A stretch of DNA of 64,000 bases, from assembly GCA_965248265.1 (NCBI GenBank), contig CBDFJF010000002.1, positions 1,312,001 through 1,376,000 of the forward strand, in the 5' to 3' direction. Shown piece after piece: positions 1 to 64,000 of this stretch. Source of the stretch: Candidatus Latescibacterota bacterium (GTDB taxonomy: Bacteria; Latescibacterota; UBA2968; UBA8231). Position 1 is the first letter of the stretch, and every line of letters begins with the position of its first letter. Made by a program: the position numbers and the translations under genes. Below the pieces are notes generated by a model. That model worked only from the letters and a program-made list of their open reading frames with translations, ran no database searches and was not told the origin of the DNA.

Positions 1-1385
1 CCGTCGATGACCTCGATCGCAAGTGAACCGTGGTCAGCATCGACATTGACGAAGAGCCAAGGATCACTGGCAACGAAGGGGTCCGTCGTCACCATCCCAA
101 CCTGGGCACTGGCATCCAGAGACATGAAACCGTCTCGCCGCATGGTGGCCAGATTGATGGCGCCCTGTTTTTCATCCGCCTCAGGCGGGGCACTACGGTA
201 CTTGATTCCGGTGTAGTAGAACGAGAGCTCATCGGCGCTGCGCAGAACCGGTCTCGAAGGGGGCAGAATCTGGCTCAGGTCGTAGGCCCCGGAGCCCACT
301 TCCGAGGGGCCGATGAAGGGCTGGCGGTCGCCGAGCCTTGTCCAGTTACGCAAGTCCCGGCTGCAGGCGAGCTGGATGTGGTGGAAGCCATCTGAATTCT
401 CCTTGACGTCGCCCGTGTGATAGAAAAAAGCGGCCAGGCCGATGTAGCGGGATTCGTATCGACTGACACCCATGTAGTAGACATCCACCATGTACTCGGC
501 CGGTACATTGTGCTGCGGCTGCTGCAGTCTCGGATTGGCCAGGCGCTCGGCGATCACCTGGCGGGCCAGCTCCTGGTCCTCCTCGTCGGCGTGGAAGACG
601 AGGTCAGGGCCGTTCCAGTGCTCGAAGTCGGAGCTTGTGGCCAGCGCCACCGAGCGTCCGTGCGGCCCCATCTCGCCTTCCTTCAAGGTTGCGATGAAGG
701 TGCCCGTTGCCCGGTCGTAGGTGAGGATGCCGGTATCACCGCAGGGCATGCCAGGGCAATCCAGCTGGCGCCAGTGAATGCCATCAGCACTCACCGTCAA
801 ATCGCTCGTCTGATACCGGCCCCGGCCCGAAAAGCGCTCTTCCGGCGCCGCATCGGGGTGCTCTTCGACATGGATGACCCAACTCAGCTGATACTGCGAA
901 GGGTTGTCCAAAACATGCCCCTGGGGATAGGCGAGTCGCCATGGGTTGTGCTGCAAGCGCCAGTGCTCGCTGGTCGGACTGACCATGCGCTCGTAGGCGC
1001 CGCGCAGTTTCAAGCTTTTGTAGCGGCGAGAGGGATCAGCCTCGTAGGGGTCGTAGATCACCTGCCTGCCGCACTGAGGGGAGACCAGGCTGTTCTCCAA
1101 CGACCCTCTGTACTCGCGGCATCGCAGGGGGGGCCTTACCCAATGCACGCCATCTTCACTTTCGGCGTACGCCGTACCACCCTCCTCCTGAAACCAGATC
1201 TTGTAACAGCGGTCTTCAGGGACCCATGATGGCGCATTCGTGGTCTGCAGAGACCCCGCCCCTTCGGGTTCGATGACGGGACCCTTTTTGTCAGGCTGGT
1301 GGAGCGTATGGGTGACGTTTTCGCGGCTGCAGACGTCATCCAGATCGAGAAAAAGCTGACGCTCGCCGGTAGGGAGTTTCCGCAC
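1..1385 (-). CDS. Partial (runs off left edge) five-bladed beta-propeller glycoside hydrolase-like protein
   Basis: Not in the ORF track because it has no stop in the window. Manual translation from GTG 1385: VRKLPTGERQLFLDLDD...YKIWF...AYAESEDGVHWVRPPL...IYDPYEADPSRRYKSL. These motifs are shared with the 61743-63335 protein. Confidence 0.75.
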   Translation of the reverse strand, partial: MRKLPTGERQLFLDLDDVCSRENVTHTLHQPDKKGPVIEPEGAGSLQTTNAPSWVPEDRCYKIWFQEEGGTAYAESEDGVHWVRPPLRCREYRGSLENSLVSPQCGRQVIYDPYEADPSRRYKSLKLRGAYERMVSPTSEHWRLQHNPWRLAYPQGHVLDNPSQYQLSWVIHVEEHPDAAPEERFSGRGRYQTSDLTVSADGIHWRQLDCPGMPCGDTGILTYDRATGTFIATLKEGEMGPHGRSVALATSSDFEHWNGPDLVFHADEEDQELARQVIAERLANPRLQQPQHNVPAEYMVDVYYMGVSRYESRYIGLAAFFYHTGDVKENSDGFHHIQLACSRDLRNWTRLGDRQPFIGPSEVGSGAYDLSQILPPSRPVLRSADELSFYYTGIKYRSAPPEADEKQGAINLATMRRDGFMSLDASAQVGMVTTDPFVASDPWLFVNVDADHGSLAIEVID

Positions 1386-1389
1386 CGGA

Positions 1390-2181
1390 TCAGTAACCGG
1401 CCAGCTGCTCACGCAGGTAGACGGCGGATTTGCGCACCTCCTCGACCCGGTCCTCCGCCTGCCCTTCGTAGACGATGGAGATGGACCCGTTGAATCCGGA
1501 CTTTTTCAAAATCGGGATGATGCGGTCGTAATCCAGCCACTCATCTGTACCGCTTTCCATGCGGTAGAACTTGGTGCGGATGTACATGGCATGCGGTGTG
1601 ATCTCTTCGATGGACCGATAGAAGTCGACGTCCGGCGTTTCGCCTTTGGGGTAGCCCCCCAGCGACCCGATCCACTGGCCGGTATCCATGATGAAGGTAA
1701 AGTTCGCACGATCGGTCTCACGCCAGATTCGCAGCATCACATCGCTCGTCGACGGATGGTTCTGCAGCCCCACGGCGATTCCCTTCGTGGCGGCGTAGTC
1801 GCAGACTTCCTGATACCCGCCGATCATCGCCGGCCACGGATCGCTGCCATCCTCATTCTTCTCCGGCTCCGTCTTGCAGAACACGCGCACGATCGGCGAT
1901 CCAAGGAAGGCCGCCAGGTCGATCGATTCCCTGCACAGTTGATGGAAATCCCGCAGCTGCTCTGCCGTCCCCAGGGGGATTCCGCTGATACCGATGTAAC
2001 CGATCGGGAGGCCAAACTTGAGACACTGCAGCTTGATGGAGGTGAGATACTCCGGGTCCCTGTTCTCGAAACTGCGTTGATGGAAGTCGACGACATCCAG
2101 TCTCATATCGTAGGCCATCTGGAGGAAGTCCTCGATGCTGGTATCCTTCAGACTCAAGTGGTTACATCCGATCTTGATCAT
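1390..2181 (-). CDS. Sugar phosphate isomerase/epimerase (xylose isomerase-like TIM barrel)
   Basis: Motifs AAFLGSPIVRVF, GIAVGLQNH, MDTGQW, GFNGSISIVYEG. ATG at 2181 with GAGAGGA SD is preferred over 2265. Confidence 0.85.
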   Translation of the reverse strand: MIKIGCNHLSLKDTSIEDFLQMAYDMRLDVVDFHQRSFENRDPEYLTSIKLQCLKFGLPIGYIGISGIPLGTAEQLRDFHQLCRESIDLAAFLGSPIVRVFCKTEPEKNEDGSDPWPAMIGGYQEVCDYAATKGIAVGLQNHPSTSDVMLRIWRETDRANFTFIMDTGQWIGSLGGYPKGETPDVDFYRSIEEITPHAMYIRTKFYRMESGTDEWLDYDRIIPILKKSGFNGSISIVYEGQAEDRVEEVRKSAVYLREQLAGY

Positions 2182-2230
2182 GGTTCCGGTGTCCTCTCTC
2201 GTTGGGGAAGCTCTCGGTGGGGAAGATGTT

Positions 2231-5077
2231 TCAGGGCTCTTGGTCCAGCTCGTCACGCAGTTCACTCAGCGCGGATTCCAGTGCGTCGAGTTCCTCTCCG
2301 GCCCGGGACCAGTCCCATTCCTGCAGCGCCTCACGCGCGCCGCGAAAGTGGGCTTCGGCCCCCGATACCAGTCGTGCGGCCGTCTGCAGCCGAACCTCCG
2401 TGGCCGGGATGTCGCCGGCCGGCGCAAGCGCCGGTTCGGCCTGCGTCCCAGCCGGATCAGGCGCCATGGCAAGTCCAGACTCAACGCCGAAGATCTCGGC
2501 CAGCGCTTCGTCGAATGAGCTGCGCATGATGACCTGGCCGCCAAAGGCCACGATCACCTGTTTCAACTCCGGGATCGCCGTGCTGCGATAGCTCGGCCGC
2601 ATCGGTGCTTGTGGCGGGCCGTCTGCGCCGGTGGTCCTGGGTCCCGGCAGACCGGTGCTCGGCGGTTGCTGACTGGCCTGCAGGTACACCGCCTCCACGT
2701 ACAGGAACGACTCCTCGATGGGAATCGCCAGCATGTTGCCCCGGATCACCTCGGACCCCTTCTGGCCCCAGAGCGTCAACTGGCTCGAGATCTCGGGTTG
2801 CTGGTCGATGCGCGCCTCGAGCTGCATGGGTCCGAAGATCATGCGATCCTTGGGAAGCTGGTACACGAGCAGGTCGCCGTAGTTGTCCCCATCACAGCGC
2901 GCCGCCAGCCAGCCGATCATGTTGTCCTTGCGCGCCGGCGTGAAGGGCACCATGAGCATGAATTCCTCACGTTCCTCGCCGGGCAGCTTGACGATGATGT
3001 AATACGGCGCCATCACCTGTGGACGGTCGCGGTACATCTCATTGGGGATAGCCCACAAATCTTCCTGGTTGTAGAAAACCTGCACGTCCTGCATGTGGTA
3101 GCTGCGGTAGATCATCGCCTGGATATTGAACATGTCGCGCGGGTAGCGCAGATGCCGGCGCAGATCCTCAGGCATGGTTTCGACCGGCTGCAACAGATCC
3201 GGGAAGATCTCAGCGTAGGCTGCGACCAGCGGATCCTCCTCGTTCATTCTATAGAACACGGCCGAGCCGTTGTAGGCGTCCACGACAACCTTCACAGAAT
3301 TGCGGATGTAGTTGACGAGCGCTCGTGGGACGCGCGAGGAATAGGGGTACATGTCCGAGGTCGTATAGGCGTCCAGCACCCAGTACAGCCGTCCCTCGGA
3401 GACGACCATGTACGGGTCCGTGTCGAACTGCAGAAACGGGGCGACCGTTTGCACCCGATCACGGATCTGGCGACGGAACATCACCCGGCTCTCATCCGTG
3501 ATGTAGTTGCTCAGGATCAGATTCAGGTCCATGAACCGCAGCGCAAAGGCGACGCGACCCAGCGGCCCACTCATGGGCACACCGCCCGTGCCGTGGTAGG
3601 TCGAGAACACGTTCTCAGCACCCCTGGGGTAATCGAACTCCTGTGTGGTGGTGTTGGTGACCACGTAGGACCGGGTCTGCTCGCCGTAGTAAATTTCTGG
3701 GCGATCGATCTCCAGGCCCGGGGCGGATACCGGTGGAATGTCGCGCACCAGCAGGTCCGGCAACCCGTCCGGTGTGACCTGGTTCACCGGGCTCATGGCG
3801 ATGCCGTACCCATGCGTGTACTGGAGGCGCTCGTTGACCCAGCTGCGCGCCTGGACTGGCAGTCTGTTCGAGGCCATCTCGCGCGCCGACAGCATGACCT
3901 GACGATATACCCCGTCCACGGTGTACCGGTCTACGTCCACCCCGGGAAACAGGTAGTAGGGACGGATCTCCTGGACCTGCTGGTAGGTCTGCACCAGGGG
4001 CCGCTCATCCCAGATGCGGACGTTGCGAATGGTAAGGGGGTTGGCCCTGATGTCCGCGGCGCTGAGCTGATCCGAGGCGGCAAAGGTCTGCTCCTCGATC
4101 CGGTCCAACCCGTAGGCACGGCGGGTGGCCTCCAGGTTGTGACGGATGTAGGGGGCTTCGCGTGCCAGTTCGTTGGGCTCCACCAGGAAGGTCTGCGCCA
4201 GCGACGATGGAATAATGCCAAGCAGGATCGCAGCGACCACCAGGGCGACGCCGGTGAGCAGGGGTTGGCGCCCACTCGTGGGTCGTGCATTGATCAGAAA
4301 CAGTATGCCCGCCGCCATGAACATGATTACCAAAAGCCTGTAGACCCACATCTGGATGTTGGCGTCCACGTAACCGGCTCCGAAGGCGACCCAGTCCTCC
4401 GAGTACAGCAGGCCGAAGATCTTGAACCGGTACACCCATGCCACGGCGAGCAGGAACAGACCTACCAGGACCGACAGGTGCGCGCCGGGTCGCGGCAGCA
4501 CGACGATCGTTTCCTGGAAGCGGATGCCGCCGCCTGACATGTAGACGACGCAGACCGCGACCAGCGACAGGATGATGCTGCCCAGCAAGAAGCCGGCAAG
4601 AAAACGCAGAAACGGGAGTTCGAAGACGTAGTAGCCGATATCCAGAGCGAAGATCGGGTCAGTCAGGCCAAAGGGCAGGTCGTTCAGAAAGCGCAGCCAC
4701 AGGAGCCACTGGCCCGAACCGATGCGCGCCATCACCACGACCAACACCGCCCCGGCTACCAGGTAGGCCGTGCGAGAGCGAAGAAGCGGGTCGACCGGAC
4801 CTCCCTGCTGCCCCTCCACCGGCGAGCCCGTGCCCCCCAGCACCTGCAGCATGTTCCGGCGCGCCACAGCCAGATTGGGTCCGATCAGCAGCGCCGCCAA
4901 CAGACCGAAAAAGCCTCCGGCCAGCAGGCGGGCACGGACCATGCGCCAGTATACGGATTCCAGGTCCAGGCTCTGGAACCACAGCCAGTTGGTGTACACC
5001 GTGGCCAGCGTGAGGGCACCTGTGACGGCGACCAACAGTGCGACCGCCAGTGCCCAGAGACGTCGTCTGCTTGCCAA
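2231..5077 (-). CDS. UPF0182 family membrane protein
   Basis: NWLWF, FGLTDPIFALDIGYYVFELPF, RIWDERPL, YTHGYG, PEIYYGE, NYIRNSVKVVVDAYNG, VIRGNMLAIP. Confidence 0.93.
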   Translation of the reverse strand: MASRRRLWALAVALLVAVTGALTLATVYTNWLWFQSLDLESVYWRMVRARLLAGGFFGLLAALLIGPNLAVARRNMLQVLGGTGSPVEGQQGGPVDPLLRSRTAYLVAGAVLVVVMARIGSGQWLLWLRFLNDLPFGLTDPIFALDIGYYVFELPFLRFLAGFLLGSIILSLVAVCVVYMSGGGIRFQETIVVLPRPGAHLSVLVGLFLLAVAWVYRFKIFGLLYSEDWVAFGAGYVDANIQMWVYRLLVIMFMAAGILFLINARPTSGRQPLLTGVALVVAAILLGIIPSSLAQTFLVEPNELAREAPYIRHNLEATRRAYGLDRIEEQTFAASDQLSAADIRANPLTIRNVRIWDERPLVQTYQQVQEIRPYYLFPGVDVDRYTVDGVYRQVMLSAREMASNRLPVQARSWVNERLQYTHGYGIAMSPVNQVTPDGLPDLLVRDIPPVSAPGLEIDRPEIYYGEQTRSYVVTNTTTQEFDYPRGAENVFSTYHGTGGVPMSGPLGRVAFALRFMDLNLILSNYITDESRVMFRRQIRDRVQTVAPFLQFDTDPYMVVSEGRLYWVLDAYTTSDMYPYSSRVPRALVNYIRNSVKVVVDAYNGSAVFYRMNEEDPLVAAYAEIFPDLLQPVETMPEDLRRHLRYPRDMFNIQAMIYRSYHMQDVQVFYNQEDLWAIPNEMYRDRPQVMAPYYIIVKLPGEEREEFMLMVPFTPARKDNMIGWLAARCDGDNYGDLLVYQLPKDRMIFGPMQLEARIDQQPEISSQLTLWGQKGSEVIRGNMLAIPIEESFLYVEAVYLQASQQPPSTGLPGPRTTGADGPPQAPMRPSYRSTAIPELKQVIVAFGGQVIMRSSFDEALAEIFGVESGLAMAPDPAGTQAEPALAPAGDIPATEVRLQTAARLVSGAEAHFRGAREALQEWDWSRAGEELDALESALSELRDELDQEP

Positions 5078-5126
5078 AAATCACCTCATCGATTCGGGGG
5101 AGGGAAGAAATGGACCCAGCGGCGAC

Positions 5127-8100
5127 TCAGGTTTTGGCCTCGGCTTGCTTCCCCGCCAGAAGTTCCTCGCCCTGCACCCGGTAGCCGGCCTTGATCTCGG
5201 GATCCACGGTGCGCCAGATGAGGAACTGCTTGCGGATGACATTGATGAAGCGCTGGTTGACCCTGCGCCACGACGAGTCCTCGCCGCTGAGGCGACGGAT
5301 CTGGAGTGTTATGACGTAAATGTTGTGCTCCGCTTCCGGCACGGCCCGGAAGACTACGTGCTGGCTGACGCCCAGATCGAAAGGCGCCAACCCAATCGTC
5401 ATCGCGATGCTGTATCCCTCACCGTGCTCGGTCTCCACCTTGTCCAAACTGGCCCCTTCGGTGTAGAACGTACCGACCGACTCCTCGCTGTAGGAGTCGA
5501 AGTAGCCTATCAGGAACACCGACAATCCGAGCACCTCGTGGCCGCTCACGGTGAAGGGGAACTCGAAGTTCCATTGGTCGCCCTCGGACGGCGGCAACCG
5601 CCACTTGCGGGTGACGTCGGGCACCGCCATCTGCGAGGCCTTGTGAGCGGGGTACACCGTGGACAACATTACCACCGCCATCACCAGCATGCTGGAGAAC
5701 ACGGCAGACAGCGACGAATAGTTCAGAGTGAATCCGGCCAACAGATCGAACACCATCAGGAGCTTGGCCACGGTTTGGCCCGTCAGGTACCCCGCCACCA
5801 CGCCGAGCACGGAGTAGACGCATGACTCGGCCATGAACAGCCAGGAGATGTGGCCGGGTGCGAGTCCCACCGACGAATAGATGCCGATCTCGCGGAAGCG
5901 TTCGTACACGCTGCCCATCATTGTGTTGAGCACGATGAGCGCGGCGATGAGGATGGGGATGAACAGGTTGGCCAGGCCCGAGAACCCCGTCACCCCCAGC
6001 GAGCTGTAGACCGACACCCCGACGCGATCGTCACCCTCTTCTTTGATGCCGGCGAATAGGGTCACCGCCAGGCGTGAAAGCAGTTCCTCGATGTGCGCCC
6101 GTTCGTCCACCCCCTCGTCAAAGCGCACGGCCACGGACTGCAGCGGATTGCCGCTGCCGACGTTGCGCAGCAGGTGGTATGGCATGACGAGGACGTTGGC
6201 TGGTGCCAAATGCACGAACGGATCAACGGTGGCCTTGGTTTCCGTGAGGCCGTCTCTGGCGCGCTTCTCCTCCTCCGCCATTTCGAGCACGGTCAGGCCG
6301 CTGGTGCCGGCGAAATCCGCCGGTGTGATCATTTCGTCGTCCAGGTCTTTGAGGTCCTCCAAGAGCTTGGAGTTGAGTACGCCGATCACCGTGAACATCT
6401 CGCCGAAAACGCGGATACGCTCCTTGCCCGCCTTCACTCGGTCCAGGTCGATGTTCAGCTTGTCTGCTGCGATCATCTGGTCGGGCAGGATGCAGACGTC
6501 CCCGTCGCCGGCCTCGAACCACCGTCCTGCGATCAGCGCCCGGTCCAACCCGGTGACCTCAGTTTCTTGAGGCGTCAGGCCGAGTACGCCAAGAGCGTAA
6601 TGCGAATTCTCGCCGTGCTTCATTTTGATGTGTGACCTGGCCTTGTCGCCGTACCAGCTGCGCGGGGCGACGGTGCCGATGTCGCGGAAGGTGTTGTTGG
6701 CATACTCCAGGACCGACTCCTCCTGCGGGCTCCACGCCTTGCTGCGTATCAGCATGCCCTGATAGAGGCCCTCGTTGCCGCGGTGAAACTGGTAGAACGA
6801 CAGCGAGGTCTGGAAGGAGGTGAACGAGAGCACGGTGAAGGTCAGCAGCATCAGGGTGGCGAACGTCAATGCCGTGCGCAGCTTGCGCCGCTTCATGTTG
6901 GAGATGCCCAGCTGGAAGGCCGCCAGCGAGGCGCCGGAACGTTTTACATCCGTATGGTGGATAACAGCGACCTCGGTCCGCAGCTGTCTCATGCTCTCGT
7001 TGAAGCGACCGCTCACGATCACCATGACCAACACCGCCATCGTCCCCATGATAAAGGCCAACAGGATGCCGAAGGGATTGGAGATCTCGAACGCCGGGTG
7101 GACCATGGAGAGGATGACCCATATGGCCAAGAAGACGCCCACGAAGCCGAAGATCTGGTTCTTGATCGTGGCCGCCGTGATCAGCAAGCGCTCGGCGAAA
7201 AACGCGCACGGAATGAGCAGCGCCAGGAAGAAGACGATGCCTTGAATCACGTCATTCTGGGTGGCCTTGACGTCCGGATAGGCGCGTGATTCCAGGCCGA
7301 TGGCCGCGCGTGCGCGACGCACAGACTCGCTCCAGCGACGCTCCTTTATCGCCTCTTCGGCGGCCTCCAACTGCTCGCGCGTTCGCGTGTGCAGGGTGCT
7401 GAGACGGCGGTTCTCGATGCCGTAACGGCTGAGCTCACGCATCCGCGCCTCGTTCAGCGTCCACATGTCGCGCGCCGCCAGGTAGGTGGTGTGGCCGAAC
7501 GAGCTGCCCGGGGTAATCTTGTACCCCTGACCGAGCGCCAGCTCGGGGTCGTCAGAGACCGCTGAGTTGAGGAGCAGATAGCGGAAGCCAAGGAGCCCTG
7601 CGCCCAACCCCAGCTTGATGCGCGTCCCGTCGGAGGCGAACAGCACGCCCAGCGGCTCGTTATCGGCTGACGGCCCCTCTCCGATCGTGTAGCCGTATTC
7701 CGAGGGCGCGGTATTGGTCTCGGCAAGCACGTTGAACTCGGACAGCTTGTTCAGGTACCGCGGATCGACCAGATCGTACAGGTTGTAGGCGCGGCATGGG
7801 AACAAGACCACCTGCCAGCTTTTGTCGCGCCAATCCATCGTGATCTTCATGGGGTAGGCGCCCCCCTTCTGGCCGCGGTCCGGGGCATAGTTAATGGATC
7901 CCGTCGCGGGATCCATGTCGTAAGCCTCGATCCCAACGTTGTTGACGCGTATGCGGTTGAAATACATGGCGCCGTCGCCGTCGACGATCTCGTAGTACTC
8001 GCCGCGCACGCCCTTGTACGACTTCTTCTGGCCGTTGCGAACAATCCCCACCGCCCCCTTTCTGGGCAGGTCGGGCACGATGTCGCGTTGCGGGAAGCCC

Positions 8101-9914
8101 ATGGCCCGTACCGTCAGCGACGACAGCGTATCCCGCAGCCGCATTTTGAAATCCGGGAACAGGCGCGGATCCTCTAAGGCGATGTGGAAGATACCGGCCA
8201 GGGCACGAACCTGCCTTGCCAGATTGTCGACGTGGACCTCGTCGAGGCGGTCGAACGGGGTGTCGACGACGAAGCGGGCATCGTTGACGGTGACCAGGGC
8301 CAGTGCCGGGGTGCCCGTGGTCAGCACGACCTCGCTGTTGACGGAGATCTCGCCTGGAACGAAGGAGTCCCAACTCATCCCCCCGGGGGGGCTGATGCCG
8401 TTGATGAGCACATCTTCGTGGTTGTACCCGAGGGCGCTGCTCACTTCGCGCGCGTAGCCCATGAACCTCTTGCCGAACGGCGCGAAATAGCGCTGGAAGT
8501 AGAACTGCGAGTTGCTGTTCCACAGACCCATCTCGTCTGTCTGAGTCGACAGGTCTAGGCTGACGAACAGTTTGATCGAGAGTGAGTCGACCTTGGGGTC
8601 TACCCACTCCTTGAAGAGGGCGAGGCGCAGATCTTCGTTGCCCATCAGCTCTTGGGCCAGGTCTTCTTCACTGGCGAATCGGCGGTCGTCGTAGGCGAGT
8701 TGTCCGCCAGACCGCAAGACCAGACCCTCCTCGATCGAAGCCTGGGTGACCCGGCGGATCAGGGTCGAGTCCGTTTCGGCAGTGCGCACCAGCGCCTCCT
8801 TGCCGAGGAACTCCTCGTCACTGAGGTGATACCGGACGCCGTCCTGCTCGATCATATTTCGTGTCAGTGCTGCTTCGACGACCCTTCGGATCACCATGCG
8901 ATCGACGAACGGGTCCTCCCGGCGCAGGTAGCGCTGAATGAAATCGTCGACCCCACGCAGGCCAAGATGATGTGCCGAGGTAGCCAGGAAGACTACGGTG
9001 CGGGCAGGGGGATTGTTCCGGAAATAGTGCGCCAGCTCGATCAGCGCCGTGATGCCGGCTGCCTGCTCGGCGCCGGGTGCCAGCGCGGGCACGACGGACA
9101 TGGCGTCATAGTAGGATTCCAGGACGATGACATCGTCCCTGAGCACCGGGTCGGTACCGGGGATGGTCCCGAGGATGTTCCAGGCCGGACGCCGCTTCCA
9201 CTCCATGCGGTACTTCATCTGCACCCCGATCTCGCCCGCCGGGCTCGCGGCGATACGCTGCCGCAGGCGAATCCCGTCCTCTTTGGGAACCCACCAGCGC
9301 GACAGGTCCAGCGGCATCGTCAGGAACTTGCGCTCACCCTCCAGGCAGACTGTAGAATCCGGTTCGATAAAGACCACGCCGCTGGAGCCCAGGTAGCCGC
9401 TGTTGAGCCAGGCGTCGCCGGTGTTGTAGTCCATGAGCACCATCGCCCCCTCGACCTGCTTGCCGTCCAGGTGGGTGTAGGAGCCGTCTCCGGCGTCGAT
9501 CAGGCGTGTGGCGATTCCTCCCTCGGGCAAGGTGGAGGTCTTGACCAGGTTTGGCCACAGTCCGTGCAGCTGTGCCGTCTCGCCCGTCGAGGCGACCCGG
9601 ATGCTGCCCGCTGTCTTCTCCACCGGTATGGACACGTCGTATTCGTGAACCGTGATCCCGATCAGTCCGATTTCGCGGAAGGTATCCTCAATGTAGCGGG
9701 CAGCCGCATCGGCCCCGGGATACCCGACCACTCGAGATTCGTGCGCGGTGAAACGTGCCAGCGTCGCCGCCATGCGCTCCTCCGATATCTGGTCCTTAAC
9801 CGCGGCCAGGTCTACCTCGGCGCCAACCGTCGGTGCCACCAGCAGCAGGACAGCGCACACCCACGGCATCAGATCGCGGCGGGGCGTGTCCGAGATATCA
9901 GATCCAGAAAGCAT
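5127..9914 (-). CDS. M28-peptidase-like domain fused to MacB/FtsX-type permease (1595 aa)
   Basis: N-terminal signal peptide and PA/M28-like region (NILGTIPG...ESYYD...PGAEQAAGITALIELA...TVVFLATSAHHLGLRG). C-terminal TM bundle with SNMKRRKLRTALT and FtsX motif ERFREIGIYSSVGLAP...FMAES. Confidence 0.8.
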   Translation of the reverse strand: MLSGSDISDTPRRDLMPWVCAVLLLVAPTVGAEVDLAAVKDQISEERMAATLARFTAHESRVVGYPGADAAARYIEDTFREIGLIGITVHEYDVSIPVEKTAGSIRVASTGETAQLHGLWPNLVKTSTLPEGGIATRLIDAGDGSYTHLDGKQVEGAMVLMDYNTGDAWLNSGYLGSSGVVFIEPDSTVCLEGERKFLTMPLDLSRWWVPKEDGIRLRQRIAASPAGEIGVQMKYRMEWKRRPAWNILGTIPGTDPVLRDDVIVLESYYDAMSVVPALAPGAEQAAGITALIELAHYFRNNPPARTVVFLATSAHHLGLRGVDDFIQRYLRREDPFVDRMVIRRVVEAALTRNMIEQDGVRYHLSDEEFLGKEALVRTAETDSTLIRRVTQASIEEGLVLRSGGQLAYDDRRFASEEDLAQELMGNEDLRLALFKEWVDPKVDSLSIKLFVSLDLSTQTDEMGLWNSNSQFYFQRYFAPFGKRFMGYAREVSSALGYNHEDVLINGISPPGGMSWDSFVPGEISVNSEVVLTTGTPALALVTVNDARFVVDTPFDRLDEVHVDNLARQVRALAGIFHIALEDPRLFPDFKMRLRDTLSSLTVRAMGFPQRDIVPDLPRKGAVGIVRNGQKKSYKGVRGEYYEIVDGDGAMYFNRIRVNNVGIEAYDMDPATGSINYAPDRGQKGGAYPMKITMDWRDKSWQVVLFPCRAYNLYDLVDPRYLNKLSEFNVLAETNTAPSEYGYTIGEGPSADNEPLGVLFASDGTRIKLGLGAGLLGFRYLLLNSAVSDDPELALGQGYKITPGSSFGHTTYLAARDMWTLNEARMRELSRYGIENRRLSTLHTRTREQLEAAEEAIKERRWSESVRRARAAIGLESRAYPDVKATQNDVIQGIVFFLALLIPCAFFAERLLITAATIKNQIFGFVGVFLAIWVILSMVHPAFEISNPFGILLAFIMGTMAVLVMVIVSGRFNESMRQLRTEVAVIHHTDVKRSGASLAAFQLGISNMKRRKLRTALTFATLMLLTFTVLSFTSFQTSLSFYQFHRGNEGLYQGMLIRSKAWSPQEESVLEYANNTFRDIGTVAPRSWYGDKARSHIKMKHGENSHYALGVLGLTPQETEVTGLDRALIAGRWFEAGDGDVCILPDQMIAADKLNIDLDRVKAGKERIRVFGEMFTVIGVLNSKLLEDLKDLDDEMITPADFAGTSGLTVLEMAEEEKRARDGLTETKATVDPFVHLAPANVLVMPYHLLRNVGSGNPLQSVAVRFDEGVDERAHIEELLSRLAVTLFAGIKEEGDDRVGVSVYSSLGVTGFSGLANLFIPILIAALIVLNTMMGSVYERFREIGIYSSVGLAPGHISWLFMAESCVYSVLGVVAGYLTGQTVAKLLMVFDLLAGFTLNYSSLSAVFSSMLVMAVVMLSTVYPAHKASQMAVPDVTRKWRLPPSEGDQWNFEFPFTVSGHEVLGLSVFLIGYFDSYSEESVGTFYTEGASLDKVETEHGEGYSIAMTIGLAPFDLGVSQHVVFRAVPEAEHNIYVITLQIRRLSGEDSSWRRVNQRFINVIRKQFLIWRTVDPEIKAGYRVQGEELLAGKQAEAKT

Positions 9915-10119
9915 GATTGTCCTGATTCATATCCGTGAGGCTATCGGTGATGAGACGAGGGAGGGGGAAGATGATCAATGACCGCATGTTCATCAACCCG
10001 GTCCCCCCTCACTGGAAAGCCAGCTGGTGTTGCAGCACCGCCGCCGGCTATCTGGCCGTTGGTTCCGTTTTCTCAGACCACCGGCCCCCTTTTTTTTTCG
10101 TTTTTTTGCTCTTTTTTTC

Positions 10120-10148
10120 TTGGTTCTGGAAGATCGACGATGTATAAT
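10120..10148 (+). promoter_or_regulatory. Putative sigma70 promoter for the exbD operon
   Basis: TTGGTT-N17-TATAAT, preceded by a T-rich tract (10090-10120, possible UP element), in the divergent intergenic region. Confidence 0.45.
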
Positions 10149-10199
10149 GTGTCCCAAACACCGTACCAGGTGCAGTAGGACGAGTGGATTGGTATATCA

Positions 10200-10613
10200 A
10201 TGGCGCGGCATCGACCGAAAGTGAGCTTCATCTCAGAAGAAACGGTCGACCTGACGCCCTTGATCGACTGCGTTTTCATGTTGTTGATCTTCTTCATGGT
10301 CACCACCGTCTTCATCCATGCACGAGGACTGGATGTGGACTTGCCCAGAGCCTCTCAGGCCACTGAGCAGCAGGAGAAGAAGGACATCAACATCATCATC
10401 GAGCGGGACGGTCGCATCGAGATCGGTGGTGAGGCGGTACTCGCTGGAGAGTTGCGCGCCCGCATTGAGCGCGCGATGGTGGAAAATCGAAACGACAACG
10501 TGATCATTCAGGGAGACCGGGGAGCTGCTCAGTCGCGGGTGGTCGAGGTCGTGGACGCAGCGAAGGGGGCTGGGGTAAAGGGAATCGCCTTTGCCAAGCT
10601 ACAAGGATCGTGA
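10200..10613 (+). CDS. exbD: Biopolymer transport protein ExbD/TolR
   Basis: DLTPLIDCVFMLLIFFMVTTVF with conserved TM Asp; C-terminal VIIQGDR...VVEVVDAAKGAGV. Confidence 0.93.
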   Translation: MARHRPKVSFISEETVDLTPLIDCVFMLLIFFMVTTVFIHARGLDVDLPRASQATEQQEKKDINIIIERDGRIEIGGEAVLAGELRARIERAMVENRNDNVIIQGDRGAAQSRVVEVVDAAKGAGVKGIAFAKLQGS

Positions 10614-10658
10614 CAGCCTCGGAACAAGAGAACGGTCGAGTGGTGCGATGAAGACTTA

Positions 10659-11072
10659 ATGGCACGGATACAGCGCAGGAGCCTTGTTGGGTCGGTGGAG
10701 ATGGAGTTGACGCCGTTGATCGACTGCGTGTTCCTGCTGTTGATCTTTTTCATGGTGACGACGGTTTTCAAGCAACCCTACCGGTTGAAGGTGTTGCTGC
10801 CCTTGGCGATAGAGGCCGTCATCATCGAGGAAAAGAAACTGGTGGCCACGATCGACCGGGGCGGGACCATGGAGGTGAACCGTTTCCCGGTGACGCCCGA
10901 AAGTTTGGAGGGCGTGTTGACTCGGGAGAAGGAGGGGGTGCGGGTGGTGACGTTGATCATTCGCACGGACAAGGATACGGGTCATGGACTGGTCCTTGAC
11001 ATGATGGAGACGGCGAAGCGGATCGGGATAGAGAAGATCGTGCTCGCTACTGAGAAGAAGGAGGCAGGATAG
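10659..11072 (+). CDS. exbD: Biopolymer transport protein ExbD/TolR (second copy)
   Basis: ELTPLIDCVFLLLIFFMVTTVF; LIIRTDK...VLDMMETAKRIGIEKI. Confidence 0.93.
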   Translation: MARIQRRSLVGSVEMELTPLIDCVFLLLIFFMVTTVFKQPYRLKVLLPLAIEAVIIEEKKLVATIDRGGTMEVNRFPVTPESLEGVLTREKEGVRVVTLIIRTDKDTGHGLVLDMMETAKRIGIEKIVLATEKKEAG

Positions 11073-11094
11073 CTGAAAGCATCCTGCGAGGCAG

Positions 11095-11216
11095 GGAGGG
11101 CGTGTTGACGAGGAGGACACGCGTCACGGATTGGTCCTCGACATGATGGAAACGGCCGAGAAAATCTCGGCATCGAGAAGATCGGTCTGGCAACGGAGAA
11201 GAAAGCGGAGGCCTAG
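11095..11216 (+). pseudogene. Degenerate duplicate of the exbD 3' end
   Basis: gtcacggattggtcctcgacatgatggaaacggcc...gagaagatc...gagaagaa...tag mirrors 10981-11072, with an internal deletion and frameshift. Confidence 0.7.
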
Positions 11217-11248
11217 CTAGGGACGCCTGGTCCCCGGGGATTTTAAAA

Positions 11249-11782
11249 GTGCTTGGATTTCGAGGTGGTTTTTTACTACTTTGTGGCGGATTGGCCCTTC
11301 TCACTTGTTCCAAAGAGGAAGGCCCACAAAAAGACGAAGGCGCAAAACTCGCTGCCCTCAAGGCGGCGAAGGTACAAGGTCAGACCTATCTGGATGTTCA
11401 CTTCGTGCTCGGCAGCAGCTTGGAAGAATTGGTCGCGCGCTTCGGTGAACCCGACGCCTATCGCCCGCAGCTGGGGAACCAGCCGTATGGGAATATCAAA
11501 TGGAAGGATCTGAAAGGGGTGACGGTTTTCGGCATCGTCAAGGACAGTACATGCGCTTACGTGAACTACAAGTTCGACAAGCTGGACCCTTTCGACGAGA
11601 CGGAGGCGTTCAGGATTATTGGGGTCGAACGACCTGACGACGATCCGGCGGTATCGGTACTCAAAACCGGGGTCACGAAGTGGTATCCGTTCGAGCACTA
11701 CCATCACCTGACGGTCAGTCCGCAGCAAAAGAATGTCAGTATCAAAGGTTTTGAGTTTGCGATGGGGCCTGGAACGTCGTAG
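11249..11782 (+). CDS. Hypothetical lipoprotein
   Basis: Hydrophobic N-terminus ending LLTC-SKEE; co-oriented with neighbours. Confidence 0.65.
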   Translation: MLGFRGGFLLLCGGLALLTCSKEEGPQKDEGAKLAALKAAKVQGQTYLDVHFVLGSSLEELVARFGEPDAYRPQLGNQPYGNIKWKDLKGVTVFGIVKDSTCAYVNYKFDKLDPFDETEAFRIIGVERPDDDPAVSVLKTGVTKWYPFEHYHHLTVSPQQKNVSIKGFEFAMGPGTS

Positions 11783-11963
11783 GGCGTCCAGGCGGAACAC
11801 TATTATCCTAATTGCTAAGGCAGAATCAACCTGAAACAGCGGAAATCAACCCGAAACGAGCAGAAAGGAGGAGACTCGACCGCGGTGCTGATTGTGTCTA
11901 ATTGTGTGGGATGAAGGAAGCGAGTTGTTGTCAGCGATAAAAGAACCCAAGGAGCATGAGAAG

Positions 11964-13955
11964 ATGAAAGTCAAATTGACATTAATGTCCGTGGCCATCC
12001 TCACCCTCTGTGCGTCTCTGACGTACGCGGGGACCGCTGGCTACGAGTTTGTGCGCAGCGAGGATCCGGTGATTCTCGGGATTGATGTGGGGAATGTGAG
12101 CTACAATTTTGACGGCAATGCCGAGGTTCCCTTTACGCTGTCGGGCACCCAAGCAACCGTCTATCTGGCGATTTACACCACCGACCAGGCCACTCCAGGT
12201 GGCTTCGGCGGCCCGGGTAGGCCTGAATGGAATGGCGGCCACGCCCTGCTTCGCGCGCCGGGGATCCCCAACATGGTGAAAGTGGTCGAGTGCGGCCAGT
12301 ATGATGTTGGAGATGGTAGCTGCTTGTGGGATGGCACGGATTGGGCCGGAGACGACGTCGAGCCGGGCGCCTACCGGCTCTATGTTCTGGGCTACGACAA
12401 CATCACCGATGCCAACTGGATTGCCGTTACGGGTGCCGGGTTCCGGAACCGCACCAGCACGGTGAAGGTCTTGCAGGGCCAAGGATATATGCACACCAGC
12501 CCCAACAAGATTGGCAAGGAAAATGAGGGGCCAAGAAACGAGTACACGTATGGCATGGGCGGTGCCTTCACGCTGTATCCGCTCCCACCGGGGAATTGGC
12601 TGGAAGTCGACGACCCATGGGATATGATGGCCCCATTTACAGTTGAATTGCCGGAATACGACTTAGGAGAGAACGACGACGGGAACCCAATAAGGGTCCT
12701 GGGTGGCTCGGCACATGGCGTGGCCATCGATCCTCAAGACTTCTCCAGGAACTGGATGTTCGGCTATAACGGTGTAGGCGCCATCGGCGTTACCGTAGAT
12801 TGGGATTCGCAGACATCCGAGCCCATGGAGGGCTTCGGGGAACCACCGGCTAGCTGGCAGGCGCAGATCGCTCTGGGCGACCATATCAATTTCTTCCACT
12901 CCATACAGTACTGGGATGGCTTCCTGTACATGGGCAACGGGTGGTTGAACGATCCCCCGGCCGCCGGTATCTACGAGCTGGATTCCAGCACGGGCGAAGT
13001 CACCGATGTCATCGACGTCAGTGAGTGGATGGTACGCGAGCAATACGGTCACGACCCGGAAGTTACCGAGTCAACTCTCGCCGCGAGCATGATCAACTGC
13101 ATAGGGATCGATGAGTCAGGGTTCGTCATGTCCGCTGGCGGTTGGGGTCCAAGTTCGCTCAATCAGGTTCCGCTCAAGGTCGACTGGAACGGCGATCTCG
13201 TCTACCAGAACCATACAGGGGACGGCTTCAATGACAACATATGGGCAGGCGAAGCCGCGGCACTGGGTGTTGAGTCTGTGACGGATGGTGAGTCTCATGC
13301 GGTTTCCATATCTCGTGGGGCTATCCCGGGATTCGCCTTCATGACTGAGGCCTCCAAGGGAGACATGGCCCGCCAGCCGGCCTACGGAGCGGTCTACGGC
13401 CCCGATGGCGCCGGGATCTTTCACGCCCAGGGCCCCAATATCCCGCTCACCAATCACGAGGCGACTGGTTCGGGGACGAACATGATCCACGAGCAATCTG
13501 ACTGGGACGGACTCTATATCCTGGTTGCCGAGAAGGCCGTGGGGGAAGAGGATGGTTTTGTTGAGCGGACGGGTGGCCATCAGGTCGCTCATTGGCCGTT
13601 CCGGATCTCGCAGGCTCTGATCGGCACCAACCTCGATGATACGGCGATCGCGGAGGTCCCTTCCGCCGTGACGCCCGAGCAGGTCGAACTGGGTGATGCG
13701 TATCCCAACCCGTTTAACCCAACGACGACGATCGAGTTCGCCGTTCCCACCAATGGCCTTGCGACAGTGACAGTACTGAACACGCAGGGCCAGGTGGTGA
13801 ACACGCTCGTCAACGAGTTTGTGTCAACCGGGACCTACCGTACCACCTGGGATGGCATGAACGCGAACGGTGAGCTGGCTGCCGGCGGTCTGTACTTCTA
13901 CCGCCTGCGGGTCGGTGGCCAAGAGGTGACCAAGAAGATGACGTTCCTCAAGTAA
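11964..13955 (+). CDS. Secreted protein with FlgD-Ig/T9SS-like C-terminal domain
   Basis: AAGGAG SD, signal peptide MKVKLTLMSVAILTLCASLTYA, C-terminal AYPNPFNPTTTIEF...WDGMNANG...GGLYFYRL...KKMTFLK. Confidence 0.85.
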   Translation: MKVKLTLMSVAILTLCASLTYAGTAGYEFVRSEDPVILGIDVGNVSYNFDGNAEVPFTLSGTQATVYLAIYTTDQATPGGFGGPGRPEWNGGHALLRAPGIPNMVKVVECGQYDVGDGSCLWDGTDWAGDDVEPGAYRLYVLGYDNITDANWIAVTGAGFRNRTSTVKVLQGQGYMHTSPNKIGKENEGPRNEYTYGMGGAFTLYPLPPGNWLEVDDPWDMMAPFTVELPEYDLGENDDGNPIRVLGGSAHGVAIDPQDFSRNWMFGYNGVGAIGVTVDWDSQTSEPMEGFGEPPASWQAQIALGDHINFFHSIQYWDGFLYMGNGWLNDPPAAGIYELDSSTGEVTDVIDVSEWMVREQYGHDPEVTESTLAASMINCIGIDESGFVMSAGGWGPSSLNQVPLKVDWNGDLVYQNHTGDGFNDNIWAGEAAALGVESVTDGESHAVSISRGAIPGFAFMTEASKGDMARQPAYGAVYGPDGAGIFHAQGPNIPLTNHEATGSGTNMIHEQSDWDGLYILVAEKAVGEEDGFVERTGGHQVAHWPFRISQALIGTNLDDTAIAEVPSAVTPEQVELGDAYPNPFNPTTTIEFAVPTNGLATVTVLNTQGQVVNTLVNEFVSTGTYRTTWDGMNANGELAAGGLYFYRLRVGGQEVTKKMTFLK

Positions 13956-13993
13956 AGAGAGCGCCACCATCAACCGTCACTGATCGGTTCAAT

Positions 13994-14036
13994 GAGGTGG
14001 AGGGGGGCTTGTGTCCCTCCTCCACCTCTTGTTTTC
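13994..14036 (+). terminator. Rho-independent terminator
   Basis: GAGGTGGAGG...CCTCCACCTC hairpin followed by TTGTTTT, 38 nt after the stop. Confidence 0.7.
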
Positions 14037-14091
14037 AACAGCGAATGTTTCACAAAAAGACGTCGGGAAGATGATTTTCGAGGCGGTCTGA

Positions 14092-16173
14092 ATGACGAAG
14101 CGTAGCCACAAGCAACTCAGCAACATAGCCCTTTGGATTTTTCTTCTCACCCTGCCCACGCCGGTGGCGTCGGAGGTGGTGTGCGAATCTGGGGTGTGCC
14201 AGGAGGGTTCCTGGGCTAGCACGGTATGGTACTACACCGAATTCGAAGCGGATGAGGCGGGGGACGGCGTCATCCGCGTGACGGCGGCGGATGAGCTTGA
14301 TGATCTGTGGTTCAATGGCGACAGGATCAATCTGAGTAGTTTGACGTCCAGAGACTGGACGCAGATCGAAGTTGATGAGATAGAGGTCGAGAACGGCACT
14401 AACGAAATTCTGGTGGCCGTGACCACTCAGGGGACAGGGGGCGGGAGCGGGTTGTTGTTGGAGCTGGAGACCGGCGCGCAGCGGACCGGCACGAAGGTGG
14501 GGAATCGGGAGGGGGCATGGCGGTGGTCCAGCGAGGATCCCGACGAAGTCGAGGTGGACTGGGACGATGCCCAGTTGGTCCAGGCCGGCAGCATGGACCT
14601 GACACAGATAGAGGGGCGTACCGATCTATCGGTTGTGCCTGTGGCGGGTTATCCGGGAGACGTGGACATCGGGACCAAGGACGGAGGGATTACGCTGAGC
14701 TTGATCGACGGTCGGAATCTGGCTCTGGGGCAGCCCTCCAACGTCCTGGAAGCCAACGATGGAGTGTTGACCAGCTCGTGGACGCCCGGTGCGAATGCTC
14801 TCAACAAGCATGTGAGCATGGACCTTCGGGAGGTCCGCAGGGTGAGCCGGGTCCGGGTGATCACCAAGGCACCCCGTAGGTCGGGTAGCTATTTTGTCAA
14901 TTCCCTGAAGGGGTATTCGGTTCAGGTGAGCGAGGACCAGTTCCGGTGGTCGGAGGTGGCGGTTCTGCACGGGATCACGGAGTACGAGGAGACGACGGTC
15001 CGTTTTGAGCCTGCCCTGGCGCGATACATACGGATTGTGGTCGCGGAGATAGACGGGATCAGTGCGCCGGATGTGGCCGAGGTCGAGGTGTATGGTGAAG
15101 CGTACAGTGCCGCCGGGACGTTCGAATCGGAACCCCTGGATCTCGACGAACCCAGCGCGAAGAACATCGGCAAGATTACCTGGCAGGCAGACGTCCCTGA
15201 GGGTACCTCGGTAGCTCTCCAGTTCAGGACTATGGTGGATGCCGTGTGGAGTCCGTGGACGAGGGAATACGCCTATGCGGACAGCAATACCTTCGTCGAG
15301 TCGCCCGAGCCTGCGAGCCAGTTCCAATACCGTGTACAACTGTCGACGAGCGTGGAGGGCGCTACGCCCCGGTTTCGGAGTATCACGGTGGAGTCCTCTG
15401 CCGATGATGTACCCGCCGAATCAGCCTCGGGGCGGATTTCGCCGGTGACCGTGGAGATGGGGACGGATACGACATTTACCTACGATCTAGATTTGGAAAT
15501 CTCAGGGCAGAATAGTGGTGTTGAGCGGCTGATCATCGCGGTTCCGGGGCCGGTGACGCTCGACCCGGTTGCGCCCGTCGACGGGCTGGAAGGCAGTGGC
15601 AGTGTGGTGGAATTGGATAGTGTCAAGGTGACGTCGAGGGGGTTGGAGATTCCCTTCGATCCTCCATTGAAAGACCTGGATGTGCAGTTGTCGATTCATA
15701 TGAGGGCCACGATGTATGCGATAGCTCACTCCTGGAGCGCACAACTACTCGCACTGGATTCGGAGAATCCGCAGAACGTGGTCGAAGATACCCGGGGCGG
15801 GGGATGGTTGGTTTCCGCCCCTCAAGTGTTGGGTCGAGTTTTGCTAGACGCTCAGGCACAGCCCGCCGTTTTCACGCCGAACGGGGATGGCAGAAACGAC
15901 CACGCCACCATCGTTTTCACGCTGGCCAAGGCAGAGGGTGCACCCGTATCGGTTCGGGTTTTCTCTTTGGACGGATCGCTTGTTCGGGAGCTGCACACGG
16001 GTCCACTATCGGCGCGACGGTATGATGGCAGTTCGCAGTCCCCGCCGGGTCGCTGGGATGGAACAGATGCCCACGGAAATGTCGTGCCCCCGGGGATTTA
16101 TCTGTATGAGTTGCTGGTGGAAGCGGATGAAGGGGATGAGCGACGCATGGGCACCGTAGGCCTCGTGTATTAG
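14092..16173 (+). CDS. Secreted discoidin (F5/8 type C)-domain protein with FlgD/CHU_C-like tail
   Basis: NLALGQP...ANDGVLTSSW...MDLRE...ARYIRIVV...VAEVEVYG; tail FTPNGDGRND...WDGTDAHGNVVPPGIYLY. Confidence 0.8.
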   Translation: MTKRSHKQLSNIALWIFLLTLPTPVASEVVCESGVCQEGSWASTVWYYTEFEADEAGDGVIRVTAADELDDLWFNGDRINLSSLTSRDWTQIEVDEIEVENGTNEILVAVTTQGTGGGSGLLLELETGAQRTGTKVGNREGAWRWSSEDPDEVEVDWDDAQLVQAGSMDLTQIEGRTDLSVVPVAGYPGDVDIGTKDGGITLSLIDGRNLALGQPSNVLEANDGVLTSSWTPGANALNKHVSMDLREVRRVSRVRVITKAPRRSGSYFVNSLKGYSVQVSEDQFRWSEVAVLHGITEYEETTVRFEPALARYIRIVVAEIDGISAPDVAEVEVYGEAYSAAGTFESEPLDLDEPSAKNIGKITWQADVPEGTSVALQFRTMVDAVWSPWTREYAYADSNTFVESPEPASQFQYRVQLSTSVEGATPRFRSITVESSADDVPAESASGRISPVTVEMGTDTTFTYDLDLEISGQNSGVERLIIAVPGPVTLDPVAPVDGLEGSGSVVELDSVKVTSRGLEIPFDPPLKDLDVQLSIHMRATMYAIAHSWSAQLLALDSENPQNVVEDTRGGGWLVSAPQVLGRVLLDAQAQPAVFTPNGDGRNDHATIVFTLAKAEGAPVSVRVFSLDGSLVRELHTGPLSARRYDGSSQSPPGRWDGTDAHGNVVPPGIYLYELLVEADEGDERRMGTVGLVY

Positions 16174-16278
16174 CCTCTTCCGGCCGTGGGCAGGAATGAC
16201 CGCGAATTCCTCAAGGGCCGGGGGATCGTATTCCCCTCCTCAATTCGTTCTCGTGGACCTCTGACTAAGGGAGCAGCC

Positions 16279-19032
16279 GTGCGTTTTCCAAGGCTCTCGA
16301 TCATCGTATGGGTCGTGGCTCTCGCCTCGGGGGCTTCGGGGCAGTTCATCTCCAGGGACTACTACCCCCTGTGGGGGGAGTCGTACGAGAACTATGGATC
16401 GATCGGGTATCAGGATGCGCTGCAGCCGATCCTGGGCGTAGGAGGTTCCGGGACTCGGACGACGAGCCCCGTCAATGGCTTCGCGGTGGAGCTGGAGCGT
16501 CGACAGTACGATCCGTTCGGCAATTACCTGGTGGATGGCCTGGACGTGTTTCGTCTGCAGGAGTTCCGCGGCATCGCGCCGAGCCGGGGGAGTCTTCTCT
16601 TAGAGAGCGATCTGTCAGAAAGACTCTTCCAGAACTTGATGATCGCCAGCGATGAGTTCGGCGGCTGGTCCAATCGCGTCCTCATCGGGCATGCAATACG
16701 CACAAATTTCACCTCACTGACGTTGAGCAGGTCACGGTTCAGCGGGATTCGGTGGGATGGGGCAACCCGGCGCAACCGCTTTACCGTTCTGGGGTCCAGG
16801 ATCTCCAACCCCACCCCACGGTCCGAGGTCACGGGTGCGGAGCTGCATTCGAGCTATCTGTTTGGGGGTCGGTGGGAAAACACCGTCGGAGATCTTATGA
16901 CGATGGGGCTTTCCTACGTGACCACCTTCCGCAGCGACGCTACTCGGCGCAAGGGGGGGCGTATTCAGCGCGGGGTGGTTCCTGTCGATCTGGGGCGAAC
17001 CAGTTCAGATGAGCCGGGTGGGATTGAGGAGCTGTATGTGATCTTCAGTGATGACAGTCCGGAGGATGGGTCTGGCGCACAAGTCCATGGGTTGGAGGTG
17101 TACATCGACGGTGCGCGCGCGCACCTTCAACCCGAGGCGGTGTTGATACCTGAAATCCATTCGTATACGAGGTTGAGTCGGCTAACCGCAAACAAAATGC
17201 CGCTTCGGACTCAGTTCTTGTCCGCCGTGCGCGCCGACGGGACATGGTTGTCTGAAGCACTCAGCCACAACACTAATATAGGTCCTCTCTCGCGTCTGGA
17301 AACGATTCTGAAACAGAGGGGGGCCGACGACAGGACGAAGAATCCACGCCACGGCCCCCCGCCAGAGCCGGTAGCGCTGACCGACGGACAGCCCCTGGAG
17401 GCCAGCGGCACCGATGTGCTGCTGTTCAAGTATCAGATACCTGCGGAGGCACGATCGGTTCAATTCCGGGCTCTGGTGGCAAACGACTACTCGATCGATG
17501 TGGCTACGCGCGTGGGGTACTGGGCGGATTGGCACAATGTCCGGCGTGCGGTGGGCAAGGTGCGCGACCGTTCCAATTTGGGTTGGGTATCCTTCGAGTA
17601 CGGGTTCCCCACGGGCCTGGCGACGTATGGGACAGACGTTGAACTCGATATTCTCGGCGCCGTGGTTCGGGGGGAGGTCGTGAACAACGTGGGGTACTAT
17701 ACCTATCCCGGCATCTCAGGGGCGTGGCACAAGCAGAGCACGCGAGCCTACGTCGTCAACGCTTCACGCCGTTTCTCTAGCGCCCGCGGCGCCGCCCATG
17801 TAGGTGCTGAGCTGTTCGATCTTCCTTCGACCTACAGGACCTCGTTTGAGGCTGTGGATCCGCAATCGCCCAACGCAATCGCGAAGCTCTACGAGCTGGT
17901 CGAGGACAACGATGACCAGGATGAATGGCCGGACGAGGATGAATGGCCGAACAGCTCGGATCGGCGCGACGGGGACGGGATTTTTCCCGGGCTGGACGAG
18001 GATGGCGATGGGATTATCGATACGAACGTCAACGACAACGAGGTGCCGGACTACCAGGAGCCGTTTCTGATGTACTATGTGGATCCGGATGGATATACAT
18101 ACGGCGACGACTTCGACAACAACGGGACGGTGGATGTCCGGCAGGACGACAACCGCCCCGACTACCCCTACAATCTGGATCGGCGCGGACGGCATCTGTT
18201 CGCCCGGCTCGAGCTGACCCCCGCGCTGCAGAATACGGTCGGCTGGTATCGCCTCAGGAGCATCACGGGTGGGGGGCGCAACCGGGTGCTGTATTCGAAG
18301 GCCCGGTACGGGATCAGGCGCGAGGGGTTGGGTAGCATCGATGTGCATTACAAGGTCAAACGGGTGGAGGACGACATACCGGCGGACATCCGGGGAGGGG
18401 ACCTGCAGTTTGTGGGCTTCGACGTGGAGGGTACGATCCAGCCGGATCAGCTGTCCATGCGCAACAGCCTGGTCAACCTGTTGTTCCTGGAGACGAGGTT
18501 CACGGGTATCCCCCATCTGAATGTGTCGTCCAAGTTCCGCTACGAAGTCAATGACCGTCGGCGCGCAGAGTTCAACGACGGGGCGGTTCAGGAGAAGAGT
18601 CGGGATCGATCGCGGGCGCTGGTAACCCGGGCTGACTACGAGTGGAAGCTGGGGCATCTCACCCTCATGCCGATGTTCAAGTTCCTGACCGAGCACAAGA
18701 AAGTACCGTCATCGGGACGGCGTCCGTTTCTGCACACACGTCATCTGATTCCCATCCTCCGGATGGATTACGCATTGACCTCGGGCACTGTATTGCGAGC
18801 GGGAATCCAGGGCTTTCCGATGCTGAAGGAGCAGTTTCGGAATGTCGCCTGGCCTTTCGTCTCGCACGATGCGACGAGTCACGTGCTGCTGTTGCAGAAT
18901 CGCGGGAATTACTCCGGGTATGACGTGCGTCTCAACCTCGGGTTCCTTCGCAAAAGCGTAGATTCTTGGAGCGCACTCAGCCGTCGATCCGAGTCCTCGA
19001 GAGAGGTGTTCCTGCAGCTGTACTTCGAATAG
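16279..19032 (+). CDS. Large putative outer-membrane protein, paralog 1
   Basis: GTG with AAGGGAG SD, signal peptide, alternating beta-strand C-terminal half ending VFLQLYFE, and a D/N-rich repeat segment. Confidence 0.7.
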   Translation: MRFPRLSIIVWVVALASGASGQFISRDYYPLWGESYENYGSIGYQDALQPILGVGGSGTRTTSPVNGFAVELERRQYDPFGNYLVDGLDVFRLQEFRGIAPSRGSLLLESDLSERLFQNLMIASDEFGGWSNRVLIGHAIRTNFTSLTLSRSRFSGIRWDGATRRNRFTVLGSRISNPTPRSEVTGAELHSSYLFGGRWENTVGDLMTMGLSYVTTFRSDATRRKGGRIQRGVVPVDLGRTSSDEPGGIEELYVIFSDDSPEDGSGAQVHGLEVYIDGARAHLQPEAVLIPEIHSYTRLSRLTANKMPLRTQFLSAVRADGTWLSEALSHNTNIGPLSRLETILKQRGADDRTKNPRHGPPPEPVALTDGQPLEASGTDVLLFKYQIPAEARSVQFRALVANDYSIDVATRVGYWADWHNVRRAVGKVRDRSNLGWVSFEYGFPTGLATYGTDVELDILGAVVRGEVVNNVGYYTYPGISGAWHKQSTRAYVVNASRRFSSARGAAHVGAELFDLPSTYRTSFEAVDPQSPNAIAKLYELVEDNDDQDEWPDEDEWPNSSDRRDGDGIFPGLDEDGDGIIDTNVNDNEVPDYQEPFLMYYVDPDGYTYGDDFDNNGTVDVRQDDNRPDYPYNLDRRGRHLFARLELTPALQNTVGWYRLRSITGGGRNRVLYSKARYGIRREGLGSIDVHYKVKRVEDDIPADIRGGDLQFVGFDVEGTIQPDQLSMRNSLVNLLFLETRFTGIPHLNVSSKFRYEVNDRRRAEFNDGAVQEKSRDRSRALVTRADYEWKLGHLTLMPMFKFLTEHKKVPSSGRRPFLHTRHLIPILRMDYALTSGTVLRAGIQGFPMLKEQFRNVAWPFVSHDATSHVLLLQNRGNYSGYDVRLNLGFLRKSVDSWSALSRRSESSREVFLQLYFE

Positions 19033-19084
19033 CGGCTGCGCGCCGAGGCTCGGGCGCGGCCTGCACCATGGGAGTTTCTGGACA

Positions 19085-21985
19085 GTGACGCATAAGAAGG
19101 TGTCTATCCGCAGGGGGTTCTTGTTCAGTGTGTCGCTGCTGAGCGTGGTCCTCCTGTGCGCCAGCGAGGGTGGGGCGCAGCTTGTATCCCGCCGATCCCT
19201 GCTGTCACGGCCGGTCCCGGAGTATGACAACTACGCGCTACAGGGCTATCGGAGAATGGGGCGACAGGAGTTCGATCGCGGCACCGCGCTGGTCTTCGAT
19301 GATTTCGGTAACCTGATCATGGACGGGGCGGAGCTCTACCGGCTGTCCCAGTCCCATCCAATGTTCGACGATCCGACGACGGAACCCCGTGAACCGGGAA
19401 GCAGGCTTCAAAAGAGTTTGCTCTACCACGATTACCTGGCCAGACTGGTGCTCGCCAAGGATACCTACGTCGGATCCAACCAGAGGCTCATCATAGGGGA
19501 TCACATTCGCACCCGCTTTACTTCGTTGACGATGGATATGGCAGCGTTGAACGGGATCCGCTGGGATGGGGATTTCGGGCGGCACGGCTTTTCCCTGGTG
19601 AGCTCCCGGTTGGACAAGCCCATCTACGAACTGGAGGCCATCTTTTCGTACGAAGACAACGTCCATTACGATCAGAGGGTAGAGGAAGTTGGGGGCCTGG
19701 CCCGGAGCTTGTTGGCGGCGTATCTGCTGGGTGGATACGCACAGACCCGGATAGGGATGTTCGATCTCGGGTTGACGTATTTGAATCAGTTCCGCGTGGA
19801 CACCCAGGTGGGACTGGCACAAAACAGCTTGAAGGGCACACTGCCCGTCCATGATCCGGGAGGGATCGGGGTGGCCAGGCGGCCCTCGTTCATCGAATAC
19901 CTGGTGGTCAAGATAGCCGATGAGACCGAGCGGGATGGTCAAGGGGCGCGGGTGTACGATGTGCGCATCTCCCTCAACGGAGTTGAAAGGGACGACATTC
20001 GGCCCGTGATCACGCGCCACGACACGGAGGTCCTCGAGCAAAGCAACCTGGGGGCCAACGCGAACATCGATCAGAACTTCCCCCGCAACCGCACCATCCC
20101 GCCATATGTCGAGTTCATCAGGAGTTCCTTAGCGCCGGAGCCTTTTCTGCCCACGGAGACCGCGGGAGCACAGGGGCTGGAGGCCAGCGGCACGGAGTAC
20201 CTGTTGTACTGGTTCGCCATGCCCGAGGCCGGGACTCGCGAGGTGCACTTCGAGGCGCTGGTGGCCAACGACTACGAGATCAGCGTGTCGGAGGTATACG
20301 TTGCTGGCCTCGTACCGAAGGACCGGCCTCAAGAACGAAACCGGGCAACGTATTTCTACCGGGTTGCCGGATCGTCGGGGCGCGTGACGGACATGAGCAA
20401 TCTGGGGTGGGTGGGGTTCGACTACGGGCGGCAGACGGGGGTCACCGTGACAGGGGTCAACCTGTCGACGGCGGTAGCGGGCTTCCAGTTGAGCGCCGAG
20501 TACAACCTGAACTGGGACTTCAGACAGTACCCCGACCTGGGAGGGCAGTACCACCAGCGCCGGGCGGAGGCGTACTACGTCAATGTGAAAAAGGAGGTGG
20601 GGGGGAACGGTTTCCTGGGAGGAGAGCTGTTCCGTATATCCCCGCACTACACGACGACGCTCTCCATTCAAGACGGGAGTGTCGGGCTCTACGGCGCCGT
20701 GCCCTTTTTCACCGACCTCATCTCCCAGGGCGGGGCGGGGACCGTCGACGACACGCGCAACACCACCATGGAGTTGGACCTCGTGGACGACAACGACGAT
20801 CGCGACGTCTTCCCGGAGAACCACTTCCTGCCGGCATTTGCCGACCGCAACGGTGTGTTCCCCGGACTGGATGGAGATCAGGACGGTCGCCCAGACATCA
20901 ACCAGAACAACAACAGTCTGCCGGACTACCTCGAGCCCTTCTTGCTCTACTATGTCGATCCCGACGATTACGCGTACGGAGACGACATGAACAACAACGG
21001 GGTGATCGACCGCCGCGAGGACGACGACAAGCCCGATTACCCCTACGACAAGGATTCGGAAGGGGTGCACCTGTTCACGGGGGGGCGTTGGGACAACGGG
21101 CTGCAGCTGAGGCTGGGATTGCTCGACATGCGTCAAATCCTGGGTGGGGGGCGCAACTGGATGAGGTATGCCAAGGTGGAGTACAACACCAACGAGCCGT
21201 CGTTGGGCAAGATCCAGGCGGTCAACTTCCTGAAGCGGGTCAAGGACACCATCCCCGACGAACTGAATCGATTCGCCTATGACGACACCTTCGGGCCGTT
21301 TGGGTCGATCACCCCGGTGGGCACCCGCGGGGTGAATCCCGACGATCTGATCGGCATCGGTATCGCGAGGTACCAGGATCGGCCCCTGCGCATGCGCAAC
21401 AGCGTCGTGAATACGACGTTCGTGGAGGGCCGTTTGAAGTGGTTCCCGGGATTCACCGTGCGCTCGAATGCGCAACTGGATCTGAATTTTCAGCGGAAAA
21501 CGGCGTTCCACGAGGCCAACCGAATCCAGGACTGGACCTCGGTGGTCGCGGCTGATTACGTATGGAAGCGGGGGAGCTGGACACTCAGGCCACAGCTGAA
21601 GTACATGGCCCAGAGGACGACGGATCAGAAAAGGGTAGTGCTGCCGGCTCACGAGGTGCACTACTATCCCATTCTGCGGATGGACTACGTGCTGAGTCCG
21701 AAAACCGTGCTGAGGTTTGGTGTGCAGGCGCCAGGTCGCTATCGCGATATGACGAACCATTCGGCTGACTACAGGTCGCAAGACTATCTGGCAATGGTCA
21801 CCAACACCTCCTCATACAGCGGATACGAAATGAGCTTCAATGCAGGCTACCAGCTCAAGCGCCGCCGGATGGACGATCGCAGCCGCGCGATCGAGGACAT
21901 AGACTACTCACTTTTCTTCGTCCGGATGGTTGTCGGGCTGAGGGCCTCGGAGGCGCGGGTGACCGAGGTGACGCGGACTATATAG
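19085..21985 (+). CDS. Large putative outer-membrane protein, paralog 2
   Basis: Shares IRTxFTSLT, GIRWDG, ALVANDY, SNLGWV, PDYxEPFLxYYVDPD, GGGRN, PILRMDY, YSGY with paralog 1. Confidence 0.7.
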   Translation: MTHKKVSIRRGFLFSVSLLSVVLLCASEGGAQLVSRRSLLSRPVPEYDNYALQGYRRMGRQEFDRGTALVFDDFGNLIMDGAELYRLSQSHPMFDDPTTEPREPGSRLQKSLLYHDYLARLVLAKDTYVGSNQRLIIGDHIRTRFTSLTMDMAALNGIRWDGDFGRHGFSLVSSRLDKPIYELEAIFSYEDNVHYDQRVEEVGGLARSLLAAYLLGGYAQTRIGMFDLGLTYLNQFRVDTQVGLAQNSLKGTLPVHDPGGIGVARRPSFIEYLVVKIADETERDGQGARVYDVRISLNGVERDDIRPVITRHDTEVLEQSNLGANANIDQNFPRNRTIPPYVEFIRSSLAPEPFLPTETAGAQGLEASGTEYLLYWFAMPEAGTREVHFEALVANDYEISVSEVYVAGLVPKDRPQERNRATYFYRVAGSSGRVTDMSNLGWVGFDYGRQTGVTVTGVNLSTAVAGFQLSAEYNLNWDFRQYPDLGGQYHQRRAEAYYVNVKKEVGGNGFLGGELFRISPHYTTTLSIQDGSVGLYGAVPFFTDLISQGGAGTVDDTRNTTMELDLVDDNDDRDVFPENHFLPAFADRNGVFPGLDGDQDGRPDINQNNNSLPDYLEPFLLYYVDPDDYAYGDDMNNNGVIDRREDDDKPDYPYDKDSEGVHLFTGGRWDNGLQLRLGLLDMRQILGGGRNWMRYAKVEYNTNEPSLGKIQAVNFLKRVKDTIPDELNRFAYDDTFGPFGSITPVGTRGVNPDDLIGIGIARYQDRPLRMRNSVVNTTFVEGRLKWFPGFTVRSNAQLDLNFQRKTAFHEANRIQDWTSVVAADYVWKRGSWTLRPQLKYMAQRTTDQKRVVLPAHEVHYYPILRMDYVLSPKTVLRFGVQAPGRYRDMTNHSADYRSQDYLAMVTNTSSYSGYEMSFNAGYQLKRRRMDDRSRAIEDIDYSLFFVRMVVGLRASEARVTEVTRTI

Positions 21986-21994
21986 GCCAGAATC

Positions 21995-24900
21995 ATGCAC
22001 TGCATCGTGCGTAAAGGCAAAAGACCGGGGTGCGGCTATCGAGGGGGGCCTGTGTCTCTAGTACCTCGCGGCGCAAGTCCGTTGCCGGTTGAGCGCCGAT
22101 CCATCCCGGCTCGCGGCGTGGGACCGAACTCTTGGAGTTCGGCCTCGTCCCTGAGCGCGCTCCGCTCGCCGTATTCCCTAATACGACTCGGTCGCGCGCC
22201 TTGCGAGCCGGGCACCTCGACGTTCAAACCTATGGCAACGTACTTCCGCCGCGAGGTACTCGCCCTCTATGTGTTGGTGATGACGGTTGCGATGGGGGGG
22301 GAGGCGAGTTGGGTTGAGGCGCAGGGGGAGAACGTGTGGAGGGCGGAGCGTCGGTGGAAGGAGACACCGGCGGTGCCCGCGGTTGTGCCGGATCGGATGT
22401 TTTTGGGAGACCCGGGGGAGGTGTATCAGAACTACGCCTTCACGGGGTATCGGAACTACGACTCGCTGACGGGTCGACCGCCGTGGTCGAACATCTACGA
22501 TCCGCTGGGCAACTTCCTGATCAGCGGTCGGGAATTGGGCTCCTGGACTGGGGAACAGTCCACGGAGGGGGGCATCCGCAGTGGAAACAGTCGTATTCTA
22601 GCTAACCTCGCCAACTTCCACGGGGTTTTGTCCATGGGCGGGCAGACCTATTCGGGATGGGCGAGTAATCTGATCTTTTCGAGGAGCGGTGCGGGGAGTT
22701 TCTGGACCAAGGGGATCATGACGCGGTTCACACCGCTGACGTTGAATCGAGTGGCGCTACAGGGCGCCCGGGGGGACATTCTGAGCCCGTTCGGTGATGC
22801 CCTGAGCCTGGTAGCCTCCTACCAGTATCTGGGCTATACGGGAGGAGTTGGGTTACATGGAGGTGGCGACGATTCGGTGATTCTCCTGGCCGGACACTAT
22901 GAGCGCGAGACGGGGCCGTTGCGGTTGGGCGCCACGTTTGCCAACCTGCACATGTTCGATGTGCGCTATCCGACGACGGACTTGAGGGGGGATCTGCACG
23001 CTTCTCAGGCGATCCCGGCGCTCATCGCGGTGCGGATCTCGGACGATTCGCCGAGCGATGGACGAGGTGGCCCCGTCGTGTCCGGGGTGCAGTTGGTGAT
23101 CAATGGTCAAGCGCGCCCGAATCTGGTTCCGGACCTGGTGCGTCGGGATCTCACGAATACGTTCACGGTGGTCGGGAGGACGGGGGTCGACGGGAATTTC
23201 CGGCCCAGCTTCTACTACGAGCCCTCCGTAGCGCGCAGTACGGGTCCCTATTTGGGGATGGAGAAACCGCTGTATGCCGACTACCTGTATCGGCGGGATC
23301 TCGCGCAGGGAGAGGATGTGTCCGACTTCGCCGACGTAGATCGTCTGGTGAGGTTTATAGAATGGGAAGACCCGAGCCAGGTTCAGCGTGCGGATGGGAC
23401 CGAGTCCCTGGTGTACTACTTCAATCTTGAGGGGCTGACCCACGTGCGCTCCGTGGAGGTGGAGGCGTCGGTGGGCAATGACTACCATATCGAAGTCGCC
23501 GACATCAGTGTGACGGCTCCGAATGACGATAGGTATGATTCCCGCTACAGCGCGCCGTTCTACAAGACGGTGCGTCGTGCCGAGGGCAACGTGCAGGATT
23601 TGTCGAATGCCGAGCGGATACGGTTTCCGATCGGCAATGAGACCGGTCAGTCGGTATGGGGCGTGAACATGGCGCTGGACCTCGTGGGTCTGCGGGTGCG
23701 TGGGGAGTTTGCACAGAGCATCACCTACAGCCGCTACCGGGACGGGGTGCCCGGGGAACAGCTGGACCTCATCGGCACCGACCCGGTGCTCTACGAGGGC
23801 AATGGAGTGCGCCACCACGAGCGGGAACGGGCCGGGTATGTTCAACTCGAGCGGGAGACGCCGCGCTACGGTTTCGGGGGAGAACTGTTTTCCATCGGGC
23901 CCATGTTCAACCAGCGACTGACGAAGAGGCCAGGTGAGGTGGCGATTGGGGGAGGCTTTCCCTACCTGAAGAACAAGACGACCTTCTTCTCTCTTCTCGA
24001 GGACAATGATGATGGGGACGCCAATCCGGAGGGCAAGATCCGAGGTTCGGCCCCCCGTGATCTATCCGTGTTTCCCGGCAACGATGCGGACAACGACGGT
24101 ATCCCTGATACCAACCGCAACCTGAACGGGCTGCCAGATTTTCTGGAGCCTTTCCTGCTCTACGAAGCGGATCCGGATGAATACGTGTACGGTCTGGATT
24201 TCAACAACAACGACGTCGTGGATGAGCGCGAGGACGACCTGAAGGAGGACCTTCCGTATGACCGGGATCTGCGGGGGGCCCATGCTTATGTCCGCTGGAA
24301 GCCATGGACAGGCGCGGAGGCGACAGTGGGCTGGCTGCAATCGCATCAGATTGCCGGCGGAGGCCGCAACGACCAGCGCTACCTCCGACTGCACTATAGC
24401 GAGGTGCATCCCCGGGTGGGAGAATGGCTGATCGAGAACGAGCTGAAGCGGGTGTGGGACGATGTGCCGGATGACGTGTTCAGCTGGACGGCGGCGAACG
24501 CGTCAGTAGACCAAAGATTTCTCAGGACCGATGAGGGGCGATTCGCGTATTTTCCGACGTTCACCCCCGATCCGTTGGACTATCGCAACAGTCTGGCGAA
24601 CCGGTTGCACATATCGGGCACCCTGAAGTGGCTTCCCGGCTGGCGGATCGTCACCCGGCTGAAACTGGAACACAACCGTCAGTATGGGGGGAGCCTCGAG
24701 GACGGTTCGGAGCAGGCCCGGGATCGGATCCGTTCCCTGGCGTGGGTGCAGCAGGCCGACTACACGTGGCACTGGGGGAATTTGACGCTGCAGCCGGCCC
24801 TGAAAGGACTCTGGTTGAAGCGGACCCGGCAGCGGGCAGACCGGGCGTTGATCCACACCGAAACGGTCGTCCCCATCGTCAAGGCCCGCTATGAGCTGTC

Positions 24901-25177
24901 TCCGGCGACGGAGGTGAAGGTGGGTTTCCAGGGAGTCCCGGGCTGGTGGTTCGAGGAAACCCACCTGGCCGATCCGCGCAACAGCTTCAAGCGGCGGACG
25001 ACGATGGTCTTCCTCTCCAACATGTCGGATTACTCGGGGTATAAGATTTCCACCAATCTGGGGTTCAAGCAGGACAGGCTGGAGTACGCAGACGAATTCC
25101 GCTTCCTCGAGAGCTTCGACACGACGGAGATCTTCGTGCGCCTGTTCATGGGGTATGGGCAAAACGTACTGTATTAA
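21995..25177 (+). CDS. Large putative outer-membrane protein, paralog 3 (MITE inserted in frame near the 5' end; alternative ATG at 22232)
   Basis: Same motif series (TRFTPLT, SDDSP, VGNDY, GGELF, PDFLEPFLLY, GGGRN, YSGY). Confidence 0.7.
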   Translation: MHCIVRKGKRPGCGYRGGPVSLVPRGASPLPVERRSIPARGVGPNSWSSASSLSALRSPYSLIRLGRAPCEPGTSTFKPMATYFRREVLALYVLVMTVAMGGEASWVEAQGENVWRAERRWKETPAVPAVVPDRMFLGDPGEVYQNYAFTGYRNYDSLTGRPPWSNIYDPLGNFLISGRELGSWTGEQSTEGGIRSGNSRILANLANFHGVLSMGGQTYSGWASNLIFSRSGAGSFWTKGIMTRFTPLTLNRVALQGARGDILSPFGDALSLVASYQYLGYTGGVGLHGGGDDSVILLAGHYERETGPLRLGATFANLHMFDVRYPTTDLRGDLHASQAIPALIAVRISDDSPSDGRGGPVVSGVQLVINGQARPNLVPDLVRRDLTNTFTVVGRTGVDGNFRPSFYYEPSVARSTGPYLGMEKPLYADYLYRRDLAQGEDVSDFADVDRLVRFIEWEDPSQVQRADGTESLVYYFNLEGLTHVRSVEVEASVGNDYHIEVADISVTAPNDDRYDSRYSAPFYKTVRRAEGNVQDLSNAERIRFPIGNETGQSVWGVNMALDLVGLRVRGEFAQSITYSRYRDGVPGEQLDLIGTDPVLYEGNGVRHHERERAGYVQLERETPRYGFGGELFSIGPMFNQRLTKRPGEVAIGGGFPYLKNKTTFFSLLEDNDDGDANPEGKIRGSAPRDLSVFPGNDADNDGIPDTNRNLNGLPDFLEPFLLYEADPDEYVYGLDFNNNDVVDEREDDLKEDLPYDRDLRGAHAYVRWKPWTGAEATVGWLQSHQIAGGGRNDQRYLRLHYSEVHPRVGEWLIENELKRVWDDVPDDVFSWTAANASVDQRFLRTDEGRFAYFPTFTPDPLDYRNSLANRLHISGTLKWLPGWRIVTRLKLEHNRQYGGSLEDGSEQARDRIRSLAWVQQADYTWHWGNLTLQPALKGLWLKRTRQRADRALIHTETVVPIVKARYELSPATEVKVGFQGVPGWWFEETHLADPRNSFKRRTTMVFLSNMSDYSGYKISTNLGFKQDRLEYADEFRFLESFDTTEIFVRLFMGYGQNVLY
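22058..22262. mobile_element. MITE-like element A
   Basis: 27-bp TIR with 2 mismatches (AGTACCTCGCGGCGcAAGTcCGTTGCC), CTAG/CTCG flanks, core similar to 39001-39128. Confidence 0.7.
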
Positions 25178-25196
25178 TGCAGGGTGACTATTTGTA

Positions 25197-26477
25197 ATGG
25201 CAAAAGGCGATGTGCATCCTTCTGAAAAGCGCGAGTTCTCGGATCCGGCGACGGATGTGCGCGTCATCCAGCTCACGGACCAGCCGTGTGTCAACACGAG
25301 CGCCTATTACAATCAGGAGCAGTTCATCGGTGGGTCAGAGCGATTCGTCTTCATCTCCAACCGCAGCGGTGAAAGTCACCTCTACACGGTGGAGGTGGCT
25401 TCCGGCAAGATCGTGCAACTGACCGACGAGGAGCCCTCGGGCGGCTTCACCGTCGACCCCGAACGCGGCATCGTCTACTTCGGGCGCGATCGGCAGTTTG
25501 TCGCCCTGGATGTGGAGTCGTTGCAGGAGGAAGTGGTAGCCGAGTCACCGGAAGGCTGCGGGCCGATCGGCGGACCGGACCTGTCGTCGTGCGGGCGTTA
25601 TCTCGTCCTCGGCTGTGGCCCGGCGGACAGGAAGAAGAGTTACGACTACCGGTACGGCAGAGAAGCGATGGTGCTCCTGGTCGATGTCGTGGAGAAACGG
25701 CAGGAAGTGGTTTATCATGGGCCGAGCGCGGACAACCAGGCGGCGCCCGACAGCCACCACTTCATCAGTCGCGGCGACCCGTCCTACGTGTGGTTCGGCA
25801 GCTATGCCAGGCTGCAGCCCACCGGCATCAAGACAGCCTGGGTCATGAAAGTCGATCTCGAGCGCCTCAAACCCATACACGACCCGATACTGCTGTTCGA
25901 TCAGCAGCCGTATGACTACATCAACCACTACTACTCAGCGCCCAATGCTCACGTCGAATCGTTTCACTACCAGAACATGGCCTACGACCGGGACGGGATC
26001 CCGATCGCTCAGGAGCAAAAGCTGCCGATGCTTCTCGACATCGATCTGGAACGACGCACGACCAGCCGGTGGGTGTTCCCGGGGCTGGCACCGACGCATT
26101 TCAAGTGCAACAACGCCGACGACATGTGGGCGGGGGATCGGGCCGACCCCGGTTTTCTCTGGCTCGAAGGTCGCGGTGAAGACGGCAGTGCCTATATAGA
26201 TGGAGACGCTGAGAACGCCGATTACTGGTTGCACTACTGGCCTGAATCCAGCGCGCCGAGCTTCCCCGCACACGAGTGGATCGGGGTGTTCCGCAAGCAC
26301 CATTCCTCCTACCTTGAGGTTCGTCCGCTGGTTCGGCACAAGACCACCTGGTGGGAAGGTGTCCATCCGCATCCGGTGTTCTCGCCTGATGATAAATGGA
26401 TTGCATACTGCGCCGGGGAGAAAGAGCGATCTCAGCTCTACCTGGCCGAGGCGGTCTGGCCAAGATGGCTCACGTAG
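25197..26477 (+). CDS. Oligogalacturonate lyase (PL22)-like beta-propeller protein
   Basis: N-terminus MAKG...FSDPATDVRVIQLT, FVFISNRSG, C-terminal HPHPVFSPD; no signal peptide. Confidence 0.75.
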   Translation: MAKGDVHPSEKREFSDPATDVRVIQLTDQPCVNTSAYYNQEQFIGGSERFVFISNRSGESHLYTVEVASGKIVQLTDEEPSGGFTVDPERGIVYFGRDRQFVALDVESLQEEVVAESPEGCGPIGGPDLSSCGRYLVLGCGPADRKKSYDYRYGREAMVLLVDVVEKRQEVVYHGPSADNQAAPDSHHFISRGDPSYVWFGSYARLQPTGIKTAWVMKVDLERLKPIHDPILLFDQQPYDYINHYYSAPNAHVESFHYQNMAYDRDGIPIAQEQKLPMLLDIDLERRTTSRWVFPGLAPTHFKCNNADDMWAGDRADPGFLWLEGRGEDGSAYIDGDAENADYWLHYWPESSAPSFPAHEWIGVFRKHHSSYLEVRPLVRHKTTWWEGVHPHPVFSPDDKWIAYCAGEKERSQLYLAEAVWPRWLT

Positions 26478-26493
26478 CTGAACGGAGTCTTTG

Positions 26494-29400
26494 ATGTCAT
26501 TTGCGTGGATAATCGTGTCGTTGAGTCTGGTGGTTACGGCGTGGACTCGGCATGTGCCGTCCGCGGAGGACGTGCAGGCCTCTTTTCGAAAGGCGCAGCG
26601 CTTCTACGGGGCAGAAGCATACGACCAAGCGGTCGAGCAGTACGAAAAGGTCGGCCAGGTAAGCAGCACGCTGCTCCGCCTCGAACAGGTCACCGTGACG
26701 GTGGGCGATATTACGGCACCGATCACCGAGGCAGCCCTGTACCAGTCGGGCAACGCATACTTCAAGATGGCTCAGGATGCGCGGCGCAAGGTGCACCGGG
26801 CGGAGAGCGCGACGGATCGAGAGAAAGCCGAACGTCAGGCCCAGGCATTCCTGGAACGGTCGGTCGGATTCTTCGAGCGAGTGGAATCCGAGGCCACGGC
26901 TGAGGGATTGCGGGTGCTGGCACAGAGTCGTCTAGTGACGACCTGGTACGAAACGAAGGATTACGAACAGACCATAGCTGAAGCTCAAACGCTCATATCG
27001 AAGTACCCCGACAGCAAGTTCGTGGCAAACGCGATGTACGATATCGCCTGGTCGTACTATGAGCAAGGTGACTACGAGTCCAGCATCCAGGCGTTCGAGG
27101 CGCTGATCCGACATTCCCCTACGGGCTTCCGGGCGGACCGGGCGCAGTTTCAGATCGCGGAATGCTACTATCTCCAGAACGACTATGAGAAGGCCATCAG
27201 TCACTATCAGCAGCTGGTGGACCAGGCCAACGTGTACGGATTGACCGGCCGGGATTTGATGAGGATGCGGCGGGAGAAGCTGGCGGGATTGGTGGACGAG
27301 ACGGCACTGGAGCTGGCCGCCAAGGCGCAGTTGAAGATCGGGGATGGGTATTCGAAGCTGGGGCAGCTCGACAAGGCGACCGAGGCATTCGAGCGGGTGA
27401 TCGAACTGTTCTCGGCGGAAAGGGGCTTCGTCGAAGAGGGTTATCGCCGTCTGGCGGATATGTACTATGAGCAAGGGGATCTCGAGCTGTCCGTGCGTAC
27501 CTACAGGACCGCCATCGACCGGGTACGCGATCGGTTCTTCCAGGCCCGTATGCAGTCTCAAATGGCCCGGCGTTATGCTGACAGCGGACGTTTCGACGAG
27601 GCCATCGAGGAGTATGAGGTCTACATCAAGGGATATGAGGAGGTGGCGGCACGTGCGGGCTTTCCAGTGGACGAGGCGGATTACAATATAGGCAGGGCAT
27701 ACTATGACAAGGGACAACAGGCGCTAGCCGCGAGTCAACGGTCGATGGCCATACCGCATTTCCGTGAGGCGACCGCCCGGTATGAGAGCACGCTGAAGAC
27801 CTATCCCGACACCCGGCTAAAGGTGGACTTGCAGTTCAATATCGCCCTCTGCCAGCAGTTCATGGACGATGCGTCCTCGACGGCCCGGGCCCTGGAGGGA
27901 TTTCAGGGCATCATCAACGACCATCCCGATGACCCACTTGTCGAAAGCTCGCTCTTTCAGATCGCCCGGATATTCTACGACCAAAAAGAGTACGCCAGGG
28001 CTGTGGAGATTTACGGTGAATTGCTCCAGCGATTCCCCGATTCGCCCCAGGCGTCGATGGTGCATTTCGAACGGGGTATCTGCCGGCGGGACCAGGGAGA
28101 GCAGGACAAGGCGCTCGAGGCATTCCTGATGGTGCTGCCCGAATCGCCGCTGTTTGCCGATGCGCGCGTGACCGCCGGGGAAATCCTGATCCGCCAGGGG
28201 GAGTTTGTCCGCGCGTTGGAGATCATTGACGAAGCGCTGGCCTTTCAAGTCACGCCCGAGGTGCCCATACGCTATCTGTACATCAAGGCCAAAGCCTTTA
28301 CCGGAGAGATGGCCTACGAAGAGGCTGCGGGGGCGTTCACGGGCATCATCGAAGGGGCGAAGGATCAGCCCCAGTTGGTGGAGAGTTCGCTCTATGCCAG
28401 GGGAACCGCCCTGCTGAGCTTGGGGCGACATGGAGAAGCCGACCGAGACTTCGAGCGTGTCGTAGACGAGGCGGATGACCCCGTGATGCAACGGGCAGCC
28501 CGTCGGATGCTGGGGATGTCCCTGATTCAACAGGGGCGTGAACTAGAGGCCAGCACCAACTACGAGACCCTGGCCGCCAATGCCACTGATGTGCAGGAGA
28601 AGGCGGAATATCTCCTTCTGTTGGCCGAGCTCTATCACGGGCTCAAGACCTACGATCGCGTCGTGCGGATCTGCAGCGATATCGTGGCCATCGCTTCAGA
28701 TGAGAGCCTGCAGGGAGGTGATTCGATCCAGGAGAAGGCGCTTTTTCTGCTCGGGGACGCGCATAGTCGCATGGAGGAGCATGCCGCCGTTACAGACACG
28801 TTCAGAGAAGCTCTGAGGCGCTACCCGGACTCCATATACGCGCCGGACATGACCTTTGTGCTGGGGCTGAGCCTCATGCAATCGGGGCGGCGAGAGCAGG
28901 CGGCGCTCGAGCTCGAGCGTTTCCTTGAGCGCTATGAGGGCGATGCCAATACGGCGCATGCGCTATACTACCTGGGACATATCCGGTTTGGTCACAGGGA
29001 GTTCGCGCCCGCCATACGTGTGTTCGAGCGGCTGGTTGCGGAGTTTCCCCAACACGAGGCGGCGGCTGATGTCTGGTTCAGAATCGGGGAAAGCTACTTC
29101 AACCTGGAGCAATATGAGCAGGCGTTGAACGCATATGGAAGCGTCGTCGACGACTGGCCCGGGCCGGAGCAGGACGACGCGTTGTATAACAGCGCCTGGG
29201 TGTACATGGAATTGAACCGCGGAGAAGAAGCGGCAGCCACTCTAGGCCGGCTGCTCACGGAGTTTCCCGACAGCGAACTGGCTCCCAACGCCCAATTTAC
29301 CATCGGAGACTACCATTACAACGAAGGGCAGTATGAGCAGGCCCTGGATGCCTATCAGGGGCTCATGAAGGACCATCCCGACGCTGAGGTTGCGGCGGAA

Positions 29401-29739
29401 GTGCCGAAGTTGATCGAGGATTTGAGGGAGGCGGTGGCTTTTACCAGGTATCAAGCGATCGTTGTCGAATTCCGCCAGGCCATGACAACCAAGGACAAGG
29501 AGTCGCTGCGCCGCATCCTGTCCCGTATGAAGAGACTGGCCGAGGAATATTCAGGCACCGAGACCGAACTAGGCATTCTGAACAACATGGGTATTTCCTA
29601 CGAGTCCCTGAACGAATGGACGGAGGCCGTAGGTGTGTATGAACGCGTGATCGACCGTCATGAGGCGGGGACAGGTACTCCCGATGCGCATCAGTTCGCC
29701 AAGCAGCACCGGGATTGGATCGTTGCCAATCGGCTGTAA
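26494..29739 (+). CDS. Large tetratricopeptide repeat protein
   Basis: Many TPR units (A.F.IA..YY...DY..AI..Y..L...YPDS); N-terminal hydrophobic segment. Confidence 0.9.
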   Translation: MSFAWIIVSLSLVVTAWTRHVPSAEDVQASFRKAQRFYGAEAYDQAVEQYEKVGQVSSTLLRLEQVTVTVGDITAPITEAALYQSGNAYFKMAQDARRKVHRAESATDREKAERQAQAFLERSVGFFERVESEATAEGLRVLAQSRLVTTWYETKDYEQTIAEAQTLISKYPDSKFVANAMYDIAWSYYEQGDYESSIQAFEALIRHSPTGFRADRAQFQIAECYYLQNDYEKAISHYQQLVDQANVYGLTGRDLMRMRREKLAGLVDETALELAAKAQLKIGDGYSKLGQLDKATEAFERVIELFSAERGFVEEGYRRLADMYYEQGDLELSVRTYRTAIDRVRDRFFQARMQSQMARRYADSGRFDEAIEEYEVYIKGYEEVAARAGFPVDEADYNIGRAYYDKGQQALAASQRSMAIPHFREATARYESTLKTYPDTRLKVDLQFNIALCQQFMDDASSTARALEGFQGIINDHPDDPLVESSLFQIARIFYDQKEYARAVEIYGELLQRFPDSPQASMVHFERGICRRDQGEQDKALEAFLMVLPESPLFADARVTAGEILIRQGEFVRALEIIDEALAFQVTPEVPIRYLYIKAKAFTGEMAYEEAAGAFTGIIEGAKDQPQLVESSLYARGTALLSLGRHGEADRDFERVVDEADDPVMQRAARRMLGMSLIQQGRELEASTNYETLAANATDVQEKAEYLLLLAELYHGLKTYDRVVRICSDIVAIASDESLQGGDSIQEKALFLLGDAHSRMEEHAAVTDTFREALRRYPDSIYAPDMTFVLGLSLMQSGRREQAALELERFLERYEGDANTAHALYYLGHIRFGHREFAPAIRVFERLVAEFPQHEAAADVWFRIGESYFNLEQYEQALNAYGSVVDDWPGPEQDDALYNSAWVYMELNRGEEAAATLGRLLTEFPDSELAPNAQFTIGDYHYNEGQYEQALDAYQGLMKDHPDAEVAAEVPKLIEDLREAVAFTRYQAIVVEFRQAMTTKDKESLRRILSRMKRLAEEYSGTETELGILNNMGISYESLNEWTEAVGVYERVIDRHEAGTGTPDAHQFAKQHRDWIVANRL

Positions 29740-29752
29740 GGGAGAAGAGCTC

Positions 29753-30304
29753 GTGAAACACGTTATTTGCGTTGTGTTGTGTGCGGCGTTTGTCTGTGGG
29801 ACGGCGTGGGAGGTGAGAGGCCAGGAAGAGATGTTTGCCGAAGAGGTCCGGGTGTCGCGGAATAGGGCGGTGATGCTGTCCGTGCTCTTTCCCGGTCTGG
29901 GACAGATGGCCTCGGGGCAAAAGCAAAAGGGTGGCGCGCTCTTTTTGAGCGGGCTGGTTTCACTGATCGTGGCGGTAGACGCACACGAGTCATACAACAC
30001 GCGTCGGGATGTGTACGCGTCATCCCGGAGCGAGTATGACGCCCTGCGTGTGGAGGGCACTCACCAGGAGGCGGAGGTCAAGTGGCAACGTGTGGTGGAT
30101 CTGAACGATGACCTGGACAACCTGCACAGTCGCCGGCAGATCTTCGGATACGCGGCGGTCGCGATCTATGCCTTGAATGTGGTAGATATCCTGTTGCGGC
30201 ATCCGGGAGATGCGACCGCTGGGCAAGAGATTGACCGCCAGCTTCTGGTGTCAGCAGGTCCCGTAGGTGGCACGACGGGGATCGTGGTATCGAAGAGCTT
30301 CTGA
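29753..30304 (+). CDS. DUF5683-like membrane/exported protein
   Basis: GTG after GGAG; AVMLSVLFPGLGQ motif, YALNVVD, C-terminal F. Confidence 0.6.
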   Translation: MKHVICVVLCAAFVCGTAWEVRGQEEMFAEEVRVSRNRAVMLSVLFPGLGQMASGQKQKGGALFLSGLVSLIVAVDAHESYNTRRDVYASSRSEYDALRVEGTHQEAEVKWQRVVDLNDDLDNLHSRRQIFGYAAVAIYALNVVDILLRHPGDATAGQEIDRQLLVSAGPVGGTTGIVVSKSF

Positions 30305-30317
30305 ATGGAGGAGGATC

Positions 30318-30737
30318 GTGTTACGGAATAGAGAGATAGCGACGGTGGGGCCATACGTGAACATCCTTTTGTTCGGCATGCTGTTGGCAGGCTCAGTCTC
30401 CTGCAGCAAGGAGCACGAGGCTCCTGTTGCGTTTCACCAGACGTTGCTGGGCACGCCTACCGAGCTCGAGGCTCAGTTTCAGGCCAGGCAGGATGTCGTC
30501 CTGACGTGGACGATGGAGGACATCGCGAATGTATCGGGGTATGTAGTCTCGTTGTCCGATACCCTGGGACTTCTGAGGGAGTCCCGAGTGACCGAGACGA
30601 CCCACACCTTCGAGGAGTCCAGTTTGATCGCCGACGGGTTTACCGATTCGACCTGGTTCTTCTTCCGGGTCAGTGCGTTGGATTCATCCCTGTTTCGAGG
30701 GCCTGCCGCGCGTCTCGATACGGTGTTCGTCTTTTAG
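30318..30737 (+). CDS. Small lipoprotein with FN3-like fold
   Basis: GGAGGAGG SD; LLAGSVSC lipobox-like; PTELEA...VVLTW...GYVV...FFRVSALD. Confidence 0.6.
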   Translation: MLRNREIATVGPYVNILLFGMLLAGSVSCSKEHEAPVAFHQTLLGTPTELEAQFQARQDVVLTWTMEDIANVSGYVVSLSDTLGLLRESRVTETTHTFEESSLIADGFTDSTWFFFRVSALDSSLFRGPAARLDTVFVF

Positions 30738-30793
30738 CAGGCTGGAGGAAGGGCAATGGCGCAACGCGGTCGATTTGAAGACGAGCCGATGGG

Positions 30794-31948
30794 TTGAGGT
30801 TGGATCGGCTGCTAGCCGAGAACCGTCGGCTGGTCCAAGCGGGCCTGGTCATCGCCCTGTTGGCACACGCAGGGCTTTTCACCTACCTGGTGATCTCCAA
30901 GTCGGTTATCAAGGAAGCTCAACCGCCCAGCCTCGAGTTTGTGATGCGGACCCCGAGGCTCACCAAACCATTCGAGTTGAAGAAGAAACGGGTTCAACGC
31001 AAGATGACGCGAAGGAAAGTCGAGACGAACGTGGTTCCCGACATCGCCATCACCGAGCGCATCAATCGTCCGGATGTATTCGGGACGGTGACGACGTTCA
31101 ACTACGCCATCGAAAGCGGGGCGAGTGTGGGTGGTCAAGCTGTCGTCCCGGAGATCACGGCTTTCGCGCGCCTGGCCAGCACCAAGGATCCCGAGAAGCG
31201 TCTCAGCATGCAGGAAGAGTTTCTCGATCTGGAGGCATTGGACACAGGAAAATACAAGGGACTCGTAATCCAGAGTCCGACCAACAAGCAGGACATCCAG
31301 GGGTTCATTTATCTGGCGTTGGCAGTGGGAGAGGAGCTGGATCCGCCGACGCCTCGGGCGATCCCGCAACTGGCCAGGGCCGTCAACAAGTACACCATGA
31401 TCAATGCCAAAGTGGAAGATCGCCTGCAACTGGATTCGCGGGATCTTTTCAAGGCACCTTTCGTGTACATCACGGCGAACAAGGGATTCAACCTCACCAC
31501 CCAGGAGGCCCGCAATCTGGGGGAATACATGAGGATGGGGGGGTTCGTGTTCGCGGAGAACGGCGTCCCAGGTCTGGAGTACGGCCCGGCTGAAGCCTCG
31601 TTGCGGAAGATGTTAAAGGATGTGCTCGGGAAGGATTATCGGCCCCAAATGCTCCCGTACGAGCACCCCATCCATCACAGCTTTTTTGACTTCAACGATG
31701 GACCGCCACCCGGTGGAGAGGTCACAGGCGCCACGGGGGGCGTTACGATTCCTTCGCCGCATCTGGAGGGGATCTTCCTGGAAGGACGGCTGGTAGCGGT
31801 GTATTCGGACAAGGCGTACGGGAAGATCTGGCAGAGAGAGTTTGAGAATGAACCACAGTTGAAGATGGGGTTGAACCTGGTCGTATTCGCCCTGACGCAA
31901 CAGGGCTCGATCGCGCAGCAGCAGATCGATTTCTACAGCCAGCAATGA
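30794..31948 (+). CDS. DUF4159 domain protein with TonB-like N-terminal anchor
   Basis: Single TM with His (IALLAHAGLF) then a basic linker; DUF4159-type PFVYIT...EARNLGEYMRMGGFVFAE...HPIHHSFFDF...LEGI...GRLVAVYS...MGLNLVVFAL. Confidence 0.75.
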   Translation: MRLDRLLAENRRLVQAGLVIALLAHAGLFTYLVISKSVIKEAQPPSLEFVMRTPRLTKPFELKKKRVQRKMTRRKVETNVVPDIAITERINRPDVFGTVTTFNYAIESGASVGGQAVVPEITAFARLASTKDPEKRLSMQEEFLDLEALDTGKYKGLVIQSPTNKQDIQGFIYLALAVGEELDPPTPRAIPQLARAVNKYTMINAKVEDRLQLDSRDLFKAPFVYITANKGFNLTTQEARNLGEYMRMGGFVFAENGVPGLEYGPAEASLRKMLKDVLGKDYRPQMLPYEHPIHHSFFDFNDGPPPGGEVTGATGGVTIPSPHLEGIFLEGRLVAVYSDKAYGKIWQREFENEPQLKMGLNLVVFALTQQGSIAQQQIDFYSQQ

Positions 31949-33702
31949 TGAAAAACGGACTTCCACCGATCGCCCTGCCGGACGGGACCGCGTTCCAGCT
32001 CTGGCGGGATGAGACCATCTACGGATTTGTCTACTACGTGGATCAGCAGCACCCTGCGGCAGCCGACGACAATGCGGGCACCGAAGAGGCGCCCTTTCTG
32101 ACGATTCAGGCCGCCGCCGAACTCGTCGAGCCGGGCGAGAAGATATTGATCAAGTCGGGTGTCTACCGCGAGCTGGTCCAGCCCCGACGCGGCGGCAGCG
32201 GCGCTGATTCGATGATCAGCTATGAGGCGGCGCCGGGTGCCGAGGCCGTCATCCGTGGGTCCCAGGTGATCGACGCCACGTGGACGCATACGGGTGTGGC
32301 TCGATCGCTGAGCGTGTGGACGGCGGATCTGCCTGAGAGCTTCTTCGCCGGGGATCATCCGTTCGCCGTCGCCAACACCACCAACGCGGACTTCGAACTC
32401 ATGCACTGGGCGGAGGGGGAGCGCGGGCGGGCCCCGCACACACTGCCCCGGGCCATGGTTTTCCAGAACGGTCGCCGCCTGACCCAGTTGGGGACGCACG
32501 ACGAGCTGCCCCGGGTCCCCGGCACATTCTGGATCGACGCCGAGAGCAAGACGTTGCTCGTGCATCCGTTCGAGCGCCAGAATCCCAACACCTGTGAAAT
32601 CGAGGCCACGACCCGGCAATTTCTGTTCAACCCTCTGATCAAGGGGTTGGGGTACGTACGATTGGCCGGGTTGACTCTCGAGCAGGCCGGCAACGGCTTC
32701 ATCCGCTCTGGAAACGGCGCCGTGACGAGTTGGGGTGGGCATCACTGGATCATCGAGGACAACACCGTCCGTCACATCAATTCCGTGGGTGTCGAACTCG
32801 GCGGATTTACCGATGAGCGCTCAGAAGATGAAAACCGCAACGAGTTGGAAAAGACGACGGGCGGTCATCTGGTACGACGCAATCACATCTACGACTGCGG
32901 CACCGGCGGCATCCAGGGAACGGTCGTCCCGCGAACTCTGGTGGCCGACAACCACATCCACGACTGCGGTTGGCAGGAAGTCGAACGCTACTGGGAGACG
33001 GCAGGCATCAAGATCCTCATCCTCACCGATACCGTAGTCCAGTGCAATCACATCCACCACTGTCACGCAGCTCCCGGAATCTGGATCGACTTCGCCAACG
33101 TGAATTCCCGGGTGACGCGAAACCTGCTCCACGACATCGCCTCGACCACCGGGGGCATCTTCTTCGAAGCATCGAATGTCGTCAACATGATTGACCACAA
33201 TGTCATCTACAACGTGGAGGCGGGCAGCGGCGTCTATCAGCAGGACTGTGACCAGCTCCTGATCGCCCACAATCTGGTACTGAATTGCGACCATGCCGGG
33301 GTCCACATGCGGAAGTGTCCAACCCGCGACCGCGTGGGCGTATGCAAAGACAACCGTATCATCAACAACGTCATCGTTGGATGCCCGAAGGGATTCGAAT
33401 ACGTGGTGATGGACAATGTCTCGGACTACAACGTGCTCGCCGGTATGAGAGAGGACTTCAGCCTCGACGACTGGCAGTCCAGCGGTCTGGATGCCCATAG
33501 CCGCATGGTAGAGCTCGACATGGTGATCGACGCCGAGGATCAAAGCCTAGCCTGGTCGTCATCGGCCGCTACGGTGAGGGTGAGCCGTGACGAGCTGATG
33601 AGTCTCGACTACTTCGGTCGTCCGTATCCCGAAGAGGAGGTCCCGGTGGGGCCTTTCACCGAAGGTTGGGGCCCGGGGGGGCGCCGACTGCGACTTCGGT
33701 AG
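31945..33702 (+). CDS. Right-handed parallel beta-helix protein (DUF1565/pectin-lyase fold)
   Basis: YYVD...GTEEAPFLTIQAAA...PGE.I.IKSGVYRE; repeated N.I.DC/GIWID turns. Confidence 0.85.
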   Translation: MMKNGLPPIALPDGTAFQLWRDETIYGFVYYVDQQHPAAADDNAGTEEAPFLTIQAAAELVEPGEKILIKSGVYRELVQPRRGGSGADSMISYEAAPGAEAVIRGSQVIDATWTHTGVARSLSVWTADLPESFFAGDHPFAVANTTNADFELMHWAEGERGRAPHTLPRAMVFQNGRRLTQLGTHDELPRVPGTFWIDAESKTLLVHPFERQNPNTCEIEATTRQFLFNPLIKGLGYVRLAGLTLEQAGNGFIRSGNGAVTSWGGHHWIIEDNTVRHINSVGVELGGFTDERSEDENRNELEKTTGGHLVRRNHIYDCGTGGIQGTVVPRTLVADNHIHDCGWQEVERYWETAGIKILILTDTVVQCNHIHHCHAAPGIWIDFANVNSRVTRNLLHDIASTTGGIFFEASNVVNMIDHNVIYNVEAGSGVYQQDCDQLLIAHNLVLNCDHAGVHMRKCPTRDRVGVCKDNRIINNVIVGCPKGFEYVVMDNVSDYNVLAGMREDFSLDDWQSSGLDAHSRMVELDMVIDAEDQSLAWSSSAATVRVSRDELMSLDYFGRPYPEEEVPVGPFTEGWGPGGRRLRLR

Positions 33703-33726
33703 TAATGCCACGTCCATACGAGGAGT

Positions 33727-34998
33727 GTGATGGCAACGAGTCGATTGTTGCGGGAGCTTGAACTGATGCTACACAGCCGTGTCCTGCGTTACGGAATGTT
33801 GATGGTCCCGATCTTCCTGGCTGCGTGCCTGTCGGTGCCGCGAGTCGAGTACCGCTCGGTCCTCGAGCCAAAGGAGTCGGAGCGAGAGCAGCATTCCATA
33901 GGGGATGACGGAATAGTCTCCTACCATCTGGAGGGCTCCCGGATTGAGGTGCAGTACATGACCGAGCCGGTGCTGAACGAGATGTTTCCCGACGATTCGA
34001 AAGGAGAAGAGCTTTCGACCAATCCCTACACCTACGGGGATTGGGTGGACCCGAACGTGGGGTACATACCGAATCGATTCACCGTGTTCAACATCGCGGT
34101 GTACAATTACACCTACGCCAAGATGCAGCTGGATCCACTGAAGGTCATCCTGTTGACTGACCGTGGAGGCTATCTGGAATCGTACACGATTGCCCCGGTG
34201 GCTGATCGCAAGAGCCTGGAGGGGTACTTCCGGGGCTTGCGCGGCATCAGCGGGAACGAGCACTATCGCTTTTCGAAACGGATCGGGATCGTGCGATCTA
34301 GCGCCTACGGAGAAGATGAGGTGATTTTCAAAGGGGAGAACTACAGCGGGCTTCTCGTGTTCGATCCCCTCCATCCCAAGGTGCGCAACGTGCGTGTGAT
34401 TCTCAAGGATTTCGCGCTCAAGTTCGACGCGTCGGGGCACCCAATCGAGACCATAGACATTCCCTTTGATTTCAACCGCACAGTCAGCAAGCAAGTAATC
34501 GCGGAGGACAGGGAAGCGGAACAAGGGCCCAGGGAGACGACGCGGGTGGTTATCCGGGGCCCGCGCCAGATCCGCGGCAACCAGCAGGGAGATCTCGCCC
34601 GGAACACCGGCGCGATCAATTCGATAGTCGACCGCAATCTCACTGATCTGCGGCGATGTTTTTCCGAGTCGTTTGACCAGGGAGATGCCGTCGAGGGCGT
34701 GGTGGAGGTTCAGTTCACGATTCGCGTGCACGGCGTGGTCGAAGCTGTGAGCGTGACAGAGTCCACGGTCATGAATGCGCAGGTGGGCGCCTGCATCGTG
34801 GCCGAAATGAAGCGCTGGCAGTTCCAACCCGCCGGACAGTATGCACAGCAGGCCAGGCCGTCTCAACAGAGCACATCGCAGGTTGGCGAGCCAGGATCGG
34901 CTGAATCGCGTCAGGACGAACTCTCAAGACCTCAGAGACGTCCCCCGGTGACCGATGTGATGGTGGTGTACCCGTTCACTTTTGAGGAGATAGAGTAA
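33727..34998 (+). CDS. Lipoprotein with C-terminal TonB-C/AgmX-PglI-like domain (start uncertain)
   Basis: FLAAC lipobox; LRRCF...EGVVEVQFTI..HGVV..VSV.EST...VGACI...MKRWQF.P...VVYPFTF. Confidence 0.7.
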   Translation: MMATSRLLRELELMLHSRVLRYGMLMVPIFLAACLSVPRVEYRSVLEPKESEREQHSIGDDGIVSYHLEGSRIEVQYMTEPVLNEMFPDDSKGEELSTNPYTYGDWVDPNVGYIPNRFTVFNIAVYNYTYAKMQLDPLKVILLTDRGGYLESYTIAPVADRKSLEGYFRGLRGISGNEHYRFSKRIGIVRSSAYGEDEVIFKGENYSGLLVFDPLHPKVRNVRVILKDFALKFDASGHPIETIDIPFDFNRTVSKQVIAEDREAEQGPRETTRVVIRGPRQIRGNQQGDLARNTGAINSIVDRNLTDLRRCFSESFDQGDAVEGVVEVQFTIRVHGVVEAVSVTESTVMNAQVGACIVAEMKRWQFQPAGQYAQQARPSQQSTSQVGEPGSAESRQDELSRPQRRPPVTDVMVVYPFTFEEIE

Positions 34999-35160
34999 GT
35001 AGCAGCACTCCTTCTCGCGCGTCTCCACTGTTACTCGTCTCCATTCTCCATCCCATTTCCATATCCATCTTTCCATTCCTCCGCTATCATCTTGCTGACC
35101 ATTGAGATTGAGTAGGTTGTCGAGGTTTCCTGGCGACACTCGAGAGAGGGACTTCCGGGT

Positions 35161-37119
35161 TTGATAGAGAAACCGTCGGCGTCAGGCGTGACGCTGCGTT
35201 CGCTCGTCATCGGCGCGGCACTCAGCCTGGCGATCGGCGTGGGCGAGCCCTACGGTGCGTTCGTCATCATGGGCAGCCGGATGAGCGGATTGAACGGGCC
35301 CGCCGCCTTCTTCCTGTTCTTCCTGTGGGTGGGGGTTGTCCAGGTGGTGTTGGCGCTCATCCACCGGAGGCTGGTTCTGGGCAAGGGCGAGTTGCTGACC
35401 ATCTACATCATGATGGTCGTAGCCACGGCGTTCTCGGGGGGCGAGCGCAACGGCTTCTGCTTGATGCTCTTGGGGTCCACGGCGGGTTTGTTCTACCTGG
35501 CGACGCCCGAAAACGAGTGGGCAGACAGCATCCACCCCTACGTGGCAGACTGGATGGTCCCTCAGGACGAGCTCGGGATCAGCTGGTTTTTCGAGGGGAT
35601 GCCGGAGGGCGAGTCCATTCCCTGGGACATGTGGTTGTCCCCCCTGCTCTGGTGGTTCCTGTTCATGGTGGCGCTGTGGATGTTCTGCATCTGCGCCATG
35701 GTCATCCTGCGCCGCCAGTGGGTGGAGTACGAGCACTTGATCTATCCGATCACGAAAGTGCCCCTCGCCATGGTCGATGCGCCGTCGGACAGTTCTCTGG
35801 TAGCCCCGTTCTTCAAGAAGCCGTTGATGTGGATGGGACTGCTTATGGCATTCGGCCGCGAGAGCCTCAATGCCCTGCACCATTATTTCCCCTTCGTCCC
35901 CGTGATTCCGAGAAATCTTGGGCAACTGACCCTGATACAGCGATTCGCCAATGTAGGGTTCTCGGTGAATCTGATGATCCTGGGGTTTGCCTACTTCCTC
36001 AAGGCGGACGTCATGTTCGGGATGTGGGTGTTTTATATCCTGCGGCGCCTGGAGGAGGGCGTGTTGACGATGACCGGGCTTGGGATCGGGGAAGCACTCT
36101 CCAACTACGGCGGCGGTGGGGGTGTGAGAGGATTGCTGGCCCATCAGAGCATCGGTGCCATGATAGCGATGGTCCTCTTCGGACTGTGGATTGCCCGGGG
36201 GCATCTGCGGACGGTGTTCCGCAAAGCGCTCACAGGGGACGCGTCCGTCGACGATTCCGATGAAATCATGTCCTACCGCACCGCCGTTTGGGGGGTCATC
36301 CTCGGGTTTATCGGGATGAGCCTGTGGCTCTGGCGTGCGGGACTGCCCCTGTGGGCAGGGCTGCTGTTTCTATTCGGTGCGCTGGTGACCTTCGTCAGCC
36401 TGACCCGCATCATCGCCGAGGCGGGATTGCCGATGGTGTTTCCCCGCAACATCCCCCTGGATTTCGTGGTCTCTGGAATAGGGGTCCGCTACATAGGACC
36501 GACGGGGATGGCGGCCCTGGGTCCTACGGTAGTATGGACGGAATCCCTGGCCAGTACGATGATGGCACACACGGCCACCGGGTTGAAATTGACCGCTGAG
36601 ATTGTCCATAGAAAGCGCTGGCTCCTGCTGGCCCTGGTCGTCGCTATCGTGGTCTCTTCAGTCAGCACGTTCTGGACGTCGCTGTCGATAGCCTATCGCG
36701 AGGGCGGCATCAATGTCGCGCGTTCCGTCGGTTACCTGCCTGATTTCACCTGGCAGTATGTGGCAAGCCGGGTCGATGAGAACGCGGGACCGAACGGGTT
36801 GGGTTGGCTCATCCGATGCATCGGGGCCGCGGTGATGACGGGCCTGCTGTTCATGCAGCGCCGGTTCTTGTGGTGGCCCCTACACCCGCTGGGGTTTGTC
36901 GTCAGCATGGACCGGGTAATGGACACAGCTTGGTTTCCGGTTTTTCTGGCCTGGTTGATCAAAACGTACATGTTGAAGTATGGCGGCCCGAAGGCCTATC
37001 AGTCGCTCATCCCGGTCTTCTACGGGTTGATCCTAGGCCAGTTCGTGGCCGGAGGCTTCTGGCTGATCGTAGATTACCTCACCGGCATGATAGGTAACGG
37101 ATTGGGCATGATGTACTAA
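35161..37119 (+). CDS. DUF6785/DUF6784-type polytopic membrane protein (putative transporter)
   Basis: GVTLRSLVIG, ELLTIYIMM, LRRQWVEYEHLIYPI, RIIAEAG, WWPLHPLGF, LKYGG, GLILG; many TM helices. Confidence 0.75.
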   Translation: MIEKPSASGVTLRSLVIGAALSLAIGVGEPYGAFVIMGSRMSGLNGPAAFFLFFLWVGVVQVVLALIHRRLVLGKGELLTIYIMMVVATAFSGGERNGFCLMLLGSTAGLFYLATPENEWADSIHPYVADWMVPQDELGISWFFEGMPEGESIPWDMWLSPLLWWFLFMVALWMFCICAMVILRRQWVEYEHLIYPITKVPLAMVDAPSDSSLVAPFFKKPLMWMGLLMAFGRESLNALHHYFPFVPVIPRNLGQLTLIQRFANVGFSVNLMILGFAYFLKADVMFGMWVFYILRRLEEGVLTMTGLGIGEALSNYGGGGGVRGLLAHQSIGAMIAMVLFGLWIARGHLRTVFRKALTGDASVDDSDEIMSYRTAVWGVILGFIGMSLWLWRAGLPLWAGLLFLFGALVTFVSLTRIIAEAGLPMVFPRNIPLDFVVSGIGVRYIGPTGMAALGPTVVWTESLASTMMAHTATGLKLTAEIVHRKRWLLLALVVAIVVSSVSTFWTSLSIAYREGGINVARSVGYLPDFTWQYVASRVDENAGPNGLGWLIRCIGAAVMTGLLFMQRRFLWWPLHPLGFVVSMDRVMDTAWFPVFLAWLIKTYMLKYGGPKAYQSLIPVFYGLILGQFVAGGFWLIVDYLTGMIGNGLGMMY

Positions 37120-37223
37120 AGTGAATTCTTCACGATCGGGAACTAGATTCTTACCTACGTTCCATGTATCCAAGGATATTGCGCGCTTGGTCTCTTTCTC
37201 CGCGCACCGATGATGACGATTCT

Positions 37224-37303
37224 ATCGTGATGCGGGTCAGCATGAACGGTTTCATCCGTGCCTATTCCATCTAATCATGCGTTGGAAGGCGGACTTCCCG
37301 GAT
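37224..37303 (+). pseudogene. Collapsed remnant of a DUF3179 gene copy
   Basis: IVMRVSMNGFIRAYSI* matches LVIGTSLNGFTRAYPTEI (38580-38633), and the following RWKADFPD matches 38919-38942. Confidence 0.65.
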
Positions 37304-37306
37304 CGT

Positions 37307-38221
37307 ATGTTCAGAGCAAGAGTTACTCTAGTTTTATTGATTCTCATCGGCAGCAGCGAACAGGTGCGGTCCGGAGCATGGGTACAGAGCAAGGGGGCGT
37401 ACTATCTCAAGCTCTCGTCCAGCCACTCGTCCACGACCAGGGAACTCAACTACCGCGGCGTGGGCCTGGACCTGTTCGAGGAGCACCCAGGGTTCGCCGA
37501 CGGCTCTTTCGTCGACTTCAATCTGACCACCTATGTGGAATACGGACTGAGCGACCGCGTCACCCTGGTATCCAACCTGCAGTACAAAGCCCTACGAGCA
37601 TCACGCACCGGGCTCATCGGCGGCGGCGCAGTGCGATACAGAGAAATCCTTCACACCAACGGCCTTGCCGATCTGAGCCTGTCCCTGCGCTATGCCCTGC
37701 TCATCTCTCCTGTGGCTGTTTCCCTGCAGGGCGGTACAAAGATGCCCCTGGGTTACGACAAAACGCCGACGAATGACGGTCCTCCCCTGGGCAGTGGCGA
37801 AGTGGATGGTGAACTCCACGTACTGGCTGGCAAAAGCCTCTACCCCCTGCCGCTCTATCTGTCTGCCGATCTGGGCTACCGCCGCAGGGGCGGGCGGTTG
37901 AACGACGAGATCCTCTACGCGGTCGAGGCGGGGTTAACGGCCGGCCGGTTGCTTTTCAAGGTGGGGCTCGACGGTGTGGAGAACACGAGCACTCCGCCGG
38001 ATATTTACGGTCAGACCGTAGTGACCCCTCTGCCCGGCGGTGGCGGAGTGTTGCCCGATCTCGTCGTCGGCGACCAGCACATCACCAAGCTCAGTCCGGC
38101 TCTCATCTACACCTTGAGGCCGGACCTACTACTGCAGGCGGATGTTTTTCATGTCCTTGCGGGCAAGAACACGCTCAGCGGTACTACGTTCGCTCTGGGT
38201 TTCGTCCTAGTGCGCTCTTAG
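37307..38221 (+). CDS. Putative outer-membrane beta-barrel protein
   Basis: Signal peptide then GAWVQSKGAYYLKL, YVEYGLSDRVTL, LGSGEVDGE, GYRRRGG; amphipathic strands. Confidence 0.65.
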   Translation: MFRARVTLVLLILIGSSEQVRSGAWVQSKGAYYLKLSSSHSSTTRELNYRGVGLDLFEEHPGFADGSFVDFNLTTYVEYGLSDRVTLVSNLQYKALRASRTGLIGGGAVRYREILHTNGLADLSLSLRYALLISPVAVSLQGGTKMPLGYDKTPTNDGPPLGSGEVDGELHVLAGKSLYPLPLYLSADLGYRRRGGRLNDEILYAVEAGLTAGRLLFKVGLDGVENTSTPPDIYGQTVVTPLPGGGGVLPDLVVGDQHITKLSPALIYTLRPDLLLQADVFHVLAGKNTLSGTTFALGFVLVRS

Positions 38222-38270
38222 TCGGCCGGCATCGTGTGGGTGGGTAGCTGACAAGACTGGAGACAATGTC

Positions 38271-38966
38271 ATGAGAGTTGCGATTACAGCCATTCTTTTA
38301 GGGCTCTGGGCCGTGCTTTTGAGTGGTTGCGGCAGCGATGTGGTCTACCAGGTTCCTTCCCCGCCCGCTCCGGACAGCCAGGGACAGGGGGAAGAGGGAG
38401 AGGTTTTTATCACCGACAGGACCGGCAAGGTATGGGACGTGACCCACGCGGCCCGGAATTACGGCATGGGGCCATTCTTGTTCGAGTACGGTCTGGGGCC
38501 TTTTGCCATCCAACCCATAATAAACGCCAGGATGCTGTCCCCCGGCGACCTGAATTACCCGATCGACAGCCAGGGTGCTCTCGTGATCGGGACGAGCCTG
38601 AACGGTTTCACCCGCGCTTACCCCACCGAAATCTTGAGCCGGTTCGAAGTCGCCAACGAACAATTCGGGGACGCGCACGTGGCCGTGGCCTACTGACCGC
38701 TGGTCAACCTGGCTGCCGTGTACAGCCGAGAAATCGACGGACAGATCCTGACCCTGAGCGCCAGCGGATGGACCTATCAATCCACCTTCGTGCTGTACGA
38801 CTACGAGTCCGAAAGCCTGTGGTACCACCTGCCCGGCACGGACGGCCTGACCTGTATCGCCGGCGCCTACGCCGACCGCAAGCTGCCCGAACTCAGCTCC
38901 GTCTTCACCCGCTGGAACCGCTGGAAGGCTGACTTTCCGGATTCAAAGGTTTTCACGTACCCCTAA
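38271..38966 (+). CDS. DUF3179 family lipoprotein, probable selenoprotein (in-frame TGA 38694-38696)
   Basis: Two ORF-track pieces are in frame and join as ...RAYPTEIL..FEVANE...VAVAY*PLVNLAAVYSREIDG...FVLYDYESESLW...TRWNRWKADFPDSKV. The TGA falls at the Cys of the family YCPL motif. LLSGC lipobox. Confidence 0.75.
38711..38727 (+). promoter_or_regulatory. Candidate bacterial SECIS hairpin
   Basis: GGCTG-CCGTGTA-CAGCC starting 15 nt after the TGA. Confidence 0.45.
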
Positions 38967-39167
38967 GTGTCCTGTCTCAGAAATATGTCGACATTCTTCC
39001 GCCGATCCATCCCTGCTCGCTGCGTGGGACCGAACTCTTGGAGTTCGGCCTCGTCCCTGAGCGCCTTCACTCGCCGTACTCCACCAGTACGACTCGATCA
39101 GGCGCCTTGAGAGCAGGGCGCCTCGGCGGCCGAATTCAGTCAACCTATTTCTGAGACAGGTCACTAG
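38963..39167. mobile_element. MITE-like element B
   Basis: TIR AGTG(T/A)CCTGTCTCAGAAATA at 38966-38985 and 39146-39165; CTAA/CTAG flanks overlapping the upstream stop codon. Confidence 0.7.
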
Positions 39168-39229
39168 GAGCCGGAGATCCGAGCAAATGGAATACTCGGA
39201 CAGTTTGCTCTTGCGATGAGGACTGAGCC

Positions 39230-40885
39230 ATGAAATGGCCGAATCGGCTGTTGACCTGTATGGTGTTGTCGGCGTTGGGGTTGGCCGACTGTGGCAACGA
39301 AAGCCCCACGCAATCCGGCTCTGACCCCACCGTCCTGGAGGGAGATTTTTCCGTCCGTTCCCAAGAGGACCTGGACCTCCTCGTGGCTCTCGGAAGAGGT
39401 ACGTTCGGGATCTCTGGCGATCTATCGGTAGAGGATTCTCCCTTCATCACCCTGGAGGCCCTCGAGAATCTCACCAGCATCGGCGGGAACCTGTCCATCG
39501 GCAGTCTGGGGGCCGGCAACGCCCGGATGACCAGTCTGGCCGGTCTCGAGAATCTTACCAGCGTCGGCGGATACCTATCCATATTCGGCAATGCAGCTCT
39601 GACCAGCTTGGCAGGGCTTGATGGCGTCACCAGCATCGGCGGGGGTTTGTTCGTCAGGAACACCGTCCTGACCAGCCTGGCAGGGCTGGAGGGTGTCACC
39701 GACGTCGGCGAGTTCATGACCGTCGTCAACAATGATGTACTGACCAGCCTGGCGGGGCTCGACAATCTCACCCGCATCGGCGGGTCCCTGTCCATCGTCA
39801 ACAATGATGTATTGACGAACCTGGCAGGGCTCAACAACCTGACCGGCCTCAGTGGAGAATTGTCCATCCACGACAACCCCTCGCTGACCAGCCTGGCAGG
39901 GCTCGAGAAGATCACGAGCATCGACGAGGTGTTGGACCCAGCATCCGAAAGGGCTCCAGGCGTGTCGATCCTGGGCAATGACGCACTGACCAGTCTCGCG
40001 GGGCTCAACAATCTCGCCCGCATCGGTGGAAACTTGTCCATCGGCACAAATCGTGACGGCAACCCAGTATTGACCAGCCTGGCAGGGCTGGAGAATCTCA
40101 CCGACATCGGCGGGCGTTTGACCATCTCCCGCAACCCCGCGTTGACCAGCCTGGCCGGGCTCGAGAGTCTCACTCGCATCGGTGGATACCTGGGTGTATT
40201 CAACAACGCAGCGCTGACCAGCCTGGCAGGCTTCGAAAGCATCGCCAGCGTCGGTGGAGGCTGGTTTACCGGCAACCCCGCACTGGCGAGCCTGGCAGGG
40301 CTCGAGACGCTCACCAGCGTCGGCGGATTCCTGTCCATCGTCAACAACAACGCACTGGTCAGCGTGGAAGGGCTCGATAATATCACCAGCATCGGCGGGA
40401 GATTGAAGATACAACACAATAGTGCACTGATCAGCCTGGCACCGCTCGGGAATGTCACCCTCGTCGAGGGCGATTTGAATATCAGCGGTAATGAGAAACT
40501 GACCAACCTCGCAGGGTTCGAGAGTGTCACCAGCATCGGCGGAGGTCTGTCCATCTGGTACACCGCCCTGACCAGGCTGACGGGGCTCGAGACGCTCACC
40601 ACCATCGGCGGAGACCTGTCCATCGGCGGCAATGATGAACTGATCAGCCTGGCAGGGCTCGACGATCTCATCAACATCGGCGGGAGTCTATCCATCGGTG
40701 ATCGATTTACCGGCAACACCGTCCTGGCCAGCCTGGCAGGGCTCGAGAGTCTCACCACCATCGGCGGCGACTTGTCCATCCGCGGCAACGGAGCGCTGAC
40801 CGATTCGTCAGCTCAGGTTTTCGCAGATCGATTGGTGGCAAGCGGGTTCACGGGCAGCGTGATCATCAGTGGCAATCAGCAATGA
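39230..40885 (+). CDS. Leucine-rich repeat (receptor L-domain-like) lipoprotein
   Basis: About 18 repeats of LTSLAGLENLTSIGGxLSIxxN; LADC lipobox-like. Confidence 0.85.
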   Translation: MKWPNRLLTCMVLSALGLADCGNESPTQSGSDPTVLEGDFSVRSQEDLDLLVALGRGTFGISGDLSVEDSPFITLEALENLTSIGGNLSIGSLGAGNARMTSLAGLENLTSVGGYLSIFGNAALTSLAGLDGVTSIGGGLFVRNTVLTSLAGLEGVTDVGEFMTVVNNDVLTSLAGLDNLTRIGGSLSIVNNDVLTNLAGLNNLTGLSGELSIHDNPSLTSLAGLEKITSIDEVLDPASERAPGVSILGNDALTSLAGLNNLARIGGNLSIGTNRDGNPVLTSLAGLENLTDIGGRLTISRNPALTSLAGLESLTRIGGYLGVFNNAALTSLAGFESIASVGGGWFTGNPALASLAGLETLTSVGGFLSIVNNNALVSVEGLDNITSIGGRLKIQHNSALISLAPLGNVTLVEGDLNISGNEKLTNLAGFESVTSIGGGLSIWYTALTRLTGLETLTTIGGDLSIGGNDELISLAGLDDLINIGGSLSIGDRFTGNTVLASLAGLESLTTIGGDLSIRGNGALTDSSAQVFADRLVASGFTGSVIISGNQQ

Positions 40886-41151
40886 TTGCTTGCCTCACTG
40901 CATCCGCACCCTGACGATGGATAGTGCAGTTTCGCAGGAGGCGCTTGCCAGGGCCTCGGATAGACGGGTAGAGATCGAACGGCGTCGCTTCCCCAAGGTC
41001 TTGTGTACAAACAATCCCAGGTGTACAGTCTCTCCTCCATAGTCCGCGTGATTGTTCGCACTCTAACCTTCGGCGTGAGGTAGTTATCGCTCTTCTTCAA
41101 CGGCTCCCAAATCTTGCCGGTGCTCCGCTGATTCTCGCCCACGCCACTCTG

Positions 41152-43272
41152 GTGGCGTCCGCCACTCTGGTGGTGTCGTGCGAGAAATCCGGAGTCGCTG
41201 GGCACGAGAAGATGGTGGCGCTCCTGTCCAAGGAGGCCAAGAGGACGTCCCTGTTCGACAATAGGGTTGGACAGTTCCAGGCGCCGGCGTTGCGCCGTCA
41301 GGTCGCTGGCATGGCTGGGGCCGAGCCGCGCCTGCGGTGGCCGGTGCTGCGGGGCCTGGCCAGCGAGGAGTCACGGCTCGGGAATCTCGATGCGGCGATC
41401 AAGCACTATGCCGAGGCTCTCGATTTGATCCGCGCCGAAGGCATCGAGAACACGTCGCTCTATCTGAACATCCTCGAGCTCGCGATTGTCTACATGCGCT
41501 GGGGCGAGACCCAGAACTGCGTGGCCATGCATACGAGTGACAGCTGCATCCTTCCGATCAGTGAGAAGGGTGTTTATGTGAACCAGGAAGGCTCGCGCAA
41601 GGCGATCGAGCTCTTAGAGGAGTATCTCGGGAGGTTCCCGGGGGCGCCCGCAGCGCGCTGGCTGCTTAACATCAACTACATGACCGTCGGGGATTACCCT
41701 GAAGGGGTCCCTGCGCCGTTTCTGATTCCGCCCGACACCTTTGCCTCGGATGAGCCCTTTCCACGCTTCACGGACATCGCGCCCGAGCTCGGGTTGAACG
41801 CATTCAGCCTCGCCGGAGGCAGCATCGTCGACGACTTCAATGGCGACGGCTGGCTCGACATCGTGAGCTCGAACTCTGATCCTTCCGGCCAGATGCGCTA
41901 CTTTGAAGGCAACCCCGACAACACGTTCACCGAGCGCACGCAAGAAGCCGGTCTGGTGGGTTTGTTGGGCGGTCTCAACATGAACAACACCGATTACAAC
42001 AACGACGGATTCCTGGACATCCTGGTCCTGCGCGGAGCCTGGCTGGCCCGGGCGGGCACCACACCCAACTCCCTCTTGAGGAACAACGGCGACGGCACTT
42101 TCATCGATGTGACCTTCGACGCCGGTTTGGCCGAGGCCAGCTATCCAACGCAGACGGCGGGGTGGGCCGACTACGACAACGACGGCGACCTGGATCTGTA
42201 CGTGGGCAATGAAAGCGAGCAGGAGTTCACCGCTCCGTGCCAGCTCTTCCGCAACGAGGGCGATGGAACGTTCGTTGACGTGGCCAGAGAAGCGGGCGTG
42301 CTGAACGGGCGCTACGCCAAGGGTGTCATCTGGGGCGATTACGATGGGGACCGTTTCCCCGATCTTTACGTATCCAACATGTTCGGGGAAAACCGGCTCT
42401 ACCACAACAACGGCGACGGGACCTTTACGGACGTCGCCAAGAAGCTGGGCGTCCTCGCACCCCACACAAGCTTCCCGCCCTGGTTCTGGGACTTCGACAA
42501 TGACGGTGCCTTGGACCTTTGGGTCGCGTCCTACATAGAGTCGTTGGATGTATTCGTGGCCAGCTACCTCGGGTTGGAGCACGAGGGTGAGCTGGCATGC
42601 CTCTACCGCGGAGACGGCAAGGGTGGCTTCCGAAATGTTGCCTCGGAGCAGGGCCTCACGTTGCTGACGCTGACGATGGGCTGCAACTTCGGCGATCTGG
42701 ACAACGACGGCTACCTGGACTTCTACCAGGGCACGGGCTACCCGGGGTACGAGGCCCTGATGCCGAACGTGATGTACCGCAACCGCGGCGGGAAGGGCTT
42801 CGTGGACGTGACGATGGCCGGCGGGTTCGGCCACCTGCAGAAGGGCCATGGGGTGGCCTTCGCAGACCTCGACTACGACGGGGATCAGGACGTCTACATG
42901 CAATTCGGGGGCGCCTGGCCCGGCGACAAATACGGCAACGCGTTGTTCGAGAATCCGGGCTTCGACAACCACTGGATCAGGGTGCGGCTCTCGGGCGTAC
43001 AGTCAAATCGACCAGGGATCGGAGCGCGCATCCGCTGCGAGATCCAGGAGGCCGGGAAGCGTCGCTCGGTGTACAGGCACGTGAACAGCGGCGGGAGCTT
43101 CGGGGGCAACCCGCTCATGCAGATGATCGGGCTCGGAACGGCGACGCAGGTGGACGTGCTGGAGGTGTACTGGCCTACGAGTGATCGGTTGCAGACCTTC
43201 CGCGATGTGGCGGTAGACCAGTCGATCCTCATCACGGAGGGCCAGGATACGTTCGAGCGCCTGCCGCGCTGA
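41152..43272 (+). CDS. CRTAC1-family FG-GAP/ASPIC-UnbV protein (true start probably upstream)
   Basis: Repeated D(Y/F)DNDG.LD, L.RN.GDGTF.DV; C-terminal SNR.GIGARI...GLG...V.WP. Confidence 0.9.
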   Translation: MASATLVVSCEKSGVAGHEKMVALLSKEAKRTSLFDNRVGQFQAPALRRQVAGMAGAEPRLRWPVLRGLASEESRLGNLDAAIKHYAEALDLIRAEGIENTSLYLNILELAIVYMRWGETQNCVAMHTSDSCILPISEKGVYVNQEGSRKAIELLEEYLGRFPGAPAARWLLNINYMTVGDYPEGVPAPFLIPPDTFASDEPFPRFTDIAPELGLNAFSLAGGSIVDDFNGDGWLDIVSSNSDPSGQMRYFEGNPDNTFTERTQEAGLVGLLGGLNMNNTDYNNDGFLDILVLRGAWLARAGTTPNSLLRNNGDGTFIDVTFDAGLAEASYPTQTAGWADYDNDGDLDLYVGNESEQEFTAPCQLFRNEGDGTFVDVAREAGVLNGRYAKGVIWGDYDGDRFPDLYVSNMFGENRLYHNNGDGTFTDVAKKLGVLAPHTSFPPWFWDFDNDGALDLWVASYIESLDVFVASYLGLEHEGELACLYRGDGKGGFRNVASEQGLTLLTLTMGCNFGDLDNDGYLDFYQGTGYPGYEALMPNVMYRNRGGKGFVDVTMAGGFGHLQKGHGVAFADLDYDGDQDVYMQFGGAWPGDKYGNALFENPGFDNHWIRVRLSGVQSNRPGIGARIRCEIQEAGKRRSVYRHVNSGGSFGGNPLMQMIGLGTATQVDVLEVYWPTSDRLQTFRDVAVDQSILITEGQDTFERLPR

Positions 43273-43309
43273 GAAGCTGGTTCGATGGCGCACCAGCCGA
43301 CTGCTTCCC

Positions 43310-44743
43310 TTGCTTGCGTTGGAAGTCTTCGGTTTCGAATATATCGTGATGATGGTATTCTCATCTCCGGTGGTACTGCGTTGGGGAGGACTCTGCTGGC
43401 TCCTGGCGTACTATGGTTGCGGACCTCAGCCAACACTTCCGGAGCTCACGATTCCTGAGAGTCTCGATGCTGAGATCCGTTCCCTGGTAGATGATCGTCT
43501 CGAAAGGGTACGCGAAGACCCATCGAATGCGGAGCGGTTGGGGCAGCTCGGCCTGGTTTTCGAGGCAAACGTGCTCTGGCAACAGGCCCGCCAGTGTTTC
43601 GAGGCGGCGGTGTTACTGGCCCCGCGGGAACCCGTCTGGGCTTACCATGCCGCCCGCGCCACGCAGCATCTGGGCGATTTCGACGGCGCCGTAGCGGCCA
43701 TGCATGCGGTGGTGAAGAGCTTTCCAATCTTTGCTCCCGCCCAGCACCATCTCGGGGACCTGCTGCTCGAGTTTGGCGACGTCGAGGGGGCGGACGCAGC
43801 GTTCCGGCGTGCCGTAAAATTGCACGGGAAGTCCCCAGAAGGGCACGTCGGTATCGGCCGTGTCGCTCTCGAGCGTCGTGATTATCCTGGTGCCGTCACC
43901 GCTCTAGAGCGGGCTCTCTCGCTCCAACCGGGCCACAAAATGGCGGCATTTCTCGTGGGGCGCGCCTACCGGCGCCTCGGTCGCACCGAGGATGCGGATC
44001 GCGCCCAGGCTCAAGGTGAGGATGCCGAGAAGTCCTACATACTCGACCGCACGAGCAGGGACCTGGCGCGCTACTCCCGCGGCTACAGCACGCGGCTCGA
44101 TCACGCGGTGGGATTCATCCGCGCCGGCAAACCCGCAGACGCCATCGTCGTCCTGGAGAGGATGTATCAGGAGCGGCCGCGGGACTTGATGGTCATGAAC
44201 AACCTCGCGGTGGCGTATCGCCGGGTGAACCGCGCTCGAGAGGCCCTCGCCATCCTCGATGCGAGCATTGAGGTTCACCCTGACGCGTTCGGGACATACA
44301 TCAACAAGGCGGATTGCCTCGCCTCGCTCAAGCTGTATCCGCAGGCACTCGCGGCCGCGAACGCCGCCATCGAAAGGGGTCCACAGATCGCGCAAGCTCA
44401 CTTCGAGCGCGGCAAGGCGCTTCTATTCATGGGAGAGTTCGCCCCGGCGCGTGTGTCTCTGGAGACCGCCATCGGTCTCGACAACCGGCGGCCTGCTTTC
44501 CATCAGGCTCTTGCGCAGGTGTGCCTCCACCTCGAGGACCGCACCGGGGCGCGAGCGGTGCTGGAAGAGCTTCTCCGGCTCACTCCACAAAGCATCAGCC
44601 ACCTCGTCAACCTCGGCGTCGTCTGCGTGGATCTCGAGGACTGGCCCGCCGCGATGCGAGCCCTCGAGGCCGCTCGCAAACTCAACCCGAACCACCCAGC
44701 CGTGAAGCAATTCGAGCAATACTACGAGCAGCGCAAACCGTGA
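43310..44743 (+). CDS. Tetratricopeptide repeat (lipo)protein
   Basis: Multiple TPR units; hydrophobic N-terminus with YYGC. Confidence 0.85.
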   Translation: MLALEVFGFEYIVMMVFSSPVVLRWGGLCWLLAYYGCGPQPTLPELTIPESLDAEIRSLVDDRLERVREDPSNAERLGQLGLVFEANVLWQQARQCFEAAVLLAPREPVWAYHAARATQHLGDFDGAVAAMHAVVKSFPIFAPAQHHLGDLLLEFGDVEGADAAFRRAVKLHGKSPEGHVGIGRVALERRDYPGAVTALERALSLQPGHKMAAFLVGRAYRRLGRTEDADRAQAQGEDAEKSYILDRTSRDLARYSRGYSTRLDHAVGFIRAGKPADAIVVLERMYQERPRDLMVMNNLAVAYRRVNRAREALAILDASIEVHPDAFGTYINKADCLASLKLYPQALAAANAAIERGPQIAQAHFERGKALLFMGEFAPARVSLETAIGLDNRRPAFHQALAQVCLHLEDRTGARAVLEELLRLTPQSISHLVNLGVVCVDLEDWPAAMRALEAARKLNPNHPAVKQFEQYYEQRKP

Positions 44744-46416
44744 TGCGCGCGCGGAGATCGTCCGTCGCGGCAGCGCTGTTGGTCGTGAGTCTCGGCTGCG
44801 AGCGAACGCCGACCACCACGAACAGGAACGCGACTGCCGAGTCCGGCGGATCCCCGTGGTTCGAGGACCGAACCGCGGGCTCGGGCATCGACTTCCTGCA
44901 CACGTCAGGCAAGCAGAAGCGATTCTGGTATCCGGAGATCGTCGCCAGCGGCGTTCTCCTCCTCGACTACGACGGAGACAGGCTCCTCGACGTCTATCTG
45001 GTTCAGGGTGGTGAGATCGCCGCCGGAGGAGATTCACCGGGGAATCGTCTGTACCGGAACCTCGGGGATTTTCGCTTCCAGGATGCGACGGAGAGCGCCG
45101 GCGTCGGCGACAGGGGCTATGGCATAGGCGGCACCGTTGCGGACTACGACGGCGATGGAGACACCGACTTCTACGTCACGAATCTGGGGGCGAACGTCCT
45201 CTACCGCAACGAAGGCAACGGCCAGTTCACGGACGTCACCACCGACGCCGGAGTCGGCGATGCGGACTGGAGCGCGAGCAGCGTCTTCTTCGACGCCGAC
45301 CGTGACGGAGATCTGGATCTCTATGTAGTAGACTATCTGCGCTGGTCGATCGCTGCCGACGTCGAGTGTTTCTCCGCATCCGGGCGGCGCGTCTACTGCA
45401 ATCCGAACAACTTCCAAGCGCCGCTGCCGGATGTACTCTACCGCAACGACGGCGACGGGCGCTTCACCGACATCAGCGCCGAGGCTGGCATCCACCAGGC
45501 GCGGGGTAACGGACTCGGAGTCGTGGCCGGGGATTTTGGTGGCGACGATCGCATCGATCTCTACGTCGCCAACGACGGCATGGCCAACCAGCTGTGGATC
45601 AACCAGGGCGGTTTGAAGTTCGTCGACGAGGGACTCTCCTCGGGGACGGCTTTCAACGCCGTCGGCGAGGCGGAGGCCGGTATGGGTGTCGCCGCCACGG
45701 ATGTCGACCACGATGGGGATCTCGACCTGTTCGTCTCGCACCTGAGGGAAGAAACGAACACGTTTTATGTCCGTGAGCAAGGCGGTTTCTTCGAGGATAT
45801 CACGAATCGCACCGGGCTCGGCTCAACGAGCTATGAGTTCACCGGTTTCGGGCTCGGCATCATCGACTTCGACCACGATGGCCTCCTCGACATCTACCTG
45901 GCGAACGGCCGCGTCGGCTACTGGGAACCGATCAACGACCCGGAGGACATCTACGCGGAGTCGAATCAGCTCTTCCGCGGCGTCGATGTGCTGAGATTCG
46001 AGGAAGTCGCGCCTCGGGGAGGTACCGCGAGGCCGATCGTCGAGACGAGCCGTGCCGCCGCCTTCGGAGACCTCGACAACGACGGCGCCGTCGACGTCGT
46101 CGTCAACAACCTCGATGCGAAGGTCACGGTTTTACGCAACACGGTCGGTTCACGGGGACATTGGGTGCAGTTCGCCGTCCGCGGCCGTGATGGGCGATAT
46201 GACCTGCACGCCCGGGTGCGTATCGACGCCGGGGGGGTGTCGCGCTGGCGGCGGGTGGAGCGGGCTTACAGCTACTGTGGAAGCAACGACCCTCGCGTCC
46301 ACTGCGGGTTGGGAGCCGCGGCGGTCGTGGACATGGTCACCGTGTACTGGACGGACGGCGCGACGAGTGAATTCGGACCCTTCGAAGTCGATCAAACTCA
46401 TGTCCTCCAACGCTAG
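44743..46416 (+). CDS. CRTAC1-family FG-GAP/ASPIC-UnbV lipoprotein
   Basis: ATG overlaps the upstream TGA; VSLGC lipobox; DYDGD repeats, AGMG, SRAAAFGDLDNDG, SYCGSND.RVH.GLG. Confidence 0.9.
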   Translation: MRARRSSVAAALLVVSLGCERTPTTTNRNATAESGGSPWFEDRTAGSGIDFLHTSGKQKRFWYPEIVASGVLLLDYDGDRLLDVYLVQGGEIAAGGDSPGNRLYRNLGDFRFQDATESAGVGDRGYGIGGTVADYDGDGDTDFYVTNLGANVLYRNEGNGQFTDVTTDAGVGDADWSASSVFFDADRDGDLDLYVVDYLRWSIAADVECFSASGRRVYCNPNNFQAPLPDVLYRNDGDGRFTDISAEAGIHQARGNGLGVVAGDFGGDDRIDLYVANDGMANQLWINQGGLKFVDEGLSSGTAFNAVGEAEAGMGVAATDVDHDGDLDLFVSHLREETNTFYVREQGGFFEDITNRTGLGSTSYEFTGFGLGIIDFDHDGLLDIYLANGRVGYWEPINDPEDIYAESNQLFRGVDVLRFEEVAPRGGTARPIVETSRAAAFGDLDNDGAVDVVVNNLDAKVTVLRNTVGSRGHWVQFAVRGRDGRYDLHARVRIDAGGVSRWRRVERAYSYCGSNDPRVHCGLGAAAVVDMVTVYWTDGATSEFGPFEVDQTHVLQR

Positions 46417-46580
46417 GAGCCCGTTGATAAACCCCATTTGGCCTGAGGCCGGCCCTTTCGTCCGATCTCTGCGTTGTGCTCACTCGCCGCATCCCACTGA
46501 TGCGACTCGATCGCACGCCTTGATATCGGCCAAAATTGCTCGGCCTCAGCTCCAAAGCGGGTTTATCAACGGGCTCCTGG
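46413..46580. mobile_element. MITE-like element C
   Basis: Perfect 20-bp TIR AGGAGCCCGTTGATAAACCC (46415-46434 and 46559-46578), CTAG/CTGG flanks; shares the CTCGCCG..hairpin..CGACTCG...GCCTTG core. Confidence 0.7.
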
Positions 46581-46639
46581 TATCCTGTCCGGCGGTGGTA
46601 GACCATCATGGTGACCGTCAGTCAATGAAGGGCTGATTT

Positions 46640-49516
46640 ATGACCTTTGATCTGCGCTCACTCATTTTTTTGATCCCGGTTTACGTTGCTTTTTTCGCAT
46701 CCGGCGCGAGTAGTCTGATCGCTGAGGTTACATGGAATCGGATGCTGATCACGGTCGTCGGTAACTCGATGAGTGCAACGGCCATGATTTTGGTTGCGTT
46801 CATGGGAGGACTTGGACTCGGAAGCCACATCGGGGGGAAATTCTTCAGCGGACGCAGCGCTTCGCTCGTTCCGTATATCTTGCTGGAGATTGCCATCGGC
46901 GCCTATGTATTTTTCTCGCCCGCGCTGTTCGATCTGCTGGCGTATCTCTTCACCCTACTGGCTGAGAATGTTGACGATCGAGCCAACCTGACCATCGCGC
47001 GCATCGCTGTCAGCCTTGCGGCGCTGCTACTTCCCGCCTTTCTGATGGGCGCGACGTTTCCAGCTATCATCTCGGCGGTAGCGCCGGATTCGTCGTCACA
47101 GCGAACAGCACGCACAGGCTATTTGTACAGCACCAACACCTTGGGTGCCGCCGTGGGTTGCTTCGTGGCTGGATACTTCCTGTTGGGCGAGTTTGGTGTT
47201 CAGACCACCTTGGCCTGCGCCCTCGGCCTTTATTTCGTTGCGGTGGTGTGTGCGTTCGCGGCCAGAGCAGCTACAAGGCGCAAACCCAGTGACGTCCCCG
47301 CCGCCGCGCCGATCTCCGGTGGTACCGGCCCGTTCGTAGACATTAGTTCGAAGCGTTTTCTAAACATCGCGACCTTCGGAATGGGATTCGTCGCGCTTGC
47401 CTACCAAGTGCTCCTGACGAGGCTGGGCATTCTGTACCTGGGTAACAGTGCACCGGTATTTCCGGTCGTGCTGACTGGTTTTCTCTTGGGAACAGGTATC
47501 AGTGCCATGCTGGGGACATGGCTCTACGGACTGTTGCGCCGCACCACGCAAAGAAGCAACAGCCTCTTTGGCCTCACTGCGCTTGGTGCTGGAGTGTTTG
47601 TCCTCTTGACCCCGTATCTTCTGTTGACGCTCAGCACAGACCAGTCTGCCCAGTTCGCTGCATTCAGTTTTGCAAACCTGGTACCTATTCTGGCGATCAT
47701 CGTCGCTCCCACGATTCTTATCGGTGCTCTGCTGCCGGTTGCGATCAGAATGCTCCAACCGGAGGGGCGTGGCCAGGCAACACGAGAAGCCGCCACACTC
47801 TATGCGCTCAATACGGCTGGAGGCCTGCTGGGTGCCGGCCTGGTAAATCATTACCTGGTCCCGCTCATCGGAGTCCAGGGCATCCTCATCAGTATAGCTT
47901 CGATATGTGCTGCAGTGGGCATCTGCAATCTGCGCTCTCCAGGTAAAAGTTTTCGCCGTTGGTCTGCCACCACTCTAAGTGTTGTCGCGTTAGCGGTTGC
48001 TCTCGCACTAACCCTGCCAAGGATCATAGATCTGTACGCAGCGAGACTCGCGGCATCCAAGAAAGCGCTTTCGACGGAGGTCCGCCTGATTCAGGAGGGA
48101 CGCGCCGCAACGGTCAGCGTCATTGACCAAGTGGATCCCAGGAAGGGCACATACCGCGACATGTACCTGAACGGTGTTGAGGAAGCTTCAACCCGTTATT
48201 GGCACACCCAACTGTTCAAGCTATTGGGAAGTTTTCCGGTGCTGGCCCACGAGGCGGAGGAACCCAAAGAGGTGCTGGTGATCGCCTTTGGGGCCGGTAT
48301 CACGGCGGGCTCGGTACTGGCCTCTGATGAGGTCTCCAACCTCGATGTCGTCGACCTCAATCCCGATGTGGAAGGCATCAACGACCTGTTTACGGATGTG
48401 AACGGGGATGTGTTTCACAAGCCGAGATTCCGTTTTCACAATGACGACGGCCGCAACTACCTGGTGACCAGCAACAAGCGGTATGACGTGATTATCAGCG
48501 ATTCGACCCATCCGCGCGCCTACGATAGCTGGGTTCTCTACACGGAGGAATTCTACCAGGCCGTCAAAGAACGTCTTCTTTCCGGTGGTATATTTGCGCA
48601 GTGGGTGCCGGTGCTCGGTGACATGCAGGGAGACCTGTTCACGATACATCTGAATACGTTCCGACGGGTGTTCCCCAACTCCACGTTCTGGTATGTCTAC
48701 GGCTCCGACCAGGCGTTTCTCCTGGCTACCCCCGAACCCTTCATGTTCGACGTTGAACGCCTGCAAAAGCAACTGGACCAGTTGCCCGAATGGTTTCGTG
48801 CGGAAGAATACCAGATCGACACGGTCACCCGCATCGCCGGTTTCTTCTGGATGGATGAGGCGGCCATGGCGACGATGATCGGTCGCGAGACGAGGGTCAA
48901 CACCGACGATCTTCACTACTTCGATAAGCAATCCGCATTGGTGCCGGCACCGGCGCAATTGCGGCTTCCACGATTCCAGACCGCGGCTCTTCCCTATCTC
49001 GACCAAGCAGATCATACGCTTGCCGTTGCCATCCGCGAAGAGCAGCAAGTGGCTCAACTGGTGGCCAGGTATGGGTTCTACCGAACCGAGGAAGATCTGT
49101 TCAGAGCCTACTGCATCATGCCTAACAATGGCAATGTGCGATATTTCTTGTCTCGAGGACTCCCCGACGGCAAGCTGCCGGACAACGAGACCTTCTGTGA
49201 GGGATTACAGATAAGGAATTATCTAGCAGCCATCGCGAGGCAACCTGATGATGTTCGCGCCATGACCGATCTGGCGCGTCTTCACGCAGGTAAGGGCAGG
49301 TATGCTGAGGCAGAACCGCTTCTCAGGCAGGCGTTGGCAATAAGGGAGAAGGCCCTCGGGCCAGAGCACCCCGAGGTGGCGCAATCCTTGACCGATCTGG
49401 CACACCTGTATGAATCCCAGGGCAGGCATTCCGAGGCTGAACCACTTTTCAAGCGATCCCAGGAAATATTGAAGAAAATCTTTGGGCGAAGCATCCCCGC
49501 GTTGCGGAAACCATGA
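46640..49516 (+). CDS. Fused MFS-like membrane domain/spermidine synthase-like methyltransferase with C-terminal TPR
   Basis: SGASSLIAEVTWNR, LMGATFP, LYSTNTLGAAVG; VLVIAFGAGITAG, DDGRNYL, YDVIISDS, LYTEEFY; LGPEHPEVAQSL TPR. Confidence 0.88.
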   Translation: MTFDLRSLIFLIPVYVAFFASGASSLIAEVTWNRMLITVVGNSMSATAMILVAFMGGLGLGSHIGGKFFSGRSASLVPYILLEIAIGAYVFFSPALFDLLAYLFTLLAENVDDRANLTIARIAVSLAALLLPAFLMGATFPAIISAVAPDSSSQRTARTGYLYSTNTLGAAVGCFVAGYFLLGEFGVQTTLACALGLYFVAVVCAFAARAATRRKPSDVPAAAPISGGTGPFVDISSKRFLNIATFGMGFVALAYQVLLTRLGILYLGNSAPVFPVVLTGFLLGTGISAMLGTWLYGLLRRTTQRSNSLFGLTALGAGVFVLLTPYLLLTLSTDQSAQFAAFSFANLVPILAIIVAPTILIGALLPVAIRMLQPEGRGQATREAATLYALNTAGGLLGAGLVNHYLVPLIGVQGILISIASICAAVGICNLRSPGKSFRRWSATTLSVVALAVALALTLPRIIDLYAARLAASKKALSTEVRLIQEGRAATVSVIDQVDPRKGTYRDMYLNGVEEASTRYWHTQLFKLLGSFPVLAHEAEEPKEVLVIAFGAGITAGSVLASDEVSNLDVVDLNPDVEGINDLFTDVNGDVFHKPRFRFHNDDGRNYLVTSNKRYDVIISDSTHPRAYDSWVLYTEEFYQAVKERLLSGGIFAQWVPVLGDMQGDLFTIHLNTFRRVFPNSTFWYVYGSDQAFLLATPEPFMFDVERLQKQLDQLPEWFRAEEYQIDTVTRIAGFFWMDEAAMATMIGRETRVNTDDLHYFDKQSALVPAPAQLRLPRFQTAALPYLDQADHTLAVAIREEQQVAQLVARYGFYRTEEDLFRAYCIMPNNGNVRYFLSRGLPDGKLPDNETFCEGLQIRNYLAAIARQPDDVRAMTDLARLHAGKGRYAEAEPLLRQALAIREKALGPEHPEVAQSLTDLAHLYESQGRHSEAEPLFKRSQEILKKIFGRSIPALRKP

Positions 49517-49605
49517 GCAGTATAGTGCCCTGTTACGAGCGCAGCTTTACCATGGCCAGGGCAAGTGCGCGGATGCGTTCGTAGATAACCAGCAGAGAGG
49601 TTGAT

Positions 49606-50817
49606 ATGTCCCAGGACAAAGCCTACCGTGTTCGCGCGATTCCCTGCAGCCACAAGGCGTCGGGAGAGGAGATTTACGAGCGGCTCAAGAGTATCACCGC
49701 GCCCCTGGACCGCTCCTGGGCGAAAATCGAAAAGGCCCGCAAGGTCGGAATCAAGTTCAATATGCAGATGCGGACCGAGTCTGTGCGCCGCATAGGGGGT
49801 CGGCGCCAGGAGCTGGTCGACGAGGACGTGGTGCGCGCTTCGCTGCGCCTCTTGCAGGAACGCACCGATGCAGAGCTCTTCGTCATCGATACCAGCATGG
49901 TCCCGGCGGGCCAGCGGCCCGGGCACGATTTCAACATGGCACCCGTCTTTGAGGAGTTCGGGATCCCGTACGTGGAGGCCGGTGACCCGCCTTTCGAACG
50001 CTACAAGGTTCCCGGTGGGGGTACGATGTTTTCCGAGTACCAGCTTTCGGCCGCTCTCGGCGAAGCGGATGCCTTCGTGTCCGTCGCCAAGATGAAAAAC
50101 CACGGATTCATGGGGATCACCCTGTGTCTGAAGAACCTGTTCGGATTGCCGCCGATTCCACCGCACGGCCGGGTGCGGACCTACTTCCACCACGTCATCC
50201 GTCTCTCCTACGTGCTGCCGGACCTGGGGTTGATTACCCAGCCCTGCCTGAACATCATCGACGGTCTGACCGGCCAGGCCAGACGGGAGTGGGGTGGGGA
50301 AGGACGGATCTGCGATGCCCTGATCGCCGGCGACCACGTGATTGCCACCGACGCCTGTGGAATGCATCTGATGGGAACGGATCCACATCTCGATTGGCCG
50401 CATCCGCCTTTCCGACGGGATCGAAGTCCGATCGCGGTCGCTGCCGAACACGGTTTCGGCACGACGAACCTGGAGGAAATCGATTTTGACACGGGCGGGT
50501 TGCAACCGCCATTAGCCGAGTTCGATTCGGAGGAACTGGTGCCTGGTGAAATGGTCAAGAACCTGCGCCACACCGCTTGCGAGCAGGCGCTGTTCTACCG
50601 GGAGCACCGCCAGCGCCTGTGTGATCAGCACTCCGGCTCCTACATCTTTCTACAGGACGGCGAAGTCGTCTGGAGTGGCGCCGACCCCAACAAGGCCGGC
50701 ACGGTCGAGGATGTCACTGGGGACCGCAAGGATCACGCCGTGTGGCTCAAACTGGTCGATCCCGATGAGCGGGAGGGAGAGCACATCGGCGTGTATGAAC
50801 GCATTCTCGCGGCCTGA
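49606..50817 (+). CDS. DUF362 domain protein
   Basis: KVGIKFN, ADAFVSVAKMKNH...ITLCLKNLFG, LNIIDG, IAGDHVIATDA. Confidence 0.85.
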   Translation: MSQDKAYRVRAIPCSHKASGEEIYERLKSITAPLDRSWAKIEKARKVGIKFNMQMRTESVRRIGGRRQELVDEDVVRASLRLLQERTDAELFVIDTSMVPAGQRPGHDFNMAPVFEEFGIPYVEAGDPPFERYKVPGGGTMFSEYQLSAALGEADAFVSVAKMKNHGFMGITLCLKNLFGLPPIPPHGRVRTYFHHVIRLSYVLPDLGLITQPCLNIIDGLTGQARREWGGEGRICDALIAGDHVIATDACGMHLMGTDPHLDWPHPPFRRDRSPIAVAAEHGFGTTNLEEIDFDTGGLQPPLAEFDSEELVPGEMVKNLRHTACEQALFYREHRQRLCDQHSGSYIFLQDGEVVWSGADPNKAGTVEDVTGDRKDHAVWLKLVDPDEREGEHIGVYERILAA

Positions 50818-50834
50818 GCCGTCTACCGCGCCTT

Positions 50835-51647
50835 TTATCCGTACTCTCCTACTGAGTTCCAGCCAGGGTACTGTTCCTCCAACGCCTCGAGTGTCTGCTG
50901 CGTGTAATACGGGTGTCCGGCCGGCGGGAACCTGAACAGCTCCCGCTCACGCGCCGAGAGGCCGGAGATGAACTTGCGGAAATGCGGATCGGTGCCGACG
51001 CGGGTGTAATGGGCGACACCCTCCCAGTAGTGGTCGGCGTGGCCGTAGGCGAACTTCCATATGTACTTCTGGCCGTCCGCTCTCAGGTAATCCGGAGCTC
51101 CATGCCAGGTGTAGTTGTGAAAGACCGCCAGTGTTCCGGCGGGACCGACCATGTCGACGGCTCTGGCCATGTCCTGGCCGTCTGCGGTCGCGATGAGCTG
51201 AGTCGGCGCCTGATCCTCATCCACATCCTCCAGGTAGAACCAGAAATTGATCTGCCCATACCTCCGATCGGAGGTCGACGGAGGTAGCAGCGAGTTGTTG
51301 CCGTTGTCGATATGGCCTTCGCTCACCCTCGATTTGAAGCCGGGGTAGCGGACGATCGAACCACCGGGACGGTAGTGGATATGGTCCGTCCCCAGCCATT
51401 GCTGAGAGAAGCGGATGGCCTCCCAGTCGACGATGGACTGGTTGAGGATCTGCTCGGAATAGGGAAAGACCTCGAATACCGTGCGCTCTTCGGGCGGGTC
51501 GTCCTTCACCTCGTCCCATGGCTTGAGTATCCTGCGTATTGCAGTAGCCATCTGTTCGCACTGCGCTTGCGGGAGATAGCTATCTATGATGAAGAAGCCG
51601 TTTTCACTCAACTCATCGAAGTGGGCTTGCGTCAGTCTTGGAGACAT
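50835..51647 (-). CDS. Phytanoyl-CoA dioxygenase (PhyH) family protein
   Basis: ENGFFII, HID, FYLEDV, GTLAVF...TWHG. Confidence 0.85.
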   Translation of the reverse strand: MSPRLTQAHFDELSENGFFIIDSYLPQAQCEQMATAIRRILKPWDEVKDDPPEERTVFEVFPYSEQILNQSIVDWEAIRFSQQWLGTDHIHYRPGGSIVRYPGFKSRVSEGHIDNGNNSLLPPSTSDRRYGQINFWFYLEDVDEDQAPTQLIATADGQDMARAVDMVGPAGTLAVFHNYTWHGAPDYLRADGQKYIWKFAYGHADHYWEGVAHYTRVGTDPHFRKFISGLSARERELFRFPPAGHPYYTQQTLEALEEQYPGWNSVGEYG

Positions 51648-51675
51648 GTGCTCAGCTCGCGGTCATGATCGGGGA

Positions 51676-52566
51676 TCAGACCCGGTGGGGCCCTCTCGCA
51701 GGAGGATGTTGGTGCATCTGTTCCAGGGCTTCGTCCCAGAGTTTACACCACGAAGCGTGGTCGGTCAGGACGCTTCCGGGGTCGGACGGACTGCGCACGG
51801 GGAAATCGGGATGAAACGGGCGCCCAGTCGGTGTCCCGCTCTGCTGGTAGCGCAGGTCGAGGCTCCAGCGTACATCCCATTCGGTCACGTTGGGCCTTGA
51901 GCGATGGGGAGTGAACTGACTCATGAAGATGACGCCGCCCTTGTCGACCTCGGCGACCAGTGGTTCAACCTGGGGCAGCAGGTCCGGCCTGATGGTGGTG
52001 CCGCCCTCAGCCTGATGGTGCAGGTGTCCGTTCTCGAAGACATCCGGCATCACCTGGATGCAGCCCCTGTCCCGGGTCGCGTTCACCAGAGGAATCCAGC
52101 AGGTGACAATCCTGACCGCGTCCGCCTCTGCCCAGGTGACTCCCGAATCCTGATGCCATGGCGTGTCGTAGTAGAAGTTTGGCTCCGTCAGCCGGTTCGG
52201 AGGTTTGTCACGCAGGTGTTGGATGGGTGAACAGGTGATCTCGGATCCGATCAGGCTGGCGACCGCATCGAGCAGATGGTCGTTGCGCAGAAAGTCGAAC
52301 AGGGCCGGCGCCCGCATGCGGTTGATGTCGATTCCGTGACCGATTTCGGCACTCTGAGCCCGGAGTTTGGCATAGCGCCGCTCAAACGGCTCGTCTTCGT
52401 GCAGCTCCTCGAGCTTGCCCTGAGCTTGCAACGTCAAGGCGCGCCGGTTGACGAAATCCGTGACGGCATCGATGGTCGGCTGCAGATCGGCATCGCTCAA
52501 CACACCCTCCGCGATCAGCACGCCGTGCTCCTCGAAGGTCGCTACCTGTTGCGCAGTCAGGGACAT
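51676..52566 (-). CDS. PhyH family dioxygenase
   Basis: LTAQQVATFEEHG, TPWHQD, CWIPL, GCIQVMP, PHRS.PN, RWSLDLRY. Confidence 0.9.
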   Translation of the reverse strand: MSLTAQQVATFEEHGVLIAEGVLSDADLQPTIDAVTDFVNRRALTLQAQGKLEELHEDEPFERRYAKLRAQSAEIGHGIDINRMRAPALFDFLRNDHLLDAVASLIGSEITCSPIQHLRDKPPNRLTEPNFYYDTPWHQDSGVTWAEADAVRIVTCWIPLVNATRDRGCIQVMPDVFENGHLHHQAEGGTTIRPDLLPQVEPLVAEVDKGGVIFMSQFTPHRSRPNVTEWDVRWSLDLRYQQSGTPTGRPFHPDFPVRSPSDPGSVLTDHASWCKLWDEALEQMHQHPPARGPHRV

Positions 52567-52670
52567 GGGGCTAGGCTCTGATCGGGGGTGACAGGCTGTG
52601 GAAAAAGAACAACATTTCGGGATGTGTCGGCCACCACAGATGTGGGCGCGTTTGCGCCACAGGAGCGGTA

Positions 52671-53516
52671 ATGCAGCAAGAGGATTACGATTTCTTCAAA
52701 AATAACGGTTATCTGTCACTAGGAAAGGTCCTCAGCGACGATGAGGTGGCCCGCTTCGAGGACGCCTTCGACAGGGACCGACGCGACTTCAGCCGCTCCT
52801 GGACTACGACCGGCATCTGGCAGACCGAGAATCTACATGCACTCCTGACGGCTCCCGAGTTCGATGAAATCGTTCGCCATCCCGTGGTCCTGGAGGCTCT
52901 CGAGGCGCTGATGTGTGATGAGGTCTGTTTCTCCGAAATCGGCATAAGGTACATGGGACCCTACGAGGGAGAGCCGGTTCCGGCCATGCGGTCGTGGGAC
53001 GGCCCTGTAGGCTATCGCTGGCATCGAGACGGAGGAACAAGCTTGATGTGGCCGGAACATCCGCTGCGCCTCGGCTACGCCCAGGTGATGGTCTACCTGT
53101 GCGACGTCAGCGATACTACCCACAGTTTCGCCATTTCCCCAGAGTCAGCTGATAGTGAGATCCTGAATATCGAGGGCCAACTGGCACGGAACGGAATGCG
53201 AGAGCTGCACGGCTGTGCCGGCACCGCGCTCCTATTCGATGCGTCGCGTGTGCACACGGTCGTCGTGCGTCCGACACAGTCCGAGCGCAAATCCGTGCAG
53301 ACTTACTATGGTCATCGACACCGCGAGTTCCTCAGCGAGCAGTCCTATACTCCTGCAGCGCTATGCCGTGACCATCCAGACGAGGAAACTCGTGGATTCT
53401 ACGGTGTGCTGAACAACAAGACCCGGGAATTCTTGAAACGCACTGCTGGGCGCGCCGACGTGCCCGTGAACGAAGCCCTGGAGATCCTGGCCGACATCAA
53501 GCCACAACCTGATTGA
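52671..53516 (+). CDS. PhyH family dioxygenase
   Basis: FFKNNGYL, WHRD, MVYLCDV, GTALLFD...HT. Confidence 0.88.
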   Translation: MQQEDYDFFKNNGYLSLGKVLSDDEVARFEDAFDRDRRDFSRSWTTTGIWQTENLHALLTAPEFDEIVRHPVVLEALEALMCDEVCFSEIGIRYMGPYEGEPVPAMRSWDGPVGYRWHRDGGTSLMWPEHPLRLGYAQVMVYLCDVSDTTHSFAISPESADSEILNIEGQLARNGMRELHGCAGTALLFDASRVHTVVVRPTQSERKSVQTYYGHRHREFLSEQSYTPAALCRDHPDEETRGFYGVLNNKTREFLKRTAGRADVPVNEALEILADIKPQPD

Positions 53517-53553
53517 ATACACGACCCATGGTCGATGACAAAGGGGACATGAA

Positions 53554-54675
53554 GTGAGCATCGAAGCCCAGAGAACGCAGCTGATGGAGTCCGGATACGT
53601 CATGTGCCGCGGCATGATTCCACCCGACGAATTACAGCGGTTGCGCGCAAGTGTCGATCGCATCGTAGCGCGGCCGCCGGAACCGTCGAGCCGGGTGGAC
53701 CTCACCGAATGGGTCGATGGAGAGACCGCCGACGCGGTCGAATTTTTCTTCGACGAGCGCACCCTCGGCTTCAGTTGTGATTTGATGGATGTGGCCGAGG
53801 CAGAACCGCTGGGATTGTGGGTTCTGTGCCAATCGGGAACGGGCTGGCATCGAGACATCCATCCCATCGACATGGCACCGCTCGATGGGTTGCAGGAGGA
53901 CATAAAACTCAACGGCCCGCCTTATCTGCAATGGCACGTGGCGCTGTACGACGACAGCTTCCTGCACGTGATACCGGGGAGTCATCGTCGGCGCAACAAC
54001 GACGAAGAGCGCAAGATCGAGAGGCGCATGGGGGTGGTGCCGCTGCCCGGAGACACGGTCGTCGACATGAAGGCCGGTGATGGGGTCGTCTACATCAATA
54101 ACTTCCTCCACGCGGCCGAACCCAACGGCGACATCAAGCGCCGCACCTATCACATGGGATACCAGGCGTTCGGCAACAAAGGATTTACCCATTACCTTCC
54201 GAACTCCATGGGAGTCGGCTTCATCGAACACCTGTCGCCACGGGCCGCCGAGCAATGCAGACAGTTCGAGCGCCTGCATTCGCAGAAGAACGACCAGATC
54301 GCGGCCACATTCCGCGGCATCATCGACGGTGATGGCACAGCGTTCATGGAGGCCTTCGACACGCTACACCCGAGTGAGCACGCGCGGATGACGTCCTTGA
54401 TCGTGCTGTCGAGAATCGCCTACCAAATTCGCAAGTACAAGGATTCCGACGACGATGACTACCACAACACTGACACGGTCCAAGCACTAGGTGCACACTT
54501 TAGTGCCGAGGAGCTCGATCGGCTTCAGGAGCGATTCGCCGCGCTAGAGGACAAACTGACGGCGGACACGGAGCAGTACGAGTCGCTGTTTCAGAACGCG
54601 GCGATGAAGTATTACTTCTACGAAATGCCGAAGAACTTCGGCATTCACGACCTCATCGCCAGCTGGAGCAGATGA
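53554..54675 (+). CDS. PhyH family dioxygenase
   Basis: ESGYV, WHRD, VIPGSHRR, MKAGDGVVY...LH. Confidence 0.88.
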   Translation: MSIEAQRTQLMESGYVMCRGMIPPDELQRLRASVDRIVARPPEPSSRVDLTEWVDGETADAVEFFFDERTLGFSCDLMDVAEAEPLGLWVLCQSGTGWHRDIHPIDMAPLDGLQEDIKLNGPPYLQWHVALYDDSFLHVIPGSHRRRNNDEERKIERRMGVVPLPGDTVVDMKAGDGVVYINNFLHAAEPNGDIKRRTYHMGYQAFGNKGFTHYLPNSMGVGFIEHLSPRAAEQCRQFERLHSQKNDQIAATFRGIIDGDGTAFMEAFDTLHPSEHARMTSLIVLSRIAYQIRKYKDSDDDDYHNTDTVQALGAHFSAEELDRLQERFAALEDKLTADTEQYESLFQNAAMKYYFYEMPKNFGIHDLIASWSR

Positions 54676-54681
54676 TCTTCC

Positions 54682-56975
54682 TTATTTGACCAACGCCATC
54701 TTGCGCGTTTCCATGAGTTCCTTTCCCGCCAGCAGTCGATATACGTACACGCCGCTGGCCAGCTCGCGGCCTCGCTCATTGCGACCATTCCATCGTACGG
54801 TATAGACTCCAGCCTCTCGAGATCCGTCTACGAGCTGCACCAGCTTTTGCCCCGCCAGATTGTATACGGCCAGCTCTACCTCTTGTTTTTCTCTCATTTC
54901 AAATCGGATCACCGTCTCAGCGTTGAACGGGTTGGGATAGTTCTGCTCCAGAGAGTAGCCCTGCGGCAGCGTCGTGGGGTGCTCTTCCAGTACGGTGGTG
55001 GCTACTGGGGGCCTTGCCGGTGCGGCGACAGCAACCAGACGTATGTCGTCGAGGTAGAAGGTGCCATGCCCTCGCCCCAAAAAACCGATCCTGGTGATCA
55101 CATCCAAGTTAAAAGACTCCAGTGGTATGTCTATCACCTGCCACTCCTTCTTGTCCAGGTCCACCTGGCTGCTCCTTCGACCCCAGAACAGAGGCAGTGA
55201 ATGTTCGTCTATGATTACAGTAATAGCCAAATCGTTACCCGGCACTCCGTAATTGCCCGGGTGAAAGGCAAAGCGCAGGGAAGCGAATCCGAAAGCGTCT
55301 ACAGGGTCGGTCGGTTCGTAGAATACTCGGAAAAAGGAGTTGATGTTCCTGAATGCCAGCGCTGAGGCGCCCAGGTAGACGACCTGGCTTTCCTGAGTAT
55401 CCAACTCCCCACCCCTCATCCGGTTCGTCACCCGCCACTGGTCTCCCACTTCATCTCCGAACACCAGCAGATCCCTCGCAGGATAGACGTGAAAGGGTAC
55501 GTCGTAGGGATACAAGCGTCCCTGATCATCTTCCAGCTGAACCTTTATTCGATGCTCACCACTGTGCAGGTCCTGTGGCACCTGAATACGCCCGGTAAAT
55601 AGCCGTCCACCGGCCCCATCTCCGTCGTCGAACAGTGTCCACTCTTCCGTCTCTTTTGTGTCAAAGAACCGGGCGGAAACCCGGGCGATCTGTCCGGTGA
55701 TTCCGCGCGGTGATGGCGCGGTTGTCGCGGTCACCGTCACCCAGTCCGAGTAGCCCGCAACCGAAGACTGGGCACTCAACGATACCTGCCTGATGCCGTG
55801 GGACGGCTCATCAAAGCGGAATGCCAGCAGGGCGGGCGCACCGACGCCACGCACGTGACGCGCGTTATCGGCCACATAGATCAAGCCGTCGGTATGAGGT
55901 TGTGCACCCCAGGCACCGGGCGAGGAGAAGTAGGCGATCTCTACCGGATGATCCGGGGTGGCGAGATCGAAAATGCGCACTCCGGCGTCGTAATAGGCCC
56001 AGTAGAGCAGGCCGTCCCGGGCATAGGGGTTGTGGGGGCCCGTTGTCTCAAAGAAAGGGGGTGGTTGAGCACGGAAGGTCCCCACCTCCACCGGGTAGCG
56101 CGGATCGGTCGCGTCGATGATGTGCAGAGGTCGATTCCAGCCGCCGTATTCCTGGTTGCAGTAGACGAATCCGTTCTCCATCCAGGCGCTGTGCAGCCCT
56201 TCGGCAATGGGCACAGAGGACAGGGTAACGGGATTATCGGGGTCGGCCAGGTCCAGGATAACCAGACCTCCGCTGTCGCCAAAATCGTTGCTGACGCTAA
56301 GGAAGGCCATGTCATCGCGGATGAAGACATCATGGATGAAATTACTGAAGCCCTCAGCGTCGTTCATCCAGAAGCCCGATTCCGACGGTTGCGCAGGGTT
56401 TGAAATGTCCAGAATCGTCATGCCTTCGTCGATGGAGCTGACCAGATAAGCGCGATTCTTGTAGAGGAAGAGGTTGTGTACCCCTCCGCGGTCCGAGGCC
56501 TCGAAGTTCGAGAGGATTTGGGGATTGGACGGGTCGGAAATATCGATGAAGATCACCTCGCCCAAATAGTTTCTCTGCGCCCCGACGGCGGCCAGATCTC
56601 CGCTGACCTTTATGTCCAGTGAACGAATGCCAAATAGGAACAGCGAGGTGTCCAGGCGCATGGCCTGTGGTTGAGAAACGTCCACGATGTGTAGTACGTC
56701 TCGATCCCGATTGCCGACATAGGCATGGCTGCCAGCGACATACAGGTCGGTCACGCCCTCCAGCACAATACTGTCCACCAAGGCCATACTGAAGGTATGG
56801 GCGTATGCCGAGGCAGGCGCAGCCTCCCACGAGGATTCTGCCGCAACTTCGCCCTCATGTGCGTCCGCACCGTGTGCGTCCGCACCGTGTGCGTCCGCAT
56901 CATGGGCATCTGCATCAGACGAGAGTGCCGGGTAGGTCAGCAACAACATGAAACAACAACTGATGTGACAAACAG
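54682..56975 (-). pseudogene. LVIVD-repeat secreted protein with FlgD/T9SS-like tail; 5' end (58293-58323) separated by IS3
   Basis: LHIVDVS.P, IFIDISDP.NP, LVILDLADP repeats; NYPNPFN tail. Removing the IS restores MKTAKPNRLFAVCHISCCFMLLL. A 755-aa ORF from 56949 remains open. Confidence 0.8.
56858..56917 (-). repeat. 15-bp tandem repeat x4 encoding (D/G)ADAH
   Basis: tgtgcgtccgcaccg units on the + strand. Confidence 0.85.
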
Positions 56976-57005
56976 TGAATCGCCCCGGGTTTTTCGGAGA
57001 CTCGG

Positions 57006-58237
<1,232 letters not shown>

Positions 58238-58440
58238 GACTCCAATCCTCTCAAGAAATGGAGCCTCCGGCAACCCCGGGGCGATTCAACAGCGAAAAGG
58301 CGGTTGGGCTTTGCTGTCTTCATGAGATTGCCCATCGAAAAGCGAGTCTGCACCGAAGGGGAAGATACGCAACGGCGCCGGAAAAAGCCCAATGAGTGTT
58401 TCTCGCACTCACCTACCGACGTCCAACTTCATGTCGACTT

Positions 58441-60708
58441 TCACCTGACCAACGCCATCTTGCGCGTTTCCATGTGTTCCTCTCCCGCCCATAGCCGATA
58501 TACATAGACGCCGCTGGCCAGTTCGCGGCCTTGCTCATCGCGACCACTCCATCGTACGGTATGGACTCCAGCCTCTTTCGATCCCTCTACGAGCTGCACC
58601 AGCCTCTGCCCCGCCAGATTGTAAACGGCCAGCTCCACTTCCTGTTTTTCTCGCATTTCAAATCGGATCACCGTCTCACTGTTGAACGGATTGGGATAGT
58701 TCTGCTCCAGCGAGTAACCCCGCGGCAGCGTCGTGGGGTGCTCTTCCAGTACGGAGGTGGTTGCTGATGAAGTGGCTGTCACCAAGCGCATATCGTCGAG
58801 GTAGAAAGTGCCTTTCAGCCCCCCCCAAAAACCAATCGAGGTGATCACATCCGAATCAAGAAAATCCAGCGGTATGTCCATCAACTGCCACTCCTTCGTG
58901 AGAGTATCCACTGCGTTCCCTCCCCAATCACCAAACAGATATACCTGCTTTCCGTTTATGATAAGAGCAAGCTCCGTGTACGCCGTGGAATCGCCCGGGT
59001 GAAAGGCAAAACGCAGGGAAGTGAACCCGAAAACACCAGCAAGGTTAACGGGTTCAAAGTACACGCGAAAGAAGTCGCCGATGTTCCTGAATGCCAGCGC
59101 TGAGTCGCCCCGGTAGACGAGGCCGCTTTCTTGACTATCCAAGTCGACGCCACTCATCCGGGTTGCCTGCCACTGGCTCGCCAGCGAATCTGAGAACAAT
59201 ACGAGATCCTCGGCCGGATAAATACGGAAAGATACATCGTGGGGATATGCACGAGCCTGATCATCTTCCAACTGAACTCTTATTCGTTGCTCACCGCTGT
59301 GCAGGCCCTGTGGTACCTGAATCTGCCCGGTAAATAGCCTTCCACCGGCCGCTTCGCCAGCCGTACCGTCGTCCAACAACGTCCATTCTTCGGTCTCTTG
59401 TATGTCAAAGAAGCGGGCGGAAACCCGGGCGATCTGCCCGGAAATACCGCGCGGTGATGGCGCCGTCGTCGCTGTCACCGTTATCCAGTCCGAGTTGCCC
59501 GCAACCGAAGACTCCGCACTCAACGATACTTGCCTGATGCCGTGGGACGGCTCGTCAAGGCGGAGTGCAAGCAGGGCGGGTGCACCGACGCCACCGACGT
59601 TATCTGCGCTATCGGCCACATAGATCAAGCCGTCGGTATGAGGCTGGGCACCCCAGGCACCGGACGATGAGAAGTAGGCGATCTCCACCGGATGATCCGG
59701 GGTGGCGAGATCGAAAATGCGCACACCGGCGTCGTAATAAGCCCAGTAGAGCAGGCCGTCCTTGGCATAGGGGTTGTGGGGGCCCGTTGTCTCAAAGAAA
59801 GGGGGTGGTTGAGCGCGGAAAGACCCCATCGCCACTGGGTGGCGCGGATCGGTTGCGTCGATGATGTGCAGGCGCTGATTCCAGCCGCCGTATTCCTGGT
59901 TGCAGTAGACGAATCCGTTCTCCATCCAGGCGCTGTGGAGCCCTTCGACAATGGGTACGGAGGACAGGGTAACGGGATTATCGGGATCGGTTAGGTCTAG
60001 GATAACCAGGCCGCCGCTGCTGGTTAAGTGGTTGCTGACGCTGAGGAAGGCCATGTCATCGCGGATGAAGACATCGTGGATGAAACTACTGAAGCCCTTA
60101 GCGTCGTTCATCCAGAAACCCGATTCCGATGGGCGCGCGGGATCCGAAACGTCCAGAATCGTCATGCCTTCGTCGAAGGAGCTGACCAGATAAGCGCGGT
60201 CTTTGTAGAGGAAGAGGTTGTGTACCCCTCCGCGGTCCGACGCCTCGAAGTTCGAGAGGATCTGGGGATTGGACGGCTCGGAAATATCGACGAAAATCAC
60301 CTCGCCGACAGAGTTTCTCTGCGCCCCGACGGCGGCCAGATCCCCGCTGACCTTTATATCGAGGGAACGTATCTCCGACAGCGTCAGCGACGTGTCCAGG
60401 CGCATGGCCTGCGGCTGAGAAATATCCACGATATGCAGCACGCCTTGATCCCCATTGCCGACATAGGCGTGGTTGCCGGCAACATACAAGTCGGTCACGC
60501 CCTCCAGTACAATACTGTCTACCAAGGTCATGCTGAGGGCATTGGAGTGGACCGACGTGAGTGCACCCTCGCCGGCGGACTCTGCCTCACCTTCGCCGTG
60601 ATGAGCGTCTACATCATGCGCACTTGCGGCACCGGCCAGCAACAGCATGAAACAACAGCCGACGCTGAGAGCGAGTAGGCGGTGGTGTTTTGATGTCCAC
60701 CACTTCAT
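58441..60708 (-). CDS. LVIVD-repeat secreted protein with FlgD/T9SS-like tail (intact tandem paralog)
   Basis: Signal peptide MKWWTSKHHRLLALSVGCCFMLLLAGAASA; long stretches identical to the 54682 copy. Confidence 0.88.
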   Translation of the reverse strand: MKWWTSKHHRLLALSVGCCFMLLLAGAASAHDVDAHHGEGEAESAGEGALTSVHSNALSMTLVDSIVLEGVTDLYVAGNHAYVGNGDQGVLHIVDISQPQAMRLDTSLTLSEIRSLDIKVSGDLAAVGAQRNSVGEVIFVDISEPSNPQILSNFEASDRGGVHNLFLYKDRAYLVSSFDEGMTILDVSDPARPSESGFWMNDAKGFSSFIHDVFIRDDMAFLSVSNHLTSSGGLVILDLTDPDNPVTLSSVPIVEGLHSAWMENGFVYCNQEYGGWNQRLHIIDATDPRHPVAMGSFRAQPPPFFETTGPHNPYAKDGLLYWAYYDAGVRIFDLATPDHPVEIAYFSSSGAWGAQPHTDGLIYVADSADNVGGVGAPALLALRLDEPSHGIRQVSLSAESSVAGNSDWITVTATTAPSPRGISGQIARVSARFFDIQETEEWTLLDDGTAGEAAGGRLFTGQIQVPQGLHSGEQRIRVQLEDDQARAYPHDVSFRIYPAEDLVLFSDSLASQWQATRMSGVDLDSQESGLVYRGDSALAFRNIGDFFRVYFEPVNLAGVFGFTSLRFAFHPGDSTAYTELALIINGKQVYLFGDWGGNAVDTLTKEWQLMDIPLDFLDSDVITSIGFWGGLKGTFYLDDMRLVTATSSATTSVLEEHPTTLPRGYSLEQNYPNPFNSETVIRFEMREKQEVELAVYNLAGQRLVQLVEGSKEAGVHTVRWSGRDEQGRELASGVYVYRLWAGEEHMETRKMALVR

Positions 60709-60974
60709 TGGTTGTTCAAACAAGAACGCGTCCGATCGAGTAGAGATCCGTATTCTGAAGTCGACCCAGATCGTTAGTATGAAAAGATCCGGGATGTGTA
60801 GCAAAAATACTTCTCGACACTGCGGCCTGACGGACCTAGACTAACGGACACCCTTCAGGAGGTGAAGAATCCGCTTATTCATCGCCAGCGCTCTTCTTCT
60901 GGCCGCGTTGGTCACCCGAGGGTACCAGGATCATCATCGGCTCCTTTCGTGACGCCGCTATCAATGTCTACGCG

Positions 60975-61730
60975 ATGAACGCCAACGGCACCAACCTCAG
61001 GGTTCTCATCACCGGTGCTGCCGGTTACGTCGGCGGTCTGCTGCGCTCCCACTGGGGAGACCGCTACCCGTTACGGCTCGCCGATCGGCGTCCAGTCGAA
61101 GGGCTTGCCGACAACGAGGAGTTCGTAGAAGTCGACATCACCAAATATGAGCAAATGCTGGAGGTCTGCCGCGGCATGGACGTCGTCGTTCACCTGGCCG
61201 CCGACCGCAGTCCGGCAGCCAAGTTCTACGAGACGCTGCTCGAGCTCAACATCATCGGCGGCTATAATGGCTTCGAGGCAGCGCGCGAGGCGGGGTGCAG
61301 GCGGATCGTCTTTGCCAGCAGCATCAACGCTGTGCTGGGCTATGAAAACATCACTGACGTCGCCTGGGATGCGCCGGTCTATCCAGTCAATGTGTACGGC
61401 GCGTCAAAGTGCTGGGGGGAAGCGCTTGGCCGGGTCTATTCTGATCAGCACGATCTGTCCTGCATCAGCGTACGTCTCGGCAATCCGCGCTTCGACCAGG
61501 GCGGCGACTGGGACCCGGAAGAGATCCACGGCAACGTGTCGCCGCGCGACTGCGCCCAGCTGTTCAGATGCTGCGTTGATGCTGACGATGTCGATTTCGC
61601 CATCGTTAACGGCGTGTCCAACCATCGACGATCGTCGCTGGATCTCGAGGTGTCACGGCGGATCGTCGGCTATGAGCCCGAGGATGGGACCGCCTTTCCG
61701 AAAGCGGACCGCTCACAGCTGGGAAGCTGA
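60975..61730 (+). CDS. NAD-dependent epimerase/dehydratase, uronate dehydrogenase-like
   Basis: ITGAAGYVG, VVHLAA, RIVFASS, YGASK, GVSN, GYEPED. Confidence 0.8.
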   Translation: MNANGTNLRVLITGAAGYVGGLLRSHWGDRYPLRLADRRPVEGLADNEEFVEVDITKYEQMLEVCRGMDVVVHLAADRSPAAKFYETLLELNIIGGYNGFEAAREAGCRRIVFASSINAVLGYENITDVAWDAPVYPVNVYGASKCWGEALGRVYSDQHDLSCISVRLGNPRFDQGGDWDPEEIHGNVSPRDCAQLFRCCVDADDVDFAIVNGVSNHRRSSLDLEVSRRIVGYEPEDGTAFPKADRSQLGS

Positions 61731-61742
61731 CCCACCCACTCA

Positions 61743-63335
61743 CTACAGTTTGTAGGCGAACAACTTCGCCTGAAACATCCTCACCCGAATGGCGGCCATT
61801 TCACCGACTCCGGAGATATCGCTGTCCCCATTCCAGGTAACGACCTGGTCCTCTTCATCTCCGACCAGGCGGTCGCACTCCTCAAAAGTGAATCCCTTGA
61901 GCGCATTGGCATCCACCGCCATCATCGTGGGTATGTAGCGGAGCAACTCGATCTCGATCCAGCCACCCGGCGCGCAGCGGTAGTTCAGACGCAGTTCCTT
62001 TTCCCGGCGATACACGGTGGGAATGGTGAACCGCCCCTCGGTTTCCGCCTCCATGCCGCACAGGCGATGCGGGCGCCAGCGCGCCCATCGTATCTGGCTC
62101 GCCTGCATCTCCGGGAACATATCGGACTTGTACTCTTCCGGTGTGGTGTGCGTCGAAGAACGGGCCTGGTAGGACAGAGCCCAGTAACCGTCAGGAAGCT
62201 CAACCAGGCCGTTGCGCCACGGATGGAGCTGGCATTCCTCCCCGCTACCGCGAGGGCCTACGCTGAGTACGGCGCGTCGTTCCGGCCGTGTCCAGACGAT
62301 GCCGTCGCGACTGAAGGCGAGCTGCAGATCCAACGTGTCGGTCACCATGTGGAACACCGGCAGAATCATGGCGTGGAGGTCCTGGCGTCCCGGATAGGGG
62401 GAGTAGGCCGCCCCGTAGAACGAGATGTCGAGGGGATCCTGCGCATCGGGATGGACCAGGAGCTTGGCTGCCGGCCAATGACGGAAGTCCTTGGTCCGGG
62501 TGAGGCCGACGGCTCGACGCACCACCTCGGTTTCGATGATGCCAGTGCCCAGGGCCACGGGCTCGTCCGGAGCACACCCCTGCGGTTGGATGTAGGCGAA
62601 GTAGGTTCCACTGGCGGCGTCATAACCGGGACAGAGGCCGCCGTTGACTGAATAGTTGGCGAGCGGTTCTTCGATCTTGGTCCAATGAAGGCGGTCCGGG
62701 GAGGTGAACCCGACCATCGCCCCCTTCAACACCACCTTGCGACCGGTGTAGGCCTCTCCTTGATACTGCTCGGCTTGCCAGTGTTCGTGCGCCTCGTCGC
62801 CGTCGACGACTTCGCCGGAATCGCGGTCGAGCCAGAAGCCCTCGGCACCCAGCGACTTGTAGCGCTCGGCGGGCGGGGCTGATGGATCCTCGATGATGCT
62901 GCCCTGCATCCCCGCTTCGAGGAGGTTGTTGTCGGTGGAGCCGTTGAACTCTACCTCGCCCAGGTGCGGCCGTTCCCAATGGTAGCCATCATCACTGACC
63001 GCGTAGCAGTTGAGCGGACCGGCACCATAGGTCATGTGGAGCTTGCCATCCTCATGCCAGACGTGGTACGGATGGACGTCGCGGTCCAGTTCCCATTCCT
63101 TTTCGGGCGCCAGAAACGGCTCGGATCTGTTAGCCTCTTCCACTCTCAGCTGGACGCCGATCGGCGCGTCGAACACCTCGTAGGTTCCGGCACTGGTTGT
63201 GCTGCGGTGGCCGCTGAAGACCTCCATAACGTCCACCAATGCCATCCAGGTGCCGGGATTGGACCGTGGGCGCACCCAGTCGCCGGGGAAATAGCTGCCG
63301 CGTTCCTGGATCTTTTGTCGTTGGTCGTCCATCAT
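61743..63335 (-). CDS. Five-bladed beta-propeller glycoside hydrolase-like protein
   Basis: AGGAG SD; YAVSDDGYHWERP.LG, EDPSAPPAERYK, TSPDRLHW, QLAFSRDGIVWTR. Confidence 0.7.
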   Translation of the reverse strand: MMDDQRQKIQERGSYFPGDWVRPRSNPGTWMALVDVMEVFSGHRSTTSAGTYEVFDAPIGVQLRVEEANRSEPFLAPEKEWELDRDVHPYHVWHEDGKLHMTYGAGPLNCYAVSDDGYHWERPHLGEVEFNGSTDNNLLEAGMQGSIIEDPSAPPAERYKSLGAEGFWLDRDSGEVVDGDEAHEHWQAEQYQGEAYTGRKVVLKGAMVGFTSPDRLHWTKIEEPLANYSVNGGLCPGYDAASGTYFAYIQPQGCAPDEPVALGTGIIETEVVRRAVGLTRTKDFRHWPAAKLLVHPDAQDPLDISFYGAAYSPYPGRQDLHAMILPVFHMVTDTLDLQLAFSRDGIVWTRPERRAVLSVGPRGSGEECQLHPWRNGLVELPDGYWALSYQARSSTHTTPEEYKSDMFPEMQASQIRWARWRPHRLCGMEAETEGRFTIPTVYRREKELRLNYRCAPGGWIEIELLRYIPTMMAVDANALKGFTFEECDRLVGDEEDQVVTWNGDSDISGVGEMAAIRVRMFQAKLFAYKL

Positions 63336-63590
63336 GGTCTCCTGATTTACAATAGTATCAATAGCACAAACTTCAAAAACAGGACAAGCTGCAATAGGCA
63401 TCGTGCCGACCGCGCGGCGCGGCGGACAGAGCAATGTCGCAACACTCCCACTCAGGGACAAGATCTCATGGCCCCCGCGTTTCGGTACTCGGTGAGCAGG
63501 TCAATTACCTTTGTCCACCGCACTGCACCGAAAAATCGATATATTGTTGGCTTCGCTGAAAATTGGTCCCCTTGATTGCGGAGAAGCAGG

Positions 63591-64000
63591 ATGGATATCC
63601 TCGAACGGTACGTTGCCATCGACAACAAGTGCGCCTGGCCGAATCTGACCCTGATGCCAGACGGCAGCATCGTGGCGACCATCTTCGGCGAGCCCTGTCA
63701 CCAGCTGTGGGAAGGGTCGTCCGAGTGCTGGATCAGCACGGACGGCGGCAAGCTCTGGTCCTTCATCAGTGTTCCGGCTCATCACGAAGCCGGCCGTACC
63801 CGTGGAGACCTGGCGGCGGGTTTGACCCACGAAGGCGCCTTGGTGGCTCTGGTCAGCGGTCGCAAGTTTGTGCCGCCAACAGGTGAAATCCTCGACCGGG
63901 ACAGAACCCTGGAAGAGCAGGGAAACTATGAAGCGGCGATCTGTCGCTCCACGGATGGGGGCAAGACCTGGACCATAGAAGGAGCCCTAGACGACTTTCC
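63591..64000 (+). CDS. Partial BNR/Asp-box (sialidase-like) protein
   Basis: Manual translation MDILERYVAIDNKCAWPNLTLMPDGSIVA...STDGGKLW...RSTDGGKTW; open to the right edge. Confidence 0.8.
   Translation, partial: MDILERYVAIDNKCAWPNLTLMPDGSIVATIFGEPCHQLWEGSSECWISTDGGKLWSFISVPAHHEAGRTRGDLAAGLTHEGALVALVSGRKFVPPTGEILDRDRTLEEQGNYEAAICRSTDGGKTWTIEGALDDF

Follow-up and report, generated by a model that had tools for sequence, protein, structure and literature searches.

In other systems, GldLM moves SprB and Agl-Glt moves its adhesin. Type B cargo of the T9SS is anchored at the surface by binding to PorP-like proteins, and the complex of the two also contains PorE, a periplasmic partner associated with the outer membrane (PMC9143113, PMC12618676). 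The locus presented here, from a 64,000-nt stretch of DNA of a Latescibacterota bacterium (hereafter the window), encodes a conserved envelope machine of several components, which Latescibacterota share with neighbouring FCB candidate phyla. The machine is widely conserved and apparently undescribed, no published description having been found. Its hosts are uncultured Latescibacterota and members of related phyla, and no cultured organism was among the matches listed.

Layout of the locus

The ORFs and domains first described for the window were confirmed by Pfam and NCBIfam scans and by the translations, and the co-oriented run, previously counted as 15 genes, actually comprises 16-17 ORFs (Table 1). 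TonB_dep_Rec, Plug and SusD had no match at E <= 0.01 among the 20 window proteins scanned with Pfam, in agreement with the earlier note, which had reported neither a TonB-dependent receptor nor SusD. The same note had called the machine TonB/ExbD-energised. An ExbB/ExbD motor indeed belongs to it; however, ExbB is absent from the window and its orthologue (55-65% identity) is encoded on the opposite strand, ~28 kb upstream of ExbD1. The likely start of CTD687 is the ATG at 11964 and that of OMP1060 lies near 22232. The hairpin between the CTD genes, with a 14-bp stem including 10 G-C pairs and a T-rich tail, may act as an attenuator; it was found in a consensus-only scan, the total matches of which were not above those in shuffled sequences.

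Table 1. Features of the locus, with positions in the window and the evidence for each
Feature	Position	Strand	Evidence
M28-like/MacB_PCD/FtsX fusion, divergently transcribed	5127-9914	-	Pfam
ExbD1	10200-10613	+	PF02472 E 5.5e-29, 101 bits
ExbD2	10659-11072	+	PF02472 E 2e-24, 86.5 bits
Small lipoprotein, 177 aa, LLTC lipobox	11249-11782	+	translation; no known family
CTD687, surface protein with type A T9SS sorting domain	11892-13955	+	TIGR04183, FlgD_ig
Terminator-like hairpin	13994-14028	+	consensus scan; between both CTD genes
CTD693, F5/8 type C (discoidin) and type B-like T9SS tail	14092-16173	+	F5_F8_type_C, CHU_C
Giant barrel 1, OMP948 (annotated form 917 aa)	16186-19032	+	AF2 model, fold search
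Giant barrel 2, OMP966	19085-21985	+	paralogy to barrel 1
Giant barrel 3, OMP1060	21995-25177	+	paralogy to barrel 1
PL22-like beta-propeller	25197-26477	+	PF14583
TPR scaffold protein, 1,082 aa	26491-29739	+	many TPR families
DUF5683 membrane protein	29660-30304	+	PF18935, 38.3 bits (cut-off 26.7)
Small fn3-like exported protein, 156 aa	30267-30737	+	weak fn3 match, E 0.0017
DUF4159 single-pass inner-membrane protein	30794-31948	+	PF13709 E 4e-31
Right-handed beta-helix glycosidase-like protein	31945-33702	+	Beta_helix E 2.5e-16
TonB_C lipoprotein, Ig-like N-domain	33727-34998	+	NF033768, AF2 fold
DUF6785/DUF6784 polytopic membrane protein	35161-37119	+	PF20581 E 1e-118

Conserved core and variable neighbours

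The genes are grouped far beyond chance. In the 76 related loci, the conserved core comprises the motor (ExbB-ExbD-ExbD), two kinds of lipoprotein (a small one, and an Ig-like one in which the TonB-C fold is present), two surface proteins with T9SS tails, between one and three giant barrels, a TPR protein of ~1,080 aa and a single-pass DUF4159 protein. CTD693 was encoded directly upstream of a barrel gene in 60 of these loci and the TPR protein directly downstream of barrels in 43, and DUF4159, the TonB-C lipoprotein and ExbB/D were present in 39, 28 and 24, respectively. A barrel gene was accompanied by at least one of TPR, DUF4159, TonB-C lipoprotein and ExbB/D in 53/76 loci (several barrels in 37, a single barrel in 16). 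The SusC/SusD-independent envelope machine proposed earlier is upheld. A compact form of the locus was found in two genomes of the same family (G055 and G060). Of the 61 genomes in the phylum sample, 36 had barrels and 34 had the lipoprotein; the latter was present in 34 of the 36 barrel-bearing genomes vs none of the 25 without barrels, and both followed the same pattern per family (f2 0/16, f3 0/3 and f7 0/5 for each).

The genome itself holds 18 barrel genes in 11 loci, nine of the 18 with a CTD693-like gene directly upstream, and the TPR/ExbD/DUF4159 set in only two loci, the second being a paralogous module on contig C1 with a TPR paralogue of 24% identity. Neighbours of the barrel loci vary and are often catabolic, counted without a random-gene baseline (sulfatases, DUF4838, DUF2961, GHL10 with CTD, and sugar-acid dehydratases). 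At the paralogous barrel loci of this genome, PMT_2/TPR glycosyltransferase-like proteins, SurA-like PPIases and FG-GAP proteins were commoner than classical CAZymes.

A sugar-acid/rhamnose catabolism island (rhaM, UxuA-like, MR_MLE and GH106) lies between the displaced ExbB gene and the window. This island, together with the short gaps at which the PL22-like, beta-helix and DUF6785 genes follow within the co-oriented run, would suit the coupling to uronate-type enzymes proposed earlier, i.e., a machine dedicated to pectin/uronate glycans and functionally linked with the two enzymes (PL22-like and beta-helix). Such a dedication is, however, very improbable. The PL22-like, beta-helix and M28/FtsX genes were each found in 0/76 related loci and are missing from the compact form in G055 and G060, and the PL22-like gene was present in only one of 12 other genomes of the family. 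The match of the PL22-like protein to PF14583 (37.4 bits) covers residues 1-120 only and that to Ogl 3c5m (E 1e-10) residues 1-116; the similarity behind the Ogl-like lyase of the earlier note is confined to the N-terminal third. The beta-helix protein, previously regarded as a uronate enzyme, is GH120-like, matching the xylosidase 3vst_A at E 3.5e-32, and has five full-length paralogues of ~70% identity and a broken copy on C1. Neither protein has a signal peptide. Both genes lie outside the core, as apparent lineage-specific insertions, and the M28/FtsX fusion, with four copies in the genome including that in the window, is not part of the machine. As a general property a uronate-specific PUL analogue is thus largely refuted (0/76 loci); it could hold for this lineage.

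The DUF6785 gene was present in 8/76 related loci. All 13 genomes of family f9 had barrels and none of the 13 had DUF6785, while f2, f3 and f7 showed the reverse; the gene is phyletically independent of the barrels, a neighbour outside the core. In the genome studied, it lies within 10 kb of 8/11 barrel loci, as compared with a mean of 1.3 under random placement, and none of 2,000 trials reached 8. Its product is possibly an OPT-like permease. The nearest atlas clusters were 'peptide transporter'/OPT at 0.79, which is a lead only.

Motor, scaffold and giant barrels

ExbD1, the best score of which was to TolR, is a stator subunit of the motor, which is proton-driven, and ExbD2 is a second, divergent stator subunit with 38% identity to it (tblastn). 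The two were kept in 18 and 19 of the 76 related loci, in which ExbD1 orthologues adjoin ExbB and ExbD2. The DUF4159 gene also adjoins ExbB/ExbD in several related loci and occupies the position expected for TonB or TolA. Its aligned products start with a short tail, which is followed by a single transmembrane helix, the conserved motif PRLTKPFEF and the periplasmic DUF4159 domain. The periplasmic TPR protein carries an N-terminal signal or anchor sequence and CpoB/YbgF-like and BamD-like units (TIGR02795 E 3e-72, TIGR03302 E 8e-56). Orthologues of the small lipoprotein lie upstream of CTD genes in 19/76 loci, the DUF5683 gene follows TPR or barrel genes in 14/76, and orthologues of the fn3-like protein lie between DUF5683 and DUF4159 in 7/76. 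The TonB_C lipoprotein (AF2 pLDDT 84.6) has an invariant lipobox Cys in 22 aligned sequences, an Ig-like domain at residues ~40-258 and a TonB C-terminal fold at residues 288-423, which matched TonB CTD structures at Z 7.2-7.8 (rmsd 2.1-2.9) and NF033768 at 64.3 bits (cut-off 40). In the single-barrel versions, the lipoprotein is 244-312 aa in length and without the TonB-C domain.

The three large proteins are paralogous and, based on modelling, giant SlpA-like outer-membrane beta-barrels. OMP966 and OMP1060 are 31% (E 8e-105) and 29% (E 6e-82) identical to OMP948, and the AF2 model of the latter (pLDDT 70.4) has ~30 strands; the earlier description of them as paralogous and barrel-like was thus supported. 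The best fold match was SlpA of Deinococcus (7zgx_A; Z 17.6, 421 residues aligned, rmsd 6.3), with other barrels at Z 11.9 or less, among them the SprA translocon (Foldseek E 4e-5, VIA Z 9.0). None of the three matched a Pfam or NCBIfam family, the score of OMP966 against SlpA_C being sub-threshold (19.8 bits, cut-off 35). They model neither as ordinary TonB-dependent receptors nor as soluble enzymes, and a new family of large outer-membrane proteins, as had been suspected, is supported. The family comprises 955 representative clusters at E <= 0.001. The three barrels bear two DxDxDG-type acidic loops, and neither a plug domain nor a TonB box was identified in them. OMP966 is the paralogue nearest the single barrel of the minimal versions; in single-barrel loci, most barrels that immediately precede the TPR gene matched it better than the other queries. 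OMP1060 has paralogues of 84% and 74% identity elsewhere in the genome, and OMP1060-like triplets occur in tandem in other genomes.

By analogy with Tol-Pal/CpoB or SlpA/OmpM, the motor, TPR protein and lipoproteins might fix the giant barrels to the cell wall or coordinate constriction and biogenesis of the outer membrane. The CpoB/YbgF-like and BamD-like units, the TolR score of ExbD1, the SurA-like PPIases adjoining paralogous barrels, and the fold match to SlpA, described as an S-layer/outer-membrane complex protein, point in this direction. However, an envelope-integrity or tethering system is unlikely. The machine was not found in 25/61 phylum genomes, among them entire families represented by complete genomes, and thus does not serve a housekeeping need; Pfam revealed no SLH, OmpA_C or other domain for binding to the wall in the barrels; and an expansion to 18 barrel genes with individual CTD partners would be odd for a tether.

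Surface proteins and possible function

At 34 bits, CTD687 exceeded the TIGR04183 cut-off of 23, and it matched FlgD_ig at E 1e-12. Matches to it, full-length orthologues among them, were found in 37/76 related loci, and a paralogue of 49% identity adjoins DUF6785 and an OMP1060-like barrel at C2:2730325-2737598. CTD693 matched F5_F8_type_C at E 1e-10 and CHU_C at 26.7 bits, just under the cut-off of 27, which was exceeded by its homologues in KSB1 and Zixibacteria loci and by its paralogues in the same genome. The F5/8C lectin-type domain is retained from Latescibacterota to KSB1 and Zixibacteria.

SprA was found in 56/61 genomes of the phylum vs GldN in 0/61, the GldN search being without a positive control. 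Together with the SprA match of the barrels and the PMT_2/TPR glycosyltransferase-like proteins adjoining their paralogues, this might indicate outward transport of a polymer (polysaccharide or coat material), or of the CTD proteins themselves, to the surface, as in a Nfs/Glt-related spore-coat system or an auxiliary T9SS branch. This is rather improbable, however: 24/61 genomes (f2, f3 and f7) carry SprA and lack both barrels and lipoprotein, which means that the T9SS does not depend on the machine, and the conserved core includes neither a polymerase nor a flippase.

The synteny check advised earlier gave a mixed result. By the criteria of the note, a conserved core with varying catabolic neighbours favours import; however, both CTD cargo proteins are also part of the core, and in KSB1 a PorP/SprF gene (35.8 bits, cut-off 22.3) separates the type B cargo gene from the giant barrel gene, after which come TPR, ExbB and ExbD, and this favours secretion or attachment. 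An apparatus for anchoring, adhesion or motility of T9SS cargo is a close rival, possible at best, and the same grade applies to its details, i.e., that barrels would dock CTD proteins, replacing or extending PorP/SprF, and that motor, TPR protein and TonB-C lipoprotein would load, hold or move the cargo. PorP/SprF was not found in this genome or in Latescibacterota G073, while the same search was positive in KSB1 and Zhuqueibacterota genomes. The CTD genes directly upstream of barrels, both CTD partners as conserved structural parts of the locus, and the binding of type B cargo to PorP-like proteins in the papers cited above would also fit. The C-domain of the lipoprotein scored above the cut-off for the myxobacterial AgmX/PglI domain. 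AglR/AglQ/AglS are mirrored by one ExbB and two ExbD. On the other hand, KSB1 has PorP/SprF in addition to a giant barrel, so simple substitution of the former by the latter does not apply, and ~30 strands are far more than an anchor requires. Equivalog scores for GltG and GltJ were far under the cut-offs (41 vs 650 bits and 17 vs 450 bits), and searches for further Glt or Gld components revealed no homologues, the negative ones for GldL, GldM and GldN being without a positive control.

The reading that we tentatively favour is that large glycans are taken up, with an input of energy, through barrels capped by lectins. The barrels would be gated channels, and their T9SS-delivered partners on the outer face would catch large glycans or glycoconjugates. 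The motor would act via the DUF4159 protein, TPR scaffold and TonB-C lipoprotein, its energy would cause opening or release, and the substrate would reach the periplasm. The PL22-like, xylosidase-like and DUF6785 genes would be local insertions, which may exploit the operon without defining it. A channel-like outer-membrane part is suggested by the giant-barrel model nearest SlpA; energy coupling by the two ExbD, the orthologous ExbB and the predicted TonB-C fold; and a link to glycans by the F5/8C domain, the catabolic neighbours and the proximity of DUF6785. However, the missing plug and TonB box, the phyletic uncoupling of DUF6785 and the conservation of the CTD partners seem to count against uptake, as do the relative paucity of classical CAZymes at the paralogous barrel loci and the TonB-C domain missing from single-barrel lipoproteins. 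The KSB1 PorP/SprF between cargo and barrel likewise fits anchoring and counts against uptake.

Energised uptake would resemble the logic of TonB with SusC/SusD, in which few motors serve many barrel-partner pairs; here, 18 barrel genes in 11 loci are found vs two motor modules. The resemblance does not extend to the binders: those of the SusD type are variable, whereas the main locus has, in different genomes, conserved orthologues of both its CTD partners.

Organisation and conservation of the locus

All sizeable open reading frames between 10200 and 38221 lie on the forward strand, spaced by 9-176 bases or slightly overlapping, and the GC skew is positive throughout this interval. The domain assignments that an earlier note had read from the sequence were upheld by Pfam and NCBIfam: two ExbD proteins, a lipoprotein, two proteins with FlgD_ig/T9SS tails (CTD687 and CTD693), a PL22-like protein, a TPR protein of 1,082 aa, DUF5683 and DUF4159 proteins, a beta-helix protein, a lipoprotein with a TonB-C-like end (hereafter TonB-C lipoprotein) and a DUF6785/DUF6784 membrane protein. 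Signal peptides or lipoboxes, as judged by eye, were present in the lipoprotein, CTD687, CTD693, the three large barrel proteins (OMP948, OMP966 and OMP1060), the TPR protein and the TonB-C lipoprotein, and absent from the PL22-like and beta-helix proteins. Promoter and terminator scans gave total counts not clearly over those of shuffled sequences, with one hairpin as the sole standout.

Features of the window and number of related loci (of 76) with a tblastn match to the window protein
Feature	Position	Strand	Loci with match	Remark
M28-like/MacB_PCD/FtsX fusion	5127-9914	-	0	divergent gene; Pfam/NCBIfam
ExbD1	10200-10613	+	24	count for ExbB/D
ExbD2	10659-11072	+	24	count for ExbB/D
Small lipoprotein			19	
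CTD687	11892-13955	+	37	
Hairpin	13994-14028			
CTD693	14092-16173	+	60	
OMP948	16186-19032	+		barrel 1
OMP966	19085-21985	+		barrel 2
OMP1060	21995-25177	+		barrel 3
PL22-like	25197-26477	+	0	
TPR protein	26491-29739	+	43	
DUF5683			14	
fn3-like			7	
DUF4159	30794-31948	+	39	
Beta-helix	31945-33702	+	0	
TonB-C lipoprotein	33727-34998	+	28	
DUF6785	35161-37119	+	8	
orf314	37277-38221	+	0	exported 314-aa protein of no family, 3' of DUF6785
FG-GAP/ASPIC (UnbV) proteins (two) and spermine-synthase-like protein	41152-46416 and 46640-49516			
PhyH-family dioxygenases (four)	50835-54675			
LVIVD-repeat paralogues (two)	54682-60804	-		
IS-type integrase (rve)	57006-57920			between the LVIVD-repeat genes

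A scan of species genomes gave at least 482 relatives of the barrels, from which 76 loci were retained with up to 10 kb on either side. They are mostly from Latescibacterota, the others being labelled Handelsmanbacteria, Gemmatimonadota (MAG labels), KSB1, Zixibacteria, Zhuqueibacterota, Zipacnadia and Cytophagia MAGs. The homologues proved not to be scattered, a point on which the earlier note had made its proposal depend: barrels and core genes stand together in 53 of the 76 loci, with multiple barrels in 37 and a single barrel in 16. In another eight a CTD gene and a barrel occur alone, many of these loci being truncated by contig ends, and 15 contain barrels alone, often as tandem OMP1060-like triplets. 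The common order in Latescibacterota is lipoprotein, CTD687, CTD693, barrels 1-2-3, TPR protein, (DUF5683, fn3), DUF4159 and TonB-C lipoprotein, with ExbB-ExbD1-ExbD2 at one end or divergently transcribed, and a compact form without insertions is found in two genomes of the same family. The minimal form of this machine (KSB1, Zixibacteria, Zhuqueibacterota) comprises a type B cargo protein, a protein of about 320 aa, one barrel, a TPR protein, ExbB, ExbD, one or two DUF4159 proteins and a short lipoprotein. The machine is flanked in KSB1 by a 1,920-aa T9SS cargo protein with PKD, lamin-tail and CarboxypepD_reg domains (L053:674-6436), and in Zixibacteria by a GHL10 glycosidase-like protein with a CTD (L073:17132-18997).

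Of 61 sampled genomes of the phylum, 36 had the barrel family and 34 the lipoprotein family. Both occurred in genome families f1, f4-f6 and f8-f13, and both were missing from f2 (0/16), f3 (0/3) and f7 (0/5); the two genomes with barrels and without the lipoprotein are 89% and 64% complete. The barrel and lipoprotein families travel together, in a co-occurrence that amounts to a few gains or losses because related genomes are not independent. SprA was found in 56 of the 61 genomes, those of f2, f3 and f7 among them, and since these three families have SprA without the machine, the machine is accessory and not needed for type IX secretion. In G005, G014, G019, G021, G031 and G035 (two families; genera g15 and g21), every lipoprotein-family match has a single in-frame TAG, which could reflect adjacent genes, a broken gene or recoding.

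The coupling to uronate-type enzymes that the earlier note had proposed was not borne out, as neither the PL22-like nor the beta-helix protein had a match in any of the 76 related loci. In the relatives barrel 3 is directly followed by the TPR gene, and the DUF4159 gene directly adjoins the lipoprotein gene; here the PL22-like gene lies in the first of these junctions and the beta-helix gene in the second. The PL22-like protein scores 37.4 bits against PF14583 (cut-off 30), yet only profile positions 1-123 of 386 are aligned; Ogl structures align with it over residues 1-119 only, and the gene is present in one of 12 other genomes of its family. The beta-helix protein, on its match to the xylosidase 3vst_A (E 3.5e-32, residues 197-427), which we take to belong to GH120, is probably not the uronate enzyme that had been supposed. 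There are five full-length paralogues of it, about 70% identical, and a broken copy on contig C1. Two of the full-length paralogues belong to an island for rhamnose and sugar-acid catabolism immediately before the window (C2:1288001-1312000; L096, L097), between a displaced ExbB gene and the window. The island also encodes a rhamnose mutarotase, an aldo-keto reductase, GFO/IDH, UxuA-like and Amidohydro_2 proteins, two enolase-superfamily dehydratases, a 1,290-aa GH106 rhamnosidase and epimerases, and seems to be what broke up the motor operon. Judged by sequence comparison, the PL22-like and beta-helix enzymes are not part of the machine, and these neighbouring "uronate" enzymes are unsuitable for annotating it.

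DUF6785 is hugely expanded in the phylum, with at least 20 scored matches in many genomes; it occurs in f2, f3 and f7, which are without the machine, and in none of the 13 genomes of f9, which has it. In the genome studied here it lies within 10 kb of eight of the 11 barrel loci, against a random mean of 1.3, and none of 2,000 trials reached eight. The link between DUF6785 and the barrels is real locally and not obligatory, and a role as obligate inner-membrane partner is ruled out by the phyletic distribution despite the local enrichment. In an atlas search the closest clusters to DUF6785 were of the 'peptide transporter'/OPT kind (0.79), which serves as a lead only, and nothing useful came from solved-structure sequence searches with DUF6785, CTD687 and CTD693.

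Several further features of the window have relatives elsewhere. The M28-like/MacB_PCD/FtsX fusion exists in four genomic copies, the window copy included; one paralogue (C2:2061373-2068120) is directly downstream of a DUF6785 gene and another 14 kb from one, which hints at a separate DUF6785-FtsX association. The orf314 protein has four paralogues in the same genome and is probably a small outer-membrane barrel. The two LVIVD-repeat paralogues (755 and 787 aa) carry FlgD_ig/T9SS tails, and PhyH genes recur next to barrel and DUF6785 loci elsewhere. FG-GAP/ASPIC proteins and proteins of the spermine-synthase-like kind (958 aa in the window, with C-terminal TPRs) also border barrel triplets in another genome (L088).

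The giant barrels and their motor

The three large proteins are paralogues (identity 31%, E 8e-105, and 29%, E 6e-82). No Pfam or NCBIfam family was assigned to any of them, the only family signal being that of OMP966 against SlpA_C (PF21620) at 19.8 bits, below the cut-off of 35. The AlphaFold2 model of OMP948, built from a 27-sequence alignment (pLDDT 70.4, pTM 0.66), is a single very large beta-barrel of about 30 strand segments with an inserted mixed domain (about residues 221-379) and an acidic loop (about 540-634), within which residues 553-623 form an acidic segment modelled at low confidence. Asp, Asn and Gly of the acidic segment are invariant in the alignment, and the sequence contains two DxDxDG-type loops, presumably calcium sites. 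The best match among solved structures was Deinococcus SlpA (7zgx_A; Z 17.6, 421 residues aligned, rmsd 6.3), followed at Z of 11.9 or less by generic porins, BamA-like barrels and receptors; TonB-dependent receptor structures reached Z of about 9-11, well under SlpA. Foldseek also ranked SlpA entries first (E about 7e-9), then MtrB, LptD and SprA, with low TM-scores of about 0.2.

The earlier note had stated that no TonB-dependent receptor or SusD is present, and indeed no protein of the locus matched receptor, Plug or SusD models, while the rest of the genome gave 29 receptor-barrel matches and one weak SusD match. Plug (PF07715) was absent from all three large proteins at E of 0.01 or less, although the same Pfam library does detect it in a true receptor of this genome (the L007 protein). 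Neither was there a Pfam match to TonB_dep_Rec (PF00593), the predicted strands numbering about 30 vs 22, and no recognisable TonB box motif was identified in the barrels. On the basis of these fold searches and family scans, the large proteins are neither ordinary TonB-dependent receptors nor soluble enzymes, the two identities that would have spoken against the earlier proposal.

Among 1.84 billion representatives, the barrel family accounts for 955 clusters at E of 0.001 or less, 680 at 1e-10 and 321 at 1e-30. No cultured carrier was found among the 44 barrel matches listed, or among the best 120 of 339 matches of the DUF4159 protein, all being metagenomic or MAG-derived. As far as sequence and predicted fold can tell, the barrels constitute a new family of giant outer-membrane proteins, with no Pfam family for the members scanned.

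ExbD1 and ExbD2 match PF02472 at 101.3 and 86.5 bits. The window contains no ExbB gene, nor does one lie in the 286-bp gap that precedes ExbD1, while ExbB adjoins the ExbD genes in 24 of the related loci. An orthologue with 55-65% identity to the locus-linked ExbB of relatives is situated at C2:1293246-1293968, on the opposite strand; the 28 kb that separate it from ExbD1 contain the sugar-acid island, a UPF0182 gene and the M28/FtsX gene. Four further ExbB-type matches exist in the genome, one of them within a second paralogous module on contig 1 (CTD1113, barrel and SurA-like PPIase and, further on, short lipoprotein, TPR, ExbB, ExbD and DUF4159).

The usual position of TonB/TolA is occupied by the DUF4159 gene. 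In the alignment, DUF4159 proteins of this type begin with a short cytoplasmic tail and a single transmembrane helix (containing His in many, not all), followed by a conserved basic PRLTKPFEF motif and a periplasmic DUF4159 domain, so that the single-pass protein of the locus carries DUF4159 instead of TonB_C. The TonB-C fold is found on the lipoprotein, which has an invariant lipobox Cys instead of the TonB-type N-terminal transmembrane anchor followed by a proline-rich spacer. In its model (pLDDT 84.6) the N-domain is an Ig-like sandwich with weak structural matches (Z of 8.8 or less), for which an atlas search returned only unnamed Latescibacterota lipoproteins. Residues 288-423 match TonB C-terminal domains at Z 7.2-7.8 and rmsd 2.1-2.9 with whole chains covered, including FoxA-bound TonB (Z 7.8, rmsd 2.9, 90/90 residues) and the Neisseria, Helicobacter, E. 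coli and FusB domains. The lipoprotein scored 64.3 bits against the AgmX/PglI domain NF033768 (cut-off 40) and 17 bits against Pfam TonB_C, under the cut-off of 24.6, and in single-barrel versions of the machine it is without the TonB-C domain. Complex prediction with the N-terminal segments of the three barrels and the TonB-C domain of the lipoprotein gave a score of 0.00 (mark 0.32), which speaks neither way on binding.

Type IX cargo and possible functions

CTD687 ends in a type A sorting domain (TIGR04183, 34 bits, cut-off 23), whereas the CHU_C match of CTD693 is just under the cut-off (26.7 vs 27 bits), its homologues scoring 29-41 bits. CTD693 and many paralogues have such type B-like tails, mostly together with an F5/8C domain. 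The same genome contains SprA model matches of 297 and 277 bits in one 2,090-aa frame, a PorV-like match of 155.6 bits (under the cut-off of 250) and, by tblastn with CTD687, 67 further C-terminal tail matches. A CTD693-like gene is directly upstream of nine of the 18 barrel genes of this genome, a second CTD gene immediately precedes barrel 3 in L018-L022, and a partial copy of the locus (C2:2730325-2737598) encodes CTD687-like, DUF6785 and OMP1060-like proteins; cargo-barrel pairing is therefore a rule in the family.

According to excerpts of two papers, type B cargo binds a PorP-like partner for surface anchorage and the two are often genetically linked (PMC9143113, PMC12618676). In the KSB1 locus, the gene for the protein of about 320 aa, between cargo and barrel, encodes PorP/SprF (PF11751, hmmscan 35.8 bits, cut-off 22.3). 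The giant barrels did not match PF11751, and no match was found in the present genome or another Latescibacterota genome searched, although the identical search succeeds in KSB1 and Zhuqueibacterota genomes.

It could be supposed that the machine is the missing T9SS motor, which is weakened by the presence of SprA in f2, f3 and f7 with neither barrels nor lipoprotein. The GldN model found nothing in the 61 genomes of the phylum or in five of neighbouring phyla, and GldL and the fourth GldM domain were not found in the present genome; since these searches had no positive control, absence of Gld proteins is not established. A weak GldM match turned out to be a chemotaxis receptor. If the negatives are real, the T9SS of these phyla would be without a known GldKLMN-type motor and ring.

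An 80-kb supercluster (C2:2106001-2186000; L092-L095) consists of a repeated gene set, namely a PMT_2+TPR membrane glycosyltransferase-like protein (650-730 aa), two unknowns, an F5/8C CTD protein of 1,100-1,260 aa and a giant barrel, with FG-GAP/ASPIC proteins, DUF6785 and a SurA-like PPIase. It may be that the CTD proteins, or else the barrels, carry glycans.

The analysis establishes the list of parts and its conservation, the folds of the barrel and the TonB-C domain, and the T9SS tails. In the proposed mechanism, the stator would drive the DUF4159 protein, which would transmit force, the TPR protein would span the periplasm as a bridge, the lipoprotein would touch the barrels, and the CTD proteins, exported via SprA, would dock onto the barrels. 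Import of large glycans is the reading that we favour, at somewhat less than even probability, because of the few motors and many barrel-partner pairs, the lectin-type domain of the partner, the TonB-C fold and the variable, often catabolic flanks. The flanks of some barrel loci contain sulfatases (three loci), DUF4838, DUF2961, BNR, GHL10 with a CTD and sugar-acid dehydratases, as raw occurrences without a background rate. As for a PUL-like character, such catabolic genes border some loci, and the enzymes of the window recur in none of the 76.

Serious points stand against import: no plug or TonB box was identified in the barrels, the partners of the barrels do not vary but are conserved, the KSB1 version includes PorP/SprF, and it is PMT_2/TPR glycosyltransferase-like proteins, SurA-like PPIases and FG-GAP proteins, not CAZymes, that abound in the paralogous loci of the same genome. 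Therefore, anchoring or movement of T9SS surface proteins is a close rival, which we consider possible and rather doubtful. A tethering role appears improbable, and outward transport more improbable still.

Combined with import, the parts could be read as a new class of proton-driven outer-membrane import machine, evolved independently of TonB-dependent receptors and built in part by the T9SS; this joint reading is offered tentatively and is on balance doubtful. Barrels of about 30 strands, probably as a hetero-trimer, would be capped by lectin-type, T9SS-delivered proteins, and an ExbB-ExbD1-ExbD2 stator would operate them via the DUF4159 protein, the TPR scaffold and the lipoprotein-borne TonB-C domain. 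If true, several uncultured FCB phyla would capture their nutrients by this system, and it would be the first instance of an import machine built in part by the T9SS.

Complex organic matter is degraded by Latescibacterota, KSB1, Zixibacteria and related groups, which are abundant and uncultured, and we know of no described route by which large substrates cross the outer membrane in these phyla. The locus joins three systems usually studied apart, i.e., ExbB/ExbD motors, TonB-C domains and type IX secretion. Barrels that import polymers would be an independently arisen alternative to SusC/SusD. A role in anchoring or moving T9SS cargo would make them a new means of surface display outside Bacteroidota, and under both readings DUF4159 and DUF5683 gain testable roles.

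Comparison with known systems

The full-text literature searched (subscription journals and supplements being outside its scope) contained nothing relevant on DUF6785 or on Latescibacterota/Latescibacteria with T9SS, and DUF4159 appeared only in the Pfam database article. With the TonB-ExbB-ExbD system and its TonB-dependent transporters, SusC/SusD of Bacteroidota among them, the machine shares an ExbB/ExbD-type stator, the TonB-C fold, large barrels with a surface-exposed partner, few motors for many pairs, and some loci near catabolic genes. However, its barrels are without Plug and TonB_dep_Rec and have about 30 strands rather than 22, and its partner is delivered by the T9SS and is not a SusD lipoprotein (no match to SusD/RagB, PF07980 and relatives, among 20 locus proteins). 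It further differs from TonB systems in the TonB-C fold on a lipoprotein, the DUF4159 protein in the TonB position and an obligatory TPR protein of 1,080 aa.

The Agl-Glt (Myxococcus gliding) and Nfs systems contain one TolQ/ExbB-like and two TolR/ExbD-like proteins, long TPR proteins and several outer-membrane barrels. The machine resembles them in having one ExbB and two ExbD, a long TPR protein, several barrels, a periplasmic TonB-C-like domain of the AgmX/PglI type, with NF033768 above cut-off, and surface protein output. The GltG/GltJ equivalogs scored far lower than required (NF033760, 41.4 bits, cut-off 650; NF033761, 17.3 bits, cut-off 450), the shared C-terminal domain alone matching. 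Further differences are that barrel size shows no relation to that of these systems, that the T9SS delivers the surface parts, and that no cytoplasmic platform parts were seen. Tol-Pal/CpoB is similar in its TolR-like ExbD, CpoB-like TPR units, TolA-III/TonB-C fold and trans-envelope logic, whereas the core of the machine is without TolB or Pal, is accessory and includes giant barrels and T9SS cargo.

Deinococcus radiodurans SlpA (7zgx, 8ae1, 8agd) is the best fold match of the barrel, with sub-threshold SlpA_C in one paralogue, and the three barrel genes could mirror the trimer of the SlpA entry title. Nevertheless, identity is about 10-11%, the genomic context is different, PF21620 is under cut-off, and the SLH domain and coiled coil of the SlpA N-terminus have no counterpart, with no SLH match and a model N-terminus that is short and of low confidence.

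T9SS type B systems with PorP-SprF/PorE, as described in excerpts (PMC9143113, PMC12618676), are similar in that a type B-like CTD gene adjoins the gene for an outer-membrane partner, in PorP/SprF of the KSB1 version, in a periplasmic partner for the outer-membrane complex and in SprA in the genome. In contrast to PorP/SprF of about 300 aa, the partner here is a barrel of about 900 aa of a new family, linked to a dedicated ExbB/ExbD motor, a DUF4159 protein and a TonB-C lipoprotein, and it occurs outside Bacteroidota. In Fibrobacter succinogenes, according to part of one report, FSU_2396-2403 encode OmpA, two TPR proteins, ExbB, two ExbD and a TonB-domain protein; they are up-regulated on cellulose, and a TPR protein is in an outer-membrane complex with surface enzymes (PMC6851124). 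This TPR-ExbB-ExbD-ExbD module of a T9SS-using FCB bacterium, likened by that partial description and not by sequence, may be the nearest experimentally studied look-alike, although the same portion reports no giant barrel or DUF4159 protein there (PMC6851124).

The machine thus fails the defining tests for TonB-dependent receptors, SusD, PorP/SprF, SlpA and GltG/GltJ. By analogy, it would work like a trans-envelope system of the TonB/Tol type that borrows the cargo handling of the T9SS. As an ExbB/ExbD-powered envelope machine it is known in kind, and its outer-membrane protein family is new.
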